Origin: Candidatus Nealsonbacteria bacterium | GTDB lineage: Bacteria; Patescibacteriota; Minisyncoccia; Minisyncoccales; GWA2-38-27 | Assembly (NCBI GenBank): GCA_043819385.1 | Contig: JBDREW010000015.1 | Coordinates: 1 to 28,093 of the forward strand | Direction: 5' to 3' | Length of the DNA: 28,093 nucleotides | Shown here: positions 1 through 28,093 of the stretch, piece by piece | Position numbering within the stretch: position 1 is the stretch's first letter | Layout: every line of letters starts with the position of its first letter | Made by a program: the position numbers and the translations under genes | Notes under the pieces: model-generated | What the model was told of the DNA's origin: nothing | What the model saw: the letters and a program-made list of their open reading frames with translations, nothing else | Databases searched by the model: none

Positions 1-31
1 GAAATTTCAATTCATACTATTTTAATATATT

Positions 32-772
32 TTATCCCAAAAATAAATCTTTGGATTTATTTAATTCTGACTCATTCAGCTCTTTTTTAAACATAACCCA
101 ATTTTCAATAAAATCTCTAAATCCTTGTTTTCCTTCCATTATTTCTGTCATAAATTCTCTTTCTGTGACAGAAGGAAAGTTTTTATTTTCTAAATAATCA
201 GGATAACTTGACCACTTATATTCTTGTTCTAAGAATTTAATAACTCTTTCTGGATCTTTAATTCCTATTTCTTTCCACTTTGGTTCTATTATTGATATAG
301 GGTTAGTATGTATATATGTAAATGTTATTTTTAATTGATTATTATCTTCTATTAAAACCGATTTAAATTTATCCTGAAATACATGTCCCTTCCTCTCATA
401 TTTTTTATTAAAATAACTAGCATAACCAGTACCAACTTTACTCATAAATTTAGTTATTCCATTATCTTTCATCTGTTTCAATAACAAATGAATATGATTA
501 GGCATAAAACAAAAAGCTAAAATATCAACAAATTTATCTCTTTTATCAATAATTTTATCGGATTGTGGAGATATAGTTTGCAATAATTTTTCTCTTTTAC
601 GCTCTACCCTCCTTTCTCTAATTTCTATTAATTTATCATTATTAAACTCATAAATAGAAAAAATACCACGATAATAATCGTCTTTATTTTTAAAAAGTAA
701 ATTATCATCTACTATTCTTAAAACAACATGATAAATCTCTCCATTAATAAATTCTCTTTTGTTACGAGGCAT
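32..772 (-). CDS. HUH / Y1 tyrosine transposase, IS200-like, REP-associated (RAYT-like)
   Basis: 246-aa ORF. It has N-terminal YHVVLR, the HUH motif MPNHIHLLL and a C-terminal YIHTNP catalytic-Tyr motif typical of Transposase_17/RAYT proteins. A GC-rich REP-like palindrome lies just upstream at 802-845. Confidence 0.7.
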   Translation of the reverse strand: MPRNKREFINGEIYHVVLRIVDDNLLFKNKDDYYRGIFSIYEFNNDKLIEIRERRVERKREKLLQTISPQSDKIIDKRDKFVDILAFCFMPNHIHLLLKQMKDNGITKFMSKVGTGYASYFNKKYERKGHVFQDKFKSVLIEDNNQLKITFTYIHTNPISIIEPKWKEIGIKDPERVIKFLEQEYKWSSYPDYLENKNFPSVTEREFMTEIMEGKQGFRDFIENWVMFKKELNESELNKSKDLFLG

Positions 773-801
773 AAAAAATAAAATTTACCAAATGATATAG
801 C

Positions 802-845
802 TCCGGGGGTCTTGCCCCCGGAGCTCCGGGGGCAAGACCCCCGGA
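802..845. repeat. REP-like GC-rich perfect palindrome (44 bp), centre GGAGCTCC; two mutually complementary G5/C5 hairpins
   Basis: Base-by-base check gives perfect complementarity 802-845 (ctccgggggtcttgcccccggag|ctccgggggcaagacccccgga). It is GC-rich in an AT-rich context. A related copy lies at 6901-6948. Confidence 0.8.
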
Positions 846-874
846 AATTCCTTATATAAATTTATGTAAATTAT

Positions 875-1978
875 TTATCTGATTACTACTCCGCTGTAAT
901 TATAAATGGCCCAGTTTTGGTAAAAATCTGAAGTTGACCAATAAAGACGGCCAGATAATGGGTCATTTATAATTATTTTAGAAGGATTTTCTTTTGGACC
1001 AATAAATCCAATTATTAACCTCACATGAGTTTCTTTGAATGCCTTTATATATTCTCCATCAGGAGTAGACCAAGAGCAATTAGTTAATCTTCCAGTTGGC
1101 ATTACCCCCCAAAATACTACTGGATTCCCATTAGTAATTTCATCTGTTAAGTTTTGAATAGTCCAATTAGAAAATGCTTCTGCTTCTCTCCAATTTTGAG
1201 CGGTTTTTGCTACTGGGTCCCAAAATACTCCAAAACCAGTTGCACACATTTTCCCATTTATATCTCCAACATATTTCTGATGAGCATTACCCCAAATATC
1301 TCCTTTATGAGGCGTTGAATCATAACCAATTTTTTCCATAATTTCATCTTCTGAAACGTAAACTCCTTTTCCAGACAAAGCCATTTTTAATGAAGCTGCC
1401 TCACAAGACAAAAAATAATCCTGGTAATCTATATTTATATCAAGCATTGTTATTTCTGGCTCTATGATATTTAAAGATGTATTATTTTGTTTTTTTTCAT
1501 CTATATTTATATCTTCATTTTCAAATCCATTATCTTCAAATTCTTGTTCATCATTATTTTCTTGAAAAAATTCTGAATCAATTTGTTTAGTTTTAAAATT
1601 AAATTCAAAAGAATTTGTTTTTTTTAATCCAAACCCCATTATATTCTCTAATTTAATTTGATATTGAGTATCTTGTTTAAAATTAACAACTGGAACAAAA
1701 ATAAGTGTTTTATAAAAATGATTTTCAATTATTGAATCCTCAAATCTCCATTCGCCATGTACTTCTGGATAAATTGACATTTTAATTTCCTGTCTTTTTA
1801 TTGGCTTATCAAATTTTATACGAATAGTAGAATCTAATGATACATTTTGAGATTTATCCACAGGAAAAATCTCTACGACTTTTGGAAGCGATACAATAAC
1901 AAAAATAGAATCAAAAACCACTACAAAAACAGTAGCAATTAGAAATGAAATAACAAAAAAAATTAGTTTTTTCAACAT
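875..1978 (-). CDS. membrane-anchored protein with bacterial Ig-like domain and C-terminal C39-like (YvpB-type) cysteine peptidase domain
   Basis: 367 aa with an N-terminal TM helix. The DKSQNVSLDSTIRIKFDKPI segment resembles SbsA/Big_5 Ig-like domains. The C-terminal ~180 aa (SCEAASLKMAL...DSTPHKGDIWGN...HVRLIIGF...NDPLSG) parallels Bacillus YvpB/Peptidase_C39_2 from memory. Confidence 0.6.
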   Translation of the reverse strand: MLKKLIFFVISFLIATVFVVVFDSIFVIVSLPKVVEIFPVDKSQNVSLDSTIRIKFDKPIKRQEIKMSIYPEVHGEWRFEDSIIENHFYKTLIFVPVVNFKQDTQYQIKLENIMGFGLKKTNSFEFNFKTKQIDSEFFQENNDEQEFEDNGFENEDINIDEKKQNNTSLNIIEPEITMLDINIDYQDYFLSCEAASLKMALSGKGVYVSEDEIMEKIGYDSTPHKGDIWGNAHQKYVGDINGKMCATGFGVFWDPVAKTAQNWREAEAFSNWTIQNLTDEITNGNPVVFWGVMPTGRLTNCSWSTPDGEYIKAFKETHVRLIIGFIGPKENPSKIIINDPLSGRLYWSTSDFYQNWAIYNYSGVVIR

Positions 1979-2099
1979 CTTTTTACCCGGTTAAATAATT
2001 TTGTTAAAACAAAATTAGAAATTGATTTTAATCAATTTCTATTTAACTAAATTTAATTTTACCATAAAATTACTACATTAAAAATTAAGAATTGTTAAA

Positions 2100-2280
2100 A
2101 CTGAAAAAGAGAAAGGGAAAGCTAAAAAAATACTAGACCTCTTTAGAGAGATGAAAGAAGCTGGTAGAAGTTAGACCTCTTAATTATTAAAGAAAAAGGG
2201 AGAAAGATAGTAGGGGTCTGACCTCTTAAGAGGGGTGAGGAGAAAGCTAGTAGGGGTCTGACCTTTGTTCCAATTTCCAA
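2100..2280 (+). repeat. degenerate tandem array (~4 units of ~40 bp) related to the dispersed AGCTGG..CGACCTCT repeat family
   Basis: Recurring gaaag(a)agctgg...tagacctctt and agtaggggtctgacct units within a 688-bp non-coding stretch. Confidence 0.5.
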
Positions 2281-2290
2281 GTTATAAGCT
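2266..2290 (-). repeat. degenerate copy of heptamer module (gttccaatttccaagttataag, reverse complement of CTTATAA-CTTGGAA-like)
   Basis: Matches the end of the (GTTCCAA)16 array plus GTTATGAG at 12040-12060. Confidence 0.4.
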
Positions 2291-2371
2291 TTAATATTTT
2301 ATCCCCTTTATATTATTATTTTATTTATGGTAAAATAAATATATTAAAAAATGTATTTAATATATATTTTC

Positions 2372-2424
2372 ATCGCTCGCTCGAAAATATGAAAGTAAAC
2401 TTCCGCATTCCTCTCGCTCGCTTA
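2372..2424. repeat. GCTCGCTCG-flanked element, same family as 4187-4237 but inverted orientation and decayed
   Basis: gctcgctcgaaaatatgaaagtaaacttccgcattcctctcgctcgct aligns with the reverse complement of the 4187-4237 element. Confidence 0.5.
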
Positions 2425-2666
2425 AAAATGAAAAGTGATAAATATTTGAATTTGTTTTTATTAAATTGCACTTATTTCAACATTTAACAATTTTAATTTC
2501 TGTTTTTAGATTTTTAATTTAAGAATATATAATTTTACATTAGCGAATCAAGGTTCTAACGAACGAAATGAATTAGGTTCTTAAAATTTTAATTTTTAAT
2601 ATGTCATTTTGAATTTTGCTATCGTTCACGAGGAACTTGTTCCTATTTAATTTTTAATTTTATTAT

Positions 2667-3083
2667 ATGGATTATTCAAAAGAACAACTTGATGAACTTT
2701 ATGAAAATCTTCCAGAAAATCTTCAAGAAGCTGTTTTCTCTGAGAAAAATGGAACTATTATTTATAATTCATGTATAAAAAACAAAATCGAAAAAGATGA
2801 AGAAATAAAACAGGTTTCTAAATATGTTGGATATGTTTTATTGGGACTTCTATCTCCAAATGATTTCCAAAAAAGTTTAGAAGAAAAAGTAGGAATAAAA
2901 AAAGAAAAAGCAATCCAAATTTATTCAGAAATAAATAGATCCATTTTTTTCTCAGTTAAAAACAGTTTAGAAGCTCTTTATGAAATAAAACTAAAAGATA
3001 CTCCTATAAAGATAACAAAAGATTCTCCTATTCTAAAAAATAATCTAAAATCAAAAGACACTTACAGAGAACCAATAGAATAA
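2667..3083 (+). CDS. hypothetical protein (first gene of prgI-virB4 block)
   Basis: 138-aa ORF with an ATG start. It is acidic and Lys-rich with no recognisable motif. Confidence 0.5.
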   Translation: MDYSKEQLDELYENLPENLQEAVFSEKNGTIIYNSCIKNKIEKDEEIKQVSKYVGYVLLGLLSPNDFQKSLEEKVGIKKEKAIQIYSEINRSIFFSVKNSLEALYEIKLKDTPIKITKDSPILKNNLKSKDTYREPIE

Positions 3084-3098
3084 TTTTTTATCAATTTT

Positions 3099-3524
3099 AT
3101 GCAATTTACAGTACCAAAATTTATTGAAAACAAACCAAAAATAATAGGTCCGCTTACTTTTAAACAATTTGTTTTTGTTGGAACAGCGGGTGGCATTTGC
3201 CTTTTTCTTTATTTTATCATTCCCATCTCTCTTTTTATAATCATAACCATATTTTTATTAGGCGGAGCTTTTGCTTTAGCTTTTATTAAAATTGGAAAGG
3301 ACCCTTTACCTGTTGTTATAAGAAATCTTCTTGTTTACAATTTTAATCCAAAAATTTATCTTTGGAAAAAAGAAATAGGCACTCCAAAAACAATAATATT
3401 AAAAAAGAAAGAAAAAATACCTGCTTTTATAAAAAATCAAGAAGACAAAAAAACTGAATTAAAAGTAACAAGAAATAGCAAATTAGACAGATTACTAACT
3501 AAAATTGCTACAAAAAACAAATGA
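3099..3524 (+). CDS. PrgI/VirB3-like small two-TM T4SS protein
   Basis: 141 aa. The N-terminus MQFTVPKFIENKPKIIGPLTFKQFVFVG is followed by two hydrophobic helices. It sits immediately upstream of VirB4 and is translationally coupled to it (ATGA overlap), as for Tn916 orf17/PrgI. Confidence 0.5.
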   Translation: MQFTVPKFIENKPKIIGPLTFKQFVFVGTAGGICLFLYFIIPISLFIIITIFLLGGAFALAFIKIGKDPLPVVIRNLLVYNFNPKIYLWKKEIGTPKTIILKKKEKIPAFIKNQEDKKTELKVTRNSKLDRLLTKIATKNK

Positions 3525-4171
3525 AAGAATCATCAACTCAAGATTTTTTAGAATTTGAACAAATAAAAAACGGGATTATCATTTTAAAAAATAAAGCATT
3601 AAGATCAGTTTTAATGACTTCTTCTTTGAATTTTGCTTTAAAATCTGAAGAAGAGCAACAATCTATTTTATATCAATTTCAAAACTTTTTGAATTCTTTA
3701 GATTTTTCAACTCAAATCCTTGTTCAATCAAGAAAATTAAATATAACTGGCTATTTAGATAAATTAAGAGAAATTGAAAAAAAAGAAAAAAGCGAATTAC
3801 TTAAAATACAACTTGATGAATATAGAAAATTTATAGAAAAAATATTATCCCAAGGGACTATTATGCAAAAAAGTTTCTATGTAATTGTCCCTTTTTCAAT
3901 TATGGAAACAAAGGAAACATCAACTATTAAAAAAGGACTCTTACCTAAAATCATTCCAGAATTAACTGAAGAAGAGTTTAATAGAGCAAAAACCCAACTT
4001 TTACAAAGGGTAGAATTTGTATCTTTAGGATTAAGAGGATTTGGACTTCAATCTTCTCCTTTAAATACATTAGAAATTATTGAACTTTTCTGGGGACTTC
4101 ATCATCCGTCAGAAGCTGAAAAAGGATATTACCCAGAATTTCCACTTGATTTAGATTTAGAAGAAGAATAA
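3521..4171 (+). CDS. VirB4/TrbE-family ATPase, N-terminal domain (5' half of a split gene)
   Basis: 216 aa. The segment FEQIKNGIIILKNKALRSVLMTSSLNFALKSEEEQQSILYQFQNFLNSLDFSTQILVQS matches the conserved N-terminal region of Gram-positive VirB4 homologues (Tn916 Orf16/TcpF/PrgJ type) from memory. The ORF ends 184 bp before the ATPase ORF, which is in a different frame. Confidence 0.6.
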   Translation: MKESSTQDFLEFEQIKNGIIILKNKALRSVLMTSSLNFALKSEEEQQSILYQFQNFLNSLDFSTQILVQSRKLNITGYLDKLREIEKKEKSELLKIQLDEYRKFIEKILSQGTIMQKSFYVIVPFSIMETKETSTIKKGLLPKIIPELTEEEFNRAKTQLLQRVEFVSLGLRGFGLQSSPLNTLEIIELFWGLHHPSEAEKGYYPEFPLDLDLEEE

Positions 4172-4186
4172 ATTTATTTATTTTCA

Positions 4187-4338
4187 AGCGAGCGAGAGAA
4201 ATGTGAAAGCTTGCTTTCACATTTCCGAGCGAGTGCTGAAAATGTATGTATTAAATACATTTTTTAATACCCCCACCCCTTGGGGTGGGATAAATATAAG
4301 TCTTTTGGGTGGGGTATAATACCCCAACCAAAAGTTCA
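4187..4338. repeat. block of four hairpins/palindromes filling the gap between the VirB4 halves
   Basis: The four elements are 4187-4237 agcgagcgagagaaatgtgaaagc/ttgc/tttcacatttccgagcgagtgct, 4240-4266 aaaatgtat-gtattaa-atacattttt, 4268-4291 ccccacccc-ttgg-ggtggg, and 4296-4330 cttttgggtggggtat-aat-accccaaccaaaag. Confidence 0.7.
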
Positions 4339-4355
4339 ATATATTCATATTTATT

Positions 4356-6161
4356 ATGAAATTACCATTTACAAAACAATTTAAAAGGAGAGAGAAAATC
4401 ATAGAACTTCCTGTACCATCTCAATCTGTTCAAATTTCTGATGTTATTGCTCCTTCTTTTATTGAAGTTAAGCAAAATCATATCAAAATAGGAGAACGTC
4501 TTGCTAAAACCTATTTTATTTTTTCATATCCAAGATATTTAACTACTGGATGGCTTTCTCCAATAATAAATCTAAATGTCCCAATGGATATTTCTTTTTA
4601 TCTTCATCCTGTTGAATCAGGAAAAATTTTAAAACAATTAAGAAGAAGAGTTACTGAAGTCCAAGCAGAAATTGGCGAAAAAGAAGAAAAAGGACAAATT
4701 AGAGACCCACAATTAGAAACAGCTTATGGCGATTTAGAAGAATTAAGAGACAAGCTCCAAACTGCCCAAGAAAGGATGTTTTATTTTGGATTATACCTAA
4801 CTATTTATGCTGATTCCGAAAAAGAACTAAGAGACACTGAAACAAACTTAAGATCAATTTTAGAATCTAGATTAATTTATATTAAGCCCGCTCTTTATCA
4901 ACAAAAAGAAGGATTTGTTTCTACTTCTCCATATAATTTAGACGTTCTAATGATTTCTAATTTGATGAACACTGGGCCTTTGTCAAGTATGTTTCCATTT
5001 ATTTCTTTTGATTTGAGTTCAAATGAAGGAATTCTTTATGGAATTAATAGGCACAACAATTCACTTGTTTTATTCGACCGATTTACTTTAGCAAATGCAA
5101 ATTCAGTAATTTTTGGAATATCAGGAGGAGGAAAATCCTATGCTATAAAATTAGAAATTTTAAGATATTTAATGCTTGGAACTGATGTTATAATTTTAGA
5201 CCCTGAAAATGAATATAAGTTTCTTTCAGATGCTGTTGGCGGGTCTTTTTTTAATATATCTTTGGCCTCTCCACATCATCTTAATCCATTTGATTTACCA
5301 CAACCAAGAGAAGATGAACTCGTAGAAGATGTTTTAAGAACAAACATTATGAATTTAGTTGGATTGATAAGAATAATGCTTGGTGGATTGACACCAGAAG
5401 AAGACGCAATTATTGATAGCGGATTAACTGAGACCTATGCTGCAAAAGATATTACTGCTAAATCAGATCCAAAACTATGGGGAAAAGAAGATGGATTAGA
5501 ATTTCCTATTATGAGTGATTTTGAAGAAGTTCTTTCAACAATGGAAGGAGCAGAATCATTAGTAAGACGACTTCAAAGATTTACCAAAGGAGTCTATTCA
5601 AGTTTTTTTAATCAACGAACTAATATAGATGTAGATAAAAGAATGGTTGTTTTTGGTATTCGTAATATGGAAGACGAACTTCGTCCAATGGCTTTATTTA
5701 TGATTTTAAGATTTATTTGGAAAACCGTTAGTGCCAAAATGAAAAAACGACTTTTAGTTATTGATGAGGCATGGTGGTTAATGCAAAATGAAGATGGTGC
5801 TTCTTTCTTATTTGGAACAGTTAAAAGGGCTAGAAAATACTGGCTTGGAGTTACTACTATTACCCAAGATGTAGCTGATTTTATGAAATCTGAATATGGT
5901 CAACCAATTATTACTAATTCATCACTTGCTTTATTGATGAAACAAAATCCAGCAACAATAGAAGTTGTTAAAAAAACTTTCAACCTAACTGAAGAAGAAA
6001 AGCTTTTACTTTTAGAAACACCCGTTGGAGAAGGTATATTTTTTGCCGGAACAAAACATGTTTTAGTTAAAATATTAGCTTCATATGCCGAAGATCAAAT
6101 AATTACAACTTCCCCTGAAGAAGTTGAGAAAATAAGACAAGCAAAAAAAGAATTAGAATAA
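4356..6161 (+). CDS. virB4: VirB4/TrbE/PrgJ-family T4SS ATPase (ATPase part)
   Basis: 601 aa with Walker A GISGGGKS, Walker B LLVIDEAW, and the IGERLAKTYFIFSYPRYLTTGWL and ILDPENEY motifs characteristic of VirB4 ATPases. Confidence 0.85.
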   Translation: MKLPFTKQFKRREKIIELPVPSQSVQISDVIAPSFIEVKQNHIKIGERLAKTYFIFSYPRYLTTGWLSPIINLNVPMDISFYLHPVESGKILKQLRRRVTEVQAEIGEKEEKGQIRDPQLETAYGDLEELRDKLQTAQERMFYFGLYLTIYADSEKELRDTETNLRSILESRLIYIKPALYQQKEGFVSTSPYNLDVLMISNLMNTGPLSSMFPFISFDLSSNEGILYGINRHNNSLVLFDRFTLANANSVIFGISGGGKSYAIKLEILRYLMLGTDVIILDPENEYKFLSDAVGGSFFNISLASPHHLNPFDLPQPREDELVEDVLRTNIMNLVGLIRIMLGGLTPEEDAIIDSGLTETYAAKDITAKSDPKLWGKEDGLEFPIMSDFEEVLSTMEGAESLVRRLQRFTKGVYSSFFNQRTNIDVDKRMVVFGIRNMEDELRPMALFMILRFIWKTVSAKMKKRLLVIDEAWWLMQNEDGASFLFGTVKRARKYWLGVTTITQDVADFMKSEYGQPIITNSSLALLMKQNPATIEVVKKTFNLTEEEKLLLLETPVGEGIFFAGTKHVLVKILASYAEDQIITTSPEEVEKIRQAKKELE

Positions 6162-6235
6162 TATAGTAAAATTAAAAATCAAAATGCAAAATGCAAAATA
6201 ACAAATTAAAAATCAAAATGGGAGAGGAGGGAAAA

Positions 6236-6300
6236 AGCTGGAAAGAGCCCCGACCTCTCTTAGAGAGGGAGAGGAAGTTTTTTAGAGGTCGGGGTTCGGG
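6236..6300 (+). repeat. dispersed structured ~65-bp repeat (copy 1): AGCTGGAAAGAGCCCCGACCTCTCTTAGAGAGGGAGAGGAAGTTTTTTAGAGGTCGGGGTTCGGG; internally deleted partial copy at 6341-6366
   Basis: Inverted repeat CCCCGACCTCT / AGAGGTCGGGG enclosing a CTCTCTTAGAGAG palindrome. Near-identical copies at 27665-27727 (+) and 21238-21310 (-). Confidence 0.8.
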
Positions 6301-6424
6301 AAAGGGAAATTAAATATTAAAACGGAAAGAGAGAAAGGAAAGCTGGGAAGAGGTCGGGGCTCGGGAGATGGAGAAGGAAAGATTAAAAATTAAAATCAAA
6401 ATGAAAGGAGAAAAAAATAAATAA

Positions 6425-6880
6425 ATGGAAAAAGATAACTCAAAACAAGAAAATAATTTAGAAGAAGAAAAACCAAAGCCAATTCTCAGTCAAGGGGAAA
6501 TGAAATTTCCAAAAGTTGAAATTGGTATGGGAGCTATTTTTAGCCCAGAAGCATTAGTGATGTTTTCTCTTGCTGGAATACTTGATATAATTGGATTTCT
6601 TCTTCTTTGTTTTGCATTAGATGATCTCTGGATTCTTGATACAACCGGACTAATACTTATTGGTTCTTGGATGTTTTTTAGAACAGGAAGCATTCCTACA
6701 TCTAAAAGATTAAGACAAAATAAACAAAATCCTACCTCAGAAATAAAAAAGAAAATGGGAAGAAAAATTTTAAAAAGATTAGGATTAGCTTTTTTTATTG
6801 AAGCAATACCATGGATTGGAGGTCTTGTTCCATCTTGGACTATAGCTGTTTATTTTGAACTTAAAAATAATCCACTATAA
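6425..6880 (+). CDS. hypothetical small membrane protein
   Basis: 151 aa with 2-3 hydrophobic helices. It lies between virB4 and the pilin-fusion genes. Confidence 0.5.
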   Translation: MEKDNSKQENNLEEEKPKPILSQGEMKFPKVEIGMGAIFSPEALVMFSLAGILDIIGFLLLCFALDDLWILDTTGLILIGSWMFFRTGSIPTSKRLRQNKQNPTSEIKKKMGRKILKRLGLAFFIEAIPWIGGLVPSWTIAVYFELKNNPL

Positions 6881-6900
6881 AAACAAAGAAAGAATATAGA

Positions 6901-6948
6901 TTTACGGGGGTCTTACCCCCGGAGCTCCGGGGGTAAGACCCCCGTAAA
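6901..6948. repeat. REP-like 48-bp perfect palindrome (tttacgggggtcttacccccggag|ctccgggggtaagacccccgtaaa), centre GGAGCTCC
   Basis: Its reverse complement equals itself. It belongs to the same family as 802-845. Confidence 0.8.
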
Positions 6949-6964
6949 TTCTTTCTATAAATTA

Positions 6965-9022
6965 ATGGATAATGAAAAAAAAACAAAAGATATAAAAAGA
7001 GTTTTTTTTGGATTTTTAATCCTCTTTTTTTTATTTTTTACAAATATTGTTTTTGCTTTAGAGGTTGATTATCCATCATTTCCTGGAATACCAGATATCA
7101 ACAATTCAACATCAATGGAAGATATCACTATTTATAGGTTTAGATTTATTATTATAATTTCTGGATTTATAGCTTTATTATCTTTAGTAATAGCTGGAGC
7201 TCGTTATCTTACCTCAACCGGAAAACCAGATAAAATGGCGTCTGCCAAAGAACAAATCTCAAATGCTTTTTTTGGTCTTTTACTTTTATTGTCATCATTC
7301 CTTTTACTTCAAGCCATAAGCCCTAAATTTGTTGAATTAGGAATAACAAAACCAGAAAAAATTGAAACACCAGAAATTATAGAAACATCCGACTTCCCAA
7401 TTCAAGAGTTTAGGTCATCAATATATACTGAAATCCCTTTTGGAAAAATAATTGAACAATATATATTAGAAAATAAAAATACAATTGAAGAAGATAAAAA
7501 AGACAAAAGAAAATCAAGAATGGAAAGAATTTTAGATATTGGAGAAAACTCATTACAACTTGGCGAAAAATTAAAAAAACAAAGTGAAGAATTAAAAGAA
7601 CTTGCTCAAAAATGCGATTGTACTCAATTAAAAACTTGCTGTGAAAATTCTAATCCAGGGCCTGCCTGCACAAGTAATCTTTGTGTTTCAAAACCAGGAT
7701 GTACTGGAGACCCATGTAAAAATTCAAGAGATAATATCCAAAAAAAAGAAAAAGAAAATTTAAAAGCAATGTATGAGGGAACAGAAGTTAAACAAGATGA
7801 TATTTCTGGAAATTCTTCTCAAGTCACAACTAGCTTAAGAACTGAACAAGAAAGGGCTTCCCAAGAAATTCGACTTATAAAATATGAGATAGATAAAATA
7901 GAAAGAGCGGAAACCTTTATGATAGAATGTCCATTATGGTCAATAACAAATTTATCTGATTATTTAGATACAAAAAACTTTTATTTAGAAAAAAAATGGA
8001 GATTTGAGCCAGTTAATTTTTGGTCGGATATAAGGGTAATTGATGATTGGGCAACTGTTTATTGTGCAGTAAGTGGTAATACTTGGGAATCAAATTATCA
8101 AGAATCATCTGGCAAGATAGAAGATCTTTCAAAATCAGTGAAACGATCATATCAAGGATTTTCTAGCGACAAAGAACCAGTCACTTGTACAACTGAAATT
8201 TCAATTGGTGAGCTTATGGATAGAGCCAAAAGAACTGGATATAAATTAGTAGAAAGATTAGAAAAAATTATTGATTTGAATGAACAATTAACAAAAGCTG
8301 TTAATGACCTTCATACATTAGTAAGTCAATGCTCATCTCTCGGACCATCCGCTGATCCTCCACGAGCAGGTTGTTTTTCTCAATGCCATAAAACAATTCT
8401 TAACGCTTGTATTAAACAATGTATAGGTTTAGCTCCAGGATGGCAAGGACCTTGCCCAGCTCAAAAAATTGAAGAAAAAATTAAAGAAATTAAAGATATT
8501 GTAGAAGGAGTTCCAAACCAACCAGCTGAAAATGAAGAAAAAAAGGAAAAAGAAGGGATAAAAGATGTACTTGAAGCCAAGAAAAAAACAAAAAAAGAAG
8601 CTATTGAAGATAACGCAACAAGAGAACAAATAGGTATAAAACCAATTGTCAATGAAGTTGTTCCAAAAATAATTGAAGATTTGGCTGGAATGGTCAGAAA
8701 TCCTATTAAAAAATGTGTTTCTGGATTTACAGGGATAAGTCAAGTATTAAGCTGTAGCAATAGTATTAATGGAATAGGGCCAGAAGATAAATTAATTAAA
8801 GAATGTTGTTATAACGAAAAATGGTTTCAAGAATGTCTTGGTCAATGTTATTTAGAGGGTCCTAAAAATGAATCATCTGATAATAATTCAACAGGAAAAA
8901 AAGAGGAAAGCGAATATAAAAAATGTTTAAAAAGCTGTCAAGATAAAAAAGCCAAAGAAACTAAAATAGACGCAATATCTGATTGTCTTCATTTAATTAA
9001 TTTCTATTGTTGCTCACCATAA
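6965..9022 (+). CDS. VirB2/TrbC-like pilin-domain protein with long Cys-rich/coiled-coil C-terminal extension (paralog 1, 685 aa)
   Basis: Signal peptide, then LEVDYPSFPG, then a hydrophobic helix ...ISGFIALLSLVIAGARYLTSTGKPDKMASAKEQISNAFFGLLLLL... that aligns with the short pilin at 27067-27501. The C-terminal ~530 aa carry multiple CxxC/CC clusters and Lys/Glu-rich coiled coil. Confidence 0.7.
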   Translation: MDNEKKTKDIKRVFFGFLILFFLFFTNIVFALEVDYPSFPGIPDINNSTSMEDITIYRFRFIIIISGFIALLSLVIAGARYLTSTGKPDKMASAKEQISNAFFGLLLLLSSFLLLQAISPKFVELGITKPEKIETPEIIETSDFPIQEFRSSIYTEIPFGKIIEQYILENKNTIEEDKKDKRKSRMERILDIGENSLQLGEKLKKQSEELKELAQKCDCTQLKTCCENSNPGPACTSNLCVSKPGCTGDPCKNSRDNIQKKEKENLKAMYEGTEVKQDDISGNSSQVTTSLRTEQERASQEIRLIKYEIDKIERAETFMIECPLWSITNLSDYLDTKNFYLEKKWRFEPVNFWSDIRVIDDWATVYCAVSGNTWESNYQESSGKIEDLSKSVKRSYQGFSSDKEPVTCTTEISIGELMDRAKRTGYKLVERLEKIIDLNEQLTKAVNDLHTLVSQCSSLGPSADPPRAGCFSQCHKTILNACIKQCIGLAPGWQGPCPAQKIEEKIKEIKDIVEGVPNQPAENEEKKEKEGIKDVLEAKKKTKKEAIEDNATREQIGIKPIVNEVVPKIIEDLAGMVRNPIKKCVSGFTGISQVLSCSNSINGIGPEDKLIKECCYNEKWFQECLGQCYLEGPKNESSDNNSTGKKEESEYKKCLKSCQDKKAKETKIDAISDCLHLINFYCCSP

Positions 9023-9027
9023 AAAAA

Positions 9028-10626
9028 ATGTTTAAAAAAATCATTATTCTAATATCTGCTTTTTTAATTATTGGTTTTATTTTTGCTCCTATTTCTTATG
9101 CTCTTGAAACTAATTATCCATCAGTCCCCGGAGCTTCACAACCATCAGACCAAACATCTTTACCAGATTTTGTAAAATATATTTTTGTACTTTTAATCGC
9201 TGGATCTGGAATTATTGCTATATTTAGTTTAACAATAGCTGGATTCCGTTATTTAAATTCAGGAGGAAATCCAGAAAAAATAAAGCAAGCAAGAGGTCAA
9301 GTATTATCAGCTTTTTGGGGAATTATGATTTTATTAGGTTCTTGGGTTATTCTAAATATTATCAATCCAAAATTAACTTCTTTAGAATTAGAAGACCCAA
9401 TTCCTGTTCCTGGTGTAGAAATACCTGCTCCTCCAATTTATTCTATTCCTACTTCAGATCTTTTATTAAGAGTAAAATTATTAGTTGAGGCAACAAAAAA
9501 AACTCCTGATTATATAAAAGAAACAGCTAAAAAAATAAAAGAATTAACTGATAAGTGTGATTGTGGAAATACTCAATCCATTTGTGCTTGTGAAAAAGGA
9601 GGACAATCATCATTAGATAAAAAACCATGGGATTATAGTTTAGATAATTACGATACAGATATCTTTTTATTATCTTATGAAAAAAAACCAATAATTATTC
9701 CTAAAACATTTAATGATAGCATAGAACCAATCGGAGCAGGTGGAGAAACTCCATTTGGTGGTGGTGGTATAGAACCAATTGGAGCAGGTGGAGAAACTCC
9801 ATTTGGTGGTGGTATAGAACCAATTGGAGCAGGTGGAGAAACTCCATTTGGCGGTGGTGGTATAGAACCAATTGGAGCAGGTGGAGAAACTCCAGGAGAG
9901 CCTGGAGGAGAGCCTGGAGGAGAATCTGGAGGAGAACCCGAAGGAGAGCCCGAAGAAGGAGGACCAGATCAAAATTTAATTTGTAAACCAAAAACTTGCT
10001 ATATTGGACAATCCTCTAACCCTTGCCCTGACAAAGAAGATATTAAAAAATATGAAAAAGCTCTTATTGACCAAAAAGATATGATTTTCTATTATAAGAA
10101 TAGGGTATATGAAGAAAGAAATGATTTAACCACTGATATAGAACAATTTATAGATAAAGAAATATCTTGGTACGAAGAACAAATACAGGCTGAGGAAAAA
10201 TTAGAGGACTGGGGAGGATTAAAACAAAGAAAAATAGATTTTCTTCAAGAAAGAAAAAGCTGGTTAGAACAAGAAAAAAAATACAAACAAGAATTAATCC
10301 AAGAGCTTGAACAACTTGCTCAAATTATTGAAAAAATAGGAGATCCATCTATAAAAATTCCTCAACTATCAAATCAATGTTTAATAAATGTAAAAACAAA
10401 ATGTCAGGCAAGATGTAAACAAAGCAATGACAATGGATGTATTGATAAAGTAAAAGGGTGCGAACCAGACTCTTGTACGGGAGGAAATCCATGTTCAACT
10501 GGTGAGATACAATCTGAAATAAGTAAAATTGAACAAATTTCTCAAGAAATCAAAAGTAAATGTGATCAAATAATTTCTACTATAAACAATATAGAAAAAG
10601 AAAAAACTCCAACTAAAACGCTTTAA
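9028..10626 (+). CDS. VirB2/TrbC-like pilin-domain protein with repeat-containing Cys-rich extension (paralog 2)
   Basis: Same N-terminal architecture (ALETNYPSVPG, LPDFVKYIFVLLIAGSGIIAIFSLTIAGFRYLNSGGNPEKIKQARGQVLSAFWGIMILLGSWVILNIINP). The track start at 9007 is TTG; ATG at 9028 is more likely. Contains tandem IEPIGAGGETPFGGGG and GEPGG repeats and Cys clusters. Confidence 0.7.
   Translation: MFKKIIILISAFLIIGFIFAPISYALETNYPSVPGASQPSDQTSLPDFVKYIFVLLIAGSGIIAIFSLTIAGFRYLNSGGNPEKIKQARGQVLSAFWGIMILLGSWVILNIINPKLTSLELEDPIPVPGVEIPAPPIYSIPTSDLLLRVKLLVEATKKTPDYIKETAKKIKELTDKCDCGNTQSICACEKGGQSSLDKKPWDYSLDNYDTDIFLLSYEKKPIIIPKTFNDSIEPIGAGGETPFGGGGIEPIGAGGETPFGGGIEPIGAGGETPFGGGGIEPIGAGGETPGEPGGEPGGESGGEPEGEPEEGGPDQNLICKPKTCYIGQSSNPCPDKEDIKKYEKALIDQKDMIFYYKNRVYEERNDLTTDIEQFIDKEISWYEEQIQAEEKLEDWGGLKQRKIDFLQERKSWLEQEKKYKQELIQELEQLAQIIEKIGDPSIKIPQLSNQCLINVKTKCQARCKQSNDNGCIDKVKGCEPDSCTGGNPCSTGEIQSEISKIEQISQEIKSKCDQIISTINNIEKEKTPTKTL
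9715..9960 (+). repeat. intragenic tandem repeats: 48/45-nt unit x4 (IEPIGAGGETPFGG(G)G) followed by 12-15-nt GGAGAGCCTGGA-type units
   Basis: Direct near-identical nucleotide repeats visible at 9721-9900. They are GC-richer than the flanks. Confidence 0.85.
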
Positions 10627-10632
10627 TTTTTT

Positions 10633-11862
10633 ATGAAAAAAAACATTATTTTATTATTAATATTTCCTTTAATTCTGATTTTATTTTTTCCGTTAATTGT
10701 AAATGGACAAGGAACGGAACCACGTGCCTTAGAGCTTGAATATCCTTCTTTTCCACCCGAAGCTTCTGCGCCGACAAGCACTACATCTTTACCAGATTTT
10801 GTAAAATATATTTTTGTTTTTGCCATAATTATTTCTGGCTTTATCGCATTATTAGTTATTGTTTATGCTGGTTTTGAATACACGGCCTCAATAGGATCTC
10901 CTAACAAAATACAAAGTGCAAAAGATAAAATAAATGGTGCTATTATAGGTTTATTAATATTAGCTGTTTCTTGGTTAATTCTTGATACTATCAATCCTCA
11001 ATTAGTTATTTTCCGATTGCCAAGCGAATTGCCATCTGCTATCCCTGATATAAGTCCTGGAGTTTATTTATGTTCTCAAAGAGTAGATATTTTAGGATTT
11101 TGGCAAAAAAGACAACAAGCTGAACGCGAAGAAGGAACAACCCAAAAACAAACATTTCAAGAATTAACAGGAATACTAAAAACAATAGAACAATATTGTG
11201 CTCCAACTAACCCAGTTCAAACATCAGGAGATATTAGCTCAGATATTGAAGATAAAATTCAATATGTTTATCTTGTACCATCTTTCAGGGAAGCCCAATA
11301 TGGAGCAATCCTTTATGAAGAAAGAGGATTTCAAGGTAAAAGTAGCGTATTTTACGGAACATCAACAGGATCAGGAGGAGTTTCTACATTAGATAAACCA
11401 ACTGAATGGCCTGTACGGAACATTCAAGCATCTTCAGCACGAGTTTTTATACTTAACTTTAATCCAGCTCCATCATGGGAAGCAAGATTATTTGAATTAG
11501 TCCACTTTAATAGAGACGACATAAAAGGAAAAAAAACTCCTGAAGCATGTAAACCAGGAGAACAGGGTTCATCAACGGCAACAGGAAATTGTCAAATACC
11601 TAAAAATAAAGATAATAAAAATGAAGTTGGATCAGTAAATATTGAAGGTAGTATGTTTGTTATATTTTTAAAAGAAGGGGGTGATTGGACAAGCTCATCA
11701 GATAATTATATCCAAGCAAATCCAGGCAATACTGATTTAAACAATACAGTAATGGGCACATGGAAAAGAGAAGAATGTGTTGAAAAAAGAGAACCAGAAC
11801 TACGAGATAGATATTATCCATGTGCTGAAAGGGGAGTTGTTGTGGGTGCAGATTTTTATTAA
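10633..11862 (+). CDS. VirB2/TrbC-like pilin-domain protein with globular C-terminal extension (paralog 3, 409 aa)
   Basis: LELEYPSFPPE, LPDFVKYIFVFAIIISGFIALLVIVYAGFEYTASIGSPNKIQSAKDKINGAIIGLLILAVSWLILDTINPQL, then ~280 aa with scattered Cys. Confidence 0.7.
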   Translation: MKKNIILLLIFPLILILFFPLIVNGQGTEPRALELEYPSFPPEASAPTSTTSLPDFVKYIFVFAIIISGFIALLVIVYAGFEYTASIGSPNKIQSAKDKINGAIIGLLILAVSWLILDTINPQLVIFRLPSELPSAIPDISPGVYLCSQRVDILGFWQKRQQAEREEGTTQKQTFQELTGILKTIEQYCAPTNPVQTSGDISSDIEDKIQYVYLVPSFREAQYGAILYEERGFQGKSSVFYGTSTGSGGVSTLDKPTEWPVRNIQASSARVFILNFNPAPSWEARLFELVHFNRDDIKGKKTPEACKPGEQGSSTATGNCQIPKNKDNKNEVGSVNIEGSMFVIFLKEGGDWTSSSDNYIQANPGNTDLNNTVMGTWKREECVEKREPELRDRYYPCAERGVVVGADFY

Positions 11863-11864
11863 AA

Positions 11865-11885
11865 CTCATAACTCATAACTCATAA
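11865..11885 (+). repeat. (CTCATAA)3 heptamer repeat beginning at the stop codon
   Basis: taa-aa-ctcataa-ctcataa-ctcataa-ctt. Confidence 0.7.
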
Positions 11886-11887
11886 CT

Positions 11888-11915
11888 TAAAAAATCCAGC
11901 AAAGCTGGATTTTTG
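11888..11915. terminator. bidirectional rho-independent terminator (aaaaaatccagc-aaa-gctggattttt) between convergent genes
   Basis: 7-bp stem atccagc/gctggat, flanked by an A-run and a T-run. A near-identical hairpin lies at 17118-17145. Confidence 0.7.
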
Positions 11916-11939
11916 ATTAACTAATAACCAAGTTTATTA

Positions 11940-12051
11940 GTTCCAAGTTCCAAGTTCCAAGTTCCAAGTTCCAAGTTCCAAGTTCCAAGTTCCAAGTTCC
12001 AAGTTCCAAGTTCCAAGTTCCAAGTTCCAAGTTCCAAGTTCCAAGTTCCAA
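11940..12051. repeat. (GTTCCAA)16 perfect heptamer microsatellite
   Basis: Sixteen units counted from 11940 to 12051. It ends at the jag stop codon (12053-12055). Confidence 0.95.
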
Positions 12052-12052
12052 G

Positions 12053-12514
12053 TTATGAGATTCTTGGTTTTATAACTAATCTTCTTTCATCTTTTTCTCC
12101 AATACTTTCAGTTATTATATCGCTTCTGTTAGCTAATTCAAGATGAATAATCCTTCGTTCATAAGCGGACATTGGCATTAATATTTTTTCCTGACTTGTT
12201 AAAGCAACATCATTAGCAAAAGTTTTTACTATTTCTTTTAAATACTCAATTTTTTTCTCTTTATAATTATTAATATCAAGATTGATATAAAATGGTTGAT
12301 TGATTTTACGCATTAATACTCTTTTCAAAAGATGCTGAATCTCTGCTAATGTTTGTCCATTTTGACCAATTAAAATTTTTGGATCTCCTGTTCTCATATT
12401 TACAAAAATTGTTTGATCATCTACTTTAAGATTTTCAACGTCCAACTCAAAACTAGTTTTCTGAAAAAACTGATTAACTTCTGATTTAATTGTTTCTAAA
12501 TCATTGAAATCCAT
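12053..12514 (-). CDS. jag: Jag/KhpB RNA-binding protein (KH + R3H domains)
   Basis: R3H signature PMSAYERRIIHLELA...ESIGEKDERRLVI. It lies downstream of yidC, the conserved synteny. Confidence 0.8.
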   Translation of the reverse strand: MDFNDLETIKSEVNQFFQKTSFELDVENLKVDDQTIFVNMRTGDPKILIGQNGQTLAEIQHLLKRVLMRKINQPFYINLDINNYKEKKIEYLKEIVKTFANDVALTSQEKILMPMSAYERRIIHLELANRSDIITESIGEKDERRLVIKPRIS

Positions 12515-12527
12515 AATAAATAAAAGA

Positions 12528-13268
12528 TTAATTATTTTTATTTGCTAACTTTTCTTTTTTTAAAAAAAATGTTTGCTGAATAATTGTAAATAAAGTTGTT
12601 ACTACCCAATATAGCCCAATTGCAGAAGGAAGCCTAAAAAGAATTGAAACAGTAAAAACTGGAAGAAAATATTTCATCTGGGTTTGCATAATTTTTGACA
12701 TATCAGGTTTATTTCCTACTGACTTACTATTTTTTCCAACCATATTCATTCCACTCATTTTTACTTGAAAATACTGACCAATACCAGCTAAAACAGCTAA
12801 TATCATATTCGGTTGACTAAGATTTACTATTCCTAAAAACATTGGATTAATCATCTCTGGAGAGGGAACAAAGCTATAAAGCAACGTCATTTGCTCTGGA
12901 TTTAGACCCTGCCAAAATACTCTATAAAGAGCTACCAAAACCGGCAATTGAACCAAAAGAAGCAATATTCCTGAAAAAGGACTTACTTTTTCTTTTTTAT
13001 AAAGAGCCATTATCTCTCGTGCTTGTACTTCCCTATTGTCTTTATATTTTTCCTGAACTTCTTTTACTTTTGGTTGTAATTCTGAAAGAGCTTTTTGAGA
13101 TTTTATTGCTTTATTTCCTAATGGATAAAATACAAACTTAATTAATATAGTTAAAGCAATTATTGCTATTCCAAAATCATGACCAGGAATATACTGATAA
13201 AGTAAAATCAATGCATTAAACAATGGCTGATATAAAAACGTATTAAAAATATCTACTATAAAACCCAT
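12528..13268 (-). CDS. yidC: YidC/Oxa1-family membrane protein insertase
   Basis: 246 aa polytopic protein with conserved YidC core motifs. Synteny rnpA-yidC-jag. Confidence 0.85.
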   Translation of the reverse strand: MGFIVDIFNTFLYQPLFNALILLYQYIPGHDFGIAIIALTILIKFVFYPLGNKAIKSQKALSELQPKVKEVQEKYKDNREVQAREIMALYKKEKVSPFSGILLLLVQLPVLVALYRVFWQGLNPEQMTLLYSFVPSPEMINPMFLGIVNLSQPNMILAVLAGIGQYFQVKMSGMNMVGKNSKSVGNKPDMSKIMQTQMKYFLPVFTVSILFRLPSAIGLYWVVTTLFTIIQQTFFLKKEKLANKNN

Positions 13269-13368
13269 AAAAATTCAATTTACAATTTTCAATTTACAAT
13301 CAATTAACCAATGTTTCAATTTTCAAACAGCTTATAAGAATACCTGTTTTTATTAAAAATTGTTTCAT

Positions 13369-13400
13369 TCCTGCCCGCATTGCTATACAAAGCGTTGCAG
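13369..13400. repeat. degenerate GC-rich hairpin (cctgcccgcattgcta...agcgttgcagacgg), related to 25822-25860
   Basis: Shares CCTGCCCGCAT(C/T)GCTA..AAGCGTTGC with the copy upstream of comM. Confidence 0.4.
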
Positions 13401-13434
13401 ACGGAAAAAATTAAACTGAAATTAAAAATTAAAA

Positions 13435-13776
13435 TTATTTTATTATTCCTGCTTTTTTAAACAACTTATTTATTTTTTCTTCAAGTTCCCAAAAATCATT
13501 TATCTCCAATCCTGGCCTAACTATTATGACACTATCAATCCCCTTTTCAATTATAGACAATTTTGTTTTAGTTAATGCTTTCAATCTTCTTCTAATTTTA
13601 TTCCTTACAATTGCTTTTTTAGAAACTTTATTACTAACTACAAAACCAAATCTACTATCCTCTAAATCATTTTTTATAAATTTTAAAAATAAAAAATCTT
13701 CTTTATATGCTTTGCCTTTTTTAAAAACTTTTTCAAAGTCAGTTTTCTTTTTTAATCTATTTTTTTCAGAAAGCAT
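13435..13776 (-). CDS. rnpA: ribonuclease P protein component
   Basis: 113 aa basic protein with FGFVVSNKVSKKAIVRNKIRRRLK. Downstream of rpmH. Confidence 0.8.
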   Translation of the reverse strand: MLSEKNRLKKKTDFEKVFKKGKAYKEDFLFLKFIKNDLEDSRFGFVVSNKVSKKAIVRNKIRRRLKALTKTKLSIIEKGIDSVIIVRPGLEINDFWELEEKINKLFKKAGIIK

Positions 13777-13869
13777 AAGCTTGATACTAATAAATTATTG
13801 ATATTGATTTATATAATTAGTATACTTTTTTCTATTTTTATTTATAAACAAACAAGTATAATTTAATTA

Positions 13870-14004
13870 CTATACTGTAAGTTTTTTTCTTCCTTTCAAT
13901 CTTCTTCTAGATAAAACTCTTCTCCCAGACTTTGTTCTTTGTCTAAGAGTAAATCCATGTGCCCTTTTTCTTTTTCTCTTTTTTGGTTGGTATGTAATTG
14001 ACAT
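13870..14004 (-). CDS. rpmH: 50S ribosomal protein L34
   Basis: Manual translation gives [44 protein letters not shown] (44 aa). It is absent from the ORF track because it is under 60 aa. Confidence 0.85.
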
Positions 14005-14357
14005 AATTTGAATTAAAATGCAAAGATTAAAATGCAAAATAATAATTTAATAATTAAAGATTAAGCTCATTTTTAAATTCAATTATTAGTATAATATTAA
14101 AATTTATTTTAGTCAATATTTTAACTAACATTCGGTTAACAAGTTATTCACAGGTTGTTAACAAAATGTGGATTTTGTCTATAGTTTGCTTCTAATTTCT
14201 GATATGATACAATATAAAAACATAACCAAAGTATGCAAAAAGCCACAATATAATTTTACATTAACAAATAAAGATTTAAATAAATAAAGAACCCTATTGC
14301 AAGTGATAGGATATTATAAGAGACATAAAAGAAATTAAGTTCTTCATTTAAAAAATT
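14005..14357. promoter_or_regulatory. putative oriC / divergent promoter region upstream of dnaA with DnaA-box-like 9-mers
   Basis: TTATTCACA at 14144-14152. TGTGGATTT at 14167-14175 is the reverse complement of AAATCCACA. The region is AT-rich and lies between divergent rpmH and dnaA. Confidence 0.5.
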
Positions 14358-15704
14358 ATGACTAACCAAGAATTATGGCAAACTGTTCTTGCCCAAATTC
14401 AACTTAATATTTCTCAAGCAAATTTTGCTACTTGGTTTAAAAATACTAAGATTACTTCATATAAAGAAGGCAAAATAAATGTTTCTGTTCCAAATTCTTT
14501 TGTCAAAGAATGGTTAGAAAATAAATATCACCAAAATATTTTTAAAATTCTACATAATTTAGATTGTAATATTAAAGAAATTTTATACCTTGTTGGTAAA
14601 GTAAATTCAATAATAGAACAAAAGCCAATCATTATGCCAGAAAATGATCAACTTGAATTTCAAGAATTTAAAATAAATAAAGAAACAAACCTTAATCCAA
14701 AATATGTATTTGAATCTCTTGTTGTCGGACCATTTAATGAATTACCTCATGCCGCGGCTACTGCAATCTGTGAAAATCCTGGATTTATTTATAACCCACT
14801 CTTTATTTATGGAGGGGTTGGATTAGGAAAAACCCATCTTTTACAAGCAATAGGCAATGAGGTTTTAAGAAAGTTTAAAAGAAAAAAAATAAGATATATT
14901 CCTTCAGAAAAATTTACTTCAGAAGTTGTTCAATCAATTAAAAATCATACAATAGATGCTTTTAAATCAAAATATAAGGCGATTGATGTTTTAATTATTG
15001 ATGATGTTCAATTTTTAGCTGGAAAAGAAAAAACTCAAGAAGAATTTTTTCATATTTTTAATGTCTTATATGAAAATAATAAACAAATTATAATTTCATC
15101 TGATTGCCCTCCAAAATCCATTAACTCTTTAGCCGAAAGATTAAGATCAAGATTCGAAGGTGGTATGATAGTTGATATTAGTAGTCCTGATACAGAAACA
15201 AGAACAGCTATTTTAAAAACAAAAGCTCAAGAAAAAAATGTTTCTTTTTCTGAAGAAGTTTTTCAATATATTGCTTCTACAATCCAAAAAAATATTAGAG
15301 AATTAGAGGGAGCTATTAATCGTTTGATTATTTACCAAAAACTAAATAATCAAGAACCAGATATTAATGTTGTAAAAAATCTTTTAAAAAATGTTCTTTC
15401 TTCTCCTTCAAAAATGGTAACTCCTAGATTAATAATCCAAAAAGTAGCTGAATTTTATGATTTAAAAGAAAAAGATCTTTTAGATTCATCAAGAAAAAAA
15501 GAAATTGTAAAACCAAGACAAATAGCAATGTATATATTAAGAGAAGAATTAAAAAGTTCTTTTCCATTTATTGGCAGAAAATTTGGTGGAAAAGATCACA
15601 CAACAGCTATTCATTCTTATAAAAAAATAGTTAATGAAATTGAAAAAGATCAAAGGTTAGCAGAAGAAATATCTTTAATGAAAGACAGAATATTTAATTC
15701 TTAA
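14358..15704 (+). CDS. dnaA: chromosomal replication initiator DnaA
   Basis: AAA+ Walker A GGVGLGKTHLL, DnaA domain IV. 448 aa. Confidence 0.95.
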   Translation: MTNQELWQTVLAQIQLNISQANFATWFKNTKITSYKEGKINVSVPNSFVKEWLENKYHQNIFKILHNLDCNIKEILYLVGKVNSIIEQKPIIMPENDQLEFQEFKINKETNLNPKYVFESLVVGPFNELPHAAATAICENPGFIYNPLFIYGGVGLGKTHLLQAIGNEVLRKFKRKKIRYIPSEKFTSEVVQSIKNHTIDAFKSKYKAIDVLIIDDVQFLAGKEKTQEEFFHIFNVLYENNKQIIISSDCPPKSINSLAERLRSRFEGGMIVDISSPDTETRTAILKTKAQEKNVSFSEEVFQYIASTIQKNIRELEGAINRLIIYQKLNNQEPDINVVKNLLKNVLSSPSKMVTPRLIIQKVAEFYDLKEKDLLDSSRKKEIVKPRQIAMYILREELKSSFPFIGRKFGGKDHTTAIHSYKKIVNEIEKDQRLAEEISLMKDRIFNS

Positions 15705-15962
15705 TCATTAAATCTTACTTTATAAAGATGTGGAAAATATGTTAATAAATATGTTATTAAATTGTAAACTAAATTAGGGATAAAAAATGAATAAAGTTAT
15801 ATGATTAATTATCCACAACTTTATTTACTATTTCTTAACAAAAAATTCACCAGTTATTCCCCAAATAGAATGAGCTTAAAATAAAAGTTGTCCCCAACAC
15901 TAATAATAGTAATAAGTTAATTAAATAATTAATATAATTATTAAAAAAAGAAAATAATAAAT
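15705..15962. promoter_or_regulatory. dnaA-dnaN intergenic AT-rich region with perfect DnaA box TTATCCACA (15809-15817); candidate oriC/DUE
   Basis: Perfect consensus 9-mer plus TTTTCCACA-like box (reverse complement of atgtggaaa ~15728). Confidence 0.5.
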
Positions 15963-17093
15963 ATGAAACTCGAAATACTACAAGAAAAATTAAAAAATGG
16001 ATTAAGTATTGTTGAAAAGATTTCTTCTAAATCTTTATCATTGCCTATTTTAAATAATATATTAATTTCTACTGAAAAGAATTTTTTGAATTTATCTGCT
16101 ACTGATTTAGAAATAGGTATTAATTGGTGGACATTAACTAAAATTGAAGAACAAGGGAAAATTACAATTCCTGCACGTTTGTTTTCTAGTTTTATTAGTT
16201 TACTTCCTAATCAAAAAATTAATATTTATTCAAAAGATAATAATCTTTTTATTGGATATGAAAAATATAAAACAGAAATAAAAGGATTATCTGCTGATGA
16301 ATTTCCTATTATTCCTAAAATTGAACAAGGCGAATTTATTATATTAGATTGTAATTCTCTTTGTCAAAGTTTGTCTCAAGTAGTTGATATTTCAGTTCCC
16401 TCTACGACAAGACCTGAAATATCTGGAATATATTTTTTATTTCAAAAAAATCAAATAACTATGGTTTCGACAGATAGTTTTAGATTAGGAGAAAAAAAGA
16501 TATTTTTAAAAGAAAACTCTAATTCAAAACAAGATTATTCTTTAATTATTCCTCAAAGAGCTATTAAAGAAATTATTAATATCTTTGGAGAGAAAAAAGG
16601 TAATTTAAAAATTTATTTTTCTCCAAATCAAGTAATGTTTGAACTTTTGATGGAAGAAACAGATCATCCTCAAATACAACTTATTTCTCGTTTGATTGAA
16701 GGAGAATATCCTAATTATAAAGAAATTATTCCTCCTAAACATACAACTCAAATTATTTTAGAAAGAAATGAACTTCTTAATCAAATTAAAACAGCTAGTT
16801 TATTTGGAGGAAAAATAAATGAAGTAAAATTAAAATCTGATCTTAAAAAAGGAGAATTAGAAATTTTTAGTCAAAGTTCTGATATTGGAAAACATGAATC
16901 AACTATTAAAGCTAAAATAGAAGGAGAAGAAGTTGAAGTTGCTTTTAATCATAGATTTTTATTAGATGGATTAATGAATATTAGAAGCGCTGAAATTATT
17001 TTAGAGCTTAATGGTGATTCAGGCCCAGGATTGTTAAAACCAGTAGGGGATGAAACATATTTGTATGTTGTTATGCCCATTAAAAATACATAA
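15963..17093 (+). CDS. dnaN: DNA polymerase III beta sliding clamp
   Basis: 376 aa. Position after dnaA and three-domain clamp-like sequence. Confidence 0.9.
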   Translation: MKLEILQEKLKNGLSIVEKISSKSLSLPILNNILISTEKNFLNLSATDLEIGINWWTLTKIEEQGKITIPARLFSSFISLLPNQKINIYSKDNNLFIGYEKYKTEIKGLSADEFPIIPKIEQGEFIILDCNSLCQSLSQVVDISVPSTTRPEISGIYFLFQKNQITMVSTDSFRLGEKKIFLKENSNSKQDYSLIIPQRAIKEIINIFGEKKGNLKIYFSPNQVMFELLMEETDHPQIQLISRLIEGEYPNYKEIIPPKHTTQIILERNELLNQIKTASLFGGKINEVKLKSDLKKGELEIFSQSSDIGKHESTIKAKIEGEEVEVAFNHRFLLDGLMNIRSAEIILELNGDSGPGLLKPVGDETYLYVVMPIKNT

Positions 17094-17095
17094 CT

Positions 17096-17119
17096 CATAA
17101 CTTGGAACTTGGAACTTAA
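17096..17119 (+). repeat. heptamer module (CTCATAA)1(CTTGGAA)2CTT starting at dnaN stop codon
   Basis: taa-ctcataa-cttggaa-cttggaa-ctt. CTTGGAA is the reverse complement of the TTCCAAG unit of the 16-copy array. Confidence 0.7.
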
Positions 17120-17145
17120 AAAATCCAGCGAAAGCTGGGTTTTTA
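17118..17145 (+). terminator. rho-independent terminator (aaaaaatccagcgaaagctgggttttt)
   Basis: Same hairpin family as 11888-11915. Follows dnaN. Confidence 0.7.
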
Positions 17146-17156
17146 AGATAAAATCA

Positions 17157-17186
17157 TTGACATTTTTAGATATTGTGTGGTATAAT
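17157..17186 (+). promoter_or_regulatory. sigma70-like promoter TTGACA-18 bp-TGgTATAAT (extended -10)
   Basis: TTGACA at 17157-17162. TATAAT at 17181-17186 is preceded by TGG. Confidence 0.6.
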
Positions 17187-17285
17187 ATAAGCAGAAAATA
17201 TCAAGGAAATTGTTTTCTTGATTAACTTAAACAGGTCTTAAATAGGCCTAAACAGAACCTTTATAATTTGGAAAGGTGTGAGACA

Positions 17286-18485
17286 ATGCCAGAAAATGAA
17301 AACACAAATGTAGAGAGCCAAGAATCAGGAGACGATCGTTGGTTGATTATGTTAATTTCCTTTGTTTTGGAAATTGGTTTAGTCACAGTTCTTTTCTATC
17401 TCATTTTCCCAATTACTTTTTTGGGAGGGATAGTTGGAATAATTGTTGCTTTCGGAGTTGTGCCAGTTTTAATTGTTTATTTCTGGTGGGCTCCCAACAA
17501 TCTTTGCTTCACTTTTGTTAATGAAGGAACAGTAAAAGTTGTTGTGCTTGGAGGTAAAGTTACAAACATTTTAATTCAAAAAGAGGAATATACCCTTGAT
17601 AATGATTGGAATGTTATTCCTGAGGATTCAGACCACAGAGAACTTTGGCATCCTTTGGGAGGGTTAAGATTTTATGGCGTTTGGCCATTATGTGATATTC
17701 ATCTCTATGATTTTTCATGGACAGCTATGTTGCAGAACGGTGAAATTAAGCCCCATGTAGATGAAACACTTGATTATGCACTTTTGATGGATGATGTTTA
17801 CTGGTTTGAAGTTCTAAAAGCAGAAGACAAAAATCGCTTGCCATTGAATTTGCAGGTCTTAGTTACAATGAGAATAGTCAACCCCTATAAGGCATTATTT
17901 GCTGTTCAGGATTGGTTAGAAGCAGTGATAGGTAGAATTCAGCCAGTTGTTCGTGACCGAATTACTCAGGCGACATATGAAGAGCTTACGATTAATCCTG
18001 AAGCGGTTGGGCATGCTATTTTTCATGGTCCTGGAGATCATTTTGATATTTTTAGAGACAGATATGGAGTGGATGTTGTAGCTTTAGAAATAAAAGAAAT
18101 TGATCCTCCTGATGATTTGCGCGAGATTACTCTTAGAGAGGTTACAGCGACAAGAGAAGCAGAAGCTACTATTGTTGCAGCAGAAGCAGGGGCAAAAGTT
18201 GTTGTTATTACAGCAAAAGCTAAAGCTGAAGAAGTTAGGATTGGAGCTGAAGCTGAAGCAAGAGCAGTAGAGATAGCAGCTACTGCAGAAGCAGGAAGAT
18301 TAGAAAAAGTCTATGGGGCAATTGATAAACAGGGTGAATTAGGAAAGTTGGCTCGAATACTGGAAGCATTGGAAGCATCTCCGGAAAATGGATCAAAATG
18401 GGTGGTTCCAATACCTGGAATACTTGACGGCTTGAGCCAGATTTTTTCTGGCAAGCAATCACCGCCGTTTGATCCACCGAAGTAA
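17286..18485 (+). CDS. SPFH/band-7 (stomatin/prohibitin/HflC-like) membrane protein
   Basis: Two N-terminal TM helices, an SPFH core and an Ala/Glu-rich coiled coil (TATREAEATIVAAEAGAKVVVITAKAKAEEVRIGAEAEARA). ATG at 17286 with an AAAGGTG Shine-Dalgarno; the track start at 17268 is TTG. The gene is visibly GC-richer than its neighbours. Confidence 0.8.
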   Translation: MPENENTNVESQESGDDRWLIMLISFVLEIGLVTVLFYLIFPITFLGGIVGIIVAFGVVPVLIVYFWWAPNNLCFTFVNEGTVKVVVLGGKVTNILIQKEEYTLDNDWNVIPEDSDHRELWHPLGGLRFYGVWPLCDIHLYDFSWTAMLQNGEIKPHVDETLDYALLMDDVYWFEVLKAEDKNRLPLNLQVLVTMRIVNPYKALFAVQDWLEAVIGRIQPVVRDRITQATYEELTINPEAVGHAIFHGPGDHFDIFRDRYGVDVVALEIKEIDPPDDLREITLREVTATREAEATIVAAEAGAKVVVITAKAKAEEVRIGAEAEARAVEIAATAEAGRLEKVYGAIDKQGELGKLARILEALEASPENGSKWVVPIPGILDGLSQIFSGKQSPPFDPPK

Positions 18486-18514
18486 AACCTAAAAGTTCTT
18501 AGATAGGAACTTAA

Positions 18515-18542
18515 AAGGGAAGTCGATGACTTCCCTTTTTTC
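18515..18542. terminator. bidirectional terminator (aagggaagtc-gatg-acttccctttttt)
   Basis: 10-bp stem plus T-run. Follows the SPFH gene. Confidence 0.7.
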
Positions 18543-18557
18543 ATTTCCAATTTTAAA

Positions 18558-18581
18558 AGAGAATATTAATATTCTCTTTTT
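18558..18581. terminator. perfect palindrome hairpin agagaatattaatattctct + T-run; likely terminator for the convergent minus-strand gene and back-up for plus
   Basis: 20-bp perfect palindrome with flanking T/A runs. Confidence 0.5.
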
Positions 18582-18589
18582 AAATGCTT

Positions 18590-18624
18590 AATACATAATA
18601 CTAAATACTAAATACTAAATACTT
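18590..18624. repeat. (AATACTA)~5 heptamer tandem repeat abutting the stop of the VirB6-like gene
   Basis: aatacat aatacta aatacta aatacta aatactt. Confidence 0.7.
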
Positions 18625-20977
18625 ATTTCTTTCCCTTAGGTGGTCGTTTATATCCTCCTGGACCTGTTGTACCTTTTGGTTTTTTTCCTGATCCCGAACC
18701 AATCCCCATCCCAAAAGGATGTTTCTTTTTTGAAGGAGGCGTTGTTCCAGCTCCAGCACCAGGAGTATATTGAGATCCGCCACCCGGAGGAGTTGATTTA
18801 CTACTGTCTGAAACTAAACTTGCTAAATATTGTGGAGCTTTCCAATCATTACCCCACATTTTTGGATCAGATAATCCTTTAAAGTATCCTGCTTTGCCAT
18901 ATTCTTTTTCTAAATATTTTACATATTCTCTTACAGCATCATCCATTCCTGTTTCTTTATCCATACTTGCATCTCCCTCTTGATGTTCTCCTATTTTATT
19001 CATAAGATCTTTATTTTTATTTAGAAATTCAGAATATGCTTTGTTCATTCCTTCCATAGATGCTTTTTGTCCTTGTTTAACTGTTCTATGTATTTGTATC
19101 CATCTATCTTTATCAAATTCAGCCATAGCAGGCTCTATAATATTTATATTTTTTAATGTTCCGGGTTCCATTTTGGCAATATGTTGTCCTCTTGATTCTT
19201 CTAATGCTTTTTGTATTGATTGTTTAGGAGATAAGGTCTTATATCCTGGTATATTTTGACCTGCTGCAATAGCAGCTAATCGAGGATCAGATCTTAAAAA
19301 AGAGCTTAAAAAACCTGATTTGAATAATGATTGAAATGGGCTTTCCATTATCTTTTTAAATTCTTTATCTTCCATAAGATCATTATCTGTAACATCTTTA
19401 ACATTTTTACCTAATCTTTCGGCAATTCCCTTGCCAAAATATTTTTTACCATCTTTAAATATATCATCAGCATCTCCTACATCAATAGTCTGTTTTAATC
19501 TTCCAGCAGCTTCTTTTCCTATTACTTTTTTAGTAAATACATCTGTTAAATTTGTTGGAGTAGAATATTTTTTTGCTTCTTCTTGAGATTTTAATACATC
19601 AGGACGAATTTCTCCATAATCTTTAATTTTTTGAGGAAAAAACCATCTAGCAATAGGTATTTTTTCTGTAACTGTTTTGCTTGCCCATCCAGCTAAATCT
19701 TTTATTTTTGTTTGTTCCTCGATCCATGGTTTAGCTCCTCCCCATACTTTTTTACCCATCCATCCCATTGCTCTTTTAGGGGCCTTATATCCCAACCATC
19801 CCATTGCTTTTTGAGGAGCCCTAGCTCCGATTGTGGTTAAGGCGCCTGCTCCCATAGCTGATGTTTGAAGTCCAAAAAGTAATCCAATAAAAAGAAAAGC
19901 AACTGGAACAACAAATATAAATATACTTGCGCCTGTACTTAAATTTGCAACAGAATATCCAAGTTTGTCTGTTTGACTTGCTAATGTTTCTCCTAAATAA
20001 AGAAAAAACATACAAGTAACTCCAATTAAAGACCATTGAATCATCTGGTTCCACCATATATTAAAATATTTTTGAGTGGCTGGTAAAATATACGAAACAA
20101 AAGCAAGTGGAGATAAAATAACTAAAATCCAAATAGCAATATATCTTACTGCAAAAATTAAAGCAAATAAAAGATAAACAATGGCCATTATAAAATTAAT
20201 TATGGCAAGGGCTGTTATTTTTCCTACTTTTTCCATTAATCCAGCTCTTGTTGAATCTCTTGTTCCAGCAGAGCTTGTAGCTTCCCACAGACCTGCTGCT
20301 TCTTTGTCAAAAGAATCCTTAGCTTTTGATACTAAGTTTGCACCAACGCTTGTTTCTCCATTGTCTCCTGCCAAAGCATTAAGAAAAAAATTCATAGAGA
20401 TATTTCCTGCATCAACAATTAATCCACAAATAACAGGAGCAAAGTTTACCAATAGAGCTATGATAATAAAAGTTACTAATATTTTTCTATCTTGATATTT
20501 ATCTAATCTTAAAATAGTTGCCAAAGCAATCCAAACAAGAACAAGAACAAGAGTCATATTAACAAATCCTTGAGTAACACTTAATCCAGTTGCAATTATT
20601 GGATTATCAGCAGGATTAGTGTAGCTAATATTAATAAAATTATCGCTTAATACCCATCTGGCAAGAGAGGAAGTGAGAGTAGCAAAAGTAAGGGTGACCA
20701 TTCCTATTGCCCACGGAACTGCTCCTATTAATGTTGAAACAATAGATTCTGGCAAGGACCACAAAGTATCCATCCATCCAGGTTCAGATTCTGCGCTTGT
20801 TGACGGTGTTATAGTAGGGTTATCTATATCAAAGTCCCATGGAGTTTGAGCTTGTACTGGAGATAATTGGTAAAAAAATAAATTAGCAAAAAGAAATAAA
20901 AATAAAAAACAAAAAAGCTTTTTTTTGTTTTTCAACAAAAGAGAAAAATCAAAGATTTTTAACAATTTTTTAATCAT
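18623..20977 (-). CDS. VirB6/TrbL-like polytopic membrane protein with Gly/Pro/Lys-rich C-terminal tail
   Basis: 784 aa with a signal peptide and at least 6 TM helices in the N-terminal 400 aa. The C-terminal half is hydrophilic, with a low-complexity PPGGGSQYTPGAGAG...KKPKG tail. Size and topology resemble Tn916 Orf15/TrbL. No sequence-level motif confirmed. Confidence 0.55.
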   Translation of the reverse strand: MIKKLLKIFDFSLLLKNKKKLFCFLFLFLFANLFFYQLSPVQAQTPWDFDIDNPTITPSTSAESEPGWMDTLWSLPESIVSTLIGAVPWAIGMVTLTFATLTSSLARWVLSDNFINISYTNPADNPIIATGLSVTQGFVNMTLVLVLVWIALATILRLDKYQDRKILVTFIIIALLVNFAPVICGLIVDAGNISMNFFLNALAGDNGETSVGANLVSKAKDSFDKEAAGLWEATSSAGTRDSTRAGLMEKVGKITALAIINFIMAIVYLLFALIFAVRYIAIWILVILSPLAFVSYILPATQKYFNIWWNQMIQWSLIGVTCMFFLYLGETLASQTDKLGYSVANLSTGASIFIFVVPVAFLFIGLLFGLQTSAMGAGALTTIGARAPQKAMGWLGYKAPKRAMGWMGKKVWGGAKPWIEEQTKIKDLAGWASKTVTEKIPIARWFFPQKIKDYGEIRPDVLKSQEEAKKYSTPTNLTDVFTKKVIGKEAAGRLKQTIDVGDADDIFKDGKKYFGKGIAERLGKNVKDVTDNDLMEDKEFKKIMESPFQSLFKSGFLSSFLRSDPRLAAIAAGQNIPGYKTLSPKQSIQKALEESRGQHIAKMEPGTLKNINIIEPAMAEFDKDRWIQIHRTVKQGQKASMEGMNKAYSEFLNKNKDLMNKIGEHQEGDASMDKETGMDDAVREYVKYLEKEYGKAGYFKGLSDPKMWGNDWKAPQYLASLVSDSSKSTPPGGGSQYTPGAGAGTTPPSKKKHPFGMGIGSGSGKKPKGTTGPGGYKRPPKGKK

Positions 20978-21237
20978 TAATATATTCTACCAAAAAATAA
21001 GTTATTAACATATGTGGAAAACAATTAAAAATTATATTTTTAATTGTTTTCTAATTTTGAATTATTAATTTTGAATTTTGAATAAATTTTTAATGACTTA
21101 ATTTTGAATTCCCGAGACCCGATCTCTATTATTAAAACTCATAATTTAGAACTTATAACTTTTTAAAATCTGACTTTTTTTATCTTTCCTTTCTTTCTAT
21201 TTTGATTTTTGATTTTTCTATTTTTCTTCCTTTCCTT

Positions 21238-21310
21238 CCCCCCGAGACCCGACCTCTAAAAAACTTCCTCTCCCTCTCGAAGAGAGGTCGGGTCTCTACC
21301 AACTTTCCCT
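21238..21310 (-). repeat. dispersed structured repeat, inverted copy (reverse complement: ggtagagacccgacctctcttcgagagggagaggaagttttttagaggtcgggtctcgggg); 17-bp fragment also at 21111-21127
   Basis: Matches 6236-6300 over ~55 bp in reverse orientation. Confidence 0.8.
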
Positions 21311-21325
21311 TTTTTATCTTTTATT

Positions 21326-22162
21326 TTAGTTTGTTTCTAAACTATGAGATAATCCAATCCAATCTTCAATAGTGAGTGTTTCAGCTCTTTGTTTTGGATT
21401 AATATTATTTTTTAAAAGTATTTTCTCAATTTTTTCTTTATCTATTTGTAAATTTTTAGATAAATTATTGATAAGTTGTTTTCTTGGTTGGGAAAATCCT
21501 GCTTTAATTATTTTAAAAAATAATTTTTTTTCAATTAAACTTTTATAATTATCAATAGGAGTAAGTTTAATAATTGAACTTTCAACTTTTGGTCTTGGAT
21601 AAAATGAATTACTTGGGATGCGAGATATAATTTCTGGTTTGCTAAAAAATTGAATTGAAATAGCTAATATATTTGATTTTGGAGGTTTAGCGCAAATTCT
21701 TTGAGCAACTTCTTTTTGAATAATAAAAATTAATTCTTTTGGAGGAATTTGGAGTTCTAAAAAATTTCTAATTACAGGGCTGGTGATATAAAAAGGTAGA
21801 TTGCCTACAATCTTAGAACTTTGAACTTGAAACTTGGTACTTGAAAGATTTAATTTGAGAATATCGTTGTTAATTATTTCAAGATTTTTAAAATCTTTTA
21901 GATTATCTTTTAAGATTTCACTTATTTTTTGATCTTTCTCAACAGCAACCACTTGTTTAGCTTTTTTGCACAATTCCTGAGTAATGGTTCCAATACCAGA
22001 TCCAACTTCTAAAATAGTGTCATTTGATTGGATATCAATTGTTTTGATAAATTTTTTAAGAATTATTTCATCAATTAAAAAATTTTGACCCAATCCTTTG
22101 GATAATTTAATTTTATTTTTTTCTAATAATTCTTTTATATCTTTTTTAGAAAGTAAATTCAT
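21326..22162 (-). CDS. rsmA: 16S rRNA (adenine1518/1519-N6)-dimethyltransferase KsgA/RsmA
   Basis: LGQNFL, VLEVGSGIGTIT SAM motif, NLPFYITSP. Confidence 0.9.
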   Translation of the reverse strand: MNLLSKKDIKELLEKNKIKLSKGLGQNFLIDEIILKKFIKTIDIQSNDTILEVGSGIGTITQELCKKAKQVVAVEKDQKISEILKDNLKDFKNLEIINNDILKLNLSSTKFQVQSSKIVGNLPFYITSPVIRNFLELQIPPKELIFIIQKEVAQRICAKPPKSNILAISIQFFSKPEIISRIPSNSFYPRPKVESSIIKLTPIDNYKSLIEKKLFFKIIKAGFSQPRKQLINNLSKNLQIDKEKIEKILLKNNINPKQRAETLTIEDWIGLSHSLETN

Positions 22163-22227
22163 TAATCTATTTTAACATAAATTAAAAAATATAAATTTTA
22201 ATTTATGTCAGTTGGGGAAAAAAGGTA

Positions 22228-22261
22228 TTGACATTTTTGCAGGTAAATATATGATTATAAA
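22228..22261 (+). promoter_or_regulatory. possible promoter (TTGACA at 22228-22233; ambiguous -10) upstream of LysM-M23 gene
   Basis: Perfect -35 hexamer. No cleanly spaced TATAAT. Confidence 0.3.
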
Positions 22262-22353
22262 ATGGACTAAAAATAAATTAGATATTTTTTCTTTATAATT
22301 TTTAGATATTAATTATTATACAGGGATTTCTAATAAGTTTTTCATTCTTATTA

Positions 22354-23463
22354 ATGTCGTATACAAACTCAAACCAAAAAGAGATTGAATCCGATAAACA
22401 GATACTGAAACAAAAAAAGAGCTCTAAAGGAGCTAAAAAGTTTTTTGGTATATCTTTAGTTATTATTATTTTAGGAGTTATAATTTTTGGAGCAAAACCT
22501 CTTTTAAATTCCCTTGTTAATAGGGATTTTTCTTTTTTAACAGCTCAATCAGCTGATAAGATTTTTTCTCAAGAATTATTTATTGAACCAACAAAGAATT
22601 TTCTTAAAGAATCATCTGAAATGAATTTTGTTCAAGAAAATAGTATAATAGCTATTTCTGCCCCTTGGTCAGTTGCTTCTCGGGCTTTGGGGTCAATAGC
22701 AGAAGAAACAGAAATAACAGCTGAGGGATTAGATACAGGGCTTACAGAGTATATTGTAGAAGAGGGAGATACTATATCATCTATTGCTGATAAATTTAAT
22801 ATTTCTTTAGAAACAATTTTGTGGGCAAATGATTTAAGTAGCAAATCAACAATAAAGCCAGGGCAAGAACTTATGATTTTACCTATTTCAGGAGCTGTTC
22901 ATTTGGTAAAAGATGGAGACACTATTGGGACGATTGCTAAAAAGTATAAAGGAGAAATAGATGATATTGTTAGTTTTAATAATCTTACAAGTGAAGCAGA
23001 TATTTATGTTGGAGATATGTTAGTTATCCCTGGTGGAAAAATGCCAGCAATTCCAGTAAAAGTTGTTTCTACTCCTTTGGCTGAAACATATTTTATGTTC
23101 CCATGTGAAGGAAAAATATCACAAGGATCTCATGGAGCTTTTGGAAATGCTGTTGATATCGCAAATAGCTGTGGAAAGCCAGTAGTAGCTTCTGCTGGTG
23201 GAACAGTCCAAAGAACAGGGCCTGCTCCTATTGCTGGAAACATTGTAACTATTATGCATCCTAATGGAGTTGTAAGCTCTTATGGTCATCTTTCAACAAT
23301 TACTGTTGTTCCTGGTCAAGTAGTTGGAACAGGAGATATTATTGCTTATATTGGAAATTCTGGATATACAGTTGGACAAACTGGTTGTCATTTACATTTT
23401 GAAGTTCGTGGTGCTTCAAACTTTTTGGCTCAGTATAAAATTGGAAGCATTATTAAATGGTAA
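22354..23463 (+). CDS. LysM(x2)-M23 family metallo-endopeptidase
   Basis: An N-terminal TM helix, two LysM repeats (YIVEEGDTISSIADKFNIS..., HLVKDGDTIGTIAKKYKGE...) and an M23 core HGAFGNAVDI...GHLS...GNSGYTVGQTGCHLHFEVR. Confidence 0.85.
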   Translation: MSYTNSNQKEIESDKQILKQKKSSKGAKKFFGISLVIIILGVIIFGAKPLLNSLVNRDFSFLTAQSADKIFSQELFIEPTKNFLKESSEMNFVQENSIIAISAPWSVASRALGSIAEETEITAEGLDTGLTEYIVEEGDTISSIADKFNISLETILWANDLSSKSTIKPGQELMILPISGAVHLVKDGDTIGTIAKKYKGEIDDIVSFNNLTSEADIYVGDMLVIPGGKMPAIPVKVVSTPLAETYFMFPCEGKISQGSHGAFGNAVDIANSCGKPVVASAGGTVQRTGPAPIAGNIVTIMHPNGVVSSYGHLSTITVVPGQVVGTGDIIAYIGNSGYTVGQTGCHLHFEVRGASNFLAQYKIGSIIKW

Positions 23464-23579
23464 TTTTATAATTTTTAATTTTGAATTTCGAATGAATTTT
23501 TAATGAAATAATTTTCAAACGAAGAACCCTTGCAGGTTTTTTTATTTTTTGTTAAAATTAAAATATAATAAACAATATT

Positions 23580-23750
23580 ATGACTGAAGAAAAAAAACAA
23601 AAAATTGAAGAAGAAATAAAAGAACTTCGCGAGTTAGCAGGTCAAATTAAAGAATATACTCATCAAGAAAGAAGAGATGGTTTTTATTTGGATGTAGATT
23701 TTTATAAAGATTATGGACAAGATAAAACTGAAAGAGATATTAGAAAATAA
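23580..23750 (+). CDS. small hypothetical protein (56 aa, MTEEKKQKIEEEIKELRELAGQIKEYTHQERRDGFYLDVDFYKDYGQDKTERDIRK)
   Basis: Manual translation. It is preceded by a TATAAT-like box at ~23563 and is under the ORF-track length cut-off. Confidence 0.3.
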   Translation: MTEEKKQKIEEEIKELRELAGQIKEYTHQERRDGFYLDVDFYKDYGQDKTERDIRK

Positions 23751-23907
23751 GCATTTAATATTAGATACTAATATTTTGATTTGTTGGTATGAGTATTTTA
23801 ATAAATGCGAAGAGTTAATAAGATTTTTAAAAGAAATAAATTGTACTTTTATTATTTCTCCTCAAATTAGTTTTTCTATTTATTTCATTTTAAATTTAAT
23901 TTTGTGA
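23713..23907 (+). pseudogene. PIN-domain-like N-terminal remnant (KHLILDTNILI...), truncated at 64 aa
   Basis: The LILDTNILI motif resembles the first acidic-residue motif of PIN nucleases. The ORF is about half the normal PIN length and overlaps the upstream small ORF by 38 nt. Confidence 0.25.
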
Positions 23908-24170
23908 ATTTCTTCTAAAAACTCTAATACGGCTTTAACTGAAGGATTTTTAGTATTTTTTAATACTAAATTATTACCGAATCGTTTGTATAAAGGACTT
24001 AAAAATTCATCTCCCCAAGAAGGCGAAAAAGTTAAAACTCCCTTAAAATCAATTTCAACGAGTTCTTTGCTTTTAGTATTTTTTAATGCTGGCTGAAAAG
24101 CTAAAAACGCCTCTTTGCCAGATTGACGAGATATTAATGTTGTGCCAAATTTTTTTAATTCTATAATCAT
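23880..24170 (-). CDS. STAS-like small protein (DUF4325-like)
   Basis: 96 aa. IDFKGVLTFSPSWGDEFLSPLYKRFG resembles STAS-like DUF4325 proteins from memory. Confidence 0.45.
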   Translation of the reverse strand: MIIELKKFGTTLISRQSGKEAFLAFQPALKNTKSKELVEIDFKGVLTFSPSWGDEFLSPLYKRFGNNLVLKNTKNPSVKAVLEFLEEIHKIKFKMK

Positions 24171-24243
24171 ATTTTTAATAAGTTATTAAAACAAGACAAC
24201 TTTGAATATTTTTATTAGTAGTTTTAATATTACGAATTACAGA

Positions 24244-25797
24244 TTACTCATTATTTTTGATTCTGTACATTAAGGCCTCTGTGAGATGTTGAAATTCAAT
24301 ATTTTCTGATTCGTTTAAATCAGCAATAGTTCTGGCTACTTTTAAAACTCTGTGATATCCGCGTGCAGAAAGTTTTCCAGAATTAACAAATTGTTTTAAA
24401 ATATTTTGCGATTTTGAAGAAATTTGGCAATATTTTTTAATTTGAGGAATTTCCATTTCAGAATTAGTAAACATACCGCCACCTATTTCAAGAGAAAATC
24501 TTTGTTTTTGAATACTTCTCGCAATTTCTATTTTTTCTTTAATTTTCTCACTTGAATTTTCTATATCAGGAGCAATTAATTTTTCAAATTTTACTTGAGG
24601 AACTTCAATACAAATATCAATTCTATCAATTAATGGTCCTGATAATTTTCTACTATATTTATTAATTTGAGATGATTGACACTTACATTCTCTTTGAGGA
24701 TCTCTAAAATAGCCACAAGGGCAAGGGTTAGCAGCAGCAACAAGAGTAAATTTTGCTGGAAAAGTTAATCTATTTTTTGCTCTTAAAATAGATATTTGCC
24801 CATCTTCTAACGGTTGGCGAAGAGATTCTAAAACATCTCTGTGAAACTCAGGAAATTCATCTAAAAACAATACACCACGATGGGCTAATGTAATTTCTCC
24901 AGGTCTTGGAGGATTTCCTCCTCCAATTAAAGCTGTTTCAGAAGTTGTATGATGTGGAGCGCGAAATGGCCTTATATTTATCAAGGCCTTTTCTTTTGGT
25001 AATAATCCAGATACGCTATAAATTTTGGTTACTTCAAGTGCCTCTTCAAATGATAGAGCAGGTAAGATAGAAGAAAGGGCTTTGGCAAGTAAGCTTTTAC
25101 CAGAACCAGGAGGTCCTTGCATAAGTAGATTATGTCCACCTCCAGCAACAATTTCTAACGCTCTTTTAGAACTTTCTTGTCCTTTTATTAAGCCAAAATC
25201 AAGAGAATATTTTGGTTTTTCAAGAAAATCTTGAAAATTAACCTTAAATGGTTCTATTTTGATTTTATTCTCTAAATAATCAATTACTTGCTTTAATGTT
25301 TCAACAGCAATTATTTTAGGATTTTTTTCTGTATTTTGAGATGTTATTAAGCTTGCTTCTTGGGCGTTTTCTTTTGGAAGTATTATTTCTTTTATGCCAT
25401 ATTTTTTTGCAGTTAAAACAAGAGAAAGAACTCCTTTAATTGACCTTAATCTACCGTCTAAAGATAATTCTCCCATAAAAACCTTGTCTGTTGGGTCAAA
25501 TCTAATTTGATTAGATGATAATAAATATCCTAATGCAATAGGTAGGTCATAGAGAGAACCCTCTTTTTTTAGGTCAGCTGGGGCTAAATTGATTAAAATT
25601 CTTTGAGATCTAGCATAAGGGGACTGGAATTTAGAACTTTTAATTGCTGAAGCAACTCTTTCTTTTGATTCTTCAACTGTTTTGTCAGGCAATCCAACAA
25701 TACTAAAAGATCGCAAAGCAAAAGAAACATCTGTTTCTACTTCAATAATTTGGGCATCAAGACCAGTTATTGCAACAGAATATAGTTTTGAAGGCAT
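24244..25797 (-). CDS. comM: ComM/YifB Mg-chelatase-like AAA+ ATPase
   Basis: 517 aa. Walker A GPPGSGKS, ChlI-type motifs and the C-terminal Mg_chelatase_C region. Confidence 0.9.
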   Translation of the reverse strand: MPSKLYSVAITGLDAQIIEVETDVSFALRSFSIVGLPDKTVEESKERVASAIKSSKFQSPYARSQRILINLAPADLKKEGSLYDLPIALGYLLSSNQIRFDPTDKVFMGELSLDGRLRSIKGVLSLVLTAKKYGIKEIILPKENAQEASLITSQNTEKNPKIIAVETLKQVIDYLENKIKIEPFKVNFQDFLEKPKYSLDFGLIKGQESSKRALEIVAGGGHNLLMQGPPGSGKSLLAKALSSILPALSFEEALEVTKIYSVSGLLPKEKALINIRPFRAPHHTTSETALIGGGNPPRPGEITLAHRGVLFLDEFPEFHRDVLESLRQPLEDGQISILRAKNRLTFPAKFTLVAAANPCPCGYFRDPQRECKCQSSQINKYSRKLSGPLIDRIDICIEVPQVKFEKLIAPDIENSSEKIKEKIEIARSIQKQRFSLEIGGGMFTNSEMEIPQIKKYCQISSKSQNILKQFVNSGKLSARGYHRVLKVARTIADLNESENIEFQHLTEALMYRIKNNE

Positions 25798-25821
25798 ATT
25801 TTAAATTATAATTATAAATTA

Positions 25822-25860
25822 CCTGCCCGCATCGCTACGCGAAGCGTTGCGGGCGGGTGA
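25822..25860. repeat. GC-rich long hairpin acctgcccgcatcgctacgcgaagcgttgcgggcgggt upstream of comM
   Basis: Imperfect ~16-bp stem. A degenerate copy lies at 13369-13400. Confidence 0.6.
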
Positions 25861-25922
25861 GTTATTGTGATATTAATATTAATTATAACAGATATATTTC
25901 ACAGAGCAGAATTAAAAGATAC

Positions 25923-25959
25923 AAAAAACTAGCGGAGGGCAGGGCTCCGCTAGTTTTTT
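25923..25959. terminator. bidirectional terminator aaaaaactagcggag-ggcaggg-ctccgctagtttttt
   Basis: 9-bp GC stem flanked by an A6 run and a T6 run. Confidence 0.7.
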
Positions 25960-26116
25960 AAATTAAAAAAGAATTAAAAAAGGTTAGTAACGAAATACAT
26001 ATAAATTGACCAAGCACCAGCAATTGTTATTACTTTTATCATAATAAAAACTTAATTGTTTAATTAGTTTCACTTTAAAATAAATTACATTTTTTGTAAA
26101 CTATTAGATTAAAGAA

Positions 26117-26164
26117 CTTACGGAGAGGTACTCTCCGGAATTCCGGAGAGTACCTCTCCGTAAG
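26117..26164. repeat. 48-bp perfect palindrome cttacggagaggtactctccggaa|ttccggagagtacctctccgtaag centred on GGAATTCC, followed by a half-copy and a T-run
   Basis: The reverse complement is identical to the sequence. Each arm is itself the hairpin cggagag-gta-ctctccg. A related single hairpin lies at 26935-26966. Confidence 0.85.
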
Positions 26165-26285
26165 TCTCCGTAAGTTTTTTGTTTGTAGGTTTTGACTTTA
26201 CAAAATTAATTTAATTTAGTAATGTTTGATTAGGACTTTTACAAAAACAATATAATGTTTACGTTGCGAAAAAAGGAGAAAACAG

Positions 26286-26843
26286 ATGAATCAAGAACAA
26301 ATAAGTGATTATATAGAACAGATGAGTGGGCAAAAATCAGCATATATTTGCGGACCTTTAACAGGATTGGGATGGCGACAGAGAAAAAAAGCAAAAAGAT
26401 TTTATGAAGACATTGCGTTTTTTATTGATGAAATTACTGGAATAAGATCTTTTGTTCCTCATAAATTTTTTGACCCATTAAAAAATACTACTGCTACATC
26501 TCAAGAAATTGATACAGCAGAAAGAGAACAAATTGTTATTAGAACATCAGTTTTAATAGTAATAACTCATTTTGGGCCTTCTTGGGGTGGTGGAATAGAA
26601 GTAGAAATGGCTAATCGAAGCAGAGTTCCAGTAATTGTTATTTGTTCAAGAGATCAAAATGTTTCTCGTTTATTATTGGGCAATCCTGCTGTTCAGTATA
26701 TTATTCCATGTTCTAATAAAATTTCAGATTTTGATGAGGATACATGTTTTAGATTATTAGAAACGAGTTTGAGAAATTTAGATAGGATATTTGAACAAAA
26801 TATATTCGTAGAACATAAACGGTCTAAAATTTCGTCGCAATAA
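26286..26843 (+). CDS. nucleoside 2-deoxyribosyltransferase-like superfamily protein (DUF4406-like)
   Basis: 185 aa. YICGPLTG near the N-terminus and PSWGGGIEVEMANRSRVPVIVI resemble the DUF4406/NDT-like Rossmann motif with a catalytic Glu. From memory only. Confidence 0.4.
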   Translation: MNQEQISDYIEQMSGQKSAYICGPLTGLGWRQRKKAKRFYEDIAFFIDEITGIRSFVPHKFFDPLKNTTATSQEIDTAEREQIVIRTSVLIVITHFGPSWGGGIEVEMANRSRVPVIVICSRDQNVSRLLLGNPAVQYIIPCSNKISDFDEDTCFRLLETSLRNLDRIFEQNIFVEHKRSKISSQ

Positions 26844-26855
26844 AACAAAAAAACA

Positions 26856-26884
26856 AAGACAGAATTAAATTTCTGTCTTTTTTA
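26856..26884 (+). terminator. rho-independent terminator aagacagaa-ttaaat-ttctgtctttttt
   Basis: 9-bp stem plus a T7 run. Followed by a GC hairpin tgcggggatcggacccccgca (26889-26909). Confidence 0.7.
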
Positions 26885-26934
26885 TATGTGCGGGGATCGG
26901 ACCCCCGCAAGTTATTTTATGATTAATTTAGGTT

Positions 26935-26966
26935 GCGGAGAGGTGCTCTCCGTAAGTTTTTCAAAT
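26935..26966. repeat. single-hairpin copy of the cggagag-gtN-ctctccgtaagttttt family
   Basis: gcggagaggtgctctccgtaagttttt. Confidence 0.6.
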
Positions 26967-27066
26967 TTAAAAATTAAAGGAAGTCGGGCGTCCTTTAATT
27001 TATTGTTTTATATTCTCTTTTTTTAATTTTTATGTTATTATAAAAATATTAGAATAAATAATAAAT

Positions 27067-27501
27067 ATGATTAAAAAGATCCTTATAATCTCTTTTTTGG
27101 GATTGTTTGTTTTCTCTCCTTTTATAGTAAATGCTCAAACAAGGTCAGGCTGTCCAACGCAAGGGTTAGTTCCTTGTGGAGGTTCATCGTGTCCATGTAA
27201 ACTTTGTGATTTTTTTAAAATGATTGAAAGAATTGTTGATTTTATTCTTTTTGGAATTGTGCCAGCTTTAGCTGCTTTAATGATAGCAATTGGAGGATTT
27301 ATGTATATTTTTGCTTATTTAGGAGTAGCCGGAGGAGGTCCAGAAATGCTTTCAACTGCCAAAAATGTGTTTAAAGCAGTTATTTTAGGTCTTTTAATAG
27401 TTTATGGTGCTTGGCTAATTATTAATACATTCTTTATGGTAATAGGTGTGGCAGATTGGACTGGTTTAAGGCAAGGATGGTGGACAATTAACTGTAATTA
27501 G
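27067..27501 (+). CDS. VirB2/TrbC-like T4SS pilin, short Cys-motif type common in CPR genomes
   Basis: 144 aa with a signal peptide and CPTQGLVPCGGSSCPCKLCDF. Hydrophobic helix-loop-helix ALMIAIGGFMYIFAYLGVAGGGPEMLSTAKNVFKAVILGLLIVYGAWLIINT. Terminal Cys. Confidence 0.75.
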   Translation: MIKKILIISFLGLFVFSPFIVNAQTRSGCPTQGLVPCGGSSCPCKLCDFFKMIERIVDFILFGIVPALAALMIAIGGFMYIFAYLGVAGGGPEMLSTAKNVFKAVILGLLIVYGAWLIINTFFMVIGVADWTGLRQGWWTINCN

Positions 27502-27550
27502 TGTAAAGTTGCTTCATATCTGCTCGTAGGCAGACAGGGTTTGTCTATCT

Positions 27551-27622
27551 GCCCCTATAACTCAATTGGCAGAGTAGTGGACTCTTAATCCATAAATCCA
27601 GGTTCAAGTCCTGGTAGGGGCA
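27551..27622 (+). tRNA. tRNA-Lys (anticodon CTT)
   Basis: Manual cloverleaf fold. Acceptor GCCCCTA/TAGGGGC, D stem ACTC/GAGT, anticodon stem GTGGA/TCCAT with loop CTCTTAA, T stem CCAGG/CCTGG with loop TTCAAGT. 72 nt, no encoded CCA. Confidence 0.85.
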
Positions 27623-27664
27623 TATATATAAAATAAATATTTAAAATAGAAAGTAAAAGGGGAA

Positions 27665-27727
27665 AGCTGGAAAAAGTCCCGACCTCTCTCGAGAGGGAAA
27701 AGAAGTTTTGTAGAGGTCGGGGCTTGG
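27665..27727 (+). repeat. dispersed structured repeat copy (agctggaaaaagtcccgacctctctcgagagggaaaagaagttttgtagaggtcggggcttgg) ~40 bp downstream of tRNA-Lys
   Basis: Same family as 6236-6300. Confidence 0.8.
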
Positions 27728-27841
27728 AGAGGAAGAGAAAAAATAGAGAAATTAGTTAAAAATTTGAATCTCATTCAAAATTAAAAATTAATTTAAAGGT
27801 TGGATAATAAGTTGGATAATAAGTAATATGATAAAATTAAT

Positions 27842-28093
27842 ATGTTAAATACAGCAAAAAAAGAGAAAATTATAAAAAAGTATAAGGTTCATGATACTGA
27901 TACTGGATCTGATGAAGTTCAAATTGCTTTGCTTTCAAGCGAAATTAAAGAACTTCTTACTCATCTTAAAAAACATCCTAAAGATTTTCATTCAAAAAGA
28001 GGTCTTTTAAAAATGGTTCTAAAAGAAGAGGTCTTTTAAAACACCTAAAAAAAGAAAACGAAAAAAAATATAATAGTGTTATCAAAAAAATAG
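27842..28093 (+). CDS. rpsO: 30S ribosomal protein S15, apparent -1 frameshift in an A-run near 28008-28012; 3' end beyond window
   Basis: [32 protein letters not shown]...[12 protein letters not shown] matches S15, then stops at 28039. Shifting by one A restores [24 protein letters not shown] (the S15 C-terminus), which runs to the window edge. Confidence 0.7.

Follow-up and report, generated by a model that had tools for sequence, protein, structure and literature searches.

The gene at positions 32 to 772 of the window, by which we mean the entire 28,093-bp contig, from a MAG listed at NCBI as Candidatus Nealsonbacteria (CPR/Patescibacteria), appears to encode a class-2, RAYT/TIRYT-like nuclease/transposase for single-stranded DNA that belongs to a CPR family, and the perfect palindromes found in the window would be dimers of the hairpin that this enzyme recognizes. 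We give this reading a probability of about 0.65. The arrangement would represent a REPtron/TIRtron-like variant that is apparently undescribed for CPR bacteria, and we found no literature linking CPR/Patescibacteria with RAYT, REP, or PF01797. GC content along the contig ranges from 23 to 39%. The contig carries origin-region genes (rnpA, yidC, and jag, then dnaA and dnaN) as well as a T4SS-like set that comprises PrgI, a VirB4-like ATPase, a TrbL/VirB6-like protein, and four proteins with a T4SS_pilin domain. The ORF at 12528-13268, also of 246 aa, was considered as a second transposase copy and rejected; it is YidC. The features discussed below are as follows.

1 to 31, no strand: contig end, 31 nt beyond the stop codon of ORF 32-772
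32 to 772, minus strand: putative class-2 (RAYT/TIRYT-like) Y1 HUH nuclease/transposase gene, intact, 246 aa
791 to 866, no strand: extended repeat unit common to 6890-6966, with about 10 AT-rich nt on the left and about 24 nt on the right (AAATTCYTTMTATAAATTWATG)
802 to 845, no strand: palindrome 1, perfect, 44 bp, apparent head-to-head dimer of G5-TCTTG-C5 around GGAGCTCC
6900 to 6949, no strand: palindrome 2, perfect, 50 bp, apparent G5-TCTTA-C5 dimer with a TTTAC/GTAAA foot, solo copy
26116 to 26165, no strand: palindrome 3, perfect 50-bp apparent dimer with an ACTTAC foot, a CGGAGAG-GTA-CTCTCCG mini-hairpin, and a GGAATTCC centre

The earlier note had assigned HUH and tyrosine motifs to ORF 32-772, and both are present. 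The product scores 44.2 bits against Pfam PF01797 Y1_Tnp (cutoff, 23), and a Pfam scan at an E value of ≤1 returned no domain besides this one. The HUH motif is H93-I-H95, within MPNHIHLL, and the catalytic tyrosine is Y153, within YIHTNP (residues 153 to 158); further motifs are FQ at 132-133 and the tail motif WSSY. The HUH motif, Y153, N157, and P158 are invariant in a 25-sequence family alignment, and the gene looks intact because all residues that are invariant in this alignment are present. The product is 100% identical to MFH1656262.1. It also has a 77% identical paralog, MFH1656586.1, which is probably from the same MAG as the window.

Class 2 TnpA-Y1 proteins are defined by Y---NP and IS200 proteins by Y---Q (Quentin et al. 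2018, PMC6006769), and the product of ORF 32-772 has the former and not the latter. It reaches 46 bits with NCBIfam NF047646 REP_Tyr_transpos, below the equivalog cutoff of 80, and 16.8 bits with NCBIfam NF033573 IS200, below the cutoff of 55. The best sequence match of the family profile in the PDB is E. coli TnpA-REP (4er8), with an alignment that spans the HUH motif, FQxRF (WQPRF in E. coli), and YIHTNP (YIYINP in E. coli); the alignment of ISDra2 TnpA to the same profile is limited to the surroundings of the HUH motif. An AlphaFold model built from the 25 sequences is of low confidence and was used for fold ranking only, since its pLDDT of 59.8 is poor. With this model, Foldseek placed 4er8_A first (1.5e-6), above the IS200, IS608, and ISDra2 transposases and with IS200-type structures at 7.5e-5 or worse; the fold also matches 2xm3 and 2a6m. 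The assignment of the protein as RAYT-like (class 2) and not IS200-like is therefore supported at the level of sequence and predicted fold. When motifs were inspected against Table 1 of PMC6006769, a comparison made without a phylogeny, the family came closest to subclass 2.1 (TIRYT), to judge from NHIH, FQ, YIHTNP, WSSY, and a length of about 240 aa.

Directly upstream of the gene, the 44-bp perfect palindrome that the earlier note had reported was recovered at 802-845. It is 100% self-complementary, lies 29 nt from the ATG at 772, and follows the stop of a C39-peptidase-like gene. A second palindrome, placed about 6 kb away, is also perfect and of the same family, but its extent is 6900-6949 (50 bp) rather than 6901-6948 (48 bp). 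ORF 6425-6880 lies on one side of it and the pilin-like ORF 6965-9022 on the other, and no Y1 gene is in the vicinity. The palindrome at 26116-26165 had been overlooked. It is laid out like the other two, with a TTAC foot, a 15-nt mini-hairpin, and a CCGGARYTCCGG centre, but its stem sequence differs, and its cognate gene may be a Y1 paralog at another place in the genome.

Palindromes 1 and 2 are the only two sites in the window with the 29-nt core CGGGGGTCTTRCCCCCGGAGCTCCGGGGG, and a match appeared in none of 100 dinucleotide shuffles. Upon single-strand folding, palindromes 1 and 2 each form one long hairpin (-29.3 and -29.7 kcal/mol; z = -8.7 and -10.5, respectively). They differ at two positions inside the palindrome, each of which is mirrored on the opposite arm (G/C versus A/T at the loop end and C/G versus A/T at the foot). 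Such mirrored differences suggest either selection on the long hairpin (or dyad) or head-to-head dimerization of slightly different monomers. Flank similarity extends beyond the GC core, so that the repeated unit measures about 75 to 85 bp. We interpret the window palindromes as putative head-to-head (REPIN-like) dimers of a short GC mini-hairpin, G5-TCTTR-C5. An Rfam scan of the window gave no family at gathering score, and sub-threshold matches of palindrome 2 to "Plastid-psbJ 3'UTR" were rejected as generic long-hairpin matches.

Palindrome 1 is very probably the cognate DNA element of the putative nuclease, because homologues in CPR genomes are nearly always bracketed by their own locus-specific hairpins. 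The product of ORF 32-772 has thousands of relatives at about 60 to 65% identity, nearly all of them in CPR MAGs, and would appear to belong to a large CPR-specific (Patescibacteria) family. Among 599 candidate stretches from a scan of GTDB, with each species represented by one genome, at least 469 were confirmed as relatives. The best 80 loci of these at least 469 relatives, together with as much as 10 kb of flanking sequence in either direction, formed the comparative set; 78 loci were compared, 73 of which had both flanks available.

The upstream and downstream 150-nt flanks have a run of at least 12 identical nt (mean, 19 nt) in common in 60 of these 73 loci, as opposed to 10 of 375 when upstream flanks were set against random remote segments of the same loci. 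A GC-rich hairpin with perfect arms of at least 8 bp is found in 70% of the upstream and 68% of the downstream flanks versus 8% of random segments. In addition, a stretch within the gene (+130 to +290 nt) has at least 12 nt in common with the flanks in 65/78 loci, and control stretches elsewhere in the same gene do so in 1/78 and 2/78. The positions are narrowly defined: the upstream hairpin ends a median of 17.5 nt ahead of the ATG, the internal hairpin starts at a median of +191 (span, +162 to +247 nt, codons ~55 to 75, N-terminal to the HUH motif), and the downstream hairpin starts a median of 9 nt past the stop. The internal hairpin is translated in frame, with the ORF intact through it in 73 of the 78 loci, and encodes linker peptides such as GGQSS, RGLTS, and GRDPRSTQLSRPRVST. 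In the AlphaFold model (pLDDT 59.8) it maps to a loop of low confidence that separates a helix from the pair of strands bearing the HUH motif. The window gene itself has no internal hairpin.

Hairpin sequences vary among genomes and among paralogs of the same genome, and are constant within a locus. In 17 of the 22 loci that could be scored by loop asymmetry, the two flanking hairpins have opposite orientations. Head-to-head dimers resembling the window palindromes are present at L029, L032, L058, L067, L075, and L078, and the loop (TCTTA/TCTTG) and foot (TTAC/GTAA) of the window mini-hairpin recur in L018, L028, L045, and L085. By its sequence, the window mini-hairpin is thus a typical member of the family. 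L085, a groundwater contig without a Y1 gene, has two intergenic spacers, each with a hairpin pair; in one spacer ACGGGGGTCTTACCCCCGG lies beside a second hairpin. A GTAG start of the hairpin was seen in only a few relatives, e.g., L029, and a TAC...GTA foot was rejected as a family-wide guide sequence, as it occurs in only 7/96 flank hairpins.

For the window gene, the upstream side is occupied by palindrome 1, and downstream the sequence ends 31 nt past the stop, within the zone where relatives carry their downstream hairpin. Bases 1 to 8 of the contig (GAAATTTC) are similar to GAAATTCC, the sequence immediately after palindrome 1. Because of this resemblance and the position of the downstream hairpin in relatives, we infer that the assembly probably broke at a downstream palindrome, in which case ORF 32-772 would be flanked on both sides. 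In CPR MAGs, perfect palindromes are likely to break contigs.

Dispersal of the palindromes would appear to be limited. On this one contig, two copies of the same sequence and one related copy are visible in 28 kb; the solo palindrome 2 sits 6.1 kb from the gene and the related palindrome 3 is 25 kb away. The exact palindrome motif had no match among 185,579 GTDB species genomes, and the 20-nt half-site had one match in a metagenome collection, a monomer hairpin in a different organism. Family-wide, 9 hairpin copies lie more than 150 nt from their own gene in 770 kb, or about 1 per 85 kb, and REP-style proliferation is therefore weak at best. Dispersal would appear to be far weaker than that of classical REPs, with the window toward the upper end of the family.

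Several known systems resemble this arrangement in part. TIRtrons and their TIRYT proteins (Di Nocera et al. 2013, PMC3733652) correspond to TnpA-Y1 subclass 2.1 of Quentin et al. 2018 and to group 1 of Bertels. The likeness extends to a protein of about 240 aa (reference, ~238; window, 246) with NHxH, FQ, Y[IV]HxNP, and an SS tail motif (WSSY in the window), in relatives, to inverted and potentially self-complementary copies of one sequence on both sides of the gene, to repeats that are absent or moderately abundant elsewhere and sometimes dimeric, and, again in relatives, to an apparently low copy number with divergent paralogs. However, the HTH tail of this subclass (Bac_DnaA_C, HTH_23, HTH_28) was not found in the window protein by Pfam. 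The TIR motif GGGGWSAS was rejected as a feature of the CPR family, being present at 4/78 loci and absent from the window. No REP-like hairpins were found for subclass 2.1 by Quentin et al. 2018 (PMC6006769), whose coverage did not extend to CPR genomes. In the CPR family, in contrast, short GC hairpins bracket almost every gene, and the third, in-frame copy inside the gene is undescribed for subclass 2.1.

REPtrons (E. coli 4er8 and Pseudomonas; subclasses 2.2 and 2.5) likewise have a class-2 Y1 HUH enzyme with Y---NP. In the CPR family, as in REPtrons, cognate hairpins flank the gene, mostly in inverted orientation, and each paralog has a hairpin family of its own; head-to-head dimers that form one long, REPIN-like hairpin and solo intergenic copies are further points of resemblance. 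The RAYT/REP interpretation in the earlier note stands in this respect: the protein is RAYT-like and is paired with palindromes. It does not stand with regard to the 5' GT[AG]G guide, which is absent from the feet of the window palindromes (TCC/GGA in copy 1, TTAC-type in copies 2 and 3), or the NCBIfam equivalog cutoff, which was missed (46 versus 80). The CPR protein also differs from those of REPtrons in being about 80 aa longer and in having FQ instead of WQ/WE, and its visible repeats are few, with 2 to 3 copies in 28 kb of the window and about one remote copy for every 85 kb in relatives. The description of REP/RAYT systems as classically proteobacterial was overstated, as RAYT-type genes occur across many phyla, in roughly one species in four (PMC5581495, PMC6006769).

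In-frame hairpin copies have so far been described only for subclass 2.4 (Cyanobacteria and Bacteroidetes), in which REPs lie in frame within tnpA-REP, between HuH and Tyr (PMC6006769). At the family level, the CPR genes are similar in that a cognate hairpin resides inside the nuclease gene, in a surface loop and with the frame kept. The CPR insertion, however, is located before HUH (codons ~55 to 75), the window gene lacks an internal copy, and subclass 2.4 has WQ, YIxNNP, and a GTAG or "double foot" REP.

Conceivably, the system operates as follows. Stem-loops of the G5-TCTTR-C5 type would extrude when the DNA is single stranded, on the lagging-strand template or in a transcription bubble. 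The enzyme would bind these hairpins, nick the strand at their foot by means of Tyr153 and a metal bound by the HUH motif, and rejoin it. Such nicking and rejoining might keep the copies around its own gene uniform and might occasionally seed solo copies elsewhere, such as the one at 6900-6949. We infer binding and cleavage, the direction and mechanism of copying, and the status of the system as selfish, domesticated, or autoregulatory from what is observed, namely, the catalytic motifs, palindromes with mirrored differences, the locus-specific matching of hairpins, and one hairpin-bounded polymorphism.

An extension of this scheme, which we put forward tentatively and at slightly less than even odds, is that the CPR genes form an undescribed, CPR-wide Y1 subclass in which three recognition hairpins at fixed positions co-evolve with an enzyme that acts on its own gene. 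The three positions in each gene would be the 5' untranslated region, the in-frame loop before HUH, and the site just past the stop codon. The uniformity of hairpins within a locus, across loci that are very divergent, would mean, according to this proposal, that the gene remains a target of its own enzyme, whether by self-targeting, autoregulation, or cassette-like self-mobilization. The 44- to 50-bp palindromes of the window would then be dimerized and dispersed derivatives of such a hairpin.

Whether these genes are mobile or resident bears on an alternative that we consider unlikely, namely, that the gene is an ordinary autonomous IS200-type element, with the hairpins as its left and right ends and the palindrome at 6900 as a remnant or MITE rather than a REP. 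IS200/IS605 TnpA proteins (IS608, ISDra2, IS200) have the same HUH/Tyr fold (Foldseek E, 1e-4 to 1e-3) and recognize subterminal DNA hairpins, a recognition that is putative in the CPR family. TTAC is the cleavage tetranucleotide of IS608 and matches the foot of palindromes 2 and 3, possibly by coincidence. In the CPR family, the hairpins sit closely around the ORF and seldom occur away from it. Furthermore, the surroundings of the Y1 genes vary widely between genomes, many loci, the window included, are located at contig ends, as repeats are, and 12 of 66 genomes have more than one Y1 copy. A ligA-Y1-ftsW arrangement was rejected as a sign of a housekeeping role, since it occurs only in L002, L005, L013, and L064. 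Finally, at one site in L004 a Y1 paralog is found between two direct copies of a 25-nt hairpin, and in the near-identical L002 and L003 the paralog is absent from this site and a single hairpin is kept. This presence/absence polymorphism could reflect hairpin-targeted insertion of a cassette or deletion between repeats. Varied contexts, contig-end loci, and the hairpin-bounded polymorphism are evidence of some mobility.

The same comparisons contain evidence of residence, however. Paralogs within a genome are 40 to 71% identical (23 pairs, 12 genomes), a divergence that fits class 2 and not IS200, copies of which are about 99% identical within a genome (PMC6006769, Table 1), with the caveat that identical IS copies collapse in MAG assemblies. 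Every intragenomic copy has its own hairpin. The Y1 gene of L008 adjoins the same T4SS-like cluster as that of the window even though the two Y1 proteins are only 59% identical, and the position of the gene is therefore stable; together with the divergent paralogs, this conserved position is evidence of a resident gene. The predominantly inverted flank hairpins (17/22) do not correspond to the ends of IS200/IS605 elements, which have the same orientation, and the empty site in L002/L003 retains a hairpin. Other traits of IS200/IS605 elements were likewise unseen in the window or family; these elements have Y---Q, a protein of about 150 aa that consists of the core alone, multiple near-identical copies, terminal hairpins that point the same way, and often a tnpB partner. 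The score of 16.8 bits with the IS200 HMM (cutoff, 55) also argues against an element of this type.

It is improbable, more so than the insertion-element scenario, that the palindromes are bidirectional transcription terminators or hairpins acting in regulation at the RNA level and that their adjacency to a Y1 gene is coincidental. All three palindromes are intergenic, with that at 802-845 following the C39-peptidase-like gene and that at 6900-6949 following ORF 6425-6880; they form very stable hairpins and were flagged by a lenient terminator scan. But a real T-run is absent after the stem (AATTCC... and AATTCT...), whereas a canonical terminator at 25923-25959 of the window is flanked by A6 and T6 runs. 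A terminator function would also be hard to reconcile with two sites that have an identical 29-nt core and similar AT-rich flanks. It leaves unexplained both the hairpin copies within coding sequence that match the two flanks in 65 of 78 loci and the excess of GC-rich hairpins in Y1 flanks (70% upstream and 68% downstream) over random segments (8%).

The proposal that the HUH protein is a relaxase-like nickase serving the neighboring T4SS-like genes, with the palindromes as oriT-like nick sites, is hardly credible: the window does carry PrgI, VirB4-like, TrbL-like, and four T4SS_pilin proteins, palindrome 2 does lie between the VirB4 block and the pilin genes, and the Y1 gene of L008 is beside the same cluster, but the reading fails because T4SS genes are found within 10 kb at only 1 of ~80 homolog loci, and, moreover, fold and motifs are those of Y1 transposases and not of MOB relaxases, and the three hairpins are arranged around the Y1 gene itself. 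The suggestion in the earlier note that a split VirB4 may be a rearrangement tied to the palindromes fails as well, because the two ORFs concerned, of 216 aa and 601 aa, are separate and colinear in L008 too (63% and 68% identity, respectively). The "split VirB4" is a conserved two-ORF layout that is unrelated to the palindromes.

In conclusion, with a class-2, RAYT/TIRYT-like enzyme and its cognate hairpins as the preferred reading, the three-hairpin architecture of the family as a whole is more notable than the specific locus in the window. The family offers a compact natural system, with hundreds of pairs that co-vary, each made up of one protein and one 17- to 25-nt hairpin per locus. Such a system could serve to study the recognition code and to distinguish among self-regulation, the upkeep of hairpin uniformity, and mobilization. 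In annotation, such genes should not be taken as a sign that insertion sequences are active in CPR genomes. These genomes measure about 1 Mb and contain hardly any DNA to spare, yet relatives of the window gene are present in at least 469 GTDB species genomes, which makes the family relevant to the role that domesticated transposases of the RAYT type play in their hosts.

Near-identical strains differ in whether they carry a Y1 nuclease paralog at one particular site. In one CPR locus (L004, 3990-4810), the hairpin GCATTGCTTAACCTGGTTAAGCAAT stands on either side of a Y1 paralog of 239 aa with the motifs NHYH, WQ and YINVLNP, both copies being in direct orientation, whereas at the same site in L002 (12440-12500) and L003 the gene is absent and a single hairpin is found. 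Hairpins also occur on a groundwater contig from Hainich that carries no Y1 gene (L085), where each of two intergenic spacers (300-360 and 920-970) holds adjacent, dissimilar GC hairpins as a pair. One of these, ACGGGGGTCTTACCCCCGG, is identical to one half of the window's palindrome 2, and this shows that a related organism has the palindrome 2 monomer by itself.

The closest relative of the window's Y1 protein, MFH1656262.1, is MFH1656586.1 (77% identity, 240 aa, on a 10.6-kb contig). Since the NCBI accession numbers lie only about 320 apart, MFH1656586.1 is probably a paralog within the window's own MAG, and possibly the palindrome of the type found at 26116 belongs with it. In one subclade of relatives (L002, L005, L013, and L064), the Y1 gene lies between ligA and ftsW/rodA in a tight, same-strand arrangement (ligA - Y1 - ftsW/rodA) that looks operon-like, with spacers of 13 to 48 nt.

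The earlier note had read the "split VirB4" as a local rearrangement. Instead, the reading frames (3521-6161) form a conserved pair of 216 and 601 aa, which is also separate in L008, a relative with its Y1 gene beside the same T4SS-like cluster. The spacer between them (4171-4356) measures 185 nt in the window versus 34 nt in L008 and contains additional inverted repeats (AAATGTGAAAGC/GCTTTCACATTT, CCCCACCCC/GGGGTGGG, and GGGTGGGGTAT/ATACCCCAACC). Four window proteins (6965-11862 and 27067-27501) have an N-terminal T4SS_pilin domain; three are arranged in tandem and are unusually long (685, 539, and 409 aa), as is typical for CPR surface-appendage loci. Besides the palindromes, the window contains another family of repeats, which has no sequence relationship to them and no match in Rfam. 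It is present in three intergenic copies, one of which follows tRNA-Lys:

6225-6300, plus strand, repeat copy
21240-21315, minus strand, repeat copy
27654-27730, plus strand, repeat copy

The copies are about 80 to 90% identical and share a core of about 65 nt (AAAGCTGGAAAGAG-CCCGACCTCTCTTCGAGAGGGAGAGGAAGTTTTTTAGAGGTCGGG), an outer stem of 11 to 14 bp, and purine-rich flanks.

Finally, the 3' arm of the cognate GC hairpins of Y1 genes is often duplicated in tandem directly after the hairpin, for example:

window 26156-26175, CTCCGTAAGT, two copies
L008 10774-10850, CCCCGAGCTT, four to five copies
L002 12457-12500, TTAAGCAAT, two copies

Such duplicates may have been left behind by slippage, or by nicking and rejoining that took place repeatedly at the hairpin foot.

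Follow-up and report, generated by a model that had tools for sequence, protein, structure and literature searches.

A chromosomal type IV secretion gene set with large cysteine-rich pilin fusions among the origin-proximal core genes of a Candidatus Nealsonbacteria contig

Results

Gene content of the contig

The window analyzed here spans the whole of a contig (28,093 bp) from the metagenome-assembled genome (MAG) of a Candidatus Nealsonbacteria (Paceibacteria) bacterium. [quoted passage not shown] No VirB8-like component was found for this system. Every gene named in the original prediction was present where it had been placed. In the comparisons with relatives described below, counts downstream of virB4 were taken only from loci with at least 9 kb 3' of this gene (n = 47), and upstream counts were taken from loci with long upstream flanks (n = 38).

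Table 1. Features of the T4SS locus and its core-gene neighbors
Feature	Coordinates	Strand	Basis or description
orf138	2667..3083	+	138 aa, soluble; opens the operon
PrgI/VirB3-like membrane protein	3099..3524	+	PF12666, 30.8 bits (cutoff 27)
TrsD-like, free-standing homologue of the VirB4 N-terminal region	3521..4171	+	Matches to VirB4 models
VirB4 ATPase, monoderm (MPF_FATA-like) type	4356..6161	+	NCBIfam conju_CD1110
TM151, small multi-pass membrane protein	6425..6880	+	No family match
pil685, VirB2-like pilin module and ~550-aa ectodomain with 28 cysteines	6965..9022	+	PF18895, 31.5 bits
pil539, paralogous pilin fusion, 15 Cys, four IEPIGAGGETPFGGG repeats	9007..10626	+	PF18895, 26.5 bits
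pil409, pilin module, helical linker and predicted double beta-gamma-crystallin ectodomain	10633..11862	+	PF18895, 32.8 bits
jag	12053-12514	-	Pfam
yidC	12528-13268	-	Pfam
rnpA	13435-13776	-	Pfam
rpmH	13870-14004	-	Translation
dnaA	14358-15704	+	TIGR00362, 529.5 bits
dnaN	15963-17093	+	Origin-proximal, next to dnaA
SPFH/Band-7 membrane protein	17268..18485	+	PF01145, E 1e-11
Extended VirB6/TrbL-like polytopic membrane protein, 784 aa, ~400-aa hydrophilic C-terminal region	18623..20977	-	Orthologue and AF2 model
LysM x2 and M23 endopeptidase	22354..23463	+	Pfam LysM, M23
pil144, short VirB2/TrbC-like pilin	27067..27501	+	PF18895, 25.4 bits; TrbC, 21.8 bits

The virB4 operon

The first gene of the operon, orf138, lies immediately 5' of prgI in 20 of the 38 relatives with long upstream flanks. 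Its product matched no Pfam or NCBIfam family, and a profile of its orthologues found no match in the PDB. The PrgI-like protein has a hydrophobic segment at residues 23 to 67, and the stop of its gene overlaps the start of trsD by 4 nt. The TrsD-like open reading frame (ORF), which has 4,791 homologues at an E value of ≤1e-3, aligned with VirB4 models in their N-terminal part only (CD1110 positions 3 to 134, E 2.6e-6; VirB4_plasma positions 101 to 233, E 2.9e-7). The original prediction had described a split virB4, and this is right in the evolutionary sense because the ORF is confined to that N-terminal part. TrsD and VirB4 were encoded by separate ORFs in all 77 relatives compared, in all three relative frames and separated by a median of 5 nt. 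On sequence comparison, the split is an ancient two-gene arrangement and not a broken gene. PrgI and TrsD were found upstream of virB4 in 38/38 loci; a VirB3/PrgI homologue near virB4 and a TrsD homologue adjacent to it are both features of the Patescibacteria-clade T4SS.

VirB4 scored 356.9 bits against conju_CD1110 (cutoff 325) over model positions 184 to 732, and its scores ranked this family above Mycoplasma VirB4, TraC-F and VirB4_CagE, in that order. Inspection of the translation revealed intact Walker A (GISGGGKS) and Walker B (LLVIDEAW) motifs; a monoderm-type VirB4 that retains its NTPase motifs is another feature of the Patescibacteria-clade T4SS. The nearest solved structure was the C-terminal domain of Thermoanaerobacter VirB4 (4AG5, E 2e-42), with TrwK at E 4e-4. 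There were 395 VirB4 relatives, the best with 80 to 82% identity. Judged by record names, nearly all of the best 80 of these 395 were Patescibacteria (Nealsonbacteria, Staskawiczbacteria, Minisyncoccales and Paceibacterota) or unclassified-bacterium MAGs; one record among them (L022) is titled Pseudomonadota. TM151, for which family searches detected no family, lies 3' of virB4 in 20 of the 47 relatives. REP-like palindromes are inserted in three spacers of the operon.

Pilin fusions and the short pilin

All three fusions have a PF18895 (T4SS_pilin) domain at the N terminus; against the 26.6-bit cutoff, two score above and pil539 marginally below. In relatives, the fusions are found directly 3' of virB4 in 42 to 43 of 47 loci, and the pilin module is conserved, with an invariant mature N-terminal LExxYP motif. 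VirB2-like pilin genes near virB4, often in arrays, are a feature of the Patescibacteria-clade T4SS, present here as three tandem PF18895 proteins 3' of virB4 and one short pilin (pil144) at a distance. pil685 has a signal peptide and two transmembrane (TM) helices. Its ectodomain recovered just 107 homologue clusters among 1.84 billion representatives, with PF18895 almost always attached (50 of the 58 aligned homologues) and the cysteine pattern conserved. The first ~220 aa of pil539 share 33% identity with pil685 (E 7e-29). The pil539 gene contains a DNA tandem repeat at 9707-9892 and likely starts at the ATG at position 9028. pil409, which bears the name "pilin" at NCBI, was modeled with AF2 from an alignment of 10 sequences (pLDDT 74), giving a helical hairpin (residues 55 to 120) and a beta domain (residues 189 to 407). 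A Foldseek comparison of this model with the PDB returned gamma-crystallins (E 1e-4, probability 1.0, TMt 0.55), and the ectodomain is predicted to adopt a double beta-gamma-crystallin fold. Across the relatives, 137 pilin-domain ORFs had a median length of 491 aa, and the cysteine content of their extensions was 3.3%, against a background of 0.44%. Judged from these sequences, the pilin "array" of this lineage is a set of two to four large, cysteine-rich, VirB2-anchored ectodomain proteins.

pil144 scored slightly under threshold for both PF18895 and TrbC. It has a signal peptide, two TM helices, five N-terminal cysteines and one C-terminal cysteine, and is conserved at 48 to 69% identity on the five metagenome contigs found. 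A tRNA-Lys(CTT) gene follows it on three of the five, and rpsO then follows on two, where the contig is long enough. Its features make pil144 a candidate shaft subunit.

VirB6 and cell wall-related neighbors

The 784-aa protein fell short of the TrbL cutoff (21.6 against 25.9 bits), and an orthologue 38% identical to it (P0144) passed at 27.5 bits. A profile of orthologues had TrwI as its top PDB match (E 0.028). The AF2 model (pLDDT 81) gave TrwI/VirB6 chains, the best being R388 TrwI/VirB6, and DotA as top Foldseek matches. Thus, the VirB6 homologue of the Patescibacteria-clade T4SS is present by orthologue, profile and model. The SPFH/Band-7 gene adjoins virB6 in about 8 to 10 relatives; whether its product has a role in the T4SS is uncertain.

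The original prediction had nominated a C39 peptidase and the LysM-M23 peptidase as cell wall remodelers. The latter is a conserved neighbor, beside ksgA-virB6 in 27/38 relatives, but it resembles a cell division hydrolase, its best NCBIfam matches being of the DipM/ActS/MepM type and all under cutoff. It is possibly a VirB1 analogue or an ordinary cell division hydrolase. Such conservation does not extend to the C39 peptidase, which occurs near the T4SS in 0/38 loci with long upstream flanks and in one locus overall.

Origin-proximal context and synteny

The T4SS genes are interleaved, as had been proposed, with rpmH-rnpA-yidC-jag, dnaA-dnaN, ksgA, comM and rpsO. The jag-yidC-rnpA-rpmH block (12053..14004) is convergent with the T4SS operon, KsgA was confirmed by Pfam, and ComM belongs to the YifB/ComM family (587 bits). 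A perfect DnaA box is located at 15809, and boxes with one mismatch are located at 14144 and 15729; DnaA boxes were not enriched window-wide. The spacers flanking dnaA and dnaN are the putative site of oriC.

The synteny, whose conservation the original prediction had proposed to check, was conserved across the best 80 of the 395 relatives. jag lies downstream of virB4 in 46/47 loci and dnaA in 41/47, and in 55/55 relatives the minus strand encodes jag. VirB6 and ksgA lie upstream of virB4 in 28 to 29 of 38 loci (VirB6 in 29). Within 10 kb on either side in 78 relatives, the recurrent neighbors look like housekeeping genes, judged by N-terminal sequences. The chromosomal context near dnaA, dnaN, rnpA, rpmH and ksgA, with no relaxase nearby, is likewise a Patescibacteria-clade feature. 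The T4SS had also been called origin straddling. That layout is seen here, but it is a derived state of a sub-clade and not a general property; from the gene orders compared, it is one clade-specific inversion of the segment containing the origin.

Mobility functions

No ORF of at least 80 aa on the contig matched a relaxase (MOB), coupling protein (T4CP) or integrase family, and the contig has no att repeat or tRNA-Lys-derived direct repeat. The absence of VirD4, relaxase and integrase claimed from the window is therefore borne out for these ORFs, and the att sites and integrase that would have marked the block as a conjugative element are not on the contig. Only one gene resembles those of mobile elements; it lies at 32-772 and encodes a Y1 transposase of the REP-associated type. 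One contig without VirD4 says little, because passages of PMC12102498 report VirD4-like proteins from most Patescibacteria genomes, at a distance from virB4. The same passages place relaxases in just 103 of 3,035 Patescibacteria genomes, rarely near virB4.

Discussion

We consider it probable, with good confidence, that this locus is a chromosomally fixed, Patescibacteria-type T4SS derived from monoderm (MPF_FATA) conjugation machinery and used for host interaction or transfer rather than conjugation. Its role is most likely that of a non-conjugative host-contact and transfer machine. In the mechanism that we propose, VirB4 with TrsD would be docked at the membrane via PrgI, beneath a VirB6 platform, and would extract Sec-inserted VirB2-like subunits from the membrane. 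These subunits would polymerize into a pilus or short conduit across the monoderm envelope, and the giant pilin fusions would place fast-evolving, disulfide-rich ectodomains (one of them crystallin-like) on this structure or at its tip for host contact. Such a device may be essential for an epibiotic lifestyle. Here, essentiality is extrapolated from Saccharimonadia genetics to a Paceibacteria locus: Wang et al. (2023) found the homologous Saccharibacteria T4SS and its pilins to be essential for epibiotic growth (PMC10633639). That system, in Southlakia epibionticum, also has no recognizable coupling protein or relaxase (PMC10633639). The original prediction of a housekeeping, non-conjugative T4SS or pilus among origin-proximal core genes is supported by the conserved synteny, by the relevant passages of PMC12102498 and by PMC10633639; the DNA uptake role that it also offered is disfavored.

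We regard it as unlikely that the system imports host or environmental DNA for competence, like Helicobacter pylori ComB or archaeal Ced, with ComM aiding recombination. comM lies within the conserved synteny, a few kilobases from virB6, but this adjacency may be just part of the housekeeping gene order that is conserved near the origin. A weak, partial match links VirB4 to CedB; it scored 42 bits where the cutoff is 700 (CedD, 23 against 600) and involved P-loop segments alone. With CedB and CedD far under cutoff, the locus does not show the Ced- or ComB-specific homology that marks an uptake T4SS of these types. The lack of a relaxase and T4CP is shared with uptake systems, and passages of PMC12102498 describe the T4SS of the class ABY1 as adjoining comF, recG and radA. 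In S. epibionticum, however, competence depends on type IV pili and ComEC, and deletion of comEC abolishes competence yet leaves the cells viable, while the T4SS is still essential (PMC12857230, a review covering Patescibacteria T4SSs); it is for this reason that uptake is disfavored. A type IV pilus was rejected: the PilB/PilT ATPase, PilC platform and prepilin peptidase families are absent from the window, the leaders are of the Sec type, and the pilins have the VirB2 hairpin.

A domesticated or degenerate conjugative element (ICE), with its relaxase, coupling protein and integrase on other contigs, is highly improbable. VirB4, TrsD and PrgI have homologues among the conjugation proteins of Gram-positive bacteria, and their order equals trsC-trsD-trsE of pGO1 and pSK41, where, as in pIP501, these genes encode the VirB3-like protein, TrsD and VirB4. 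The 28-kb window is one contig of the genome, and a Y1 transposase lies at its left end, but this enzyme is of the REP-associated type and not an ICE integrase. In dozens of species-level relatives (65 to 82% VirB4 identity), this gene set keeps its place among the same housekeeping genes, and no second VirB4-like ATPase was found within 10 kb on either side in 78 relatives. The scarcity of Patescibacteria relaxases and the missing integrase and repeats also argue against this origin. With synteny conserved rather than patchy, and with the contig free of relaxase, T4CP and integrase genes and of att sites, this stretch does not show the hallmarks of a conjugative element T4SS.

It is somewhat less improbable, although still not likely, that the fusions are independent surface proteins on a VirB2-like hairpin anchor and that no pilus is made, VirB4 and VirB6 forming a short envelope-spanning translocon as in Gram-positives. 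Ectodomains of 280 to 1,350 aa would be hard to fit in a VirB2-type helical filament, and Gram-positive MPF_FATA systems have no pilus. The ectodomains also evolve fast (22 to 47% identity, against 65 to 80% for VirB4), and in some relatives (L004, L013 and L014) the genes for the fusions are no longer located near virB4. Against this stand the position of the fusions directly 3' of virB4 in most relatives, the conserved module with its LExxYP motif, the presence of a canonical-size pilin (pil144), the essentiality of the S. epibionticum pilin genes (PMC10633639) and the tubular structures seen at a Patescibacteria-host interface (bioRxiv 10.64898/2026.06.21.733656).

Within the preferred reading of a host-contact machine, we tentatively suggest that the Nealsonbacteria/Staskawiczbacteria array is not a series of alternative shaft pilins but a conserved module of two to four giant disulfide-rich ectodomain proteins (350 to 1,480 aa) with VirB2-hairpin anchors, one of them with a double beta-gamma-crystallin fold. 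These might form a host recognition and penetration tip or a decoration on a monoderm T4SS pilus with a shaft of pil144. If this is true, the giant proteins would supply the adhesin that Patescibacteria T4SSs have lacked and would help to set host range. The pilin, given its weak similarity to the pilin-like proteins of the Mycoplasma ICE, would then have been inherited within MPF_FATA and not borrowed from diderms.

Comparison with known systems

R388 Trw and Agrobacterium VirB share the VirB6 fold (TrwI being the best PDB match) and the VirB2-type topology of a signal peptide and two helices. They are diderm systems with a VirB7/9/10 outer membrane core, VirB5, VirB11 and VirD4, and their VirB4 is only distantly related. 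pGO1, pSK41, pIP501 and the CD1110-family ICE are closer, with VirB4 above the CD1110 cutoff, a monoderm setting and no VirB7/9/10. Unlike the present locus, they are mobile elements with a relaxase, a T4CP, a VirB1 hydrolase and a VirB8-like protein and without a VirB2 pilin. In the Mycoplasma ICE, the pilin-like Mbov_0395 family (NF045849) is matched by the pilin modules (E 1e-7 to 8e-4) and the VirB4 Mbov_0397 family (NF045975) by TrsD and VirB4, all below the curated cutoffs; these matches hint that VirB2-like proteins exist in a monoderm MPF_FATA lineage. In Mycoplasma, however, a mobile ICE carries these genes, and VirB4 is made as one polypeptide.

The locus SEML1_0006-0019 of S. epibionticum ML1 is similarly chromosomal and origin proximal (genes 6 to 19), with a Gram-positive-type composition and a pilin array (PMC10633639). 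It belongs to another class, Saccharimonadia, and has six small divergent pilins where large ectodomain fusions are found here; its essentiality has been shown by experiment. The relaxase-free chromosomal T4SS/pilus set beside the replication origin is not a new kind of system, since it was described for Patescibacteria between 2023 and 2025. Quinonero-Coronel et al. (2025) had already catalogued the same arrangement in the same clade, and the relevant passages describe Paceibacteria systems with VirB4, adjacent TrsD (an abundant protein) and PrgI/VirB3, a VirB6 homologue and VirB2-like pilin arrays, without a relaxase or a T4CP near virB4 and close to dnaA, dnaN, rnpA, rpmH and ksgA (PMC12102498). 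Compared with those passages, the present locus differs in detail and not in kind: a sub-clade inversion puts virB6, ksgA, LysM-M23 and comM across dnaA-dnaN, REP-like palindromes occupy three operon spacers, and the virB4-adjacent "pilins" are 409- to 685-aa cysteine-rich fusions, which those passages do not mention.

Components of the T4SS

The window (G+C content, ~29%), a complete contig from a metagenome-assembled genome of Patescibacteria (class Paceibacteria), had been proposed to carry a T4SS/pilus gene set, and every gene named in that proposal was confirmed to be present by Pfam, NCBIfam, orthologue, and model evidence. The features and their positions are collected in the table. Translation of virB4 showed that the Walker A and Walker B motifs are intact, and the PDB structure closest to VirB4 was 4AG5, the C-terminal domain of Thermoanaerobacter VirB4 (E 2e-42), whereas the diderm TrwK was a far weaker match. 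The assignment of the VirB6-like protein is supported by a 38%-identical orthologue, which passed the TrbL cutoff, and by a 32-orthologue profile, for which the top PDB match was R388 TrwI/VirB6. In addition, its membrane domain (AF2 model, pLDDT 81) gave TrwI/VirB6 chains and DotA as best Foldseek matches. No VirB8-like candidate was identified. Profiles of orf138 (the first operon gene) and TM151 (a small multipass membrane protein) had no meaningful match in the PDB. PF26593 (TrsD family) and PF19590 are precomputed on homologues, and our own Pfam search reproduced neither.

Positions of features in the window and the evidence or context for each
Feature	Position	Evidence or context
IS200-like Y1 transposase	32-772 (-)	best NCBIfam 'REP-associated tyrosine transposase', 46 bits (cutoff of 80 not reached)
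CGGGGGTCTTGCCCCCGGAGCTCCGGGGGCAAGACCCCCGG palindrome	795-866; 6896-6967	perfect, GC rich; adjoins Y1 transposase; second copy directly 5' of pil685 start
C39 peptidase	875-1978	
Inversion breakpoints	2000-2660; 17094-17267	
Heptamer-related motifs	2267-2301; 11863-11883; 17081-17132; 21129-21161	
Hairpin element	2362-2432; 4177-4247	upstream of orf138 (inverted copy); within trsD-virB4 spacer
T4SS operon	2667-11862	
orf138	2667-3083 (+)	
PrgI/VirB3-like	3099-3524	Pfam cutoff passed
TrsD-like	3521-4171	N-terminal stretch only of VirB4 models (CD1110, 3-134; Mycoplasma VirB4, 101-233)
trsD-virB4 spacer	4172-4355	
VirB4	4356-6161	NCBIfam CD1110 family (Gram-positive VirB4 ATPases), 356.9 bits (cutoff, 325); model positions 184-732
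Second hairpin-repeat family	6234-6300; 6339-6365; 21233-21297; 27663-27736	virB4-TM151 spacer, upstream of ksgA, after tRNA-Lys
TM151	6425-6880 (+)	
Pilin fusions pil685, pil539, pil409	6965-9022; 9007-10626; 10633-11862	each begins with a signal peptide and two-helix T4SS_pilin (PF18895) module
pil539 tandem repeats	9707-9892	residues ~235-300
(AGTTCCA)16 microsatellite	11939-12050	convergent gap between pil409 and jag stops
jag-rpmH	12053-14004	
SPFH/Band-7 protein	17268-18485	
VirB6-like, 784 aa	18623-20977	TrbL subthreshold by itself; orthologue, profile, and model support
LysM-M23 peptidase	22354-23463	
DUF4325 (STAS-like) protein	23880-24170 (-)	with overlapping 64-aa ORF (region 23713-24170)
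185-aa family-less protein	26286-26843	
Short pilin	27067-27501	slightly under Pfam threshold; conserved at 48-69% identity

TrsD and VirB4 are separate proteins

The virB4 gene had been described as split. Two ORFs are indeed present, and TrsD and VirB4 jointly cover most of the length of a single VirB4 family model. Both proteins are devoid of cysteine. TrsD belongs to a family with thousands of members, and we take TrsD/VirB4 to be the pair familiar from pGO1-type Gram-positive systems. Because a 73-orthologue TrsD profile had no match in the PDB, the link between TrsD and the VirB4 N terminus rests on the NCBIfam alignments and the literature rather than on a fold test; of the T4SS-associated proteins in Patescibacteria, TrsD is reported to be the most abundant (PMC12102498).

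The description does not hold if it is taken to mean a broken gene. The TrsD-like ORF (~213 aa) and VirB4 (~600 aa) are separate in 77/77 related loci, where all three relative reading frames occur and the median gap is 5 nt. The split is ancient and does not reflect a pseudogene. The spacer in the window is 185 nt, compared with that median of 5 nt, and we considered whether it marks a recent frameshift or pseudogene. This was rejected, since two ORFs are found in the relatives whatever the frame offset, and the additional spacer sequence here comes from the insertion of a hairpin repeat (-15.8 kcal/mol, z -4.8). A second, inverted copy of this element (83% match) sits upstream of orf138, so that orf138-prgI-trsD is bracketed by the two copies.

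Pilins with Cys-rich extensions

A lineage HMM detected 137 pilin-domain ORFs in the best 80 of 395 relatives. These have a median length of 491 aa (maximum, 1,477 aa), 128 of them are at least 300 aa long, and the usual arrangement is two to four tandem genes directly 3' of virB4. Cysteine makes up 3.3% of their C-terminal extensions versus a background of 0.44%. The pil685 ectodomain had only 107 homologue clusters within 1.84 billion representatives. In most full-length hits the match begins at about residue 130 to 150 of the target, and PF18895 is present in 50 of the 58 aligned homologues, with the cysteine pattern conserved. pil685 and pil539 are paralogous across their first ~220 residues. 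In the AF2 model of pil409 (pLDDT 74, shallow alignment), a VirB2-like helical hairpin is followed by a helical linker and then a beta-rich domain, and the best matches in the PDB were two-domain gamma-crystallins (E 1e-4, prob 1.0, TMt 0.55). We suggest that the Cys-rich ectodomain fusions are reasonable adhesin or tip candidates; as such, they naturally come into consideration as host-specificity factors and as targets for antibodies or cryo-ET. The fusions go unmentioned in the passages of PMC12102498 consulted and in a keyword search of its text, and the paper states that no adhesins were detected.

Several further features of the pilins were observed. In-frame tandem repeats of 45 to 48 nt in pil539 give rise to four copies of IEPIGAGGETPFGGG(G), after which the protein is rich in GEPG, and this region may be a length-variable ectodomain linker. 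In the short pilin, five cysteines (C29, C37, C42, C44, and C47) lie after the signal peptide and ahead of the first helix, and C143 is the penultimate residue. T-pilin and TrbC undergo head-to-tail cyclisation, and, speculatively, an N-C-terminal disulfide in the short pilin could imitate this. tRNA-Lys lies 3' of the short pilin in three of the five contigs found, with rpsO further on in two. The pilin modules match NF045849 of Mycoplasma ICE ('Mbov_0395 pilin-like conjugal transfer protein') significantly, although at subcutoff scores (E 1e-7 to 8e-4), and TrsD and VirB4 match the Mycoplasma ICE VirB4 model. To our knowledge, monoderm MPF_FATA systems are usually stated to be without VirB2-like proteins; these profile matches hint that such proteins do occur there.

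Conserved synteny and a clade-specific inversion

A VirB4 scan of species-representative genomes returned 395 relatives. The best 80 of these (65 to 82% identity) are nearly all Patescibacteria (Nealsonbacteria, Staskawiczbacteria, Minisyncoccales, Paceibacterota) or unclassified-bacterium MAGs by name. Synteny was counted at loci with long flanks and was conserved. Downstream of virB4 (47 loci), we found jag in 46, yidC and rnpA in 45 each, dnaA in 41, and pilin fusions in 42 to 43; upstream (38 loci), prgI and trsD were present in all, virB6 in 29, ksgA in 28, and LysM-M23 in 27. The usual order is comM, LysM-M23, ksgA, virB6, (SPFH), orf138, prgI, trsD, virB4, (TM151), pilins, jag, yidC, rnpA, dnaA, dnaN. 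No second VirB4-like ATPase was found within ±10 kb in 78 relatives, and recurrent extra neighbours resemble housekeeping genes, as judged from N-terminal sequences. The DUF4325 protein, the 64-aa ORF, and the 185-aa protein have no counterpart in the 80 related loci and appear to be insertions into the conserved synteny.

The gene set had been called origin straddling. This layout is present in the window, but it is not the norm. Compared with most relatives, the orf138-to-dnaN segment (~14.5 kb, including the putative oriC) is inverted, so that SPFH-virB6-ksgA-LysM/M23-comM now lies beyond dnaN. The inverted layout recurs in the closest relatives (VirB4 identity of at least 74%); at one such locus, L004, virB6 follows dnaN. 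Since a single inversion separates the window and its closest relatives from the rest, the straddling layout is a derived, clade-specific rearrangement, and gene order indicates that the T4SS cluster normally lies wholly to one side of the origin. Short motifs (AACTCAT/AACTTGG) related to the heptamer of the microsatellite occur after the dnaN stop and before orf138, near both inferred breakpoints. Phase-variable inversion at the repeats near 2267 and 17081 was considered and rejected as the principal explanation, given that the closest relatives are fixed for the inverted layout and that the repeats match over a short length (35 nt, 77%); the match could be due to chance.

Other repeats were confined to this genome among the loci compared. 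The CGGGGGTCTTGCCCCCGGAGCTCCGGGGGCAAGACCCCCGG palindromes form hairpins of ~-29 kcal/mol (z -8 to -10), and the Y1-transposase/palindrome element occurs in 0/80 related loci. None of the 80 relatives has the second intergenic hairpin-repeat family (motif ..CCCGACCTCTCT..GAGAGG..AGAGGTCGGGG..), suggesting that REP-like elements expanded specifically in this genome, within T4SS operon spacers. The microsatellite, a perfect 16-copy heptanucleotide repeat, was found in this contig and in none of the 80 relatives.

Origin, orientation, and adjacent peptidases

The core genes named in the original prediction are genuine. DnaA boxes were not significantly enriched across the window (12 observed versus 8.7 expected), so the origin call rests on the canonical rpmH-rnpA-yidC-jag/dnaA-dnaN order. 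GC skew tracks gene orientation and did not locate the origin, and an Rfam scan of the window returned tRNA-Lys only. Without exception among the related loci, transcription of the T4SS operon runs towards rpmH/dnaA, with jag on the minus strand at 55/55 loci and dnaA on the plus strand at 48/48. If oriC flanks dnaA, the operon is head-on to the replication fork, an uncommon orientation for a presumably important operon.

Two peptidases had been put forward as cell wall remodellers. Lack of conserved synteny led us to reject the C39 peptidase as part of the system, which it adjoins in one relative only. The LysM-M23 peptidase is syntenic, yet its best scores are to generic cell-division endopeptidases, which makes its assignment to the machine weak.

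Proposed function and relationship to published systems

No contig ORF of at least 80 aa matched relaxase, coupling protein, or integrase families, in agreement with the reported absence of VirD4, relaxase, and integrase, and no tRNA-derived att-like repeat was found on the contig. The conserved component set stands on this contig with no DNA-processing genes. In the mechanism that we propose, VirB4 and TrsD would dock via PrgI beneath a VirB6 platform, and the VirB4 machine would pull out Sec-inserted VirB2-like subunits to give a pilus or short conduit, with host contact mediated by the Cys-rich ectodomains. Such a system would serve host interaction or macromolecule transfer, not conjugation.

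The original prediction, a pilus for DNA uptake or host attachment, is borne out in part. By Tn-seq, Wang et al. 2023 (PMC10633639) showed that Southlakia epibionticum cannot grow epibiotically without the homologous cluster (SEML1_0006-0019) and its pilins, and they noted that a coupling protein and relaxase were not recognisable. Deletion of comEC abolishes competence and leaves viability intact (2025 review, PMC12857230), which argues against DNA uptake via ComEC as the essential role. The nonconjugative, housekeeping character of the system is supported. A 2026 preprint (bioRxiv 10.64898/2026.06.21.733656) describes tubular structures at the parasite-host interface and host RNA uptake, with the mechanism unresolved. 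For a T4SS that is near-universal in Patescibacteria and essential in the one tractable species, function is the real question, and the system may be a conduit for obtaining host material.

From 3,035 Patescibacteria genomes, Quinonero-Coronel et al. 2025 (PMC12102498) describe VirB4 as a monophyletic clade nested in MPF_FATA, with TrsD, PrgI/VirB3, VirB6, and arrays of VirB2-like pilins adjacent to it. Hardly any relaxases were found, T4CP homologues are mostly distant from virB4, and virB4 lies near dnaA, dnaN, rnpA, rpmH, and ksgA in Paceibacteria and Microgenomatia. Because the gene set and layout (PMC12102498) and the essentiality of the homologous cluster (PMC10633639) have been published, the finding as originally stated is already known. 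What the window adds is modest and descriptive: the TrsD/VirB4 model coverage, one inversion, and the Cys-rich fusions. The window is a clean example of the Paceibacteria layout already described and not a new kind of system.

Follow-up and report, generated by a model that had tools for sequence, protein, structure and literature searches.

In the portion of a recent survey of the Patescibacteria that was drawn on here (Quinonero-Coronel et al. 2025, PMC12102498), homologs of TrsD outnumber every other type IV secretion component of these bacteria and are remotely homologous to the N terminus of VirB4. In the survey, 1,664 TrsD homologs adjoin VirB4, the system is often located near the replication origin, and the TrsD homolog of Southlakia epibionticum is cited as essential (Wang et al. 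2023). The same portion does not discuss the spacers between these genes, and it presents TrsD as a remote homolog and not as the missing complement of VirB4.

A corresponding architecture is known from the TrsD-TrsE and TraD-TraE pairs of the staphylococcal plasmids pGO1 and pSK41 (MPF-FATA class). In the pSK41/pGO1-type sequence, trsD (25886-26569, ~227 amino acids [aa]) follows genes of small membrane proteins and is positioned directly upstream of a gene encoding a 672-aa VirB4-type ATPase (26584-28602). These are plasmid conjugation systems, whereas the system described below lies in the chromosome close to the origin, and the open reading frames (ORFs) scanned included no recognizable relaxase. 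In full-length monoderm VirB4 (CD1110 family, of the Tn916 Orf16/PrgJ type) and in TrwK of R388, a single polypeptide of ~750 to 820 aa is used; here there are two, split in the linker.

The type IV secretion locus

The window analyzed here is the whole 28,093-nucleotide stretch of a Candidatus Nealsonbacteria contig. Its gene set and order are those given for the Patescibacteria system in the part of PMC12102498 used here: PrgI/VirB3-like protein, TrsD-like protein, VirB4, and VirB2-like pilins, with VirB6/TrbL elsewhere. The location beside dnaA/dnaN is likewise shared (dnaA at 14358 in the window). Compared with that part of the description, nothing essential differs, but the long, hairpin-filled spacer of this genome is unusual.

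The operon is read on the forward strand. Its first gene in the ORF list (2667..3083) encodes a 138-aa protein of unknown function, for which a Pfam search revealed no significant family. The operon of relatives begins with a homolog of this gene, and homologous operon-opening genes (…YPKEQL…LYKNLPKDLQEA…) were seen in the related loci L003 and L006. The second gene (3099..3524) encodes a PrgI family (VirB3-like) membrane protein (Pfam PrgI, E 4.4e-07, 30.8 bits versus a cut-off of 27) and shares 4 nt with the start of ORF1 (3521..4171, 216 aa). ORF2 (4356..6161, 601 aa) lies in a different frame, 184 bp downstream (4172..4355). The coordinates and frames of both ORFs and the length of the gap had been given correctly in the preliminary description of this DNA. 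Mating-pair-formation neighbors (PrgI, pilins) accompany ORF2 in the window; T4SS_pilin genes are found at 6965, 9007, 10633, and 27067. A TrbL/VirB6-like gene (18623-20977) gave a weak match of 21.6 bits versus a cut-off of 25.9.

Two genes for one VirB4

ORF2 had been described as the remainder of VirB4, including Walker A and B, and this assignment holds: GISGGGKSY (Walker A) and LLVIDEAW (Walker B) can be read in its translation, and the curated threshold of a VirB4 family is passed (NCBIfam NF045971, CD1110-type VirB4, 356.9 bits versus a cut-off of 325). The Pfam domain P-loop_TraG was detected with an E value of 1.3e-27 (97 bits versus a cut-off of 25.8). ORF2 residues 24 to 569 correspond to positions 184 to 732 of the CD1110-type profile, which is 752 positions long. 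The product thus comprises the remaining part of the N-terminal domain and the P-loop ATPase; the first ~180 to 230 residues of VirB4 are missing from it, and the complete N-terminal domain is not contained in this one polypeptide. Profile alignment and alignment to a fused relative both place the missing part in ORF1.

The proposal that ORF1 carries the conserved N-terminal region of VirB4 was confirmed by profile, fused-relative, and fold comparisons. ORF1 residues 8 to 138 correspond to positions 3 to 134 of the NCBIfam CD1110-type profile, and two VirB4 equivalog profiles matched ORF1 at their N-terminal positions with E values of 2.6e-06 and 2.9e-07. Residues 2 to 201 align to residues 4 to 214 of a fused 797-aa Patescibacteria protein (P0256) with 40% identity and an E value of 2e-43. 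A search of solved-structure sequences with a profile of ORF1 homologs gave no match even at an E value of 10, and the fold was therefore compared. The AlphaFold model of ORF1 (pLDDT of 78) found its best Protein Data Bank matches in the R388 TrwK/VirB4 chain (probability about 1, TM score of 0.49). The TraC-like family PF26593 is assigned to ORF1 and to all 120 of its best homologs in precomputed annotation; our own Pfam scan did not return it for ORF1, and the Pfam copy used possibly does not include the model. Similarity to the NCBIfam TrsD family was weak (E 0.012, 15.4 bits versus a cut-off of 200), and profile comparison of pSK41 TrsD with ORF1 by hhalign revealed marginal similarity (probability of 16% over 38 columns). 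Since this match is short and weak, we do not assign ORF1 to the TrsD family of staphylococci in the strict sense. All of the best 120 of 4,791 ORF1 homologs are stand-alone proteins of 205 to 227 aa, and the best 150 cluster representatives include one full-length fusion (797 aa) and 149 proteins of 125 to 443 aa. Judged from sequence and the structural model, ORF1 is a stand-alone, putatively TrsD-like/'TraC-like' equivalent of the VirB4 N terminus, corresponding to the first ~215 residues of the full-length protein.

Together, ORF1 and ORF2 cover the full-length monoderm VirB4 profile colinearly and without overlap. On the fused protein P0256, which is a rare form encoded in the same origin-proximal synteny, they abut: ORF1 occupies residues 4 to 214, and ORF2 residues 27 to 590 align to 230 to 788 with 55% identity. 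The end of ORF1 and the start of ORF2 are therefore contiguous on both the profile and the fused relative, and coding sequence is neither missing nor duplicated with respect to the fused form.

The preliminary description had weighed two explanations, either that a hairpin cluster had inserted into and split the virB4 gene or that two VirB4 polypeptides are the natural state of the lineage, and it had named a two-gene arrangement without the block in relatives as the observation that would speak against insertion. That arrangement is what was found. In the loci of 78 of 78 related species, the ORFs are separate, with the TrsD-like gene directly upstream of the VirB4 core and without the repeat block. 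The first ORF ends there with a real stop codon in every case (TAA in 51, TGA in 20, TAG in 7), and proper stop and start codons stand at the same place. The junction spacer has a median of 7 bp, with 13 overlaps; 53 spacers are at most 20 nt long, and only 2 reach at least 184 nt. In the closest relatives (77% and 73% identity), it measures 14 and 4 bp. The end of ORF1 and the start of ORF2 match the genes of relatives exactly, and the MKLPF… start of ORF2 is kept in them. Insertion into an intact virB4 gene, which would make the locus a recently disrupted and possibly nonfunctional ATPase gene, would account for the different frames of the two ORFs and for the absence of the block from all relatives examined (an exact-pattern search for the gap hairpins in 81 related loci gave no match), but the split without the block in 78 of 78 species and the intactness of the coding sequence make it extremely unlikely. 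These comparisons show, at the level of sequence, that the split is ancestral to the lineage and lies in a poorly conserved linker. The locus is very probably a usual Patescibacteria type IV secretion operon with a two-polypeptide VirB4, in which the hairpin block is a later, local expansion of the spacer.

The two-gene arrangement is, for the most part, ordinary and already published for the Patescibacteria, and what appeared to be a broken essential ATPase gene is their normal, conserved VirB4. Consequently, neither a pseudogene annotation nor a count toward gene decay is warranted, and the main value of this result is negative. The exact complementarity of the TrsD-like protein and the VirB4 core on the profile and on the fused relative identifies "TrsD" as the N-terminal part that the core lacks and not as an accessory protein. 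The ORF1 product would presumably join the ORF2 core and the PrgI/VirB3-like protein in trans, and a whole VirB4 unit may in this way be restored at the membrane. Translation of the two genes would be coupled, or close to it, in most relatives. The junction nevertheless tolerates anything from a 4-nt overlap up to 460 nt with another gene inside, which indicates that tight translational coupling is common but not obligatory.

The 184-bp intercistronic block

Folding of the gap (4172..4355) gave a minimum free energy of -69.4 kcal/mol versus -37.4 kcal/mol in shuffled sequences (z = -8.5; none of 200 shuffles was as good), and the four hairpins that had been reported to fill it were borne out. 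These are the GCGAGCGAG hairpin (4179-4244), an AT hairpin followed by T6 (4248-4270), the CCCCACCCC/GGGGTGGG hairpin (4272-4289), and the GGGTGGGG/CCCCAACC hairpin (4302-4334). The latter two are real, though the GGGGTGGG word by itself is not clearly above chance (7 found versus 3.1 expected; 4 of 100 shuffles equal). The GCGAGCGAG element had been called palindromic, but the GCGAGCGAG motifs in it are repeated directly, on either side of a perfect inner hairpin of 12 bp, and are opposed across tandem G.A mismatches. Five GCGAGCGAG-like words occur in the window versus 0.4 expected, all of them within the gap copy and its twin. The terminator-like hairpin proposed inside the operon turned out to be an AT-only stem followed by six T residues, and a terminator scan of positions 2000 to 7000 revealed no site with a GC stem and T-run within 4172-4355. 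No Rfam 15 family was found in the gap at gathering thresholds; the sole match was at chance level (E 0.87). The gap begins and ends with the sequence ATTTATT (4172-4178 and 4349-4355). As evidence of a target-site duplication this was judged too weak in sequence of 75% AT, especially since the block combines two or more types of element.

The twin is located on the reverse strand, in the intergenic region between divergent genes that precedes the operon. The inverted, decayed copy had been recognized before, but its extent had been given as 2372-2424, which is too short; it spans 2342..2432 and corresponds to the first ~91 to 95 nt of the gap block, that is, the GCGAGCGAG hairpin and the AT hairpin. 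The arms (2342-2432 and 4177-4269) are 83 to 96% complementary, with 88% mean column identity when aligned. The twin matched the covariance model R1, described below, with 90 bits on the minus strand, and its own fold is weak (z = -1.6). As had been noted, the pair flanks the first three genes of the operon and so brackets its 5' module. This long inverted repeat (~91 nt), exactly placed around the module, could be taken to delimit an invertible segment of 1.74 kb, comprising the promoter region and the first three genes, whose inversion would act as an on/off switch of the operon. Such a switch is highly improbable, because the two arms differ by 12%, the segment has the canonical orientation of all relatives, and among the ORFs scanned no serine or tyrosine site-specific recombinase was recognized, only a Y1 transposase (32-772). 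Since the ORF1 protein is carried by one contig only, no alternative orientation is on record.

Spacer repeats and the hairpin family

Short, GC-enriched imperfect palindromes that are confined to spacers, form mosaic clusters, and are tolerated between cistrons are typical of REP, REPIN, and BIME sequences and of MITE-like repeats. The gap elements share these features, and in the window a Y1 transposase gene lies beside a REPIN-like double palindrome. This gene (32-772, reverse strand) encodes a Y1/RAYT-like protein with visible HUH-like (HIH) and YIHTNP motifs (Pfam Y1_Tnp, 44.2 bits versus a cut-off of 23); its best NCBIfam match is the RAYT family REP_Tyr_transpos, with 46 bits versus a curated cut-off of 80.

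Repeats of several families populate the spacers of the window. Per-spacer folding z-scores were used for their analysis, as a census of strict, perfect-stem hairpins was too strict to inform. Nine of the 17 spacers of at least 30 nt fold far better than shuffled sequences (z ≤ -4). In the operon, three junctions in a row are expanded to 184, 263, and 84 nt; their lengths in the two closest relatives are 14/4, 4/1, and 7/10 nt. The second of these (6162..6424; z = -4.2), which measures 4 bp in L082 and 1 bp in L084 and is followed by a homologous gene (60% identity), contains hairpin repeats of another family, which recur at 21233-21297 and 27663-27736. The third (6881..6964; z = -15.8; 7 bp in L082 and 10 bp in L084) contains a 50-nt palindrome (6900-6949) whose twin at 802-845 adjoins the RAYT-like gene. 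The repeat family of the gap does not flank this gene; the palindrome found there is of another family. Several further relatives in which the ORF1/ORF2 spacer is long have unrelated hairpins of their own.

The 184-bp block is thus a spacer expansion specific to this genome. Hairpin repeats of at least two kinds would have landed in a spacer of probably ~5 to 15 nt, and the same invasion would have hit the next two operon junctions and about half of the longer spacers of the window. Most likely, these are REP/MITE-type DNA repeats that are selfish or almost neutral, and the Y1 (RAYT-like) transposase, to which the link is circumstantial, may have spread them. As side effects, translational coupling would be lost, and mRNA stability may be altered or transcription partially terminated between the two halves. 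A chimeric joining induced by repeats during metagenome assembly is another conceivable origin of the block, as such repeats can mislead short-read assemblers. However, neither flanking gene is truncated and their order is canonical, the spacer terminates in AT-rich sequence as in relatives, and similar blocks occur in other spacers of the same contig, so that an artifact of this kind has very little probability.

The GCGAGCGAG hairpin, present in two copies in the window, belongs to a family found beyond it. Its layout comprises a variable outer stem, a conserved AAGCGAGCGAGAG / CCGAGCGAG(T/C)GC core, and a variable inner hairpin, with G-C pairs alternating with tandem G.A mismatches in the core. 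The covariance model R1, of which the gap contains a member (4172..4250, forward strand), recovered copies in L003, L006, L052, L136, L176, and L196. In the hairpin alignment, pairing is kept in 93.5% of cells. Compensatory changes affect 14 pairs, which exceeds what is expected of pure junk and points to selection or to a copying mechanism that preserves pairing. A metagenome scan with a specific 21-base pattern gave no matches. A looser pattern gave mostly chance matches in GC-rich contigs (median GC of 0.63 among the matches listed), and among these listed matches only L136, L176, and L196 were real copies after covariance-model scoring. A literature search for the motif string returned only unrelated primer and cDNA sequences.

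In three relatives, copies of the hairpin closely precede the first gene of the operon (at least four in tandem in L003; 50 nt upstream in L006; also in L052), and the window has one operon-upstream copy and one before virB4. This distribution, together with the compensatory changes and weak promoter-like hexamers on both strands within the hairpin (9/12 matches), would fit a functional cis-regulatory element, which could be a structured RNA or a site associated with a promoter or operator. Copied from the region upstream of the operon, the block or its GCGAGCGAG hairpin could place virB4 under separate control or adjust the ratio between the halves; REP sequences between the cistrons of E. 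coli operons act on expression in this way. Nevertheless, the orientation relative to transcription is inconsistent, the upstream copy of the window being inverted, and the copies in L136, L176, and L196 are antisense to or 3' of unrelated genes (ArgS, HU, and glycosidase-like). Moreover, Rfam contains no match, promoter-like sites in the region are not enriched over shuffled sequence (30 versus 22.2, standard deviation of 4.7), and a spacer of at most 20 nt suffices in most relatives. A regulatory role therefore appears unlikely, and the varying orientation to neighboring genes favors a DNA-level repeat over a cis-acting RNA. It is more doubtful still that the hairpin is an undescribed constrained element, a structured RNA or a protein-binding site in single-stranded DNA, that normally precedes the type IV secretion operon of Nealsonbacteria and whose second, inverted copy here couples control of the ATPase core or makes the 5' module invertible.

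A DNA repeat of the REP/MITE kind thus remains the preferred reading, although one feature is unlike REPs: the GCGAGCGAG core occurs in contigs of different base composition (39 to 50% GC versus 29% for the window) with unrelated neighbor genes, which is unusual for REPs. Among viral contigs, 24 pattern matches were obtained, two of which passed the covariance model at an E value of ≤0.01, both weakly (L208 with 27 bits and L217 with 24 bits). The hairpin family with the tandem G.A core is a minor unexplained residue of this analysis and offers a small lead for those who catalog bacterial repeats and RNA motifs.

Two ORFs of one VirB4 ATPase

Analysis of the region bore out the arrangement given in the preliminary description: ORF1 (3521-4171; 216 aa) and ORF2 (4356-6161; 601 aa) lie in different frames with 184 nt between them (4172-4355). 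ORF1 is identical to the NCBI protein ABH956_00645 and is placed in Pfam family PF26593 ("TraC-like") by the precomputed annotation. ORF2 carries the Walker A (GISGGGKSY) and Walker B (LLVIDEAW) motifs ascribed to it and matches P-loop_TraG (E value, 1.3e-27).

ORF1 and ORF2 are the two halves of one VirB4, as revealed by three independent lines of evidence: a profile, a fused relative, and a predicted fold. On the NCBIfam CD1110-type VirB4 model (752 positions), ORF1 residues 8 to 138 matched positions 3 to 134 and ORF2 residues 24 to 569 matched positions 184 to 732; the ORF2 match scored 356.9 bits, over the curated cutoff of 325. The mycoplasma VirB4 model gave a likewise colinear result. 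Of the best 150 cluster representatives (50% clustering) obtained by searching 1.84 billion proteins with a profile, P0256 was the sole full-length fusion (797 aa), the remaining 149 being 125 to 443 aa long. ORF1 residues 2 to 201 aligned to P0256 residues 4 to 214 (40% identity; E value, 2e-43), and ORF2 residues 27 to 590 aligned to residues 230 to 788 (55% identity). The ends of these alignments place the break in an unconserved linker of about 15 residues. In the Patescibacteria MAG that encodes P0256, synteny is the same: PrgI, fused VirB4, and then jag, yidC, rnpA, dnaA, and dnaN. The colinearity on both the profile and P0256 agrees with the earlier assignment of ORF1 to the N-terminal part of VirB4 and of ORF2 to the remainder. 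Among solved structures, the AlphaFold model of ORF1 (pLDDT, 77.8) best matched chains of R388 TrwK/VirB4, with a probability of 0.99 to 1.0, a TM score of up to 0.49, and modest E values of about 6e-3.

The two-gene form in related loci

The preliminary description had left two explanations: a hairpin cluster had inserted into virB4 and split it, or the lineage naturally runs VirB4 as two polypeptides. The best 120 of 4,791 ORF1 homologue hits were all stand-alone proteins of 205 to 227 aa. The locus was fetched from 80 different GTDB species; two loci were truncated at contig ends, leaving 78 testable loci. The ORF1 homologue closed with a stop codon in all 78 (TAA in 51, TGA in 20, TAG in 7), and the ORF2 homologue followed on the same strand in every one. 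The median spacer was 7 nt. Overlaps, mostly ATGA, were found in 13 loci, spacers of 0 to 20 nt in 40, of 21 to 100 nt in 19, of 101 to 183 nt in 4, and of at least 184 nt in only 2. In the nearest relatives (77% and 73% identity), the spacers were 14 and 4 nt, and the positions of the ORF2 start (MKLPF…) and of the ORF1 end are conserved in relatives. The stand-alone ORF1 homologues and the separate ORFs in 78 of 78 relatives refute a splitting of an intact virB4 by the hairpins; a two-gene form in relatives that lacks the repeats was the outcome that the preliminary description had set as refuting this explanation. VirB4 in two polypeptides is the natural state of the lineage and is already in the literature; the two polypeptides are complementary, with conserved adjacency of their genes and frequent overlaps or very short spacers.

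Quinonero-Coronel et al. (2025; PMC12102498) found 2,272 homologues of TrsD, an association with VirB4 being noted for 1,664, and describe the TrsD homologue of Southlakia epibionticum as essential and the Patescibacteria type IV secretion system as frequently located near the replication origin. The prototype of the arrangement is pSK41, with trsD (227 aa) directly 5' of a 672-aa VirB4-type ATPase, although the similarity between staphylococcal TrsD proper and ORF1 is marginal.

In one-piece VirB4, the N-terminal subdomain contacts VirB3 and the membrane. By analogy with the R388 structures and with VirB4 proteins in general, the TrsD-like protein encoded by ORF1 would supply this subdomain and join the ATPase core in trans.

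In 19 of the 78 relatives, both parts are in one frame. Only the stop codon and one to three further codons separate the parts in some of these (including loci L025, L028, L035, L044, L051, L057, L060, and L067), so that occasional stop codon read-through could in principle give a fused protein. A VirB4 core gene encoding approximately 1,120 to 1,270 aa is present in several related species (L021, 1608-5399; L041, 6641-10447; also L015, L020, and L077). In L021 and L041, the two that were scanned, this size is due to an intein that contains a LAGLIDADG homing endonuclease and is located after about residue 300, before most of the P-loop domain match.

The 184-bp block and its hairpin family

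The four hairpins described in the gap were recovered at 4179-4244, 4248-4270, 4272-4289, and 4302-4334, and the gap has an MFE of -69.4 kcal/mol (z = -8.5 versus dinucleotide shuffles). The inverted, partly decayed twin of its first ~91 to 95 nt was located at 2342-2432 (88% identical); the twin has largely lost its own hairpin (z = -1.6). No GC-stem terminator was found in the block, where a terminator-like hairpin had been proposed, and the block had no match in Rfam. The first element forms a hairpin as described, but its GCGAGCGAG words are not palindromic: they are direct repeats flanking a perfect 12-bp inner hairpin and oppose each other in an alternation of G-C pairs and tandem G.A mismatches.

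A covariance model, R1, was built on the two window copies of this hairpin and one metagenome copy. Locus L003 has at least four tandem ~79-nt copies directly 5' of the operon, L006 has one copy 50 nt 5' of the first operon gene, and L052 has one copy 5' of the operon. Strong matches were also found in contigs of other base composition, L136 (76 bits), L176 (64 bits), and L196 (52 bits), all three from a pattern search that forced the core motif. In L176, the copy has an aminoacyl-tRNA synthetase gene on either side, and the L196 copy lies 3' of an HU gene, next to a terminator. In a model-fitted alignment of 11 R1 matches, antisense self-match included, 93.5% of pair cells held standard pairs, versus 37 to 54% in slid-partner controls, and 14 of 24 pairs showed compensatory changes. 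This component of the block is a member of a conserved, uncharacterised hairpin family. Because its orientation relative to neighbouring genes is variable, the element is read as a DNA-level palindromic repeat and not as a cis-acting RNA; a regulatory role is conceivable.

The L003 array (4335-4937) is broken by a run of N, so that its copy number is only a lower bound; the assembly may have failed at this array.

Spacers of this genome commonly contain structured repeat blocks. Strong folding (z of -4 or lower versus shuffles) was found in 9 of 17 window spacers of at least 30 nt, and several repeat families are each present in two to four copies within 28 kb. The next two operon junctions are also long, 263 and 84 nt versus 4/1 and 7/10 nt in the nearest relatives, and the gene downstream of virB4 is homologous to the relatives' gene (60% identity). 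Other relatives with a long ORF1-ORF2 spacer often have their own, unrelated hairpins (e.g., L027, L030/L045, L015, and L078). The expanded neighbouring junctions and these unrelated hairpins indicate that the ORF1-ORF2 junction is a permissive spacer in which invasion has occurred repeatedly and in independent events. As a spacer expansion, the 184-bp block is peculiar to this genome, where expansions of its kind are common.

The structured spacer would abolish translational coupling in this genome, and virB4 would therefore need its own initiation. An obvious Shine-Dalgarno sequence is missing ahead of 4356, but other genes in the window lack one too. The gap hairpins may have a modest influence on mRNA stability or on read-through.

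The 460-nt spacer of L019 (924-1383), read by eye, holds an apparent extra small ORF; this candidate (MKYYDLEERCLRFAKR…) seems to resemble the four-helix-bundle "23S rRNA intervening sequence" proteins.

Secretion genes and other repeats of the window

The window, a contig of 28,093 bp from a MAG of Candidatus Nealsonbacteria, is AT-rich (GC content, ~0.21 to 0.42 per 500 nt) and includes a replication origin neighbourhood with rnpA, yidC, jag, dnaA (at 14358), and dnaN (at 15963). Its type IV secretion set also comprises a PrgI/VirB3-like gene (3099-3524), four genes with a T4SS_pilin domain, and a weakly matching TrbL/VirB6-like gene (18623-20977). One pilin-domain protein (ORF 9007-10626) contains the unit IEPIGAGGETPFGGG(G) four times in tandem; this stretch, for which the DNA repeats measure 45 to 48 nt (9707-9892), may be a variable surface region.

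A Y1 (IS200/RAYT-like) transposase ORF is located at 32-772 on the minus strand (Pfam Y1_Tnp, 44 bits), its other flank cut by the contig end; its best NCBIfam match, REP-associated tyrosine transposase, scored 46 bits, below the cutoff of 80. Adjoining it is a 44-nt perfect double palindrome (TCCGGGGGTCTTGCCCCCGGA|GCTCCGGGGGCAAGACCCCCGGA; 802-845, within 795-866), with a twin at 6900-6949 (within 6896-6967) between two secretion operon genes. The transposase and the palindrome pair fit a REPIN/RAYT-like system for this family, and the transposase is a possible means by which repeats spread; the palindrome and its twin provide no link between the gap hairpins and the transposase.

Further repeats suggest that this one small genome harbours many small families. 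The hairpin repeat AGAGCCCCGACCTCTCT…AGAGGTCGGGG has three to four spacer copies (6234-6300, 6339-6365, 21233-21297, and 27663-27736), one just 3' of virB4 and one just 3' of a tRNA gene (27551-27622). Between the last pilin gene and jag, the heptamer AGTTCCA occurs in about 20 tandem copies (11911-12078), with related words or runs (AACTCAT/AACTTGG) in other spacers (2267-2302, 11856-11903, 17071-17132, and 21129-21161) and similar GTTACAA/GTTATAA runs directly 5' of the L003 operon. Two more pairs of GC-rich hairpin repeats, CCTGCCCGCAT…GCGTTGC…GG and ACGGAGAGGTACTCTCCG, were found in spacers, with the sites 13338-13404 and 25790-25856, and 26109-26165 and 26933-26964.

Follow-up and report, generated by a model that had tools for sequence, protein, structure and literature searches.

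The window analysed here is a complete contig, 28,093 nt long, from a MAG of Candidatus Nealsonbacteria (locus tags ABH956_*); its GC content is ~29%. It carries a T4SS-like operon (PrgI, a TraC-N ORF, VirB4 and three pilin-domain ORFs), together with jag-yidC-rnpA, dnaA-dnaN, SPFH, VirB6-like, ksgA, LysM-M23, comM, tRNA-Lys and rpsO genes, in an order common to the contig and its relatives. The rpsO gene at the contig end (27842-28093) appears frameshifted near 28019-28024: its N-terminal frame stops and the conserved C-terminus lies in another frame, which could reflect an assembly error or a pseudogene. Between these genes lies a hairpin repeat, which we delimited with a covariance model, R1, built on an alignment (A5) of five full copies, three in this contig and two in contig JBDRGZ010000010.1. 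Copy 1 (6229-6311, plus strand, 100.5 bits) starts 68 nt past the stop codon (6161) of the VirB4-like ORF. Copy 2 (27658-27739, plus strand, 98.9 bits; stem 27674-27687 with 27712-27725) follows tRNA-Lys(ctt) (27550-27623) and precedes the rpsO start codon (27842). Copy 3 (21230-21312, minus strand, 95.1 bits; stem 21244-21257 with 21283-21296) starts 13 nt past the ksgA stop codon, upstream of the VirB6/TrbL-like ORF, both genes being on the minus strand, and the repeat finder (pair I2) showed it to be 93% complementary to copy 1 across 57 nt. This is the gene context that a first-pass annotation of the contig had described: after virB4, after tRNA-Lys, and between ksgA and the VirB6-like gene.

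Besides the full copies, several incomplete ones were detected. A tandem partner of copy 1 lies 105 nt downstream of it (6334-6376, plus strand, 17.5 bits; families D5 and D7), and corresponds to the deleted copy previously placed at 6341-6366. Its 5' flank, AAAGCTGGGAAGAG, is fused directly to the right arm, GTCGGGGCTCGGG (GTCGGGG), the left arm and loop being missing between two AGAG microhomologies, and it has no stable fold. Palindromes that extrude during replication are typically lost by deletion between short direct repeats, and the loss in this copy is what would be expected from slippage across an extruded hairpin. A solo right-arm fragment (21111-21128, minus strand; CCCGAGACCCGATCTCTA, or TAGAGATCGGGTCTCGGG on the sense strand) shares the intergenic block of copy 3, ~130 nt downstream of it. 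It had been noted at 21111-21127; it matches 21241-21258 at 17/18 positions, and its CCGATCTCT was recovered by the arm search. The degenerate array reported at 2100-2280, which precedes the T4SS-like operon in a divergent region, resolved into two R1 matches. The first (2113-2158, plus strand, 16.4 bits; family D8) is a decayed copy in which G/C has changed to A/T in both arms (CTAGACCTCT ... AGAAGTTAG), and it folds no better than shuffled sequence. The second (2198-2279, plus strand, 21.2 bits) contains the left half of the unit twice, in rearranged form: AGAAAG(A/C)TAGTAGGGGTCTGACCT(C/T)T. Pieces of the repeat are thus present at 2.1, 6.2, 21.2 and 27.7 kb, in line with the at least four intergenic sites proposed earlier. 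R1 scans of the contig, including scans with the speed filters off, gave no matches beyond these copies and pieces. The arm 9-mer, CCGACCTCT, occurs nine times in the 28 kb with at most one mismatch, against 0.81 expected, and none of 100 shuffles reached nine; the repeat finder independently recovered the copies as direct families D5, D7, D8 and D20 and inverted pairs I2, I5 and I7. A role as a DNA-uptake sequence was considered and rejected, the 9-mer being found inside the elements only.

Read on the sense strand, the unit consists of a purine-rich leader ending in GGRAAAGCTGGAAAGAG, a stem, a loop, a purine-rich trailer (CGGRGAGG...) and an A-tract tail of the form ATAGAAAAATCAAAAAT. The stem is GC-rich and 14 bp long, pairing GAGCCCCGACCTCT with AGAGGTCGGGGTTC in copy 1 (6245-6258 with 6284-6297), rather than the 11-bp inverted repeat first described. 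Likewise, the unit is not confined to ~65 bp: it runs past the hairpin, with a core of 83 nt and a total length of ~150 nt including the A-tract tail. The loop of ~25 nt (25 nt in copy 1, where it contains GAAGTTTTTT) comprises an inner palindrome, CCTCTC-TTA-GAGAGG, which overlaps the left arm, and GAAGTTTT(T/G)T. An origin of GGGGTTCGGG from a tRNA T-arm was discarded, since this motif occurs in copy 1 only and the consensus is GGGTCTCGG. Similarity between loci spans ~120-190 nt, extending from the stem by 15-45 nt on the upstream side and 25-60 nt on the downstream side. The first pass had called the full copies near-identical; there are indeed three of them, and near-identity holds for the hairpin only, identity between loci being 70-83% over the 83-nt core. 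Averaged over pairs of copies, identity reaches 88% in the stem, 90% in the loop and 60% in the flanks.

The repeat unit has a direction. On the five full copies, R1 scores 95-101 bits in the sense orientation versus 17-22 bits in the antisense orientation, indicating that the unit is asymmetric overall and not a simple palindrome, and purines predominate in both flanks on one and the same strand, so that the flanks are not inverted repeats of each other. Comparison of the copies revealed no terminal inverted repeats, the inverted repeat being internal. No consistent direct repeat abuts the stem, and A/T-rich, low-complexity sequence at the unit ends blurs any target-site duplication; for example, AATTAAAAATCAAAATG recurs at 6170, 6204 and ~6388. 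Tandem arrangements recur: the full and deleted copies 105 nt apart (6229-6376), the full copy and solo right arm ~130 nt apart (21312-21111), and two full copies 159 nt apart in JBDRGZ010000010.1. A coding function was also considered and rejected: copy 1 has a 31-codon ATG ORF through the element, whereas a 1-nt loop indel shifts the frame in copy 2, which has no start codon, so that the open frame is a by-product of purine richness.

The hairpin is maintained as a pairing. In alignment A5, 95.7% of the cells of the 14-pair stem are paired, versus 24-56% when the partner columns are slid. Both partners have changed in two stem pairs, G-C/A-U at columns 17/70 and C-G/U.G/A-U at columns 21/67. 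As the alignment comprises five sequences and 32-64 of 500 shuffles reach the observed values, this covariation is suggestive, not proof. The non-Watson-Crick cells comprise three G.U pairs on the sense strand, while one would wobble on the antisense strand only. The minimum free energies of copies 1, 2 and 3 are -29.4, -28.9 and -30.9 kcal/mol for the sense RNA (z -2.2 to -3.4) and -22.4, -19.2 and -29.0 kcal/mol for the antisense RNA. The loop shows the same level of conservation as the stem (90% versus 88%), which suggests recent copying and is not expected of an old structural RNA. The first-pass annotation had made the reality of the family hinge on further copies and compensatory variation; both were found, and their existence favours a real repeat family.

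How widely does this family occur? A scan of one genome per GTDB species with an exact pattern of 19 bases taken from the element's right half gave a single match, JBDRGZ010000010.1, a 5.4-kb contig of a Patescibacteria MAG, in which two tandem full copies lie in sense orientation between two large unrelated ORFs, surface-protein genes. The whole assembly of that MAG contains two exact-pattern matches. Five full copies are therefore known, three of them in the one 28-kb contig examined of the source MAG. We conclude that the repeat family is real and has further members outside the contig. Two metagenome matches to the pattern GAAGTTTTNTAGAGGTCGGG (L002 and L003) have no left arm and lie in unrelated GC-rich contexts, and were set aside as chance matches. 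A first scan of a viral collection gave no match, and the hairpin found there with a two-arm pattern (L013) lies in a high-GC phage contig, scores 18 bits and is unrelated. BLAST against phage and plasmid collections gave no match. At gathering thresholds, Rfam recognised tRNA-Lys only, and an E-value scan of 6150-6430 returned noise only (E >= 4.6). No parent IS with matching ends was found in the contig, in JBDRGZ010000010.1 or in the exact-pattern scans, from which diverged ends would escape.

The history of the copies becomes apparent at the orthologous junctions of relatives. The gap between VirB4 and the next ORF, an orthologue in the contig and the relatives, measures 263 nt here versus 4 nt in L004 and L005 and 1 nt in L006 and L007, whose VirB4 proteins are 82-87% identical; in more distant relatives it is 39-107 nt. 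In genome GCA_964391095.1 (contig CAYMJA010000002.1, hereafter L012), the ksgA-to-VirB6-like gap is 25 nt versus 348 nt here, and the tRNA-Lys(ctt)-to-rpsO gap is 16 nt versus ~218 nt here. An R1 scan of ~107 kb of orthologous loci of relatives detected no copy. The copies are thus positioned directly after gene ends, where the gaps of relatives are 1-25 nt, and as these junctions are free of the element, the element-bearing blocks are lineage-specific insertions and not conserved regulatory regions. Our preferred interpretation, to which we assign a probability of roughly 0.62, is that the element is a lineage-specific, non-coding, non-autonomous REP/BIME/MITE-like repeat that spread by copying to intergenic junctions in one Candidatus Nealsonbacteria lineage. 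Of the explanations offered in the first pass, a MITE, a small structured RNA or a family of protein-binding sites, the first survives in part: a mobile or dispersed repeat is well supported by the unlinked sites, both orientations, a second MAG and three empty junctions, and the element is not a MITE in the strict sense, its inverted repeat being internal and its flanks purine-rich on both sides.

Under this interpretation, the element would have been copied into short spacers directly after gene ends, and local tandem duplication would have followed its arrival. One copy later lost its hairpin by deletion between short direct repeats, and older copies are decaying toward A/T. Insertion, hairpin, deletion product and decay can be read from the copies themselves and from the empty junctions; for the copying enzyme, we infer a trans-acting protein that would recognise the hairpin on single-stranded DNA, the HUH/Y1 type being the most plausible class. 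The uniform sense orientation may come from the insertion mechanism or from selection against polar effects in formerly compact operons. The element itself would be mainly selfish or neutral, with at most a secondary effect as an mRNA hairpin.

The contig contains a single transposase gene, the minus-strand ORF 32-772, which encodes a 246-aa protein with a Y1_Tnp domain, the HUH motif (HIH) and a YIHTNP motif. Its best NCBIfam model is the REP-associated tyrosine transposase, and homologues (2344 at E<=1e-10) are widespread in CPR, mostly on very short contigs. In another CPR genome (L014), the homologous Y1 gene is a single gene between fpg and holA, among housekeeping genes, and a hairpin, AGCGGAGG...CCTCCGCT, occurs inside it and just downstream (3203-3239 and 3755-3790), an arrangement that resembles RAYTs. 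These features, together with the GTAG in front of the right arm of three copies and of the left-arm-like pieces at 2100-2280, as E. coli REPs start with GTAG, raise the question of whether the repeat is a REPIN-like element mobilised specifically by the protein of ORF 32-772, which would bind and copy the single-stranded hairpin. However, a cognate REP is expected to flank its own RAYT gene, and the palindrome adjoining this ORF is of another sequence family. On the 5' side lies a perfect double palindrome, CGGGGGTCTTGCCCCCGGAGCTCCGGGGGCAAGACCCCCGG (799-845), a second copy of which occupies 6902-6947, between orf151 and the first pilin ORF, where the gap of relatives is 8-13 nt; on the 3' side, the contig ends after 31 nt. 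Moreover, the NCBIfam score of 46 bits is under the 80-bit cutoff, and the element does not consist of paired inverted REPs: neither arm is a palindrome. We therefore consider direct mobilisation by this protein unlikely, and no transposase in the contig could be linked to the hairpin repeat. The Y1 gene and the 799-845 palindromes look more REPIN/RAYT-like than the hairpin repeat itself. A further palindrome (26120-26161) has the 799-845 architecture with a different stem, and single hairpins occur nearby (26889-26909 and 26933-26955).

A broader version, in which the several co-resident hairpin families (the repeat, the 799-845 type and the 4172-4355 type described below) would form a REPIN-like population in CPR, mobilised on single-stranded DNA by a domesticated Y1/RAYT-like transposase widespread in Patescibacteria, strikes us as similarly doubtful. 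If it were true, this would be the first such system described in the CPR radiation, one that would be actively expanding intergenic spacers and, in relatives, inserting in frame in housekeeping genes, in otherwise streamlined genomes. None of the papers searched mentions Patescibacteria together with RAYT or REPIN, and the one that mentions MITEs together with CPR is unrelated.

The orientation of the copies invites an explanation at the RNA level. At all five loci, four in the contig and one in JBDRGZ010000010.1, the element is in the sense of the flanking genes (VirB4-orf151, ksgA-VirB6, tRNA-Lys-rpsO, the divergent region upstream of the T4SS-like operon, and the JBDRGZ010000010.1 locus; two-sided binomial p ~0.06). 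This orientation could point to an RNA-level function, and so could the bias of G.U pairs to the sense strand. Replication-strand bias was discarded as an explanation: three of four copies are on the leading-strand template, with the origin assumed near dnaA (~14 kb), which is less consistent than the transcription orientation. The repeat could then be a cis-acting RNA in mRNAs, either a hairpin that protects or processes 3' ends or an insulator between cistrons, kept by selection after duplication. E. coli REP hairpins, which stabilise the upstream mRNA, offer a precedent, and such a role would accord with the sense orientation to both flanking genes at all five loci, with the better folding of the sense strand in all three contig copies, and with the three sense-strand G.U pairs and two double compensatory pairs. 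Yet the element is missing from the same junctions in every relative examined, the loop is conserved to the same extent as the stem, the degenerate copies no longer fold, the fold z-scores reach only -2.2 to -3.4, and the wobble bias is equally explicable by C-to-T deamination of the non-template strand. We therefore regard a selected cis-acting RNA as unsupported and quite improbable. The lack of an Rfam match, the absence from the ~107 kb of relatives' loci and the conservation of the loop also count against the small structured RNA of the first pass.

Spread by insertion was also weighed against recombination. The repeat might be a mosaic intergenic module that needs no dedicated transposase and is dispersed by local duplication together with recombination or gene conversion, as in the BIME mosaics of E. 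coli. The element-bearing gaps are indeed composites of several repeat modules, among them solo right arms, families D10 and D14 and the A-tract, (AAAATCAAAAT)n; tandem copies recur with periods of 105-159 nt; and copies share combinations of variants, with GAAAAG...GT in w27665 and L001A and GAGAGG...GT in L001B. By contrast, recombination alone does not explain the arrival at 1-25 nt junctions without shared homology, nor the presence of copies on both strands of the chromosome and, in a second genome, at a site flanked by unrelated genes, which makes this explanation very unlikely.

Least probable of all, and barely credible, is that the copies are intrinsic terminators or an operator family of the T4SS-like genes: a terminator scan does flag a sense inner hairpin, CCTCTCTT-AGAGA-GGGAGAGG, followed by a U-run, AAGTTTTTT, at 6254-6274 and 21287-21267, and three of the four contig loci flank T4SS-like genes, but neither strand carries a U-tail after the main 14-bp stem (which is followed by UUCGGGAAAGG, GGAGAGG or CGGGGGG), conservation does not extend to the inner hairpin (two copies have GAAAAG in place of GAGAGG), RNA ending at the U-run is no more stable than its shuffled counterparts (z -1.0 to 0.0), a terminator would be polar inside an operon that is translationally coupled in relatives, and copies also lie at tRNA-Lys/rpsO and between the surface-protein genes of JBDRGZ010000010.1, with arms that co-vary as those of a hairpin would, which likewise disfavours the protein-binding sites proposed in the first pass. 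A terminator on the antisense strand was rejected separately, only 2-3 U being present in the first 8 nt past the stem.

The hairpin repeat shares its intergenic surroundings with other repeats. Between the TraC-N and VirB4 ORFs, where the gap of relatives is 4-15 nt, lies a 184-nt multi-hairpin block (4172-4355) of the GCGAGCGAG...CTCGCTCGC type, with ACCCCCACCCCTTGGGGTGGG, and a 71-nt inverted partner of this block, 83% complementary, is found at 2362-2432. Two further families have two intergenic copies each, one a GC-rich hairpin, CCTGCCCGCATCGCTA...GCGTTGCGGGCGG (13338-13404 and 25790-25856), the other an AT-rich module of the TTTTGAATT type (21055-21108 and 23465-23518). A perfect heptamer microsatellite, (AGTTCCA) ~17x, separates the last pilin ORF from jag (11939-12050), and related heptamer tracts, (AACTCAT)n and (AACTTGG)n, occur at other gene ends (11863-11888, 17071-17132, 2267-2302 and 21129-21161), two heptamer tracts directly abutting pieces of the hairpin repeat. 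The intergenic DNA of this contig is a mosaic of repeat modules. An AT-rich palindrome, GAAATTGATTTTAATCAATTTC, followed by TATTTAA is nearly identical at 2018-2039, upstream of the T4SS-like operon, and at ~3997-4019 on the minus strand of JBDRGZ010000010.1, where it precedes a very large ORF; the palindrome may represent an operator or promoter motif common to both contigs.

Palindromic insertion also extends to a relative. In L012, a palindromic element made of CCCCGTTAGAGAT, ~33 nt and ATCTCTAACGGGG (7339-7397 and 4046-4104) lies in frame in ksgA and comM. The 63-nt element adds 21 aa (NPVRD...ISNGV) to each protein, which are absent from the orthologues of the contig, the ComM proteins being otherwise 72% identical. 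This family differs in sequence from the hairpin repeat and, through its in-frame insertion in coding genes, resembles the Rickettsia palindromic elements (RPE); to our knowledge, no such RPE-like insertion has been described for CPR. Considered with the insertions at 4172-4355 and 6902-6947 and with the Y1 gene, the L012 family suggests that small palindromic insertions are recurrent in this clade.

Compared with known systems, the hairpin repeat behaves like small dispersed repeats of the REP/BIME, BOX or MITE type. It resembles the REP/REPIN-RAYT and BIME sequences of enterobacteria and pseudomonads, which are GC-rich extragenic palindromes located just past gene ends, occurring singly, in tandem or mixed with other short motifs, with hairpin potential on single-stranded DNA or mRNA, and a RAYT-like Y1 gene lies in the same contig. 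Unlike a REPIN, it is not a doublet of inverted REPs, its 14-nt arms being inverted copies of each other, neither of them palindromic. It further differs in that the palindrome flanking the Y1 gene belongs to another family, and in its host, a CPR bacterium of ~29% GC. REPINs number tens to hundreds of extragenic copies per genome; of the repeat, five full copies have been seen, three in the 28-kb contig and two in the assembly of the other MAG. With the Correia/NEMIS elements of Neisseria and the RUP of Streptococcus pneumoniae, the repeat shares small size, lack of coding capacity, intergenic dispersal and insertion demonstrated by empty orthologous sites, and those elements too can sit in operons and be co-transcribed. 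In contrast to these MITEs, its inverted repeat is internal, its ends are purine-rich with no terminal inverted repeats, no target-site duplication is definable at its low-complexity ends and no parent IS was found. The BOX elements of S. pneumoniae are likewise modular, asymmetric and structured intergenic repeats with variable tandem sub-units and no identified transposase, but they share no sequence similarity with the repeat, follow a different module plan and belong to a different phylum. RPEs also form a palindromic insertion family in a reduced, AT-rich genome, except that they insert in frame in coding genes whereas the copies of the repeat are all intergenic. A CRISPR array or integron attC sites were rejected, as the copies are dispersed at 2.1, 6.2, 21.2 and 27.7 kb in two orientations and no cas or integrase domains are found among the contig ORFs.

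CPR/Patescibacteria are regarded as having small, compact genomes. In this contig, hairpin-repeat blocks of 200-350 nt have opened two housekeeping junctions and a T4SS-like operon that is conserved and translationally coupled, where sister genomes have 1-25 nt. The hairpin repeat is a lineage-restricted family of a well-known kind, and appears to be a commonplace small selfish repeat, not a new regulatory RNA. In annotation, hairpins of this kind call for transcript evidence before they are labelled sRNAs or terminators. If the repeat is truly mobile, it would be a marker of very recent genome dynamics in an uncultured lineage, and it would partly explain contig breaks in assemblies. The Y1 gene and its palindromes provide a concrete place for testing REP/RAYT-type systems beyond the phyla in which they were defined. 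The main value of these observations is that they reveal a Nealsonbacteria genome that, unlike its sisters, is being colonised by several families of palindromic insertions.

Follow-up and report, generated by a model that had tools for sequence, protein, structure and literature searches.

Three tandem genes at positions 6965 to 11862 of the window (the whole stretch of 28,093 nucleotides that was analysed) encode proteins in which a VirB2-like pilin module is followed by a long extension, and they sit within a T4SS operon, after the VirB4 ATPase and near the replication origin. At a little under an even chance, we tentatively take the three proteins for structural subunits that are anchored by a pilin module and belong, as a fixed set, to the monoderm-type (MPF-FATA-like) T4SS of Patescibacteria, and not for interchangeable adhesin cassettes. 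The T4SS and its pilin arrays were known before in this phylum; no description of a fixed trio of long pilin fusions was found in the searchable literature.

The organism is a CPR bacterium, Candidatus Nealsonbacteria, in agreement with the lifestyle supposed in an earlier note on this DNA, and the lineage has been reported as an ectosymbiont of methanogens. The pilin arrays of the T4SS cluster are essential in Southlakia epibionticum, where the system has no relaxase, and the homologous modules of Saccharibacteria are bare, pilin-sized essential proteins. In archaea-parasitising Paceibacteria, the secreted proteins of unknown function with the highest expression include some with T4SS-pilin domains. 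A pilus has been demonstrated for none of the Patescibacterial T4SSs, and reviews name pilus formation as a possibility only; the Nealsonbacteria preprint does not mention T4SS pilins.

The genes and elements surrounding the trio are the following:
Positions 2667 to 3083, plus strand: conserved 138-aa ORF, which opens the T4SS gene block.
Positions 3099 to 3524, plus strand: PrgI/VirB3-like membrane protein (PF12666 PrgI, E 4.4e-7, 30.8 bits, cutoff 27).
Positions 3521 to 4171, plus strand: TrsD/TraC-like protein with a gene of its own, similar to the N-terminal portion of VirB4 (matching NCBIfam VirB4 N-terminal positions only).
Positions 4356 to 6161, plus strand: VirB4-family T4SS ATPase (NF045971, CD1110-family VirB4-like, E 2e-106, 357 bits, cutoff 325; also Pfam P-loop_TraG, E 1e-27).
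Positions 6425 to 6880, plus strand: small 151-aa membrane protein between virB4 and the trio, with a hydrophobic segment at aa 35-73.
Positions 6903 to 6946, no strand assigned: perfect 44-nt GC-rich palindrome just upstream of ORF1 (20-bp stem, 14 G-C pairs).
Positions 18623 to 20977, minus strand: VirB6/TrbL-like polytopic membrane protein of 784 aa (TrbL E 2e-4, TrbL_4 E 4.5e-4, both below gathering).
Positions 22354 to 23463, plus strand: LysM and M23 peptidase protein (Pfam LysM 1e-25, Peptidase_M23 9e-23).
Positions 27067 to 27501, plus strand: free-standing short pilin of 144 aa (PF18895 E 1.5e-5, 25.4 bits; PF04956 TrbC/VirB2 E 2e-4, 21.8 bits), a candidate for the major or shaft subunit.

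The 138-aa ORF has no significant match in Pfam or NCBIfam, and in 13 related loci a homologue (phmmer 1e-19 to 2e-36) directly precedes PrgI. Orthologues of TrsD carry the PF26593 TraC-like domain, and a separate TrsD gene beside virB4 has been described as typical of Patescibacteria. The 151-aa protein, which matches no family in Pfam or NCBIfam, has homologues in the same place in loci L004, L007, L009 and L017. Homologues of the VirB6-like protein adjoin the trio in L006, L008 and L014, and those of the LysM and M23 protein lie beside the trio or VirB6 in L006, L008 and L017; the latter is a candidate cell-wall hydrolase of the T4SS and thus a putative functional analogue of VirB1. Pfam and NCBIfam searches of the operon turned up neither a VirB8-like nor a VirB1-like gene. 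At 804-843, next to an ORF for an IS200-like Y1 transposase, the palindrome recurs almost unchanged together with its flank; eight matches were counted, where chance would give none. It is a REP-like element and may act as a terminator or RNA stabiliser. The Rfam scan, which included the long purine-rich spacer 6161-6425, returned a tRNA-Lys only, and the promoter scan gave 52 sites, no real excess over the 47 that shuffled sequence would give.

Within the trio itself, the following features were delimited:
Positions 6965 to 9022, plus strand: ORF1, 685 aa.
Positions 7058 to 7333, plus strand: mature N-terminus of ORF1 (LEVDYPSFPG motif) and its two-helix VirB2-like module, placed by conserved motifs.
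Positions 9028 to 10626, plus strand: ORF2, 532 aa, with its ATG at 9028.
Positions 9610 to 9975, plus strand: lineage-specific insert of about 122 aa at the hypervariable Cys-knot site of ORF2, containing tandem repeats of IEPIGAGGETPFGGGG and GEPGG.
Positions 10633 to 11862, plus strand: ORF3, 409 aa.
Positions 11197 to 11859, plus strand: beta-rich ectodomain of ORF3, of beta/gamma-crystallin fold, the fastest-evolving part of the trio.

The three plus-strand frames given in the earlier note proved exact and all are intact, with gaps of 5 and 6 nt between them in the window. To call the proteins giant, as was done there, overstates lengths of 409-685 aa; even so, with 280-560 residues past the hairpin they fall outside the size range of VirB2-like pilins (about 70-150 aa). 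The long extensions are not an annotation artefact, because they are conserved in orthologues. Orthologues span 96-100% of ORF1 and ORF3, and the orthologue alignment of ORF2 continues on either side of its repeat insert. The concern that separate genes had been mis-joined across missed stops was thus ruled out, and this explanation of the trio was rejected since full-length orthologues exist for all three proteins.

The first ~160 aa form a common N-terminal module, in which ORF2 and ORF3 each share 39% identity with ORF1, and which aligns with the free-standing 144-aa ORF at 21% identity. Each protein has three hydrophobic segments, namely the signal peptide and two helices (ORF1: 10-37, 54-83 and 97-123; ORF2: 1-27, 45-74 and 90-114; ORF3: 1-28, 52-88 and 98-127), and the AF2 models place the hairpin helices at 51-83 and 88-118 in ORF1 and at 55-85 and 90-119 in ORF3. 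A signal peptide followed by two hydrophobic helices with a short polar loop is the VirB2-like layout. The motif A|LExxYPxxPG and the loop G..Y..S.G.P...AK are conserved in all three families, and the signal peptide is probably cleaved at the conserved A|LE. The short TrbC-like pilin has the same overall layout and loop motif Y..S.G.P...AK as the trio, but no LExxYP motif. Matches to Pfam PF18895 (T4SS_pilin) support the earlier identification of the common anchor as a VirB2-like T4SS pilin module: with the gathering score at 26.6 bits, ORF1 (31.5) and ORF3 (32.8) lie above it and ORF2 (25.7) and the short ORF (25.4) just under. At E<=0.01 the match recurs in 13/14 ORF1, 7/7 ORF2 and 11/11 ORF3 orthologues (31/32 in total), and no other family matches the module region in these 32 members. 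PF04956 TrbC/VirB2 (gathering score 27.9 bits) does not match the three long proteins, and a search of the PDB with the module profile found generic TM proteins only and not the solved VirB2/TraA pilins. The NCBIfam pilin-like model NF045849 (Mbov_0395 family of Mycoplasma ICEs, likewise a monoderm T4SS) is weakly similar to the trio hairpin (E 1e-7 to 8e-4; 19-31 bits against a cutoff of 40), and its ~80-residue proteins have no ectodomains, unlike the trio.

The modest PF18895 scores (25.7-32.8 bits) and the generic character of the PDB matches could mean that the pilin match is a compositional false positive, and that these are ordinary secreted or membrane-anchored Cys-rich surface proteins lying beside T4SS genes. 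We hold this to be very improbable: the PF18895 matches are independent in nearly all family members and have no competitor there, the loop and layout are shared with the short pilin, and the linkage to virB4 is kept across 15 genomes.

All the cysteines of the trio (28 in ORF1, 15 in ORF2 and 6 in ORF3) lie past helix 2, in the C-terminal extension, and the clusters quoted in the earlier note are present in the translations. Conserved Cys columns number 26, 14 and 3, respectively, those of ORF1 being kept in at least 80% of 15 orthologues. From their topology and cysteine content, the C-terminal Cys-rich extensions are predicted to be extracellular. ORF1 consists of a signal peptide (aa 1-31), the pilin hairpin (~51-118), a flexible Pro/Glu-rich linker (~119-156) and a disulfide-rich helical ectodomain (aa ~157-685), and has 16 more homologues, mostly full-length. 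In its AF2 model (pLDDT 65), long helices and small sheets follow the hairpin, and the ectodomain gave no specific or informative fold match in the PDB. ORF2 has a signal peptide, the hairpin and a shorter paralogue of the ORF1 ectodomain, and its orthologues measure 359-604 aa. Nothing significant was found by sequence in Pfam, NCBIfam or the PDB for the extensions of either protein. The extensions of the three proteins had been considered unrelated to each other, which holds for ORF3 only: when the pilin module is trimmed off, the alignments of the ORF1 and ORF2 extensions match each other with 98.6% probability and E 8e-16 (hhalign; the untrimmed comparison is uninformative, because the pilin module and a single ORF1-like member of the ORF2 set outweigh the rest). 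The ORF1 and ORF2 ectodomains are paralogous, disulfide-stapled helical stalks; the confidence of the AF2 models is moderate (pLDDT 65-69) and the alignments beneath them are shallow (9-14 sequences).

The repeat array read earlier in ORF2 was recovered by TRF as a 48-bp unit repeated 3.7 times at 9721-9894 (93% matches), followed by a second array of a 12-bp unit repeated 4.8 times at 9894-9950. The insert that carries them, placed after residue 194, is missing from the sequence homologues and from the L001 and L003 orthologues; among the ORF2 orthologues of the 15 genomes the site is occupied only in L006 (29 aa), and the repeats were seen in none of the homologues and orthologues compared.

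In ORF3 the signal peptide and the hairpin (aa 55-119) are followed by a linker, a short helical region and a beta domain of beta/gamma-crystallin type, the orthologues measuring 386-424 aa in 15 genomes. The ectodomain has the double Greek-key beta fold of the beta/gamma-crystallin superfamily in the AF2 model (pLDDT 69). Sequence matches to the microbial members (Protein S, spherulin 3a, flavollin 3HZB) remain below threshold, with E 0.14 and 12.7 bits against a cutoff of 25 for Pfam PF00030 Crystall, and E 1.2 across the YGxILYE..F.G motif for PDB 3hzb; the Ca2+-binding motif N/D-N/D-x-I-S/T-S was inspected by eye only. We know of no description of a beta/gamma-crystallin domain fused to a T4SS pilin module. 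The crystallin domains of ORF3 diverge several-fold faster than its anchor, with a dN of 0.49 against 0.07 in one close genome pair and a mean identity in 15 genomes of 27% against 53%.

The order ORF1, ORF2, ORF3 is fixed in 15/15 genomes (the window and 14 related ones), where the trio usually follows PrgI-TrsD-VirB4 and adjoins dnaA. The ORF1-ORF2 gap ranges from -13 to +25 nt across loci and ORF2 and ORF3 overlap by 4 bp in six of them, tight spacing that suggests coupled expression of a complex. The earlier picture of a diversified set of modules, open to domain shuffling between related genomes, did not survive this comparison, because each gene has its own orthologue, the order is constant and ORF1 and ORF2 are under purifying selection. 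Their dN of 0.10-0.15 and dN/dS of 0.12-0.21, calculated from one close genome pair (dS 0.5-1.5), are akin to those of PrgI, RnpA and up138, so that the selection is comparable to that on other T4SS genes. Only the ORF3 ectodomain and, in ORF1/ORF2, a single insertion site are variable. At E<=1e-30 the ORF1-type family counts 580 representatives, and among the best 150 almost all align to most of the profile; the scan of the genome collection by a single peptide pattern gave 13 loci and under-samples the family. Trio-type ectodomains reach about 1,300 aa in L016, and in L017, of a more distant lineage, a pilin is fused to a Lamin-tail domain.

Arrays of 2-11 VirB2-like pilin genes have been described in 383 assemblies (Quinonero-Coronel et al. 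2025). The trio resembles the SEML1_0014-0019 array of S. epibionticum in its PF18895 domains, its MPF-FATA-like T4SS (PrgI, TrsD, VirB4, VirB6), its position near dnaA and its tandem paralogues of low mutual identity. However, in the available part of the source, SEML1_0017-0019 and 0024 measure 381-435 nt (about 127-145 aa), to which the trio adds 280-560 residues, and the PF18895 match of SEML1_0015 ends near residue 180; moreover, the trio is a fixed three-member orthologous module, whereas Patescibacterial arrays vary in number. Papers on these arrays in the searchable literature do not discuss protein length or C-terminal domains. The VirB5/TraC proteins of Gram-negative T4SSs, which are low-copy, largely helical, distal on the VirB2 polymer and in contact with the target, offer an analogy only: no sequence (Pfam) or fold match to VirB5, a three-helix bundle with a globular appendage, was found in the trio, whose ectodomains differ in being covalently fused to the pilin module, in belonging to three different subunits and in coming from a monoderm host. 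A role at the tip, or one like that of VirB5, is proposed by analogy only, since structure comparison of the ORF1 ectodomain gave no informative match. Enlarged pilin-fold subunits, co-encoded in fixed order, also prime or cap a filament of small major pilins in PilVWX-PilY1 and GspK. The trio is like these minor pilins of type IV pili and T2SS in concept, without homology, since pilin fold and assembly machinery are unrelated; type IV pilins have a single N-terminal helix and are processed by a prepilin peptidase.

In the Patescibacterial T4SS the trio may serve as minor-pilin-like or tip/stalk subunits. Once exported by Sec, the hairpins would be seated in the membrane like VirB2, and the VirB4/VirB3/VirB6 machine would extract and assemble them as a low-copy complex, either at the distal end (tip) of the filament or channel or in its stalk, in parallel with VirB5 on VirB2 pili or with minor pilins and PilY1 on type IV pili. 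Any shaft would be built from ordinary short pilins, such as the one at 27067-27501. ORF1 and ORF2 would form a rigid scaffold with an exposed hypervariable loop, occupied here by Gly-rich repeats, and ORF3 a variable host-contact binding module, possibly Ca2+-dependent, for episymbiotic attachment or exchange. The F-pilus lattice holds about 5 subunits per ~12-13 A rise in a diameter of ~87 A, and a domain of 30-60 kDa on each subunit would be hard to pack in a lattice of this type, which favours low-copy incorporation.

It could also be that the hairpin is a mere two-helix membrane anchor, never extracted or polymerised, and that the cell-attached ectodomains cross the wall or S-layer and make up the outer, extracellular portion of the T4SS channel, in functional replacement of VirB8/PrgL- and VirB10-type parts, which cannot be recognised in this locus. 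This possibility, which we place on the unlikely side while giving it real weight, would account for an operon with no recognised VirB8-like or VirB1-like gene, for conservation and virB4 linkage equal to those of core parts, for the awkwardness of large ectodomains in a helical pilus lattice and for a CPR pilus not having been shown so far. Nevertheless, the anchor is no generic TM pair but specifically a PF18895 pilin module whose mature N-terminal motif is conserved; the essential bare modules of Saccharibacteria argue for an assembly function of the module itself; and the fast-evolving ORF3 ectodomain would be easier to understand in an exposed contact surface than in the inner wall of a channel. 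In its strong form the model of the earlier note makes each fusion a major pilin that polymerises into pili bearing adhesin or effector domains over their full length, with the paralogues as alternative specificities; we consider this improbable. F-pilin tolerates and displays short C-terminal extensions, the flexible linker of 20-35 residues could let the ectodomains splay outward, and other fusions, such as that with the Lamin-tail domain in L017, exist in distant lineages. Against this, the three proteins are not alternatives, all of them being present, orthologous and in fixed order in every genome examined; selection on ORF1 and ORF2 is purifying and not diversifying; and ectodomains of 30-60 kDa, or of about 1,300 aa in L016, are difficult to reconcile with the close-packed VirB2 lattice.

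A bolder form of the proposal that the trio is a fixed set of structural subunits is doubtful, and is put forward as speculation: the trio would be an unrecognised class of T4SS minor pilins forming a heteromeric, disulfide-stapled tip or spike on the T4SS filament of a monoderm, with ORF1 and ORF2 as a stalk pair with a hypervariable apex and ORF3 as a fast-evolving, crystallin-fold receptor-binding head; the whole complex would be the first to touch the host, whether bacterium or archaeon, and might also open its envelope. To our knowledge, the Patescibacterial T4SS is the only one shown to be essential for the growth of its bearer, and we know of no substrate of it or mode in which it touches the host. 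The ORF1/ORF2 ectodomain is a fold without a solved relative. If ectodomain pilins form the outer end of the T4SS, they would be candidates for host contact and host range, the crystallin domain of ORF3 foremost, would illustrate a way for a monoderm T4SS to build structures outside the cell, and would define a large gene module (hundreds of 50%-identity clusters) that is easy to recognise and open to comparative and structural study. If the tip or spike of minor pilins exists, it would be a specificity determinant of episymbiosis in a large part of Paceibacteria.

The three tandem genes ORF1, ORF2 and ORF3 (the trio) belong to a T4SS operon, and their products join a pilin-family anchor to extracellular, disulfide-rich, conserved ectodomains, the genes being kept in a fixed order and with tight spacing. 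They close the T4SS block of the window, with gaps of 5 nt (ORF1-ORF2) and 6 nt (ORF2-ORF3). The window itself is a contig of a MAG assigned to Candidatus Nealsonbacteria. The earlier note had placed the three genes exactly, and its word "giant" is an overstatement for proteins of 409-685 aa.

Features of the T4SS block and related genes
2667-3083, conserved ORF with no assigned function (up138), opening the T4SS block
3099-3524, PrgI/VirB3, T4SS block
3521-4171, TrsD/TraC-like protein resembling the VirB4 N-terminus, as its own gene, T4SS block
4356-6161, VirB4 ATPase (NF045971, E 2e-106)
6425-6880, small membrane protein, between virB4 and ORF1
6965-9022, + strand, ORF1, 685 aa, locus tag ABH956_00660
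9028-10626, + strand, ORF2, 532 aa, locus tag ABH956_00665
10633-11862, + strand, ORF3, 409 aa, existing annotation "pilin"
18623-20977, VirB6/TrbL-like protein, farther along the window
22354-23463, LysM-M23 peptidase, farther along the window
27067-27501, pilin of ordinary size (short pilin), farther along the window

Directly 3' of the trio, on the opposite strand, lie jag, yidC and rnpA, with dnaA and dnaN beyond them, which places the T4SS block at the replication origin. VirB4 is found in two pieces, the TrsD/TraC-like N-terminal protein and the ATPase, separated by 184 nt. A frameshift was ruled out as the cause because all related loci are split likewise, and the two-piece VirB4 is thus the normal state. 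This agrees with the separate TrsD gene already published for Patescibacteria. Also described from that phylum are MPF-FATA-type T4SSs near dnaA, usually relaxase-free, and arrays in which 2-11 divergent VirB2-like genes stand in tandem. In Southlakia epibionticum epibiotic growth requires such a pilin array, but its pilins are of ordinary size (381-435 nt in the four genes sized), in contrast to the long fusions of the window. Pilin protein length, C-terminal domains and a conserved three-gene module are not discussed in the part of the literature covered by the search, and a prior description is possible.

Several other elements were observed around the block. In a related Nealsonbacteria genome (L010, 3790-7587) the VirB4 gene is lengthened to 1,265 aa by an intein that includes a LAGLIDADG homing endonuclease (Intein_splicing 2.6e-19, LAGLIDADG_3 3e-18) and interrupts the P-loop ATPase region. 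Between virB4 and the gene of the small membrane protein, a 264-nt spacer (6161-6425) is strongly purine-rich, with runs such as GGAGAGG, GGGAAAG and GAAAGG. A small hairpin resembling a terminator lies within it (6254-6274), and an Rfam scan of this spacer gave no match. Just upstream of the block (875-1978, minus strand) there is a secreted-looking protein with Big_5 Ig-like and C39-like cysteine peptidase domains, which may be an accessory of the T4SS and has a close homologue (4e-147) at the same position in the related locus L015. A perfect 7-bp tandem repeat (AACTCAT x3.6, 11863-11887) directly follows the ORF3 stop codon.

Between the small membrane protein gene and ORF1 (6903-6946) lies a perfect 44-nt GC-rich palindrome, TACGGGGGTCTTACCCCCGGAGCTCCGGGGGTAAGACCCCCGTA, in a genome of about 30% GC. 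A near-identical copy with the same flank, AAATTC(T/C)TT..TATAAATT, is located at 804-843, adjoining an IS200-like Y1 transposase ORF (32-772, minus strand), and a weaker single hairpin (26891-26907) stands upstream of the short pilin. Matches to the palindrome arm number 8, against 0 expected. The palindromes resemble an element of the REP/REPIN type accompanied by a RAYT-like transposase; the copy at 6903-6946, lying in front of the trio, may double as a terminator or RNA stabiliser.

The shared N-terminal module proposed in the earlier note is well supported, since over their first ~160 residues both ORF2 and ORF3 share 39% identity with ORF1, and its likeness to the short pilin holds at 21% identity to the ORF1 module, both matching PF18895 (T4SS_pilin). 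The scores for this family are 31.5 bits (ORF1), 25.7 (ORF2), 32.8 (ORF3) and 25.4 (short pilin) against a gathering score of 26.6, so that ORF1 and ORF3 pass while ORF2 and the short pilin fall just below. PF04956 (TrbC/VirB2) is touched only by the short pilin among the four proteins, below threshold (21.8 bits). Each trio protein has three hydrophobic segments, the signal peptide and two helices, which AF2 models as a hairpin (51-83/88-118 in ORF1; 55-85/90-119 in ORF3). Each of the three families conserves a motif following the signal peptide, A|LExxYPxxPG, and the loop Y..S.G.P...AK. A sequence profile of the module found no solved VirB2/TraA pilin in the PDB, and on this ground the anchor is assigned, from sequence, to the CPR/monoderm T4SS_pilin family, for which pilus formation is putative, and not to canonical TrbC/VirB2. 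That the pilin assignment is a false positive is very improbable: PF18895 matches 13/14 ORF1, 7/7 ORF2 and 11/11 ORF3 orthologues, and no other family matches the module region in these sets.

With regard to the extensions, ORF1 has 16 further homologues, most of them full-length (29-50% identical, covering 88-99% of the query), ORF3 has eight (31-52% identical, covering 94-100%), and the ORF2 orthologues align to either side of an insert of ~122 aa carrying tandem repeats. Since homologues span the extensions of all three ORFs, separate genes mis-joined through missed stops are excluded. All the cysteines (28, 15 and 6 in ORF1, ORF2 and ORF3) follow the second helix, and the Cys columns conserved in the 15 orthologue sets (26, 14 and 3, respectively) all lie within the extensions. 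VirB2 pilins have both termini outside. Given this topology, the extensions are extracellular and disulfide-bonded. MdbA/VKOR-type oxidoreductases have been reported in CPR bacteria.

The extensions had been described as mutually unrelated. This is correct for ORF3, whose extension matches neither of the others, but not for ORF1 and ORF2: with the pilin module trimmed, profile-to-profile comparison gives 98.6% probability (E 8e-16) over the helix-CDCxxT..C knot, the long central helices and a Cys cluster ending PCPxxEI, by which the two are paralogous. The ORF3 ectodomain carries beta/gamma-crystallin domains; it contains the classic Greek-key signature YGAILYEERGFQG, with sequence-level matches that are sub-threshold (Pfam Crystall E 0.14; flavollin 3hzb E 1.2).

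Variation is unevenly distributed. Mean pairwise identity over 15 genomes is 57%, 50% and 53% in the pilin modules of ORF1, ORF2 and ORF3, and 41%, 42% and 27% in their extensions. Rates were taken from the closest genome pair only (L010/L011), where dS is ~0.5-1.0 for most genes and partly saturated. The ORF1 and ORF2 extensions show dN 0.10-0.15 and dN/dS 0.12-0.17, close to the values for PrgI, RnpA and up138, and the ORF3 extension reaches dN 0.49 (45% identity) against 0.07 (87% identity) in its own pilin module. These rates speak for purifying selection on ORF1/ORF2 and for a fast-evolving ORF3 ectodomain; coming from a single pair, they are indicative only. Large insertions in the ORF1/ORF2 families cluster at a single site, the Cys knot, which looks like a shared hypervariable apex: a related locus (L016, 50-4366) has +805 aa after ORF1 residue ~238, the ORF1-family proteins P0007 and P0015 bear ~500-aa arrays of ~20-residue repeats there, and some family members of 1,100-1,900 aa have insertions of 500-800 residues with ~20-residue repeats (consensus roughly NPxDLxxI...L..I.G). 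In the window, ORF2 has at this site, after residue 194, a 122-aa Gly-rich insert, and the tandem array noticed earlier is real, its DNA being young and composed of units of 48 bp (x3.7, 93% identity) and 12 bp (x4.8).

The loci compared were the window, three from exact-protein look-ups and 13 from GTDB genomes. The order ORF1-type, ORF2-type, ORF3-type was found in 15/15 distinct genomes where all three could be scored, usually after up138-PrgI-TrsD-VirB4-(small membrane protein) and before jag-yidC-rnpA and dnaA-dnaN; in three genomes the trio is beside VirB6 instead. The tight ORF1-ORF2 spacing (-13 to +25 nt) and the 4-bp ORF2/ORF3 overlap in six loci suggest that the partners are translated in a coupled fashion. 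The trio is a module of three conserved parts whose variability is localised, rather than the set of diversified modules first supposed, and domain shuffling is not seen among these 15 genomes. Over longer evolutionary distances domain exchange on the pilin anchor does occur, as in the more distant locus L017, where the module is fused to other domains, e.g. a Lamin-tail domain.

Other pilin-module and ectodomain genes
L017 7935-10367, pilin module plus Lamin-tail domain, 810 aa
L017 11590-12996, pilin-module protein related to the short pilin, 468 aa
L014 4482-5576, pilin-module protein related to the short pilin, 364 aa
L015 11785-12579, minus strand, ORF3-like ectodomain gene adjoining the trio, 264 aa, pilin module not detectable

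An ORF1-family profile search of the whole library retrieved 46,657 representatives with E<=1e-3, of which 10,339 reach E<=1e-10 and 580 reach E<=1e-30. In nearly all of the best 150 the match extends over most of the 658 profile positions, and these proteins are ~600-1,900 aa long. By these counts, the ORF1 type is a large and widespread family. In archaea-parasitising Paceibacteria, T4SS-pilin-domain proteins rank among the secreted proteins with no assigned function that are expressed most strongly, and Nealsonbacteria have been reported as Methanothrix ectosymbionts.

How these proteins are deployed can be read in several ways. In the main rival reading, rather unlikely but of appreciable weight, the proteins stay membrane-anchored and form the wall-spanning part of the channel. 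Homopolymeric pili fully decorated by the fusions are considerably less probable. The F- and T-pilus lattices offer a steric ground for a low copy number of such long proteins. The reading tentatively preferred, at somewhat less than an even chance, is that the trio are minor-pilin-like, low-copy subunits of the T4SS extracellular structure, by analogy with VirB5 on VirB2 pili and with the minor pilins and PilY1 of type IV pili. The pilin anchor, T4SS membership and cell-surface role originally proposed stand. As minor-pilin-like subunits, the three proteins would enter the structure at its distal end or in its stalk, the VirB4/VirB3/VirB6 machine incorporating them via their hairpins, and any shaft being built from short pilins such as that at 27067-27501; ORF1/ORF2 would serve as the scaffold, and ORF3 as a variable host-binding head.

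Follow-up and report, generated by a model that had tools for sequence, protein, structure and literature searches.

The window, that is, the whole stretch of DNA analyzed here, is the entire contig of one Candidatus Nealsonbacteria MAG (28 kb; 28,093 nt), and all statistics given for it cover that contig. The host is a tiny, groundwater-type bacterium of the CPR/Patescibacteria, with a genome of 29% GC. In this window, a third T4SS-pilin-like gene (pilin-3) and jag/KhpB converge on a spacer that contains two tandem heptamer arrays and a terminator-like hairpin, and a module of the same family follows dnaN. The features of these two loci, and of the dispersed copies related to them, are as follows.

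10633-11862, + strand: ORF of pilin-3 (Pfam T4SS_pilin, E=7e-8)
11860-11862, + strand: pilin-3 stop codon TAA (ORF list and Pfam)
11863-11887, + strand: array (AACTCAT)3.6, equivalent to AA-(CTCATAA)3-CTT, 100% matches (Tandem Repeats Finder)
11889-11914, both strands: bidirectional intrinsic-terminator-like hairpin AAAAAATCCAGCAAAGCTGGATTTTT (folding)
11921-11940, - strand: small second hairpin CTAATAA-ACTTGG-TTATTAG, in the jag transcript between array and terminator (folding)
11940-12051, - strand: perfect array, (GTTCCAA)16 on the + strand and (TTGGAAC)16 in the jag sense (regular-expression count, exactly 16)
12052-12059, - strand: GTTATGAG (CTCATAAC in the jag sense), holding the jag/KhpB stop codon (ORF list)
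12053-12514, - strand: jag/KhpB ORF, convergent with pilin-3
15963-17093, + strand: dnaN ORF (ORF list)
17091-17117, + strand: dnaN stop codon TAA, then CTCATAA-(CTTGGAA)2-CTT (sequence)
17118-17144, both strands: terminator hairpin AAAAAATCCAGCGAAAGCTGGGTTTTT, paralogous to 11889-11914 (folding)
2266-2290, - strand: degenerate module copy CTTATAA-CTTGGAA-ATTGGAA-C, away from gene ends (match to CTCATAACTTGGAAC with 2 mismatches)
21129-21175, + strand: decayed module copy, away from gene ends (88% identity with 11856-11888)

A preliminary description of this DNA had listed the arrays with their coordinates and unit counts, and all of these were reproduced to the base. The long array was said to run up to the jag stop codon, and the TAA at 12053-12055 does sit inside GTTATGAG. 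Tandem Repeats Finder calls this array as (AGTTCCA)16.6 at 11939-12054, with a period of 7 and 100% matches, although the assembly behind the count of 16 was made from short metagenome reads and the number may not be exact. Both the 16.6- and the 3.6-copy arrays are long simple sequence repeats (SSRs) in the usual sense of head-to-tail units of 1-11 nt with high identity. (CTCATAA)3 places TAA in all three frames of the + strand and TGA in all three of the - strand, one stop per frame each, and its RNA is predicted to be unstructured in the sense orientation, while the complement folds. (GTTCCAA)16 lacks stop codons in all six frames, and its RNA is predicted to be unstructured on either strand. 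Overall, the arrays fold at 0 to -4 kcal/mol and their units contain no G-run, and an Rfam scan of the window matched a tRNA-Lys alone, with no known RNA family at the arrays. (AACTCAT)3 and (AGTTCCA)16 form a single inverted pair, on opposite strands and 51 nt apart. The idea that the pair folds into one large hairpin was rejected because CAT units cannot pair with TGG units; pairing is limited to the 10-nt ends CTCATAACTT and AAGTTATGAG.

The hairpin between the two arrays consists of an A-tract, AATCCAGC, the loop AAA, GCTGGATT and a T-tract. Its folding energy is -13.2 kcal/mol (z = -5.0) for the + strand, and the - strand folds too. The dnaN hairpin (-15.7 kcal/mol, z = -3.7), which also appears in the terminator-scan list, differs from it by one indel and one mismatch. 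A- and T-tracts flank both, as in intrinsic terminators, and both are putative terminators. The modules as a whole are about 85% identical across 54 nt, hairpin included, which bears out the earlier view that a same-family module and hairpin follow dnaN. Each intact module consists of a stop codon, three AACTnnn heptamers, AACTTAAAAAA and the AATCCAGC hairpin. The heptamers total exactly 21 nt in both, as three CTCATAA and no CTTGGAA units at pilin-3 and as one and two, respectively, at dnaN. Unit numbers of 0, 2 and 16 had been proposed for the three sites. The expansion on the jag side stands, but the pilin-3 and dnaN totals are equal, and only the unit types differ.

The contig thus carries two near-identical modules, at pilin-3 and dnaN, together with decayed copies elsewhere. 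The latter had been reported at 2266-2290 and 21128-21160, and each matches CTCATAACTTGGAAC with two mismatches, the second at 21129-21161 on the + strand. This second copy retains the TTATTAA that precedes the pilin-3 module, the heptamers AACTCAT-AATTTAG-AACTTAT and AACTTTTTAAAATCTGAC, and has lost the 3' arm of the hairpin. Across the entire window, CTCATAACTTGGAAC finds 24 matches versus 0.96 expected by chance. In the heptamer unit, the AACT core is invariant, and CAT, TGG, TAT and TAA variants occur both within and between arrays.

Heptamer arrays of other sequence follow further genes in the window.

6168-6218, + strand: (AAAATCA/AAAATGC)7.4 array, beginning 6 nt past the stop codon of a VirB4/TraG-like ATPase gene (TRF)
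13419-13434, - strand: (AAATTAA)2.3 array, directly next to the stop codon of rnpA (TRF)
18555-18581, - strand: terminator hairpin AAAAAGAGAATATTAATATTCTCTTTT, beyond the TrbL-like gene and the array that follows it (folding)
18581-18623, - strand: period-7 array of 6.1 copies with 86% matches, TAAATAC on the + strand and GTATTTA in the gene sense (Tandem Repeats Finder)
23461-23488, + strand: (TAATTTT)3.9 array, overlapping the stop codon of a LysM/M23 peptidase gene (TRF)

The array at 18581-18623 corresponds to the (AATACTA) array that had been placed against a VirB6-like stop codon. It abuts the stop of the TrbL/VirB6-like ORF 18623-20977, and its first unit contains that stop codon. In total, eight period-7 arrays lie in 5,480 intergenic bases, versus 0.12 expected from 200 Markov shuffles with a maximum of 3, and periods of 5, 6 and 8-12 are at chance level in intergenic DNA. 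When runs of at least 11 positions are counted, a period-7 run lies directly at 7 of 21 3' flanks versus 2 of 22 5' flanks (0.08 in shuffles). The distance to a stop codon is at most 7 nt for five or six of the eight arrays, in agreement with the suggestion that the arrays are anchored at stop codons. The simplest explanation for this anchoring is that the stretch between stop codon and terminator is the only location in which the arrays are tolerated.

Exact-protein look-ups with Jag and DnaN gave no match, and the nearest DnaN in the searched collections is 80% identical, with no closer strain. In three syntenic relatives, with DnaN 73-80% identical, the pilin/jag spacer is 55-95 bp and consists of a bidirectional terminator alone, without the 16-copy array. 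Judged from the sequences compared, this array is specific to the present lineage. At the dnaN stop, tandem arrays occur in five of nine sampled lineages, the window included, with the stop codon contained in the first unit, and four of the nine have none. The arrays of relatives, such as TAAGTTGG x5, AATAAGCT x6.9 and TAAAAANN x4, differ in unit, period and copy number, and several are octamers versus the 7-mers of the window. Across lineages, the arrays at this site have a period of 7 or 8 without exception; periods of 6 and 9 do not occur. Such variability implies fast turnover, as expected of SSRs. In other organisms, arrays of the same unit type with identical flanks differ in length, with 8 versus 3 units in one case and 5 versus 3 in another. 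Near-identical assemblies of the relatives contain no indels in their arrays, which there have only about 7 units or fewer.

A metagenome scan with (AACTYRK)3AACT found at least 120 loci on contigs of 25-73% GC. A conserved AACT element across bacteria was nevertheless rejected because the abundance of AACT falls within the range of control cores in viral contigs: the AACT core has 73 loci there and three cores of equal degeneracy have 43, 62 and more than 120, so that it is not specially abundant. Arrays upstream of start codons have a 2:1 sense bias, which is trivial because the antisense of the commonest unit would put ATG codons in leaders. Arrays of an ECF sigma-factor -35 element (GGAACTT) were also considered and dropped, as the window modules lack a matching -10 element. 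One locus (L003) carries GGAACTT-N15-TCTGA. The AATCCAGC hairpin was sought in the fetched loci without a match.

Among the long SSRs of bacteria, heptamers show the strongest over-representation, and a link between slippage and the footprint of the polymerase has been drawn (Mrazek, 2007, as cited in PMC4679880 and PMC4692102). The arrays described here resemble that class in being of 7 nt, intergenic, longer than chance and attributable to polymerase slippage. As cited in those papers, however, the class is statistical and without defined anatomy, whereas the Nealsonbacteria arrays start at stop codons and end at terminator hairpins, and the corresponding sites of sister lineages carry 8-nt units. 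Most similar among known systems are the heptamer families of Xanthomonas and Nostoc. In Xanthomonas, a GGGAATC array comprises 2-26 units; about 90% of the arrays are intergenic, and their mean distance to the upstream ORF is 28 nt (Rehm et al., 2015; PMC4692102). They also form inverted pairs, and their length varies between close species (PMC4692102). The Nealsonbacteria arrays share with these families the period of 7, a conserved core with variable unit positions, the intergenic location near the end of the upstream ORF, and closely spaced inverted arrays, the last as a single pair in the window. In contrast, the Xanthomonas (GGGAATC) and Nostoc (GGGGAYT) units are G-rich and capable of forming G-quadruplexes (PMC4692102), while the Nealsonbacteria units (AACTCAT, AACTTGG) are AT-rich, predicted to be unstructured and not of G-quadruplex type. 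The abundance of about 186 arrays in those families is counted per genome (PMC4692102), and the Nealsonbacteria count covers one 28-kb contig.

Other systems are less similar. TAACTGA direct repeats of marine Beggiatoaceae, cyanobacteria and Bacteroidetes (MacGregor, 2015; PMC4679880) share the AACT core (TAACTGA versus TAACTCA and GAACTTG), the intergenic location, a forward RNA predicted to be unstructured, and stop codons. They sit immediately upstream of start codons, with a proposed role in translation initiation, and in the Beggiatoa genome TAACTCA is never a direct repeat (Table 3, PMC4679880). The TAACTCA and GAACTTG units of Nealsonbacteria instead lie directly downstream of stop codons. 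The hmw1A and hmw2A tracts of H. influenzae, (TGAAAGA)13-38, are also long, perfect heptamer tracts of similar copy number made by slippage, but they lie in promoters and tune transcription (PMC2651432), whereas the Nealsonbacteria tract is 3' of both neighboring genes. REP/REPIN elements and their RAYT transposases are alike in that they comprise short, dispersed hairpin repeats at gene ends, and the contig includes a RAYT-like gene. However, tandem heptamers are not a component of REP elements, and the module hairpin, intact in only two copies, is unlike the palindrome that flanks the RAYT-like gene.

Based on this evidence, it seems likely, with a probability of roughly 60%, that the arrays are heptanucleotide SSRs produced by replication slippage, which grew from a small duplicated module and persist between stop codon and terminator. 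They belong to a known kind of bacterial microsatellite and point neither to a new class of element nor to a gene switch. The 16-unit tandem is perfect, has unique flanks and is internal to the contig. The slipped-strand expansion proposed earlier is supported indirectly by this perfection, by the absence of the array from the spacers of the three syntenic relatives and by the copy numbers that vary in other organisms. Slippage in this lineage would favor 7-nt units, and new tandem copies would survive only where they are harmless, mainly in the stop codon-to-terminator stretch of a compact genome. The stop codon is often part of the first unit, so that duplication of this unit leaves the protein unchanged. 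On the jag side, the TTGGAAC unit may have reached the perfect-repeat threshold and then run away to 16 copies. The length of this array is probably unstable, and from its position a change in copy number would alter the length of the jag 3' untranslated region alone. Since both flanking genes end before the variable part, copy number would not be able to switch either of them on or off.

Slippage alone does not account for two near-identical terminator modules at a distance of 5 kb, for which some copying step is required, and this counts against the SSR reading. A mobile terminator cassette, also raised in the preliminary description, is a possible but doubtful alternative. The stop-proximal heptamers together with the AATCCAGC hairpin would then be a small REP- or MITE-like element that spreads to gene ends by moving or by copy-pasting. 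The RAYT-like Y1 transposase at 32-772 might mobilize it, and its heptamer number would vary after insertion. The close similarity of the pilin-3 and dnaN modules and of their hairpins is consistent with this idea, as are the retention of TTATTAA in the 21129-21175 copy even though it is away from a gene end and the additional partial copy at 2266-2290. Moreover, the terminators of relatives at the pilin/jag and dnaN sites are unrelated to each other, and of the close relatives L422 and L423, one possesses and the other lacks a dnaN terminator hairpin. The RAYT-like ORF (PF01797, E=2e-11; NCBIfam REP_Tyr_transpos, 46 bits, below the 80-bit cutoff) shares the contig with REP-like palindromes, but the one beside it (CGGGGGTCTTGCCCCCGG..., 799-845, with a second copy at 6896-6967) differs in sequence from the module hairpin, itself present in two copies. 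Two intact and two decayed copies of the roughly 55-nt module agree with the earlier suggestion to a limited extent, although only these four are visible within 28 kb. No target-site duplication, terminal inverted repeat or comparison with an empty site was found, and a scan of species-representative genomes with the junction motif gave three loci, none with the module hairpin. The persistence of dnaN-stop arrays in five related lineages could, in turn, mean selection, for instance for a spacer or a stop barrier, instead of neutrality. The arrays would then be a selected cis-element of the 3' UTR, which seems unlikely, acting as an unstructured spacer between ribosome and terminator, as a three-frame stop barrier or as a platform for an RNA-binding protein; the 16 UUGGAAC units, with one GGA each, might offer such a protein multiple sites. 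Arrays at a third of the gene ends in the window fit this proposal, and the dnaN-stop arrays change in sequence but keep to periods of 7 or 8. Because these periods are not divisible by 3, units with TAA, TAG or TGA give stops in every frame, as (CTCATAA)3 does on both strands. The predicted single-strandedness of the sense-strand arrays, set against the folding of the CTCATAA complement, and the constant three heptamers of the intact modules point in the same direction. Nevertheless, the expanded unit CTTGGAA, like AAAATCA and AAAATGC, has no stop in any frame, four of the nine lineages lack a dnaN array, and 16 copies far exceed the need of any spacer. Chance stops 3' of genes are also frequent at 29% GC, and no binding protein was identified.

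The remaining explanations are less probable than these. There is a small chance that the array is real but that its copy number, or even its placement, was made by short-read assembly through the repeat. Many metagenome heptamer arrays lie at contig ends, as expected if assemblers break there, and the 112 bp of the array are close to common k-mer and read lengths. On the other hand, the array is internal, the conserved gene order continues through its unique flanks in either direction, a typical 150-nt read exceeds its length, and shorter arrays of the CTTGGAA unit occur elsewhere in the contig. A phase-variation (contingency) locus, in which copy number switches or tunes a neighboring gene, is very unlikely. 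The proposal draws on the adjacency of a long, perfect SSR to surface-related genes for T4SS pilin-like proteins and on the control of hmw expression in H. influenzae by heptamer SSRs of 13-38 units (PMC2651432). Here, both convergent genes end upstream of the array, which makes a switch improbable; their stop codons are outside the variable part, which thus lies outside the ORF, promoter and 5' leader positions of a contingency locus. Promoter-like sites in the pilin-3/jag spacer are no stronger than the shuffled background, and the terminator separates the array from the pilin gene. Contiguous 7-bp sites can also serve as operators or centromeres: the omega protein of plasmid pSM19035, a ribbon-helix-helix protein, binds cooperatively to such sites. 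Sixteen identical contiguous heptads about 2.3 kb from dnaA recall this arrangement, but it is scarcely credible here. Pfam scans of ORFs of at least 60 aa found no ParA, ParB or ribbon-helix-helix gene, heptamer arrays of unrelated unit follow many genes, and the array is missing in the syntenic relatives, whereas heptads of the omega or ParG type would be expected next to a par or ribbon-helix-helix gene and conserved with it.

In conclusion, the heptamer SSRs of this very small genome have a clean anatomy of stop codon, array and terminator. It is conceivable, but improbable, that in this Nealsonbacteria subclade the tandem arrays between stop codon and terminator are a maintained 3'-end feature rather than debris, possibly one that also fixes an unstructured distance between ribosome and terminator. 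If this were true, the switch from 8-nt units in sister lineages to 7-nt units in the present genome would reflect an altered replication or slippage machinery specific to this lineage, and a comparison of replisomes between 7-mer and 8-mer lineages would directly test the idea of Mrazek that the polymerase footprint sets unit length. The 16-copy tract probably causes difficulties in assembly and is, at the same time, a candidate strain marker for an uncultivated lineage. In addition, the 8-nt units of sister lineages at the same sites provide a natural comparison, both for the preferred slippage unit and for the neutrality of 3'-end arrays.

The preliminary description had placed stop-anchored heptamer arrays and terminator hairpins between pilin-3, the third T4SS-pilin-like gene, and the convergent jag/KhpB gene, and the sequence matches that layout exactly. 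The relevant features are:

10633-11862, plus strand, pilin-3, ending in TAA
11863-11888, AA-(CTCATAA)3-CTT, directly after the pilin-3 TAA
11889-11914, hairpin AAAAAATCCAGC-AAA-GCTGGATTTTT
11921-11940, second, small hairpin
11940-12051, (GTTCCAA)16, all units perfect
12052-12059, GTTATGAG, adjoining the 16-unit array
12053-12514, minus strand, jag/KhpB, with its TAA stop within CTCATAAC, the complement of GTTATGAG
15963-17093, dnaN, followed by CTCATAA-(CTTGGAA)2-CTT and a hairpin
2266-2290, degenerate module copy
21129-21175, degenerate module copy

The modules after pilin-3 and dnaN, each a stop codon, heptamers of the AACTnnn type and a terminator hairpin, share about 85% identity across 54 nt, and their hairpins are one indel and one mismatch apart. 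The dnaN module, the degenerate copies and the array at the TrbL/VirB6-like stop (period 7, 6.1 copies) had all been reported and are all present. The accompanying claim that unit number differs between copies holds for the jag-side expansion but not for pilin-3 and dnaN, where both modules contain exactly three heptamers and differ in unit type. Units unlike the AACT type occur 3' of the VirB4-like gene (AAAATCA/AAAATGC), the LysM/M23 gene (TAATTTT) and the TrbL-like gene (GTATTTA). The sequence AACTTAAAA precedes three terminator hairpins, those of dnaN (17113-17122), pilin-3 (11884-11893) and SPFH (18506-18516), indicating that the terminator A-tract keeps the register of the final, incomplete heptamer.

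The heptamer arrays exceed chance. Eight period-7 arrays occur in the 5,480 intergenic bases of the window, compared with 0.12 expected and a maximum of 3 in Markov shuffles, and no excess is seen for periods 5, 6 and 8-12; TRF reports 12 period-7 arrays in the window. Period-7 runs of at least 11 positions are found in 7 of 21 gene 3' flanks; the corresponding counts are 2 of 22 for 5' flanks and 0.08 for shuffled flanks. Additionally, of the eight arrays five or six start no more than 7 nt from a stop codon (binomial probability about 3e-8 for six). Together, the 3'-flank excess and the stop-proximal starts indicate that heptamer periodicity is general to the gene ends of this genome.

The pilin-3 and dnaN hairpins have predicted folding energies of -13.2 and -15.7 kcal/mol (z-scores of -5.0 and -3.7) and carry A- and T-tracts like those of bidirectional intrinsic terminators. 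The minus strand of the first (11889-11914) is predicted to fold as well and would terminate the jag transcript. Arrays in the sense orientation are predicted to be single-stranded: (CUCAUAA)6 gives 0 kcal/mol, and the 16-unit array, at -4.2 kcal/mol, has less structure than its shuffles. Folding is predicted for the complement of the CTCATAA array. Pairing of the two inverted arrays with each other was considered and rejected, being limited to their 10-nt CTCATAACTT/AAGTTATGAG ends. Because the genes converge and neither stop falls within the variable part, a change in unit number would affect nothing but how long the jag 3' untranslated region is, which makes a phase-variation switch unlikely.

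The window, a whole contig of a Candidatus Nealsonbacteria MAG (28,093 bp, 29% GC), covers the origin region, with three pilin-like genes, jag-yidC-rnpA, dnaA-dnaN-SPFH and the TrbL-like gene in that order. The most similar DnaN in the protein collection shares 80% identity with that of the window. In syntenic relatives with DnaN 73-80% identical, no array was found in the pilin/jag spacer, which is 55-95 bp long and contains only an A-tract/hairpin/T-tract terminator. The 16-copy array is thus an expansion specific to this lineage. Four further lineages have, at the dnaN stop, tandem arrays of octamers with the stop codon inside the first unit: GTTGGTAA-type units in L004/L422, (TAAGTTGG)5 in L423, (AATAAGCT)6.9 in L424/L425 and (TAAAAANN)4 in L006. 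Such an array is absent from the dnaN stop of four more distant lineages (L009, L426, L427 and L428). An array at the dnaN stop has therefore been either inherited or repeatedly re-formed even as its unit, period and length changed, which matches the behavior of simple sequence repeats (SSRs). By TRF, the arrays of L004, L006, L423 and L424 are chiefly of period 8 and also lie at gene ends (dnaA, dnaN, jag).

In the closest sister lineages (DnaN 76-80% identical to the window), octamer arrays start at the jag, dnaA and dnaN stops (L004 1938-1982, 5422-5441 and 6814-6851; L423 290-336 and 1701-1745; L424 2459-2513; L006 11127-11160). A comparison of L422 (4488-4570) with L423 (1701-1745), two close relatives whose downstream promoter regions are about 93% identical, shows that one has and the other lacks the entire dnaN terminator hairpin, AAAAACTGGGAGGTTAAACCTTCCAGTTTTT, beside the octamer arrays.

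A scan of species-representative genomes found the CTCATAA/CTTGGAA junction at three loci. One, in another Nealsonbacteria MAG, has TAA-(CTTATAA)(CTCATAA)2 after the stop of an unannotated ORF, facing inverted TTCCAAG/TTATGAG units. A degenerate scan for (AACTYRK)3AACT matched at least 120 metagenome loci and 73 viral-contig loci, with GC of 25-73% among the matches listed. Viral loci numbered 43, 62 and more than 120 for three control cores of equal degeneracy, so the AACT core is not special, and the general feature is the abundance of heptamer SSRs. Among the scan matches, orthologous viral arrays differ in length: eight AACTCAG units in L140 and L202 versus three in L158 (250-nt flanks 100% identical), and three AACTCAT units in L157 and L164 versus five in L192 (flanks 97% identical). 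The position of variant units likewise shifts between orthologous arrays. This polymorphism is direct evidence that arrays of the same type slip in nature.

Of the inverted pairs of AACTnnn arrays among the matches listed, 20 of 22 in metagenome contigs, or 24 of 26 when viral contigs are counted too, have the form (nnnAGTT)n-spacer-(AACTnnn)n (metagenome loci L012-L131; examples are L041, L043, L077, L085, L125 and L181). Such pairs often span the entire stop-to-start spacer of co-directional genes. Inverted pairs of any form are almost lacking for the control cores. The pair in the window has the opposite, rarer arrangement.

Perfect arrays, period-7 specificity, stop-to-terminator placement, absence in relatives and duplicated modules are established. 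We propose that slippage preferring a 7-nt unit would generate tandem copies, that copies including or following a stop codon would be harmless and persist, and that tracts with at least three perfect units could expand, here to 16. The earlier interpretation is partly supported. Its slippage part has indirect support from the perfection of the 16-copy array, from the lack of that array in syntenic relatives and from length polymorphism of like arrays elsewhere. Its other suggestion, a mobile terminator cassette, seems rather unlikely; doubling of the module could reflect gene conversion, a small mobile cassette or the action of a RAYT-like transposase (32-772). Less probable still is selection of the arrays as a spacer or three-frame stop barrier. 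(CTCATAA)3 supplies one stop per frame on both strands. The idea is weakened by the expanded unit, since (CTTGGAA)n has no stop in any of six frames, and by several relatives in which arrays are missing.

Other repeats also occur in the window. The 246-aa ORF at 32-772 (minus strand) matches IS200-like Y1 transposases (PF01797, E=2e-11); in NCBIfam it scores best against REP-associated tyrosine transposase, with 46 bits where the cutoff is 80 bits. Directly upstream of the ORF is a GC-rich double palindrome of 45 nt, CGGGGGTCTTGCCCCCGGAGCTCCGGGGGCAAGACCCCCG (799-845), with a second copy, 86% identical, 6.1 kb away (6896-6967). ORF and palindromes together possibly form a REP/RAYT system in a CPR genome. 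Another GC-rich repeat, AAAGCTGG..CCCGACCTCTCT..AGAGGTCGGGG, is about 60-100 nt long and contains an inverted repeat; its dispersed copies occur in both orientations at up to 93% identity, often flanked by AAAATnn heptamer runs (6234-6300, 6339-6365, 21233-21297 inverted, 27663-27727; degenerate at 2118-2265). Two small intergenic GC-rich hairpin families are present (13338-13404 and 25790-25856; 26119-26164 and 26933-26955), one with the motif CCTGCCCGCATYGCTA..GCGTTGC and the other a palindrome, TACGGAGAGGTACTCTCCGGAATTCCGGAGAGTACCTCTCCGTA, with a 20-bp stem. Inverted repeats of 71 nt, 83% complementary (2362-2432/4177-4247), enclose a 1.7-kb segment with three small genes, one of the PrgI family. 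The second T4SS-pilin-like gene contains an in-frame, glycine-codon-rich 48-nt tandem repeat at 9721-9894 (GGTGGTGGT; 3.7 copies, 93% matches). In ksgA (21326-22162, minus strand), four degenerate AGTTCCA-like heptamers on the coding strand (21812-21847) encode STKFQVQSSK at a loop where the protein is 5 aa longer than its L006 homologue; in the same frame the 16-unit array translates to (SSKFQVP)n, and a heptamer tract may have entered this coding loop.

Among the long SSRs of prokaryotes, those with heptanucleotide units are the most over-represented, a preference ascribed to how long a piece of DNA the polymerase holds (Mrazek 2007, as cited in PMC4679880 and PMC4692102). The closest described anatomy is that of the Xanthomonas GGGAATC and Nostoc GGGGAYT families. 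Their arrays have 2-26 units with a conserved core and variable positions, are about 90% intergenic and follow the upstream ORF at a mean distance of 28 nt; there are 70-75 inverted pairs among them, and array lengths are unconserved between close species (PMC4692102). The window arrays resemble them in all these features except G-richness. Beggiatoaceae TAACTGA repeats share the AACT core but precede start codons (PMC4679880), while the Haemophilus hmw heptamers lie in promoters (PMC2651432). None of the papers in the collection searched dealt with SSRs in CPR/Patescibacteria. Octamers in sister lineages against heptamers at like sites in the window indicate that preferred unit length differs between close lineages, and this contrast is the most useful lead. 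Overall, the window arrays add a CPR member to a class already known, that of intergenic SSR families with heptanucleotide units.
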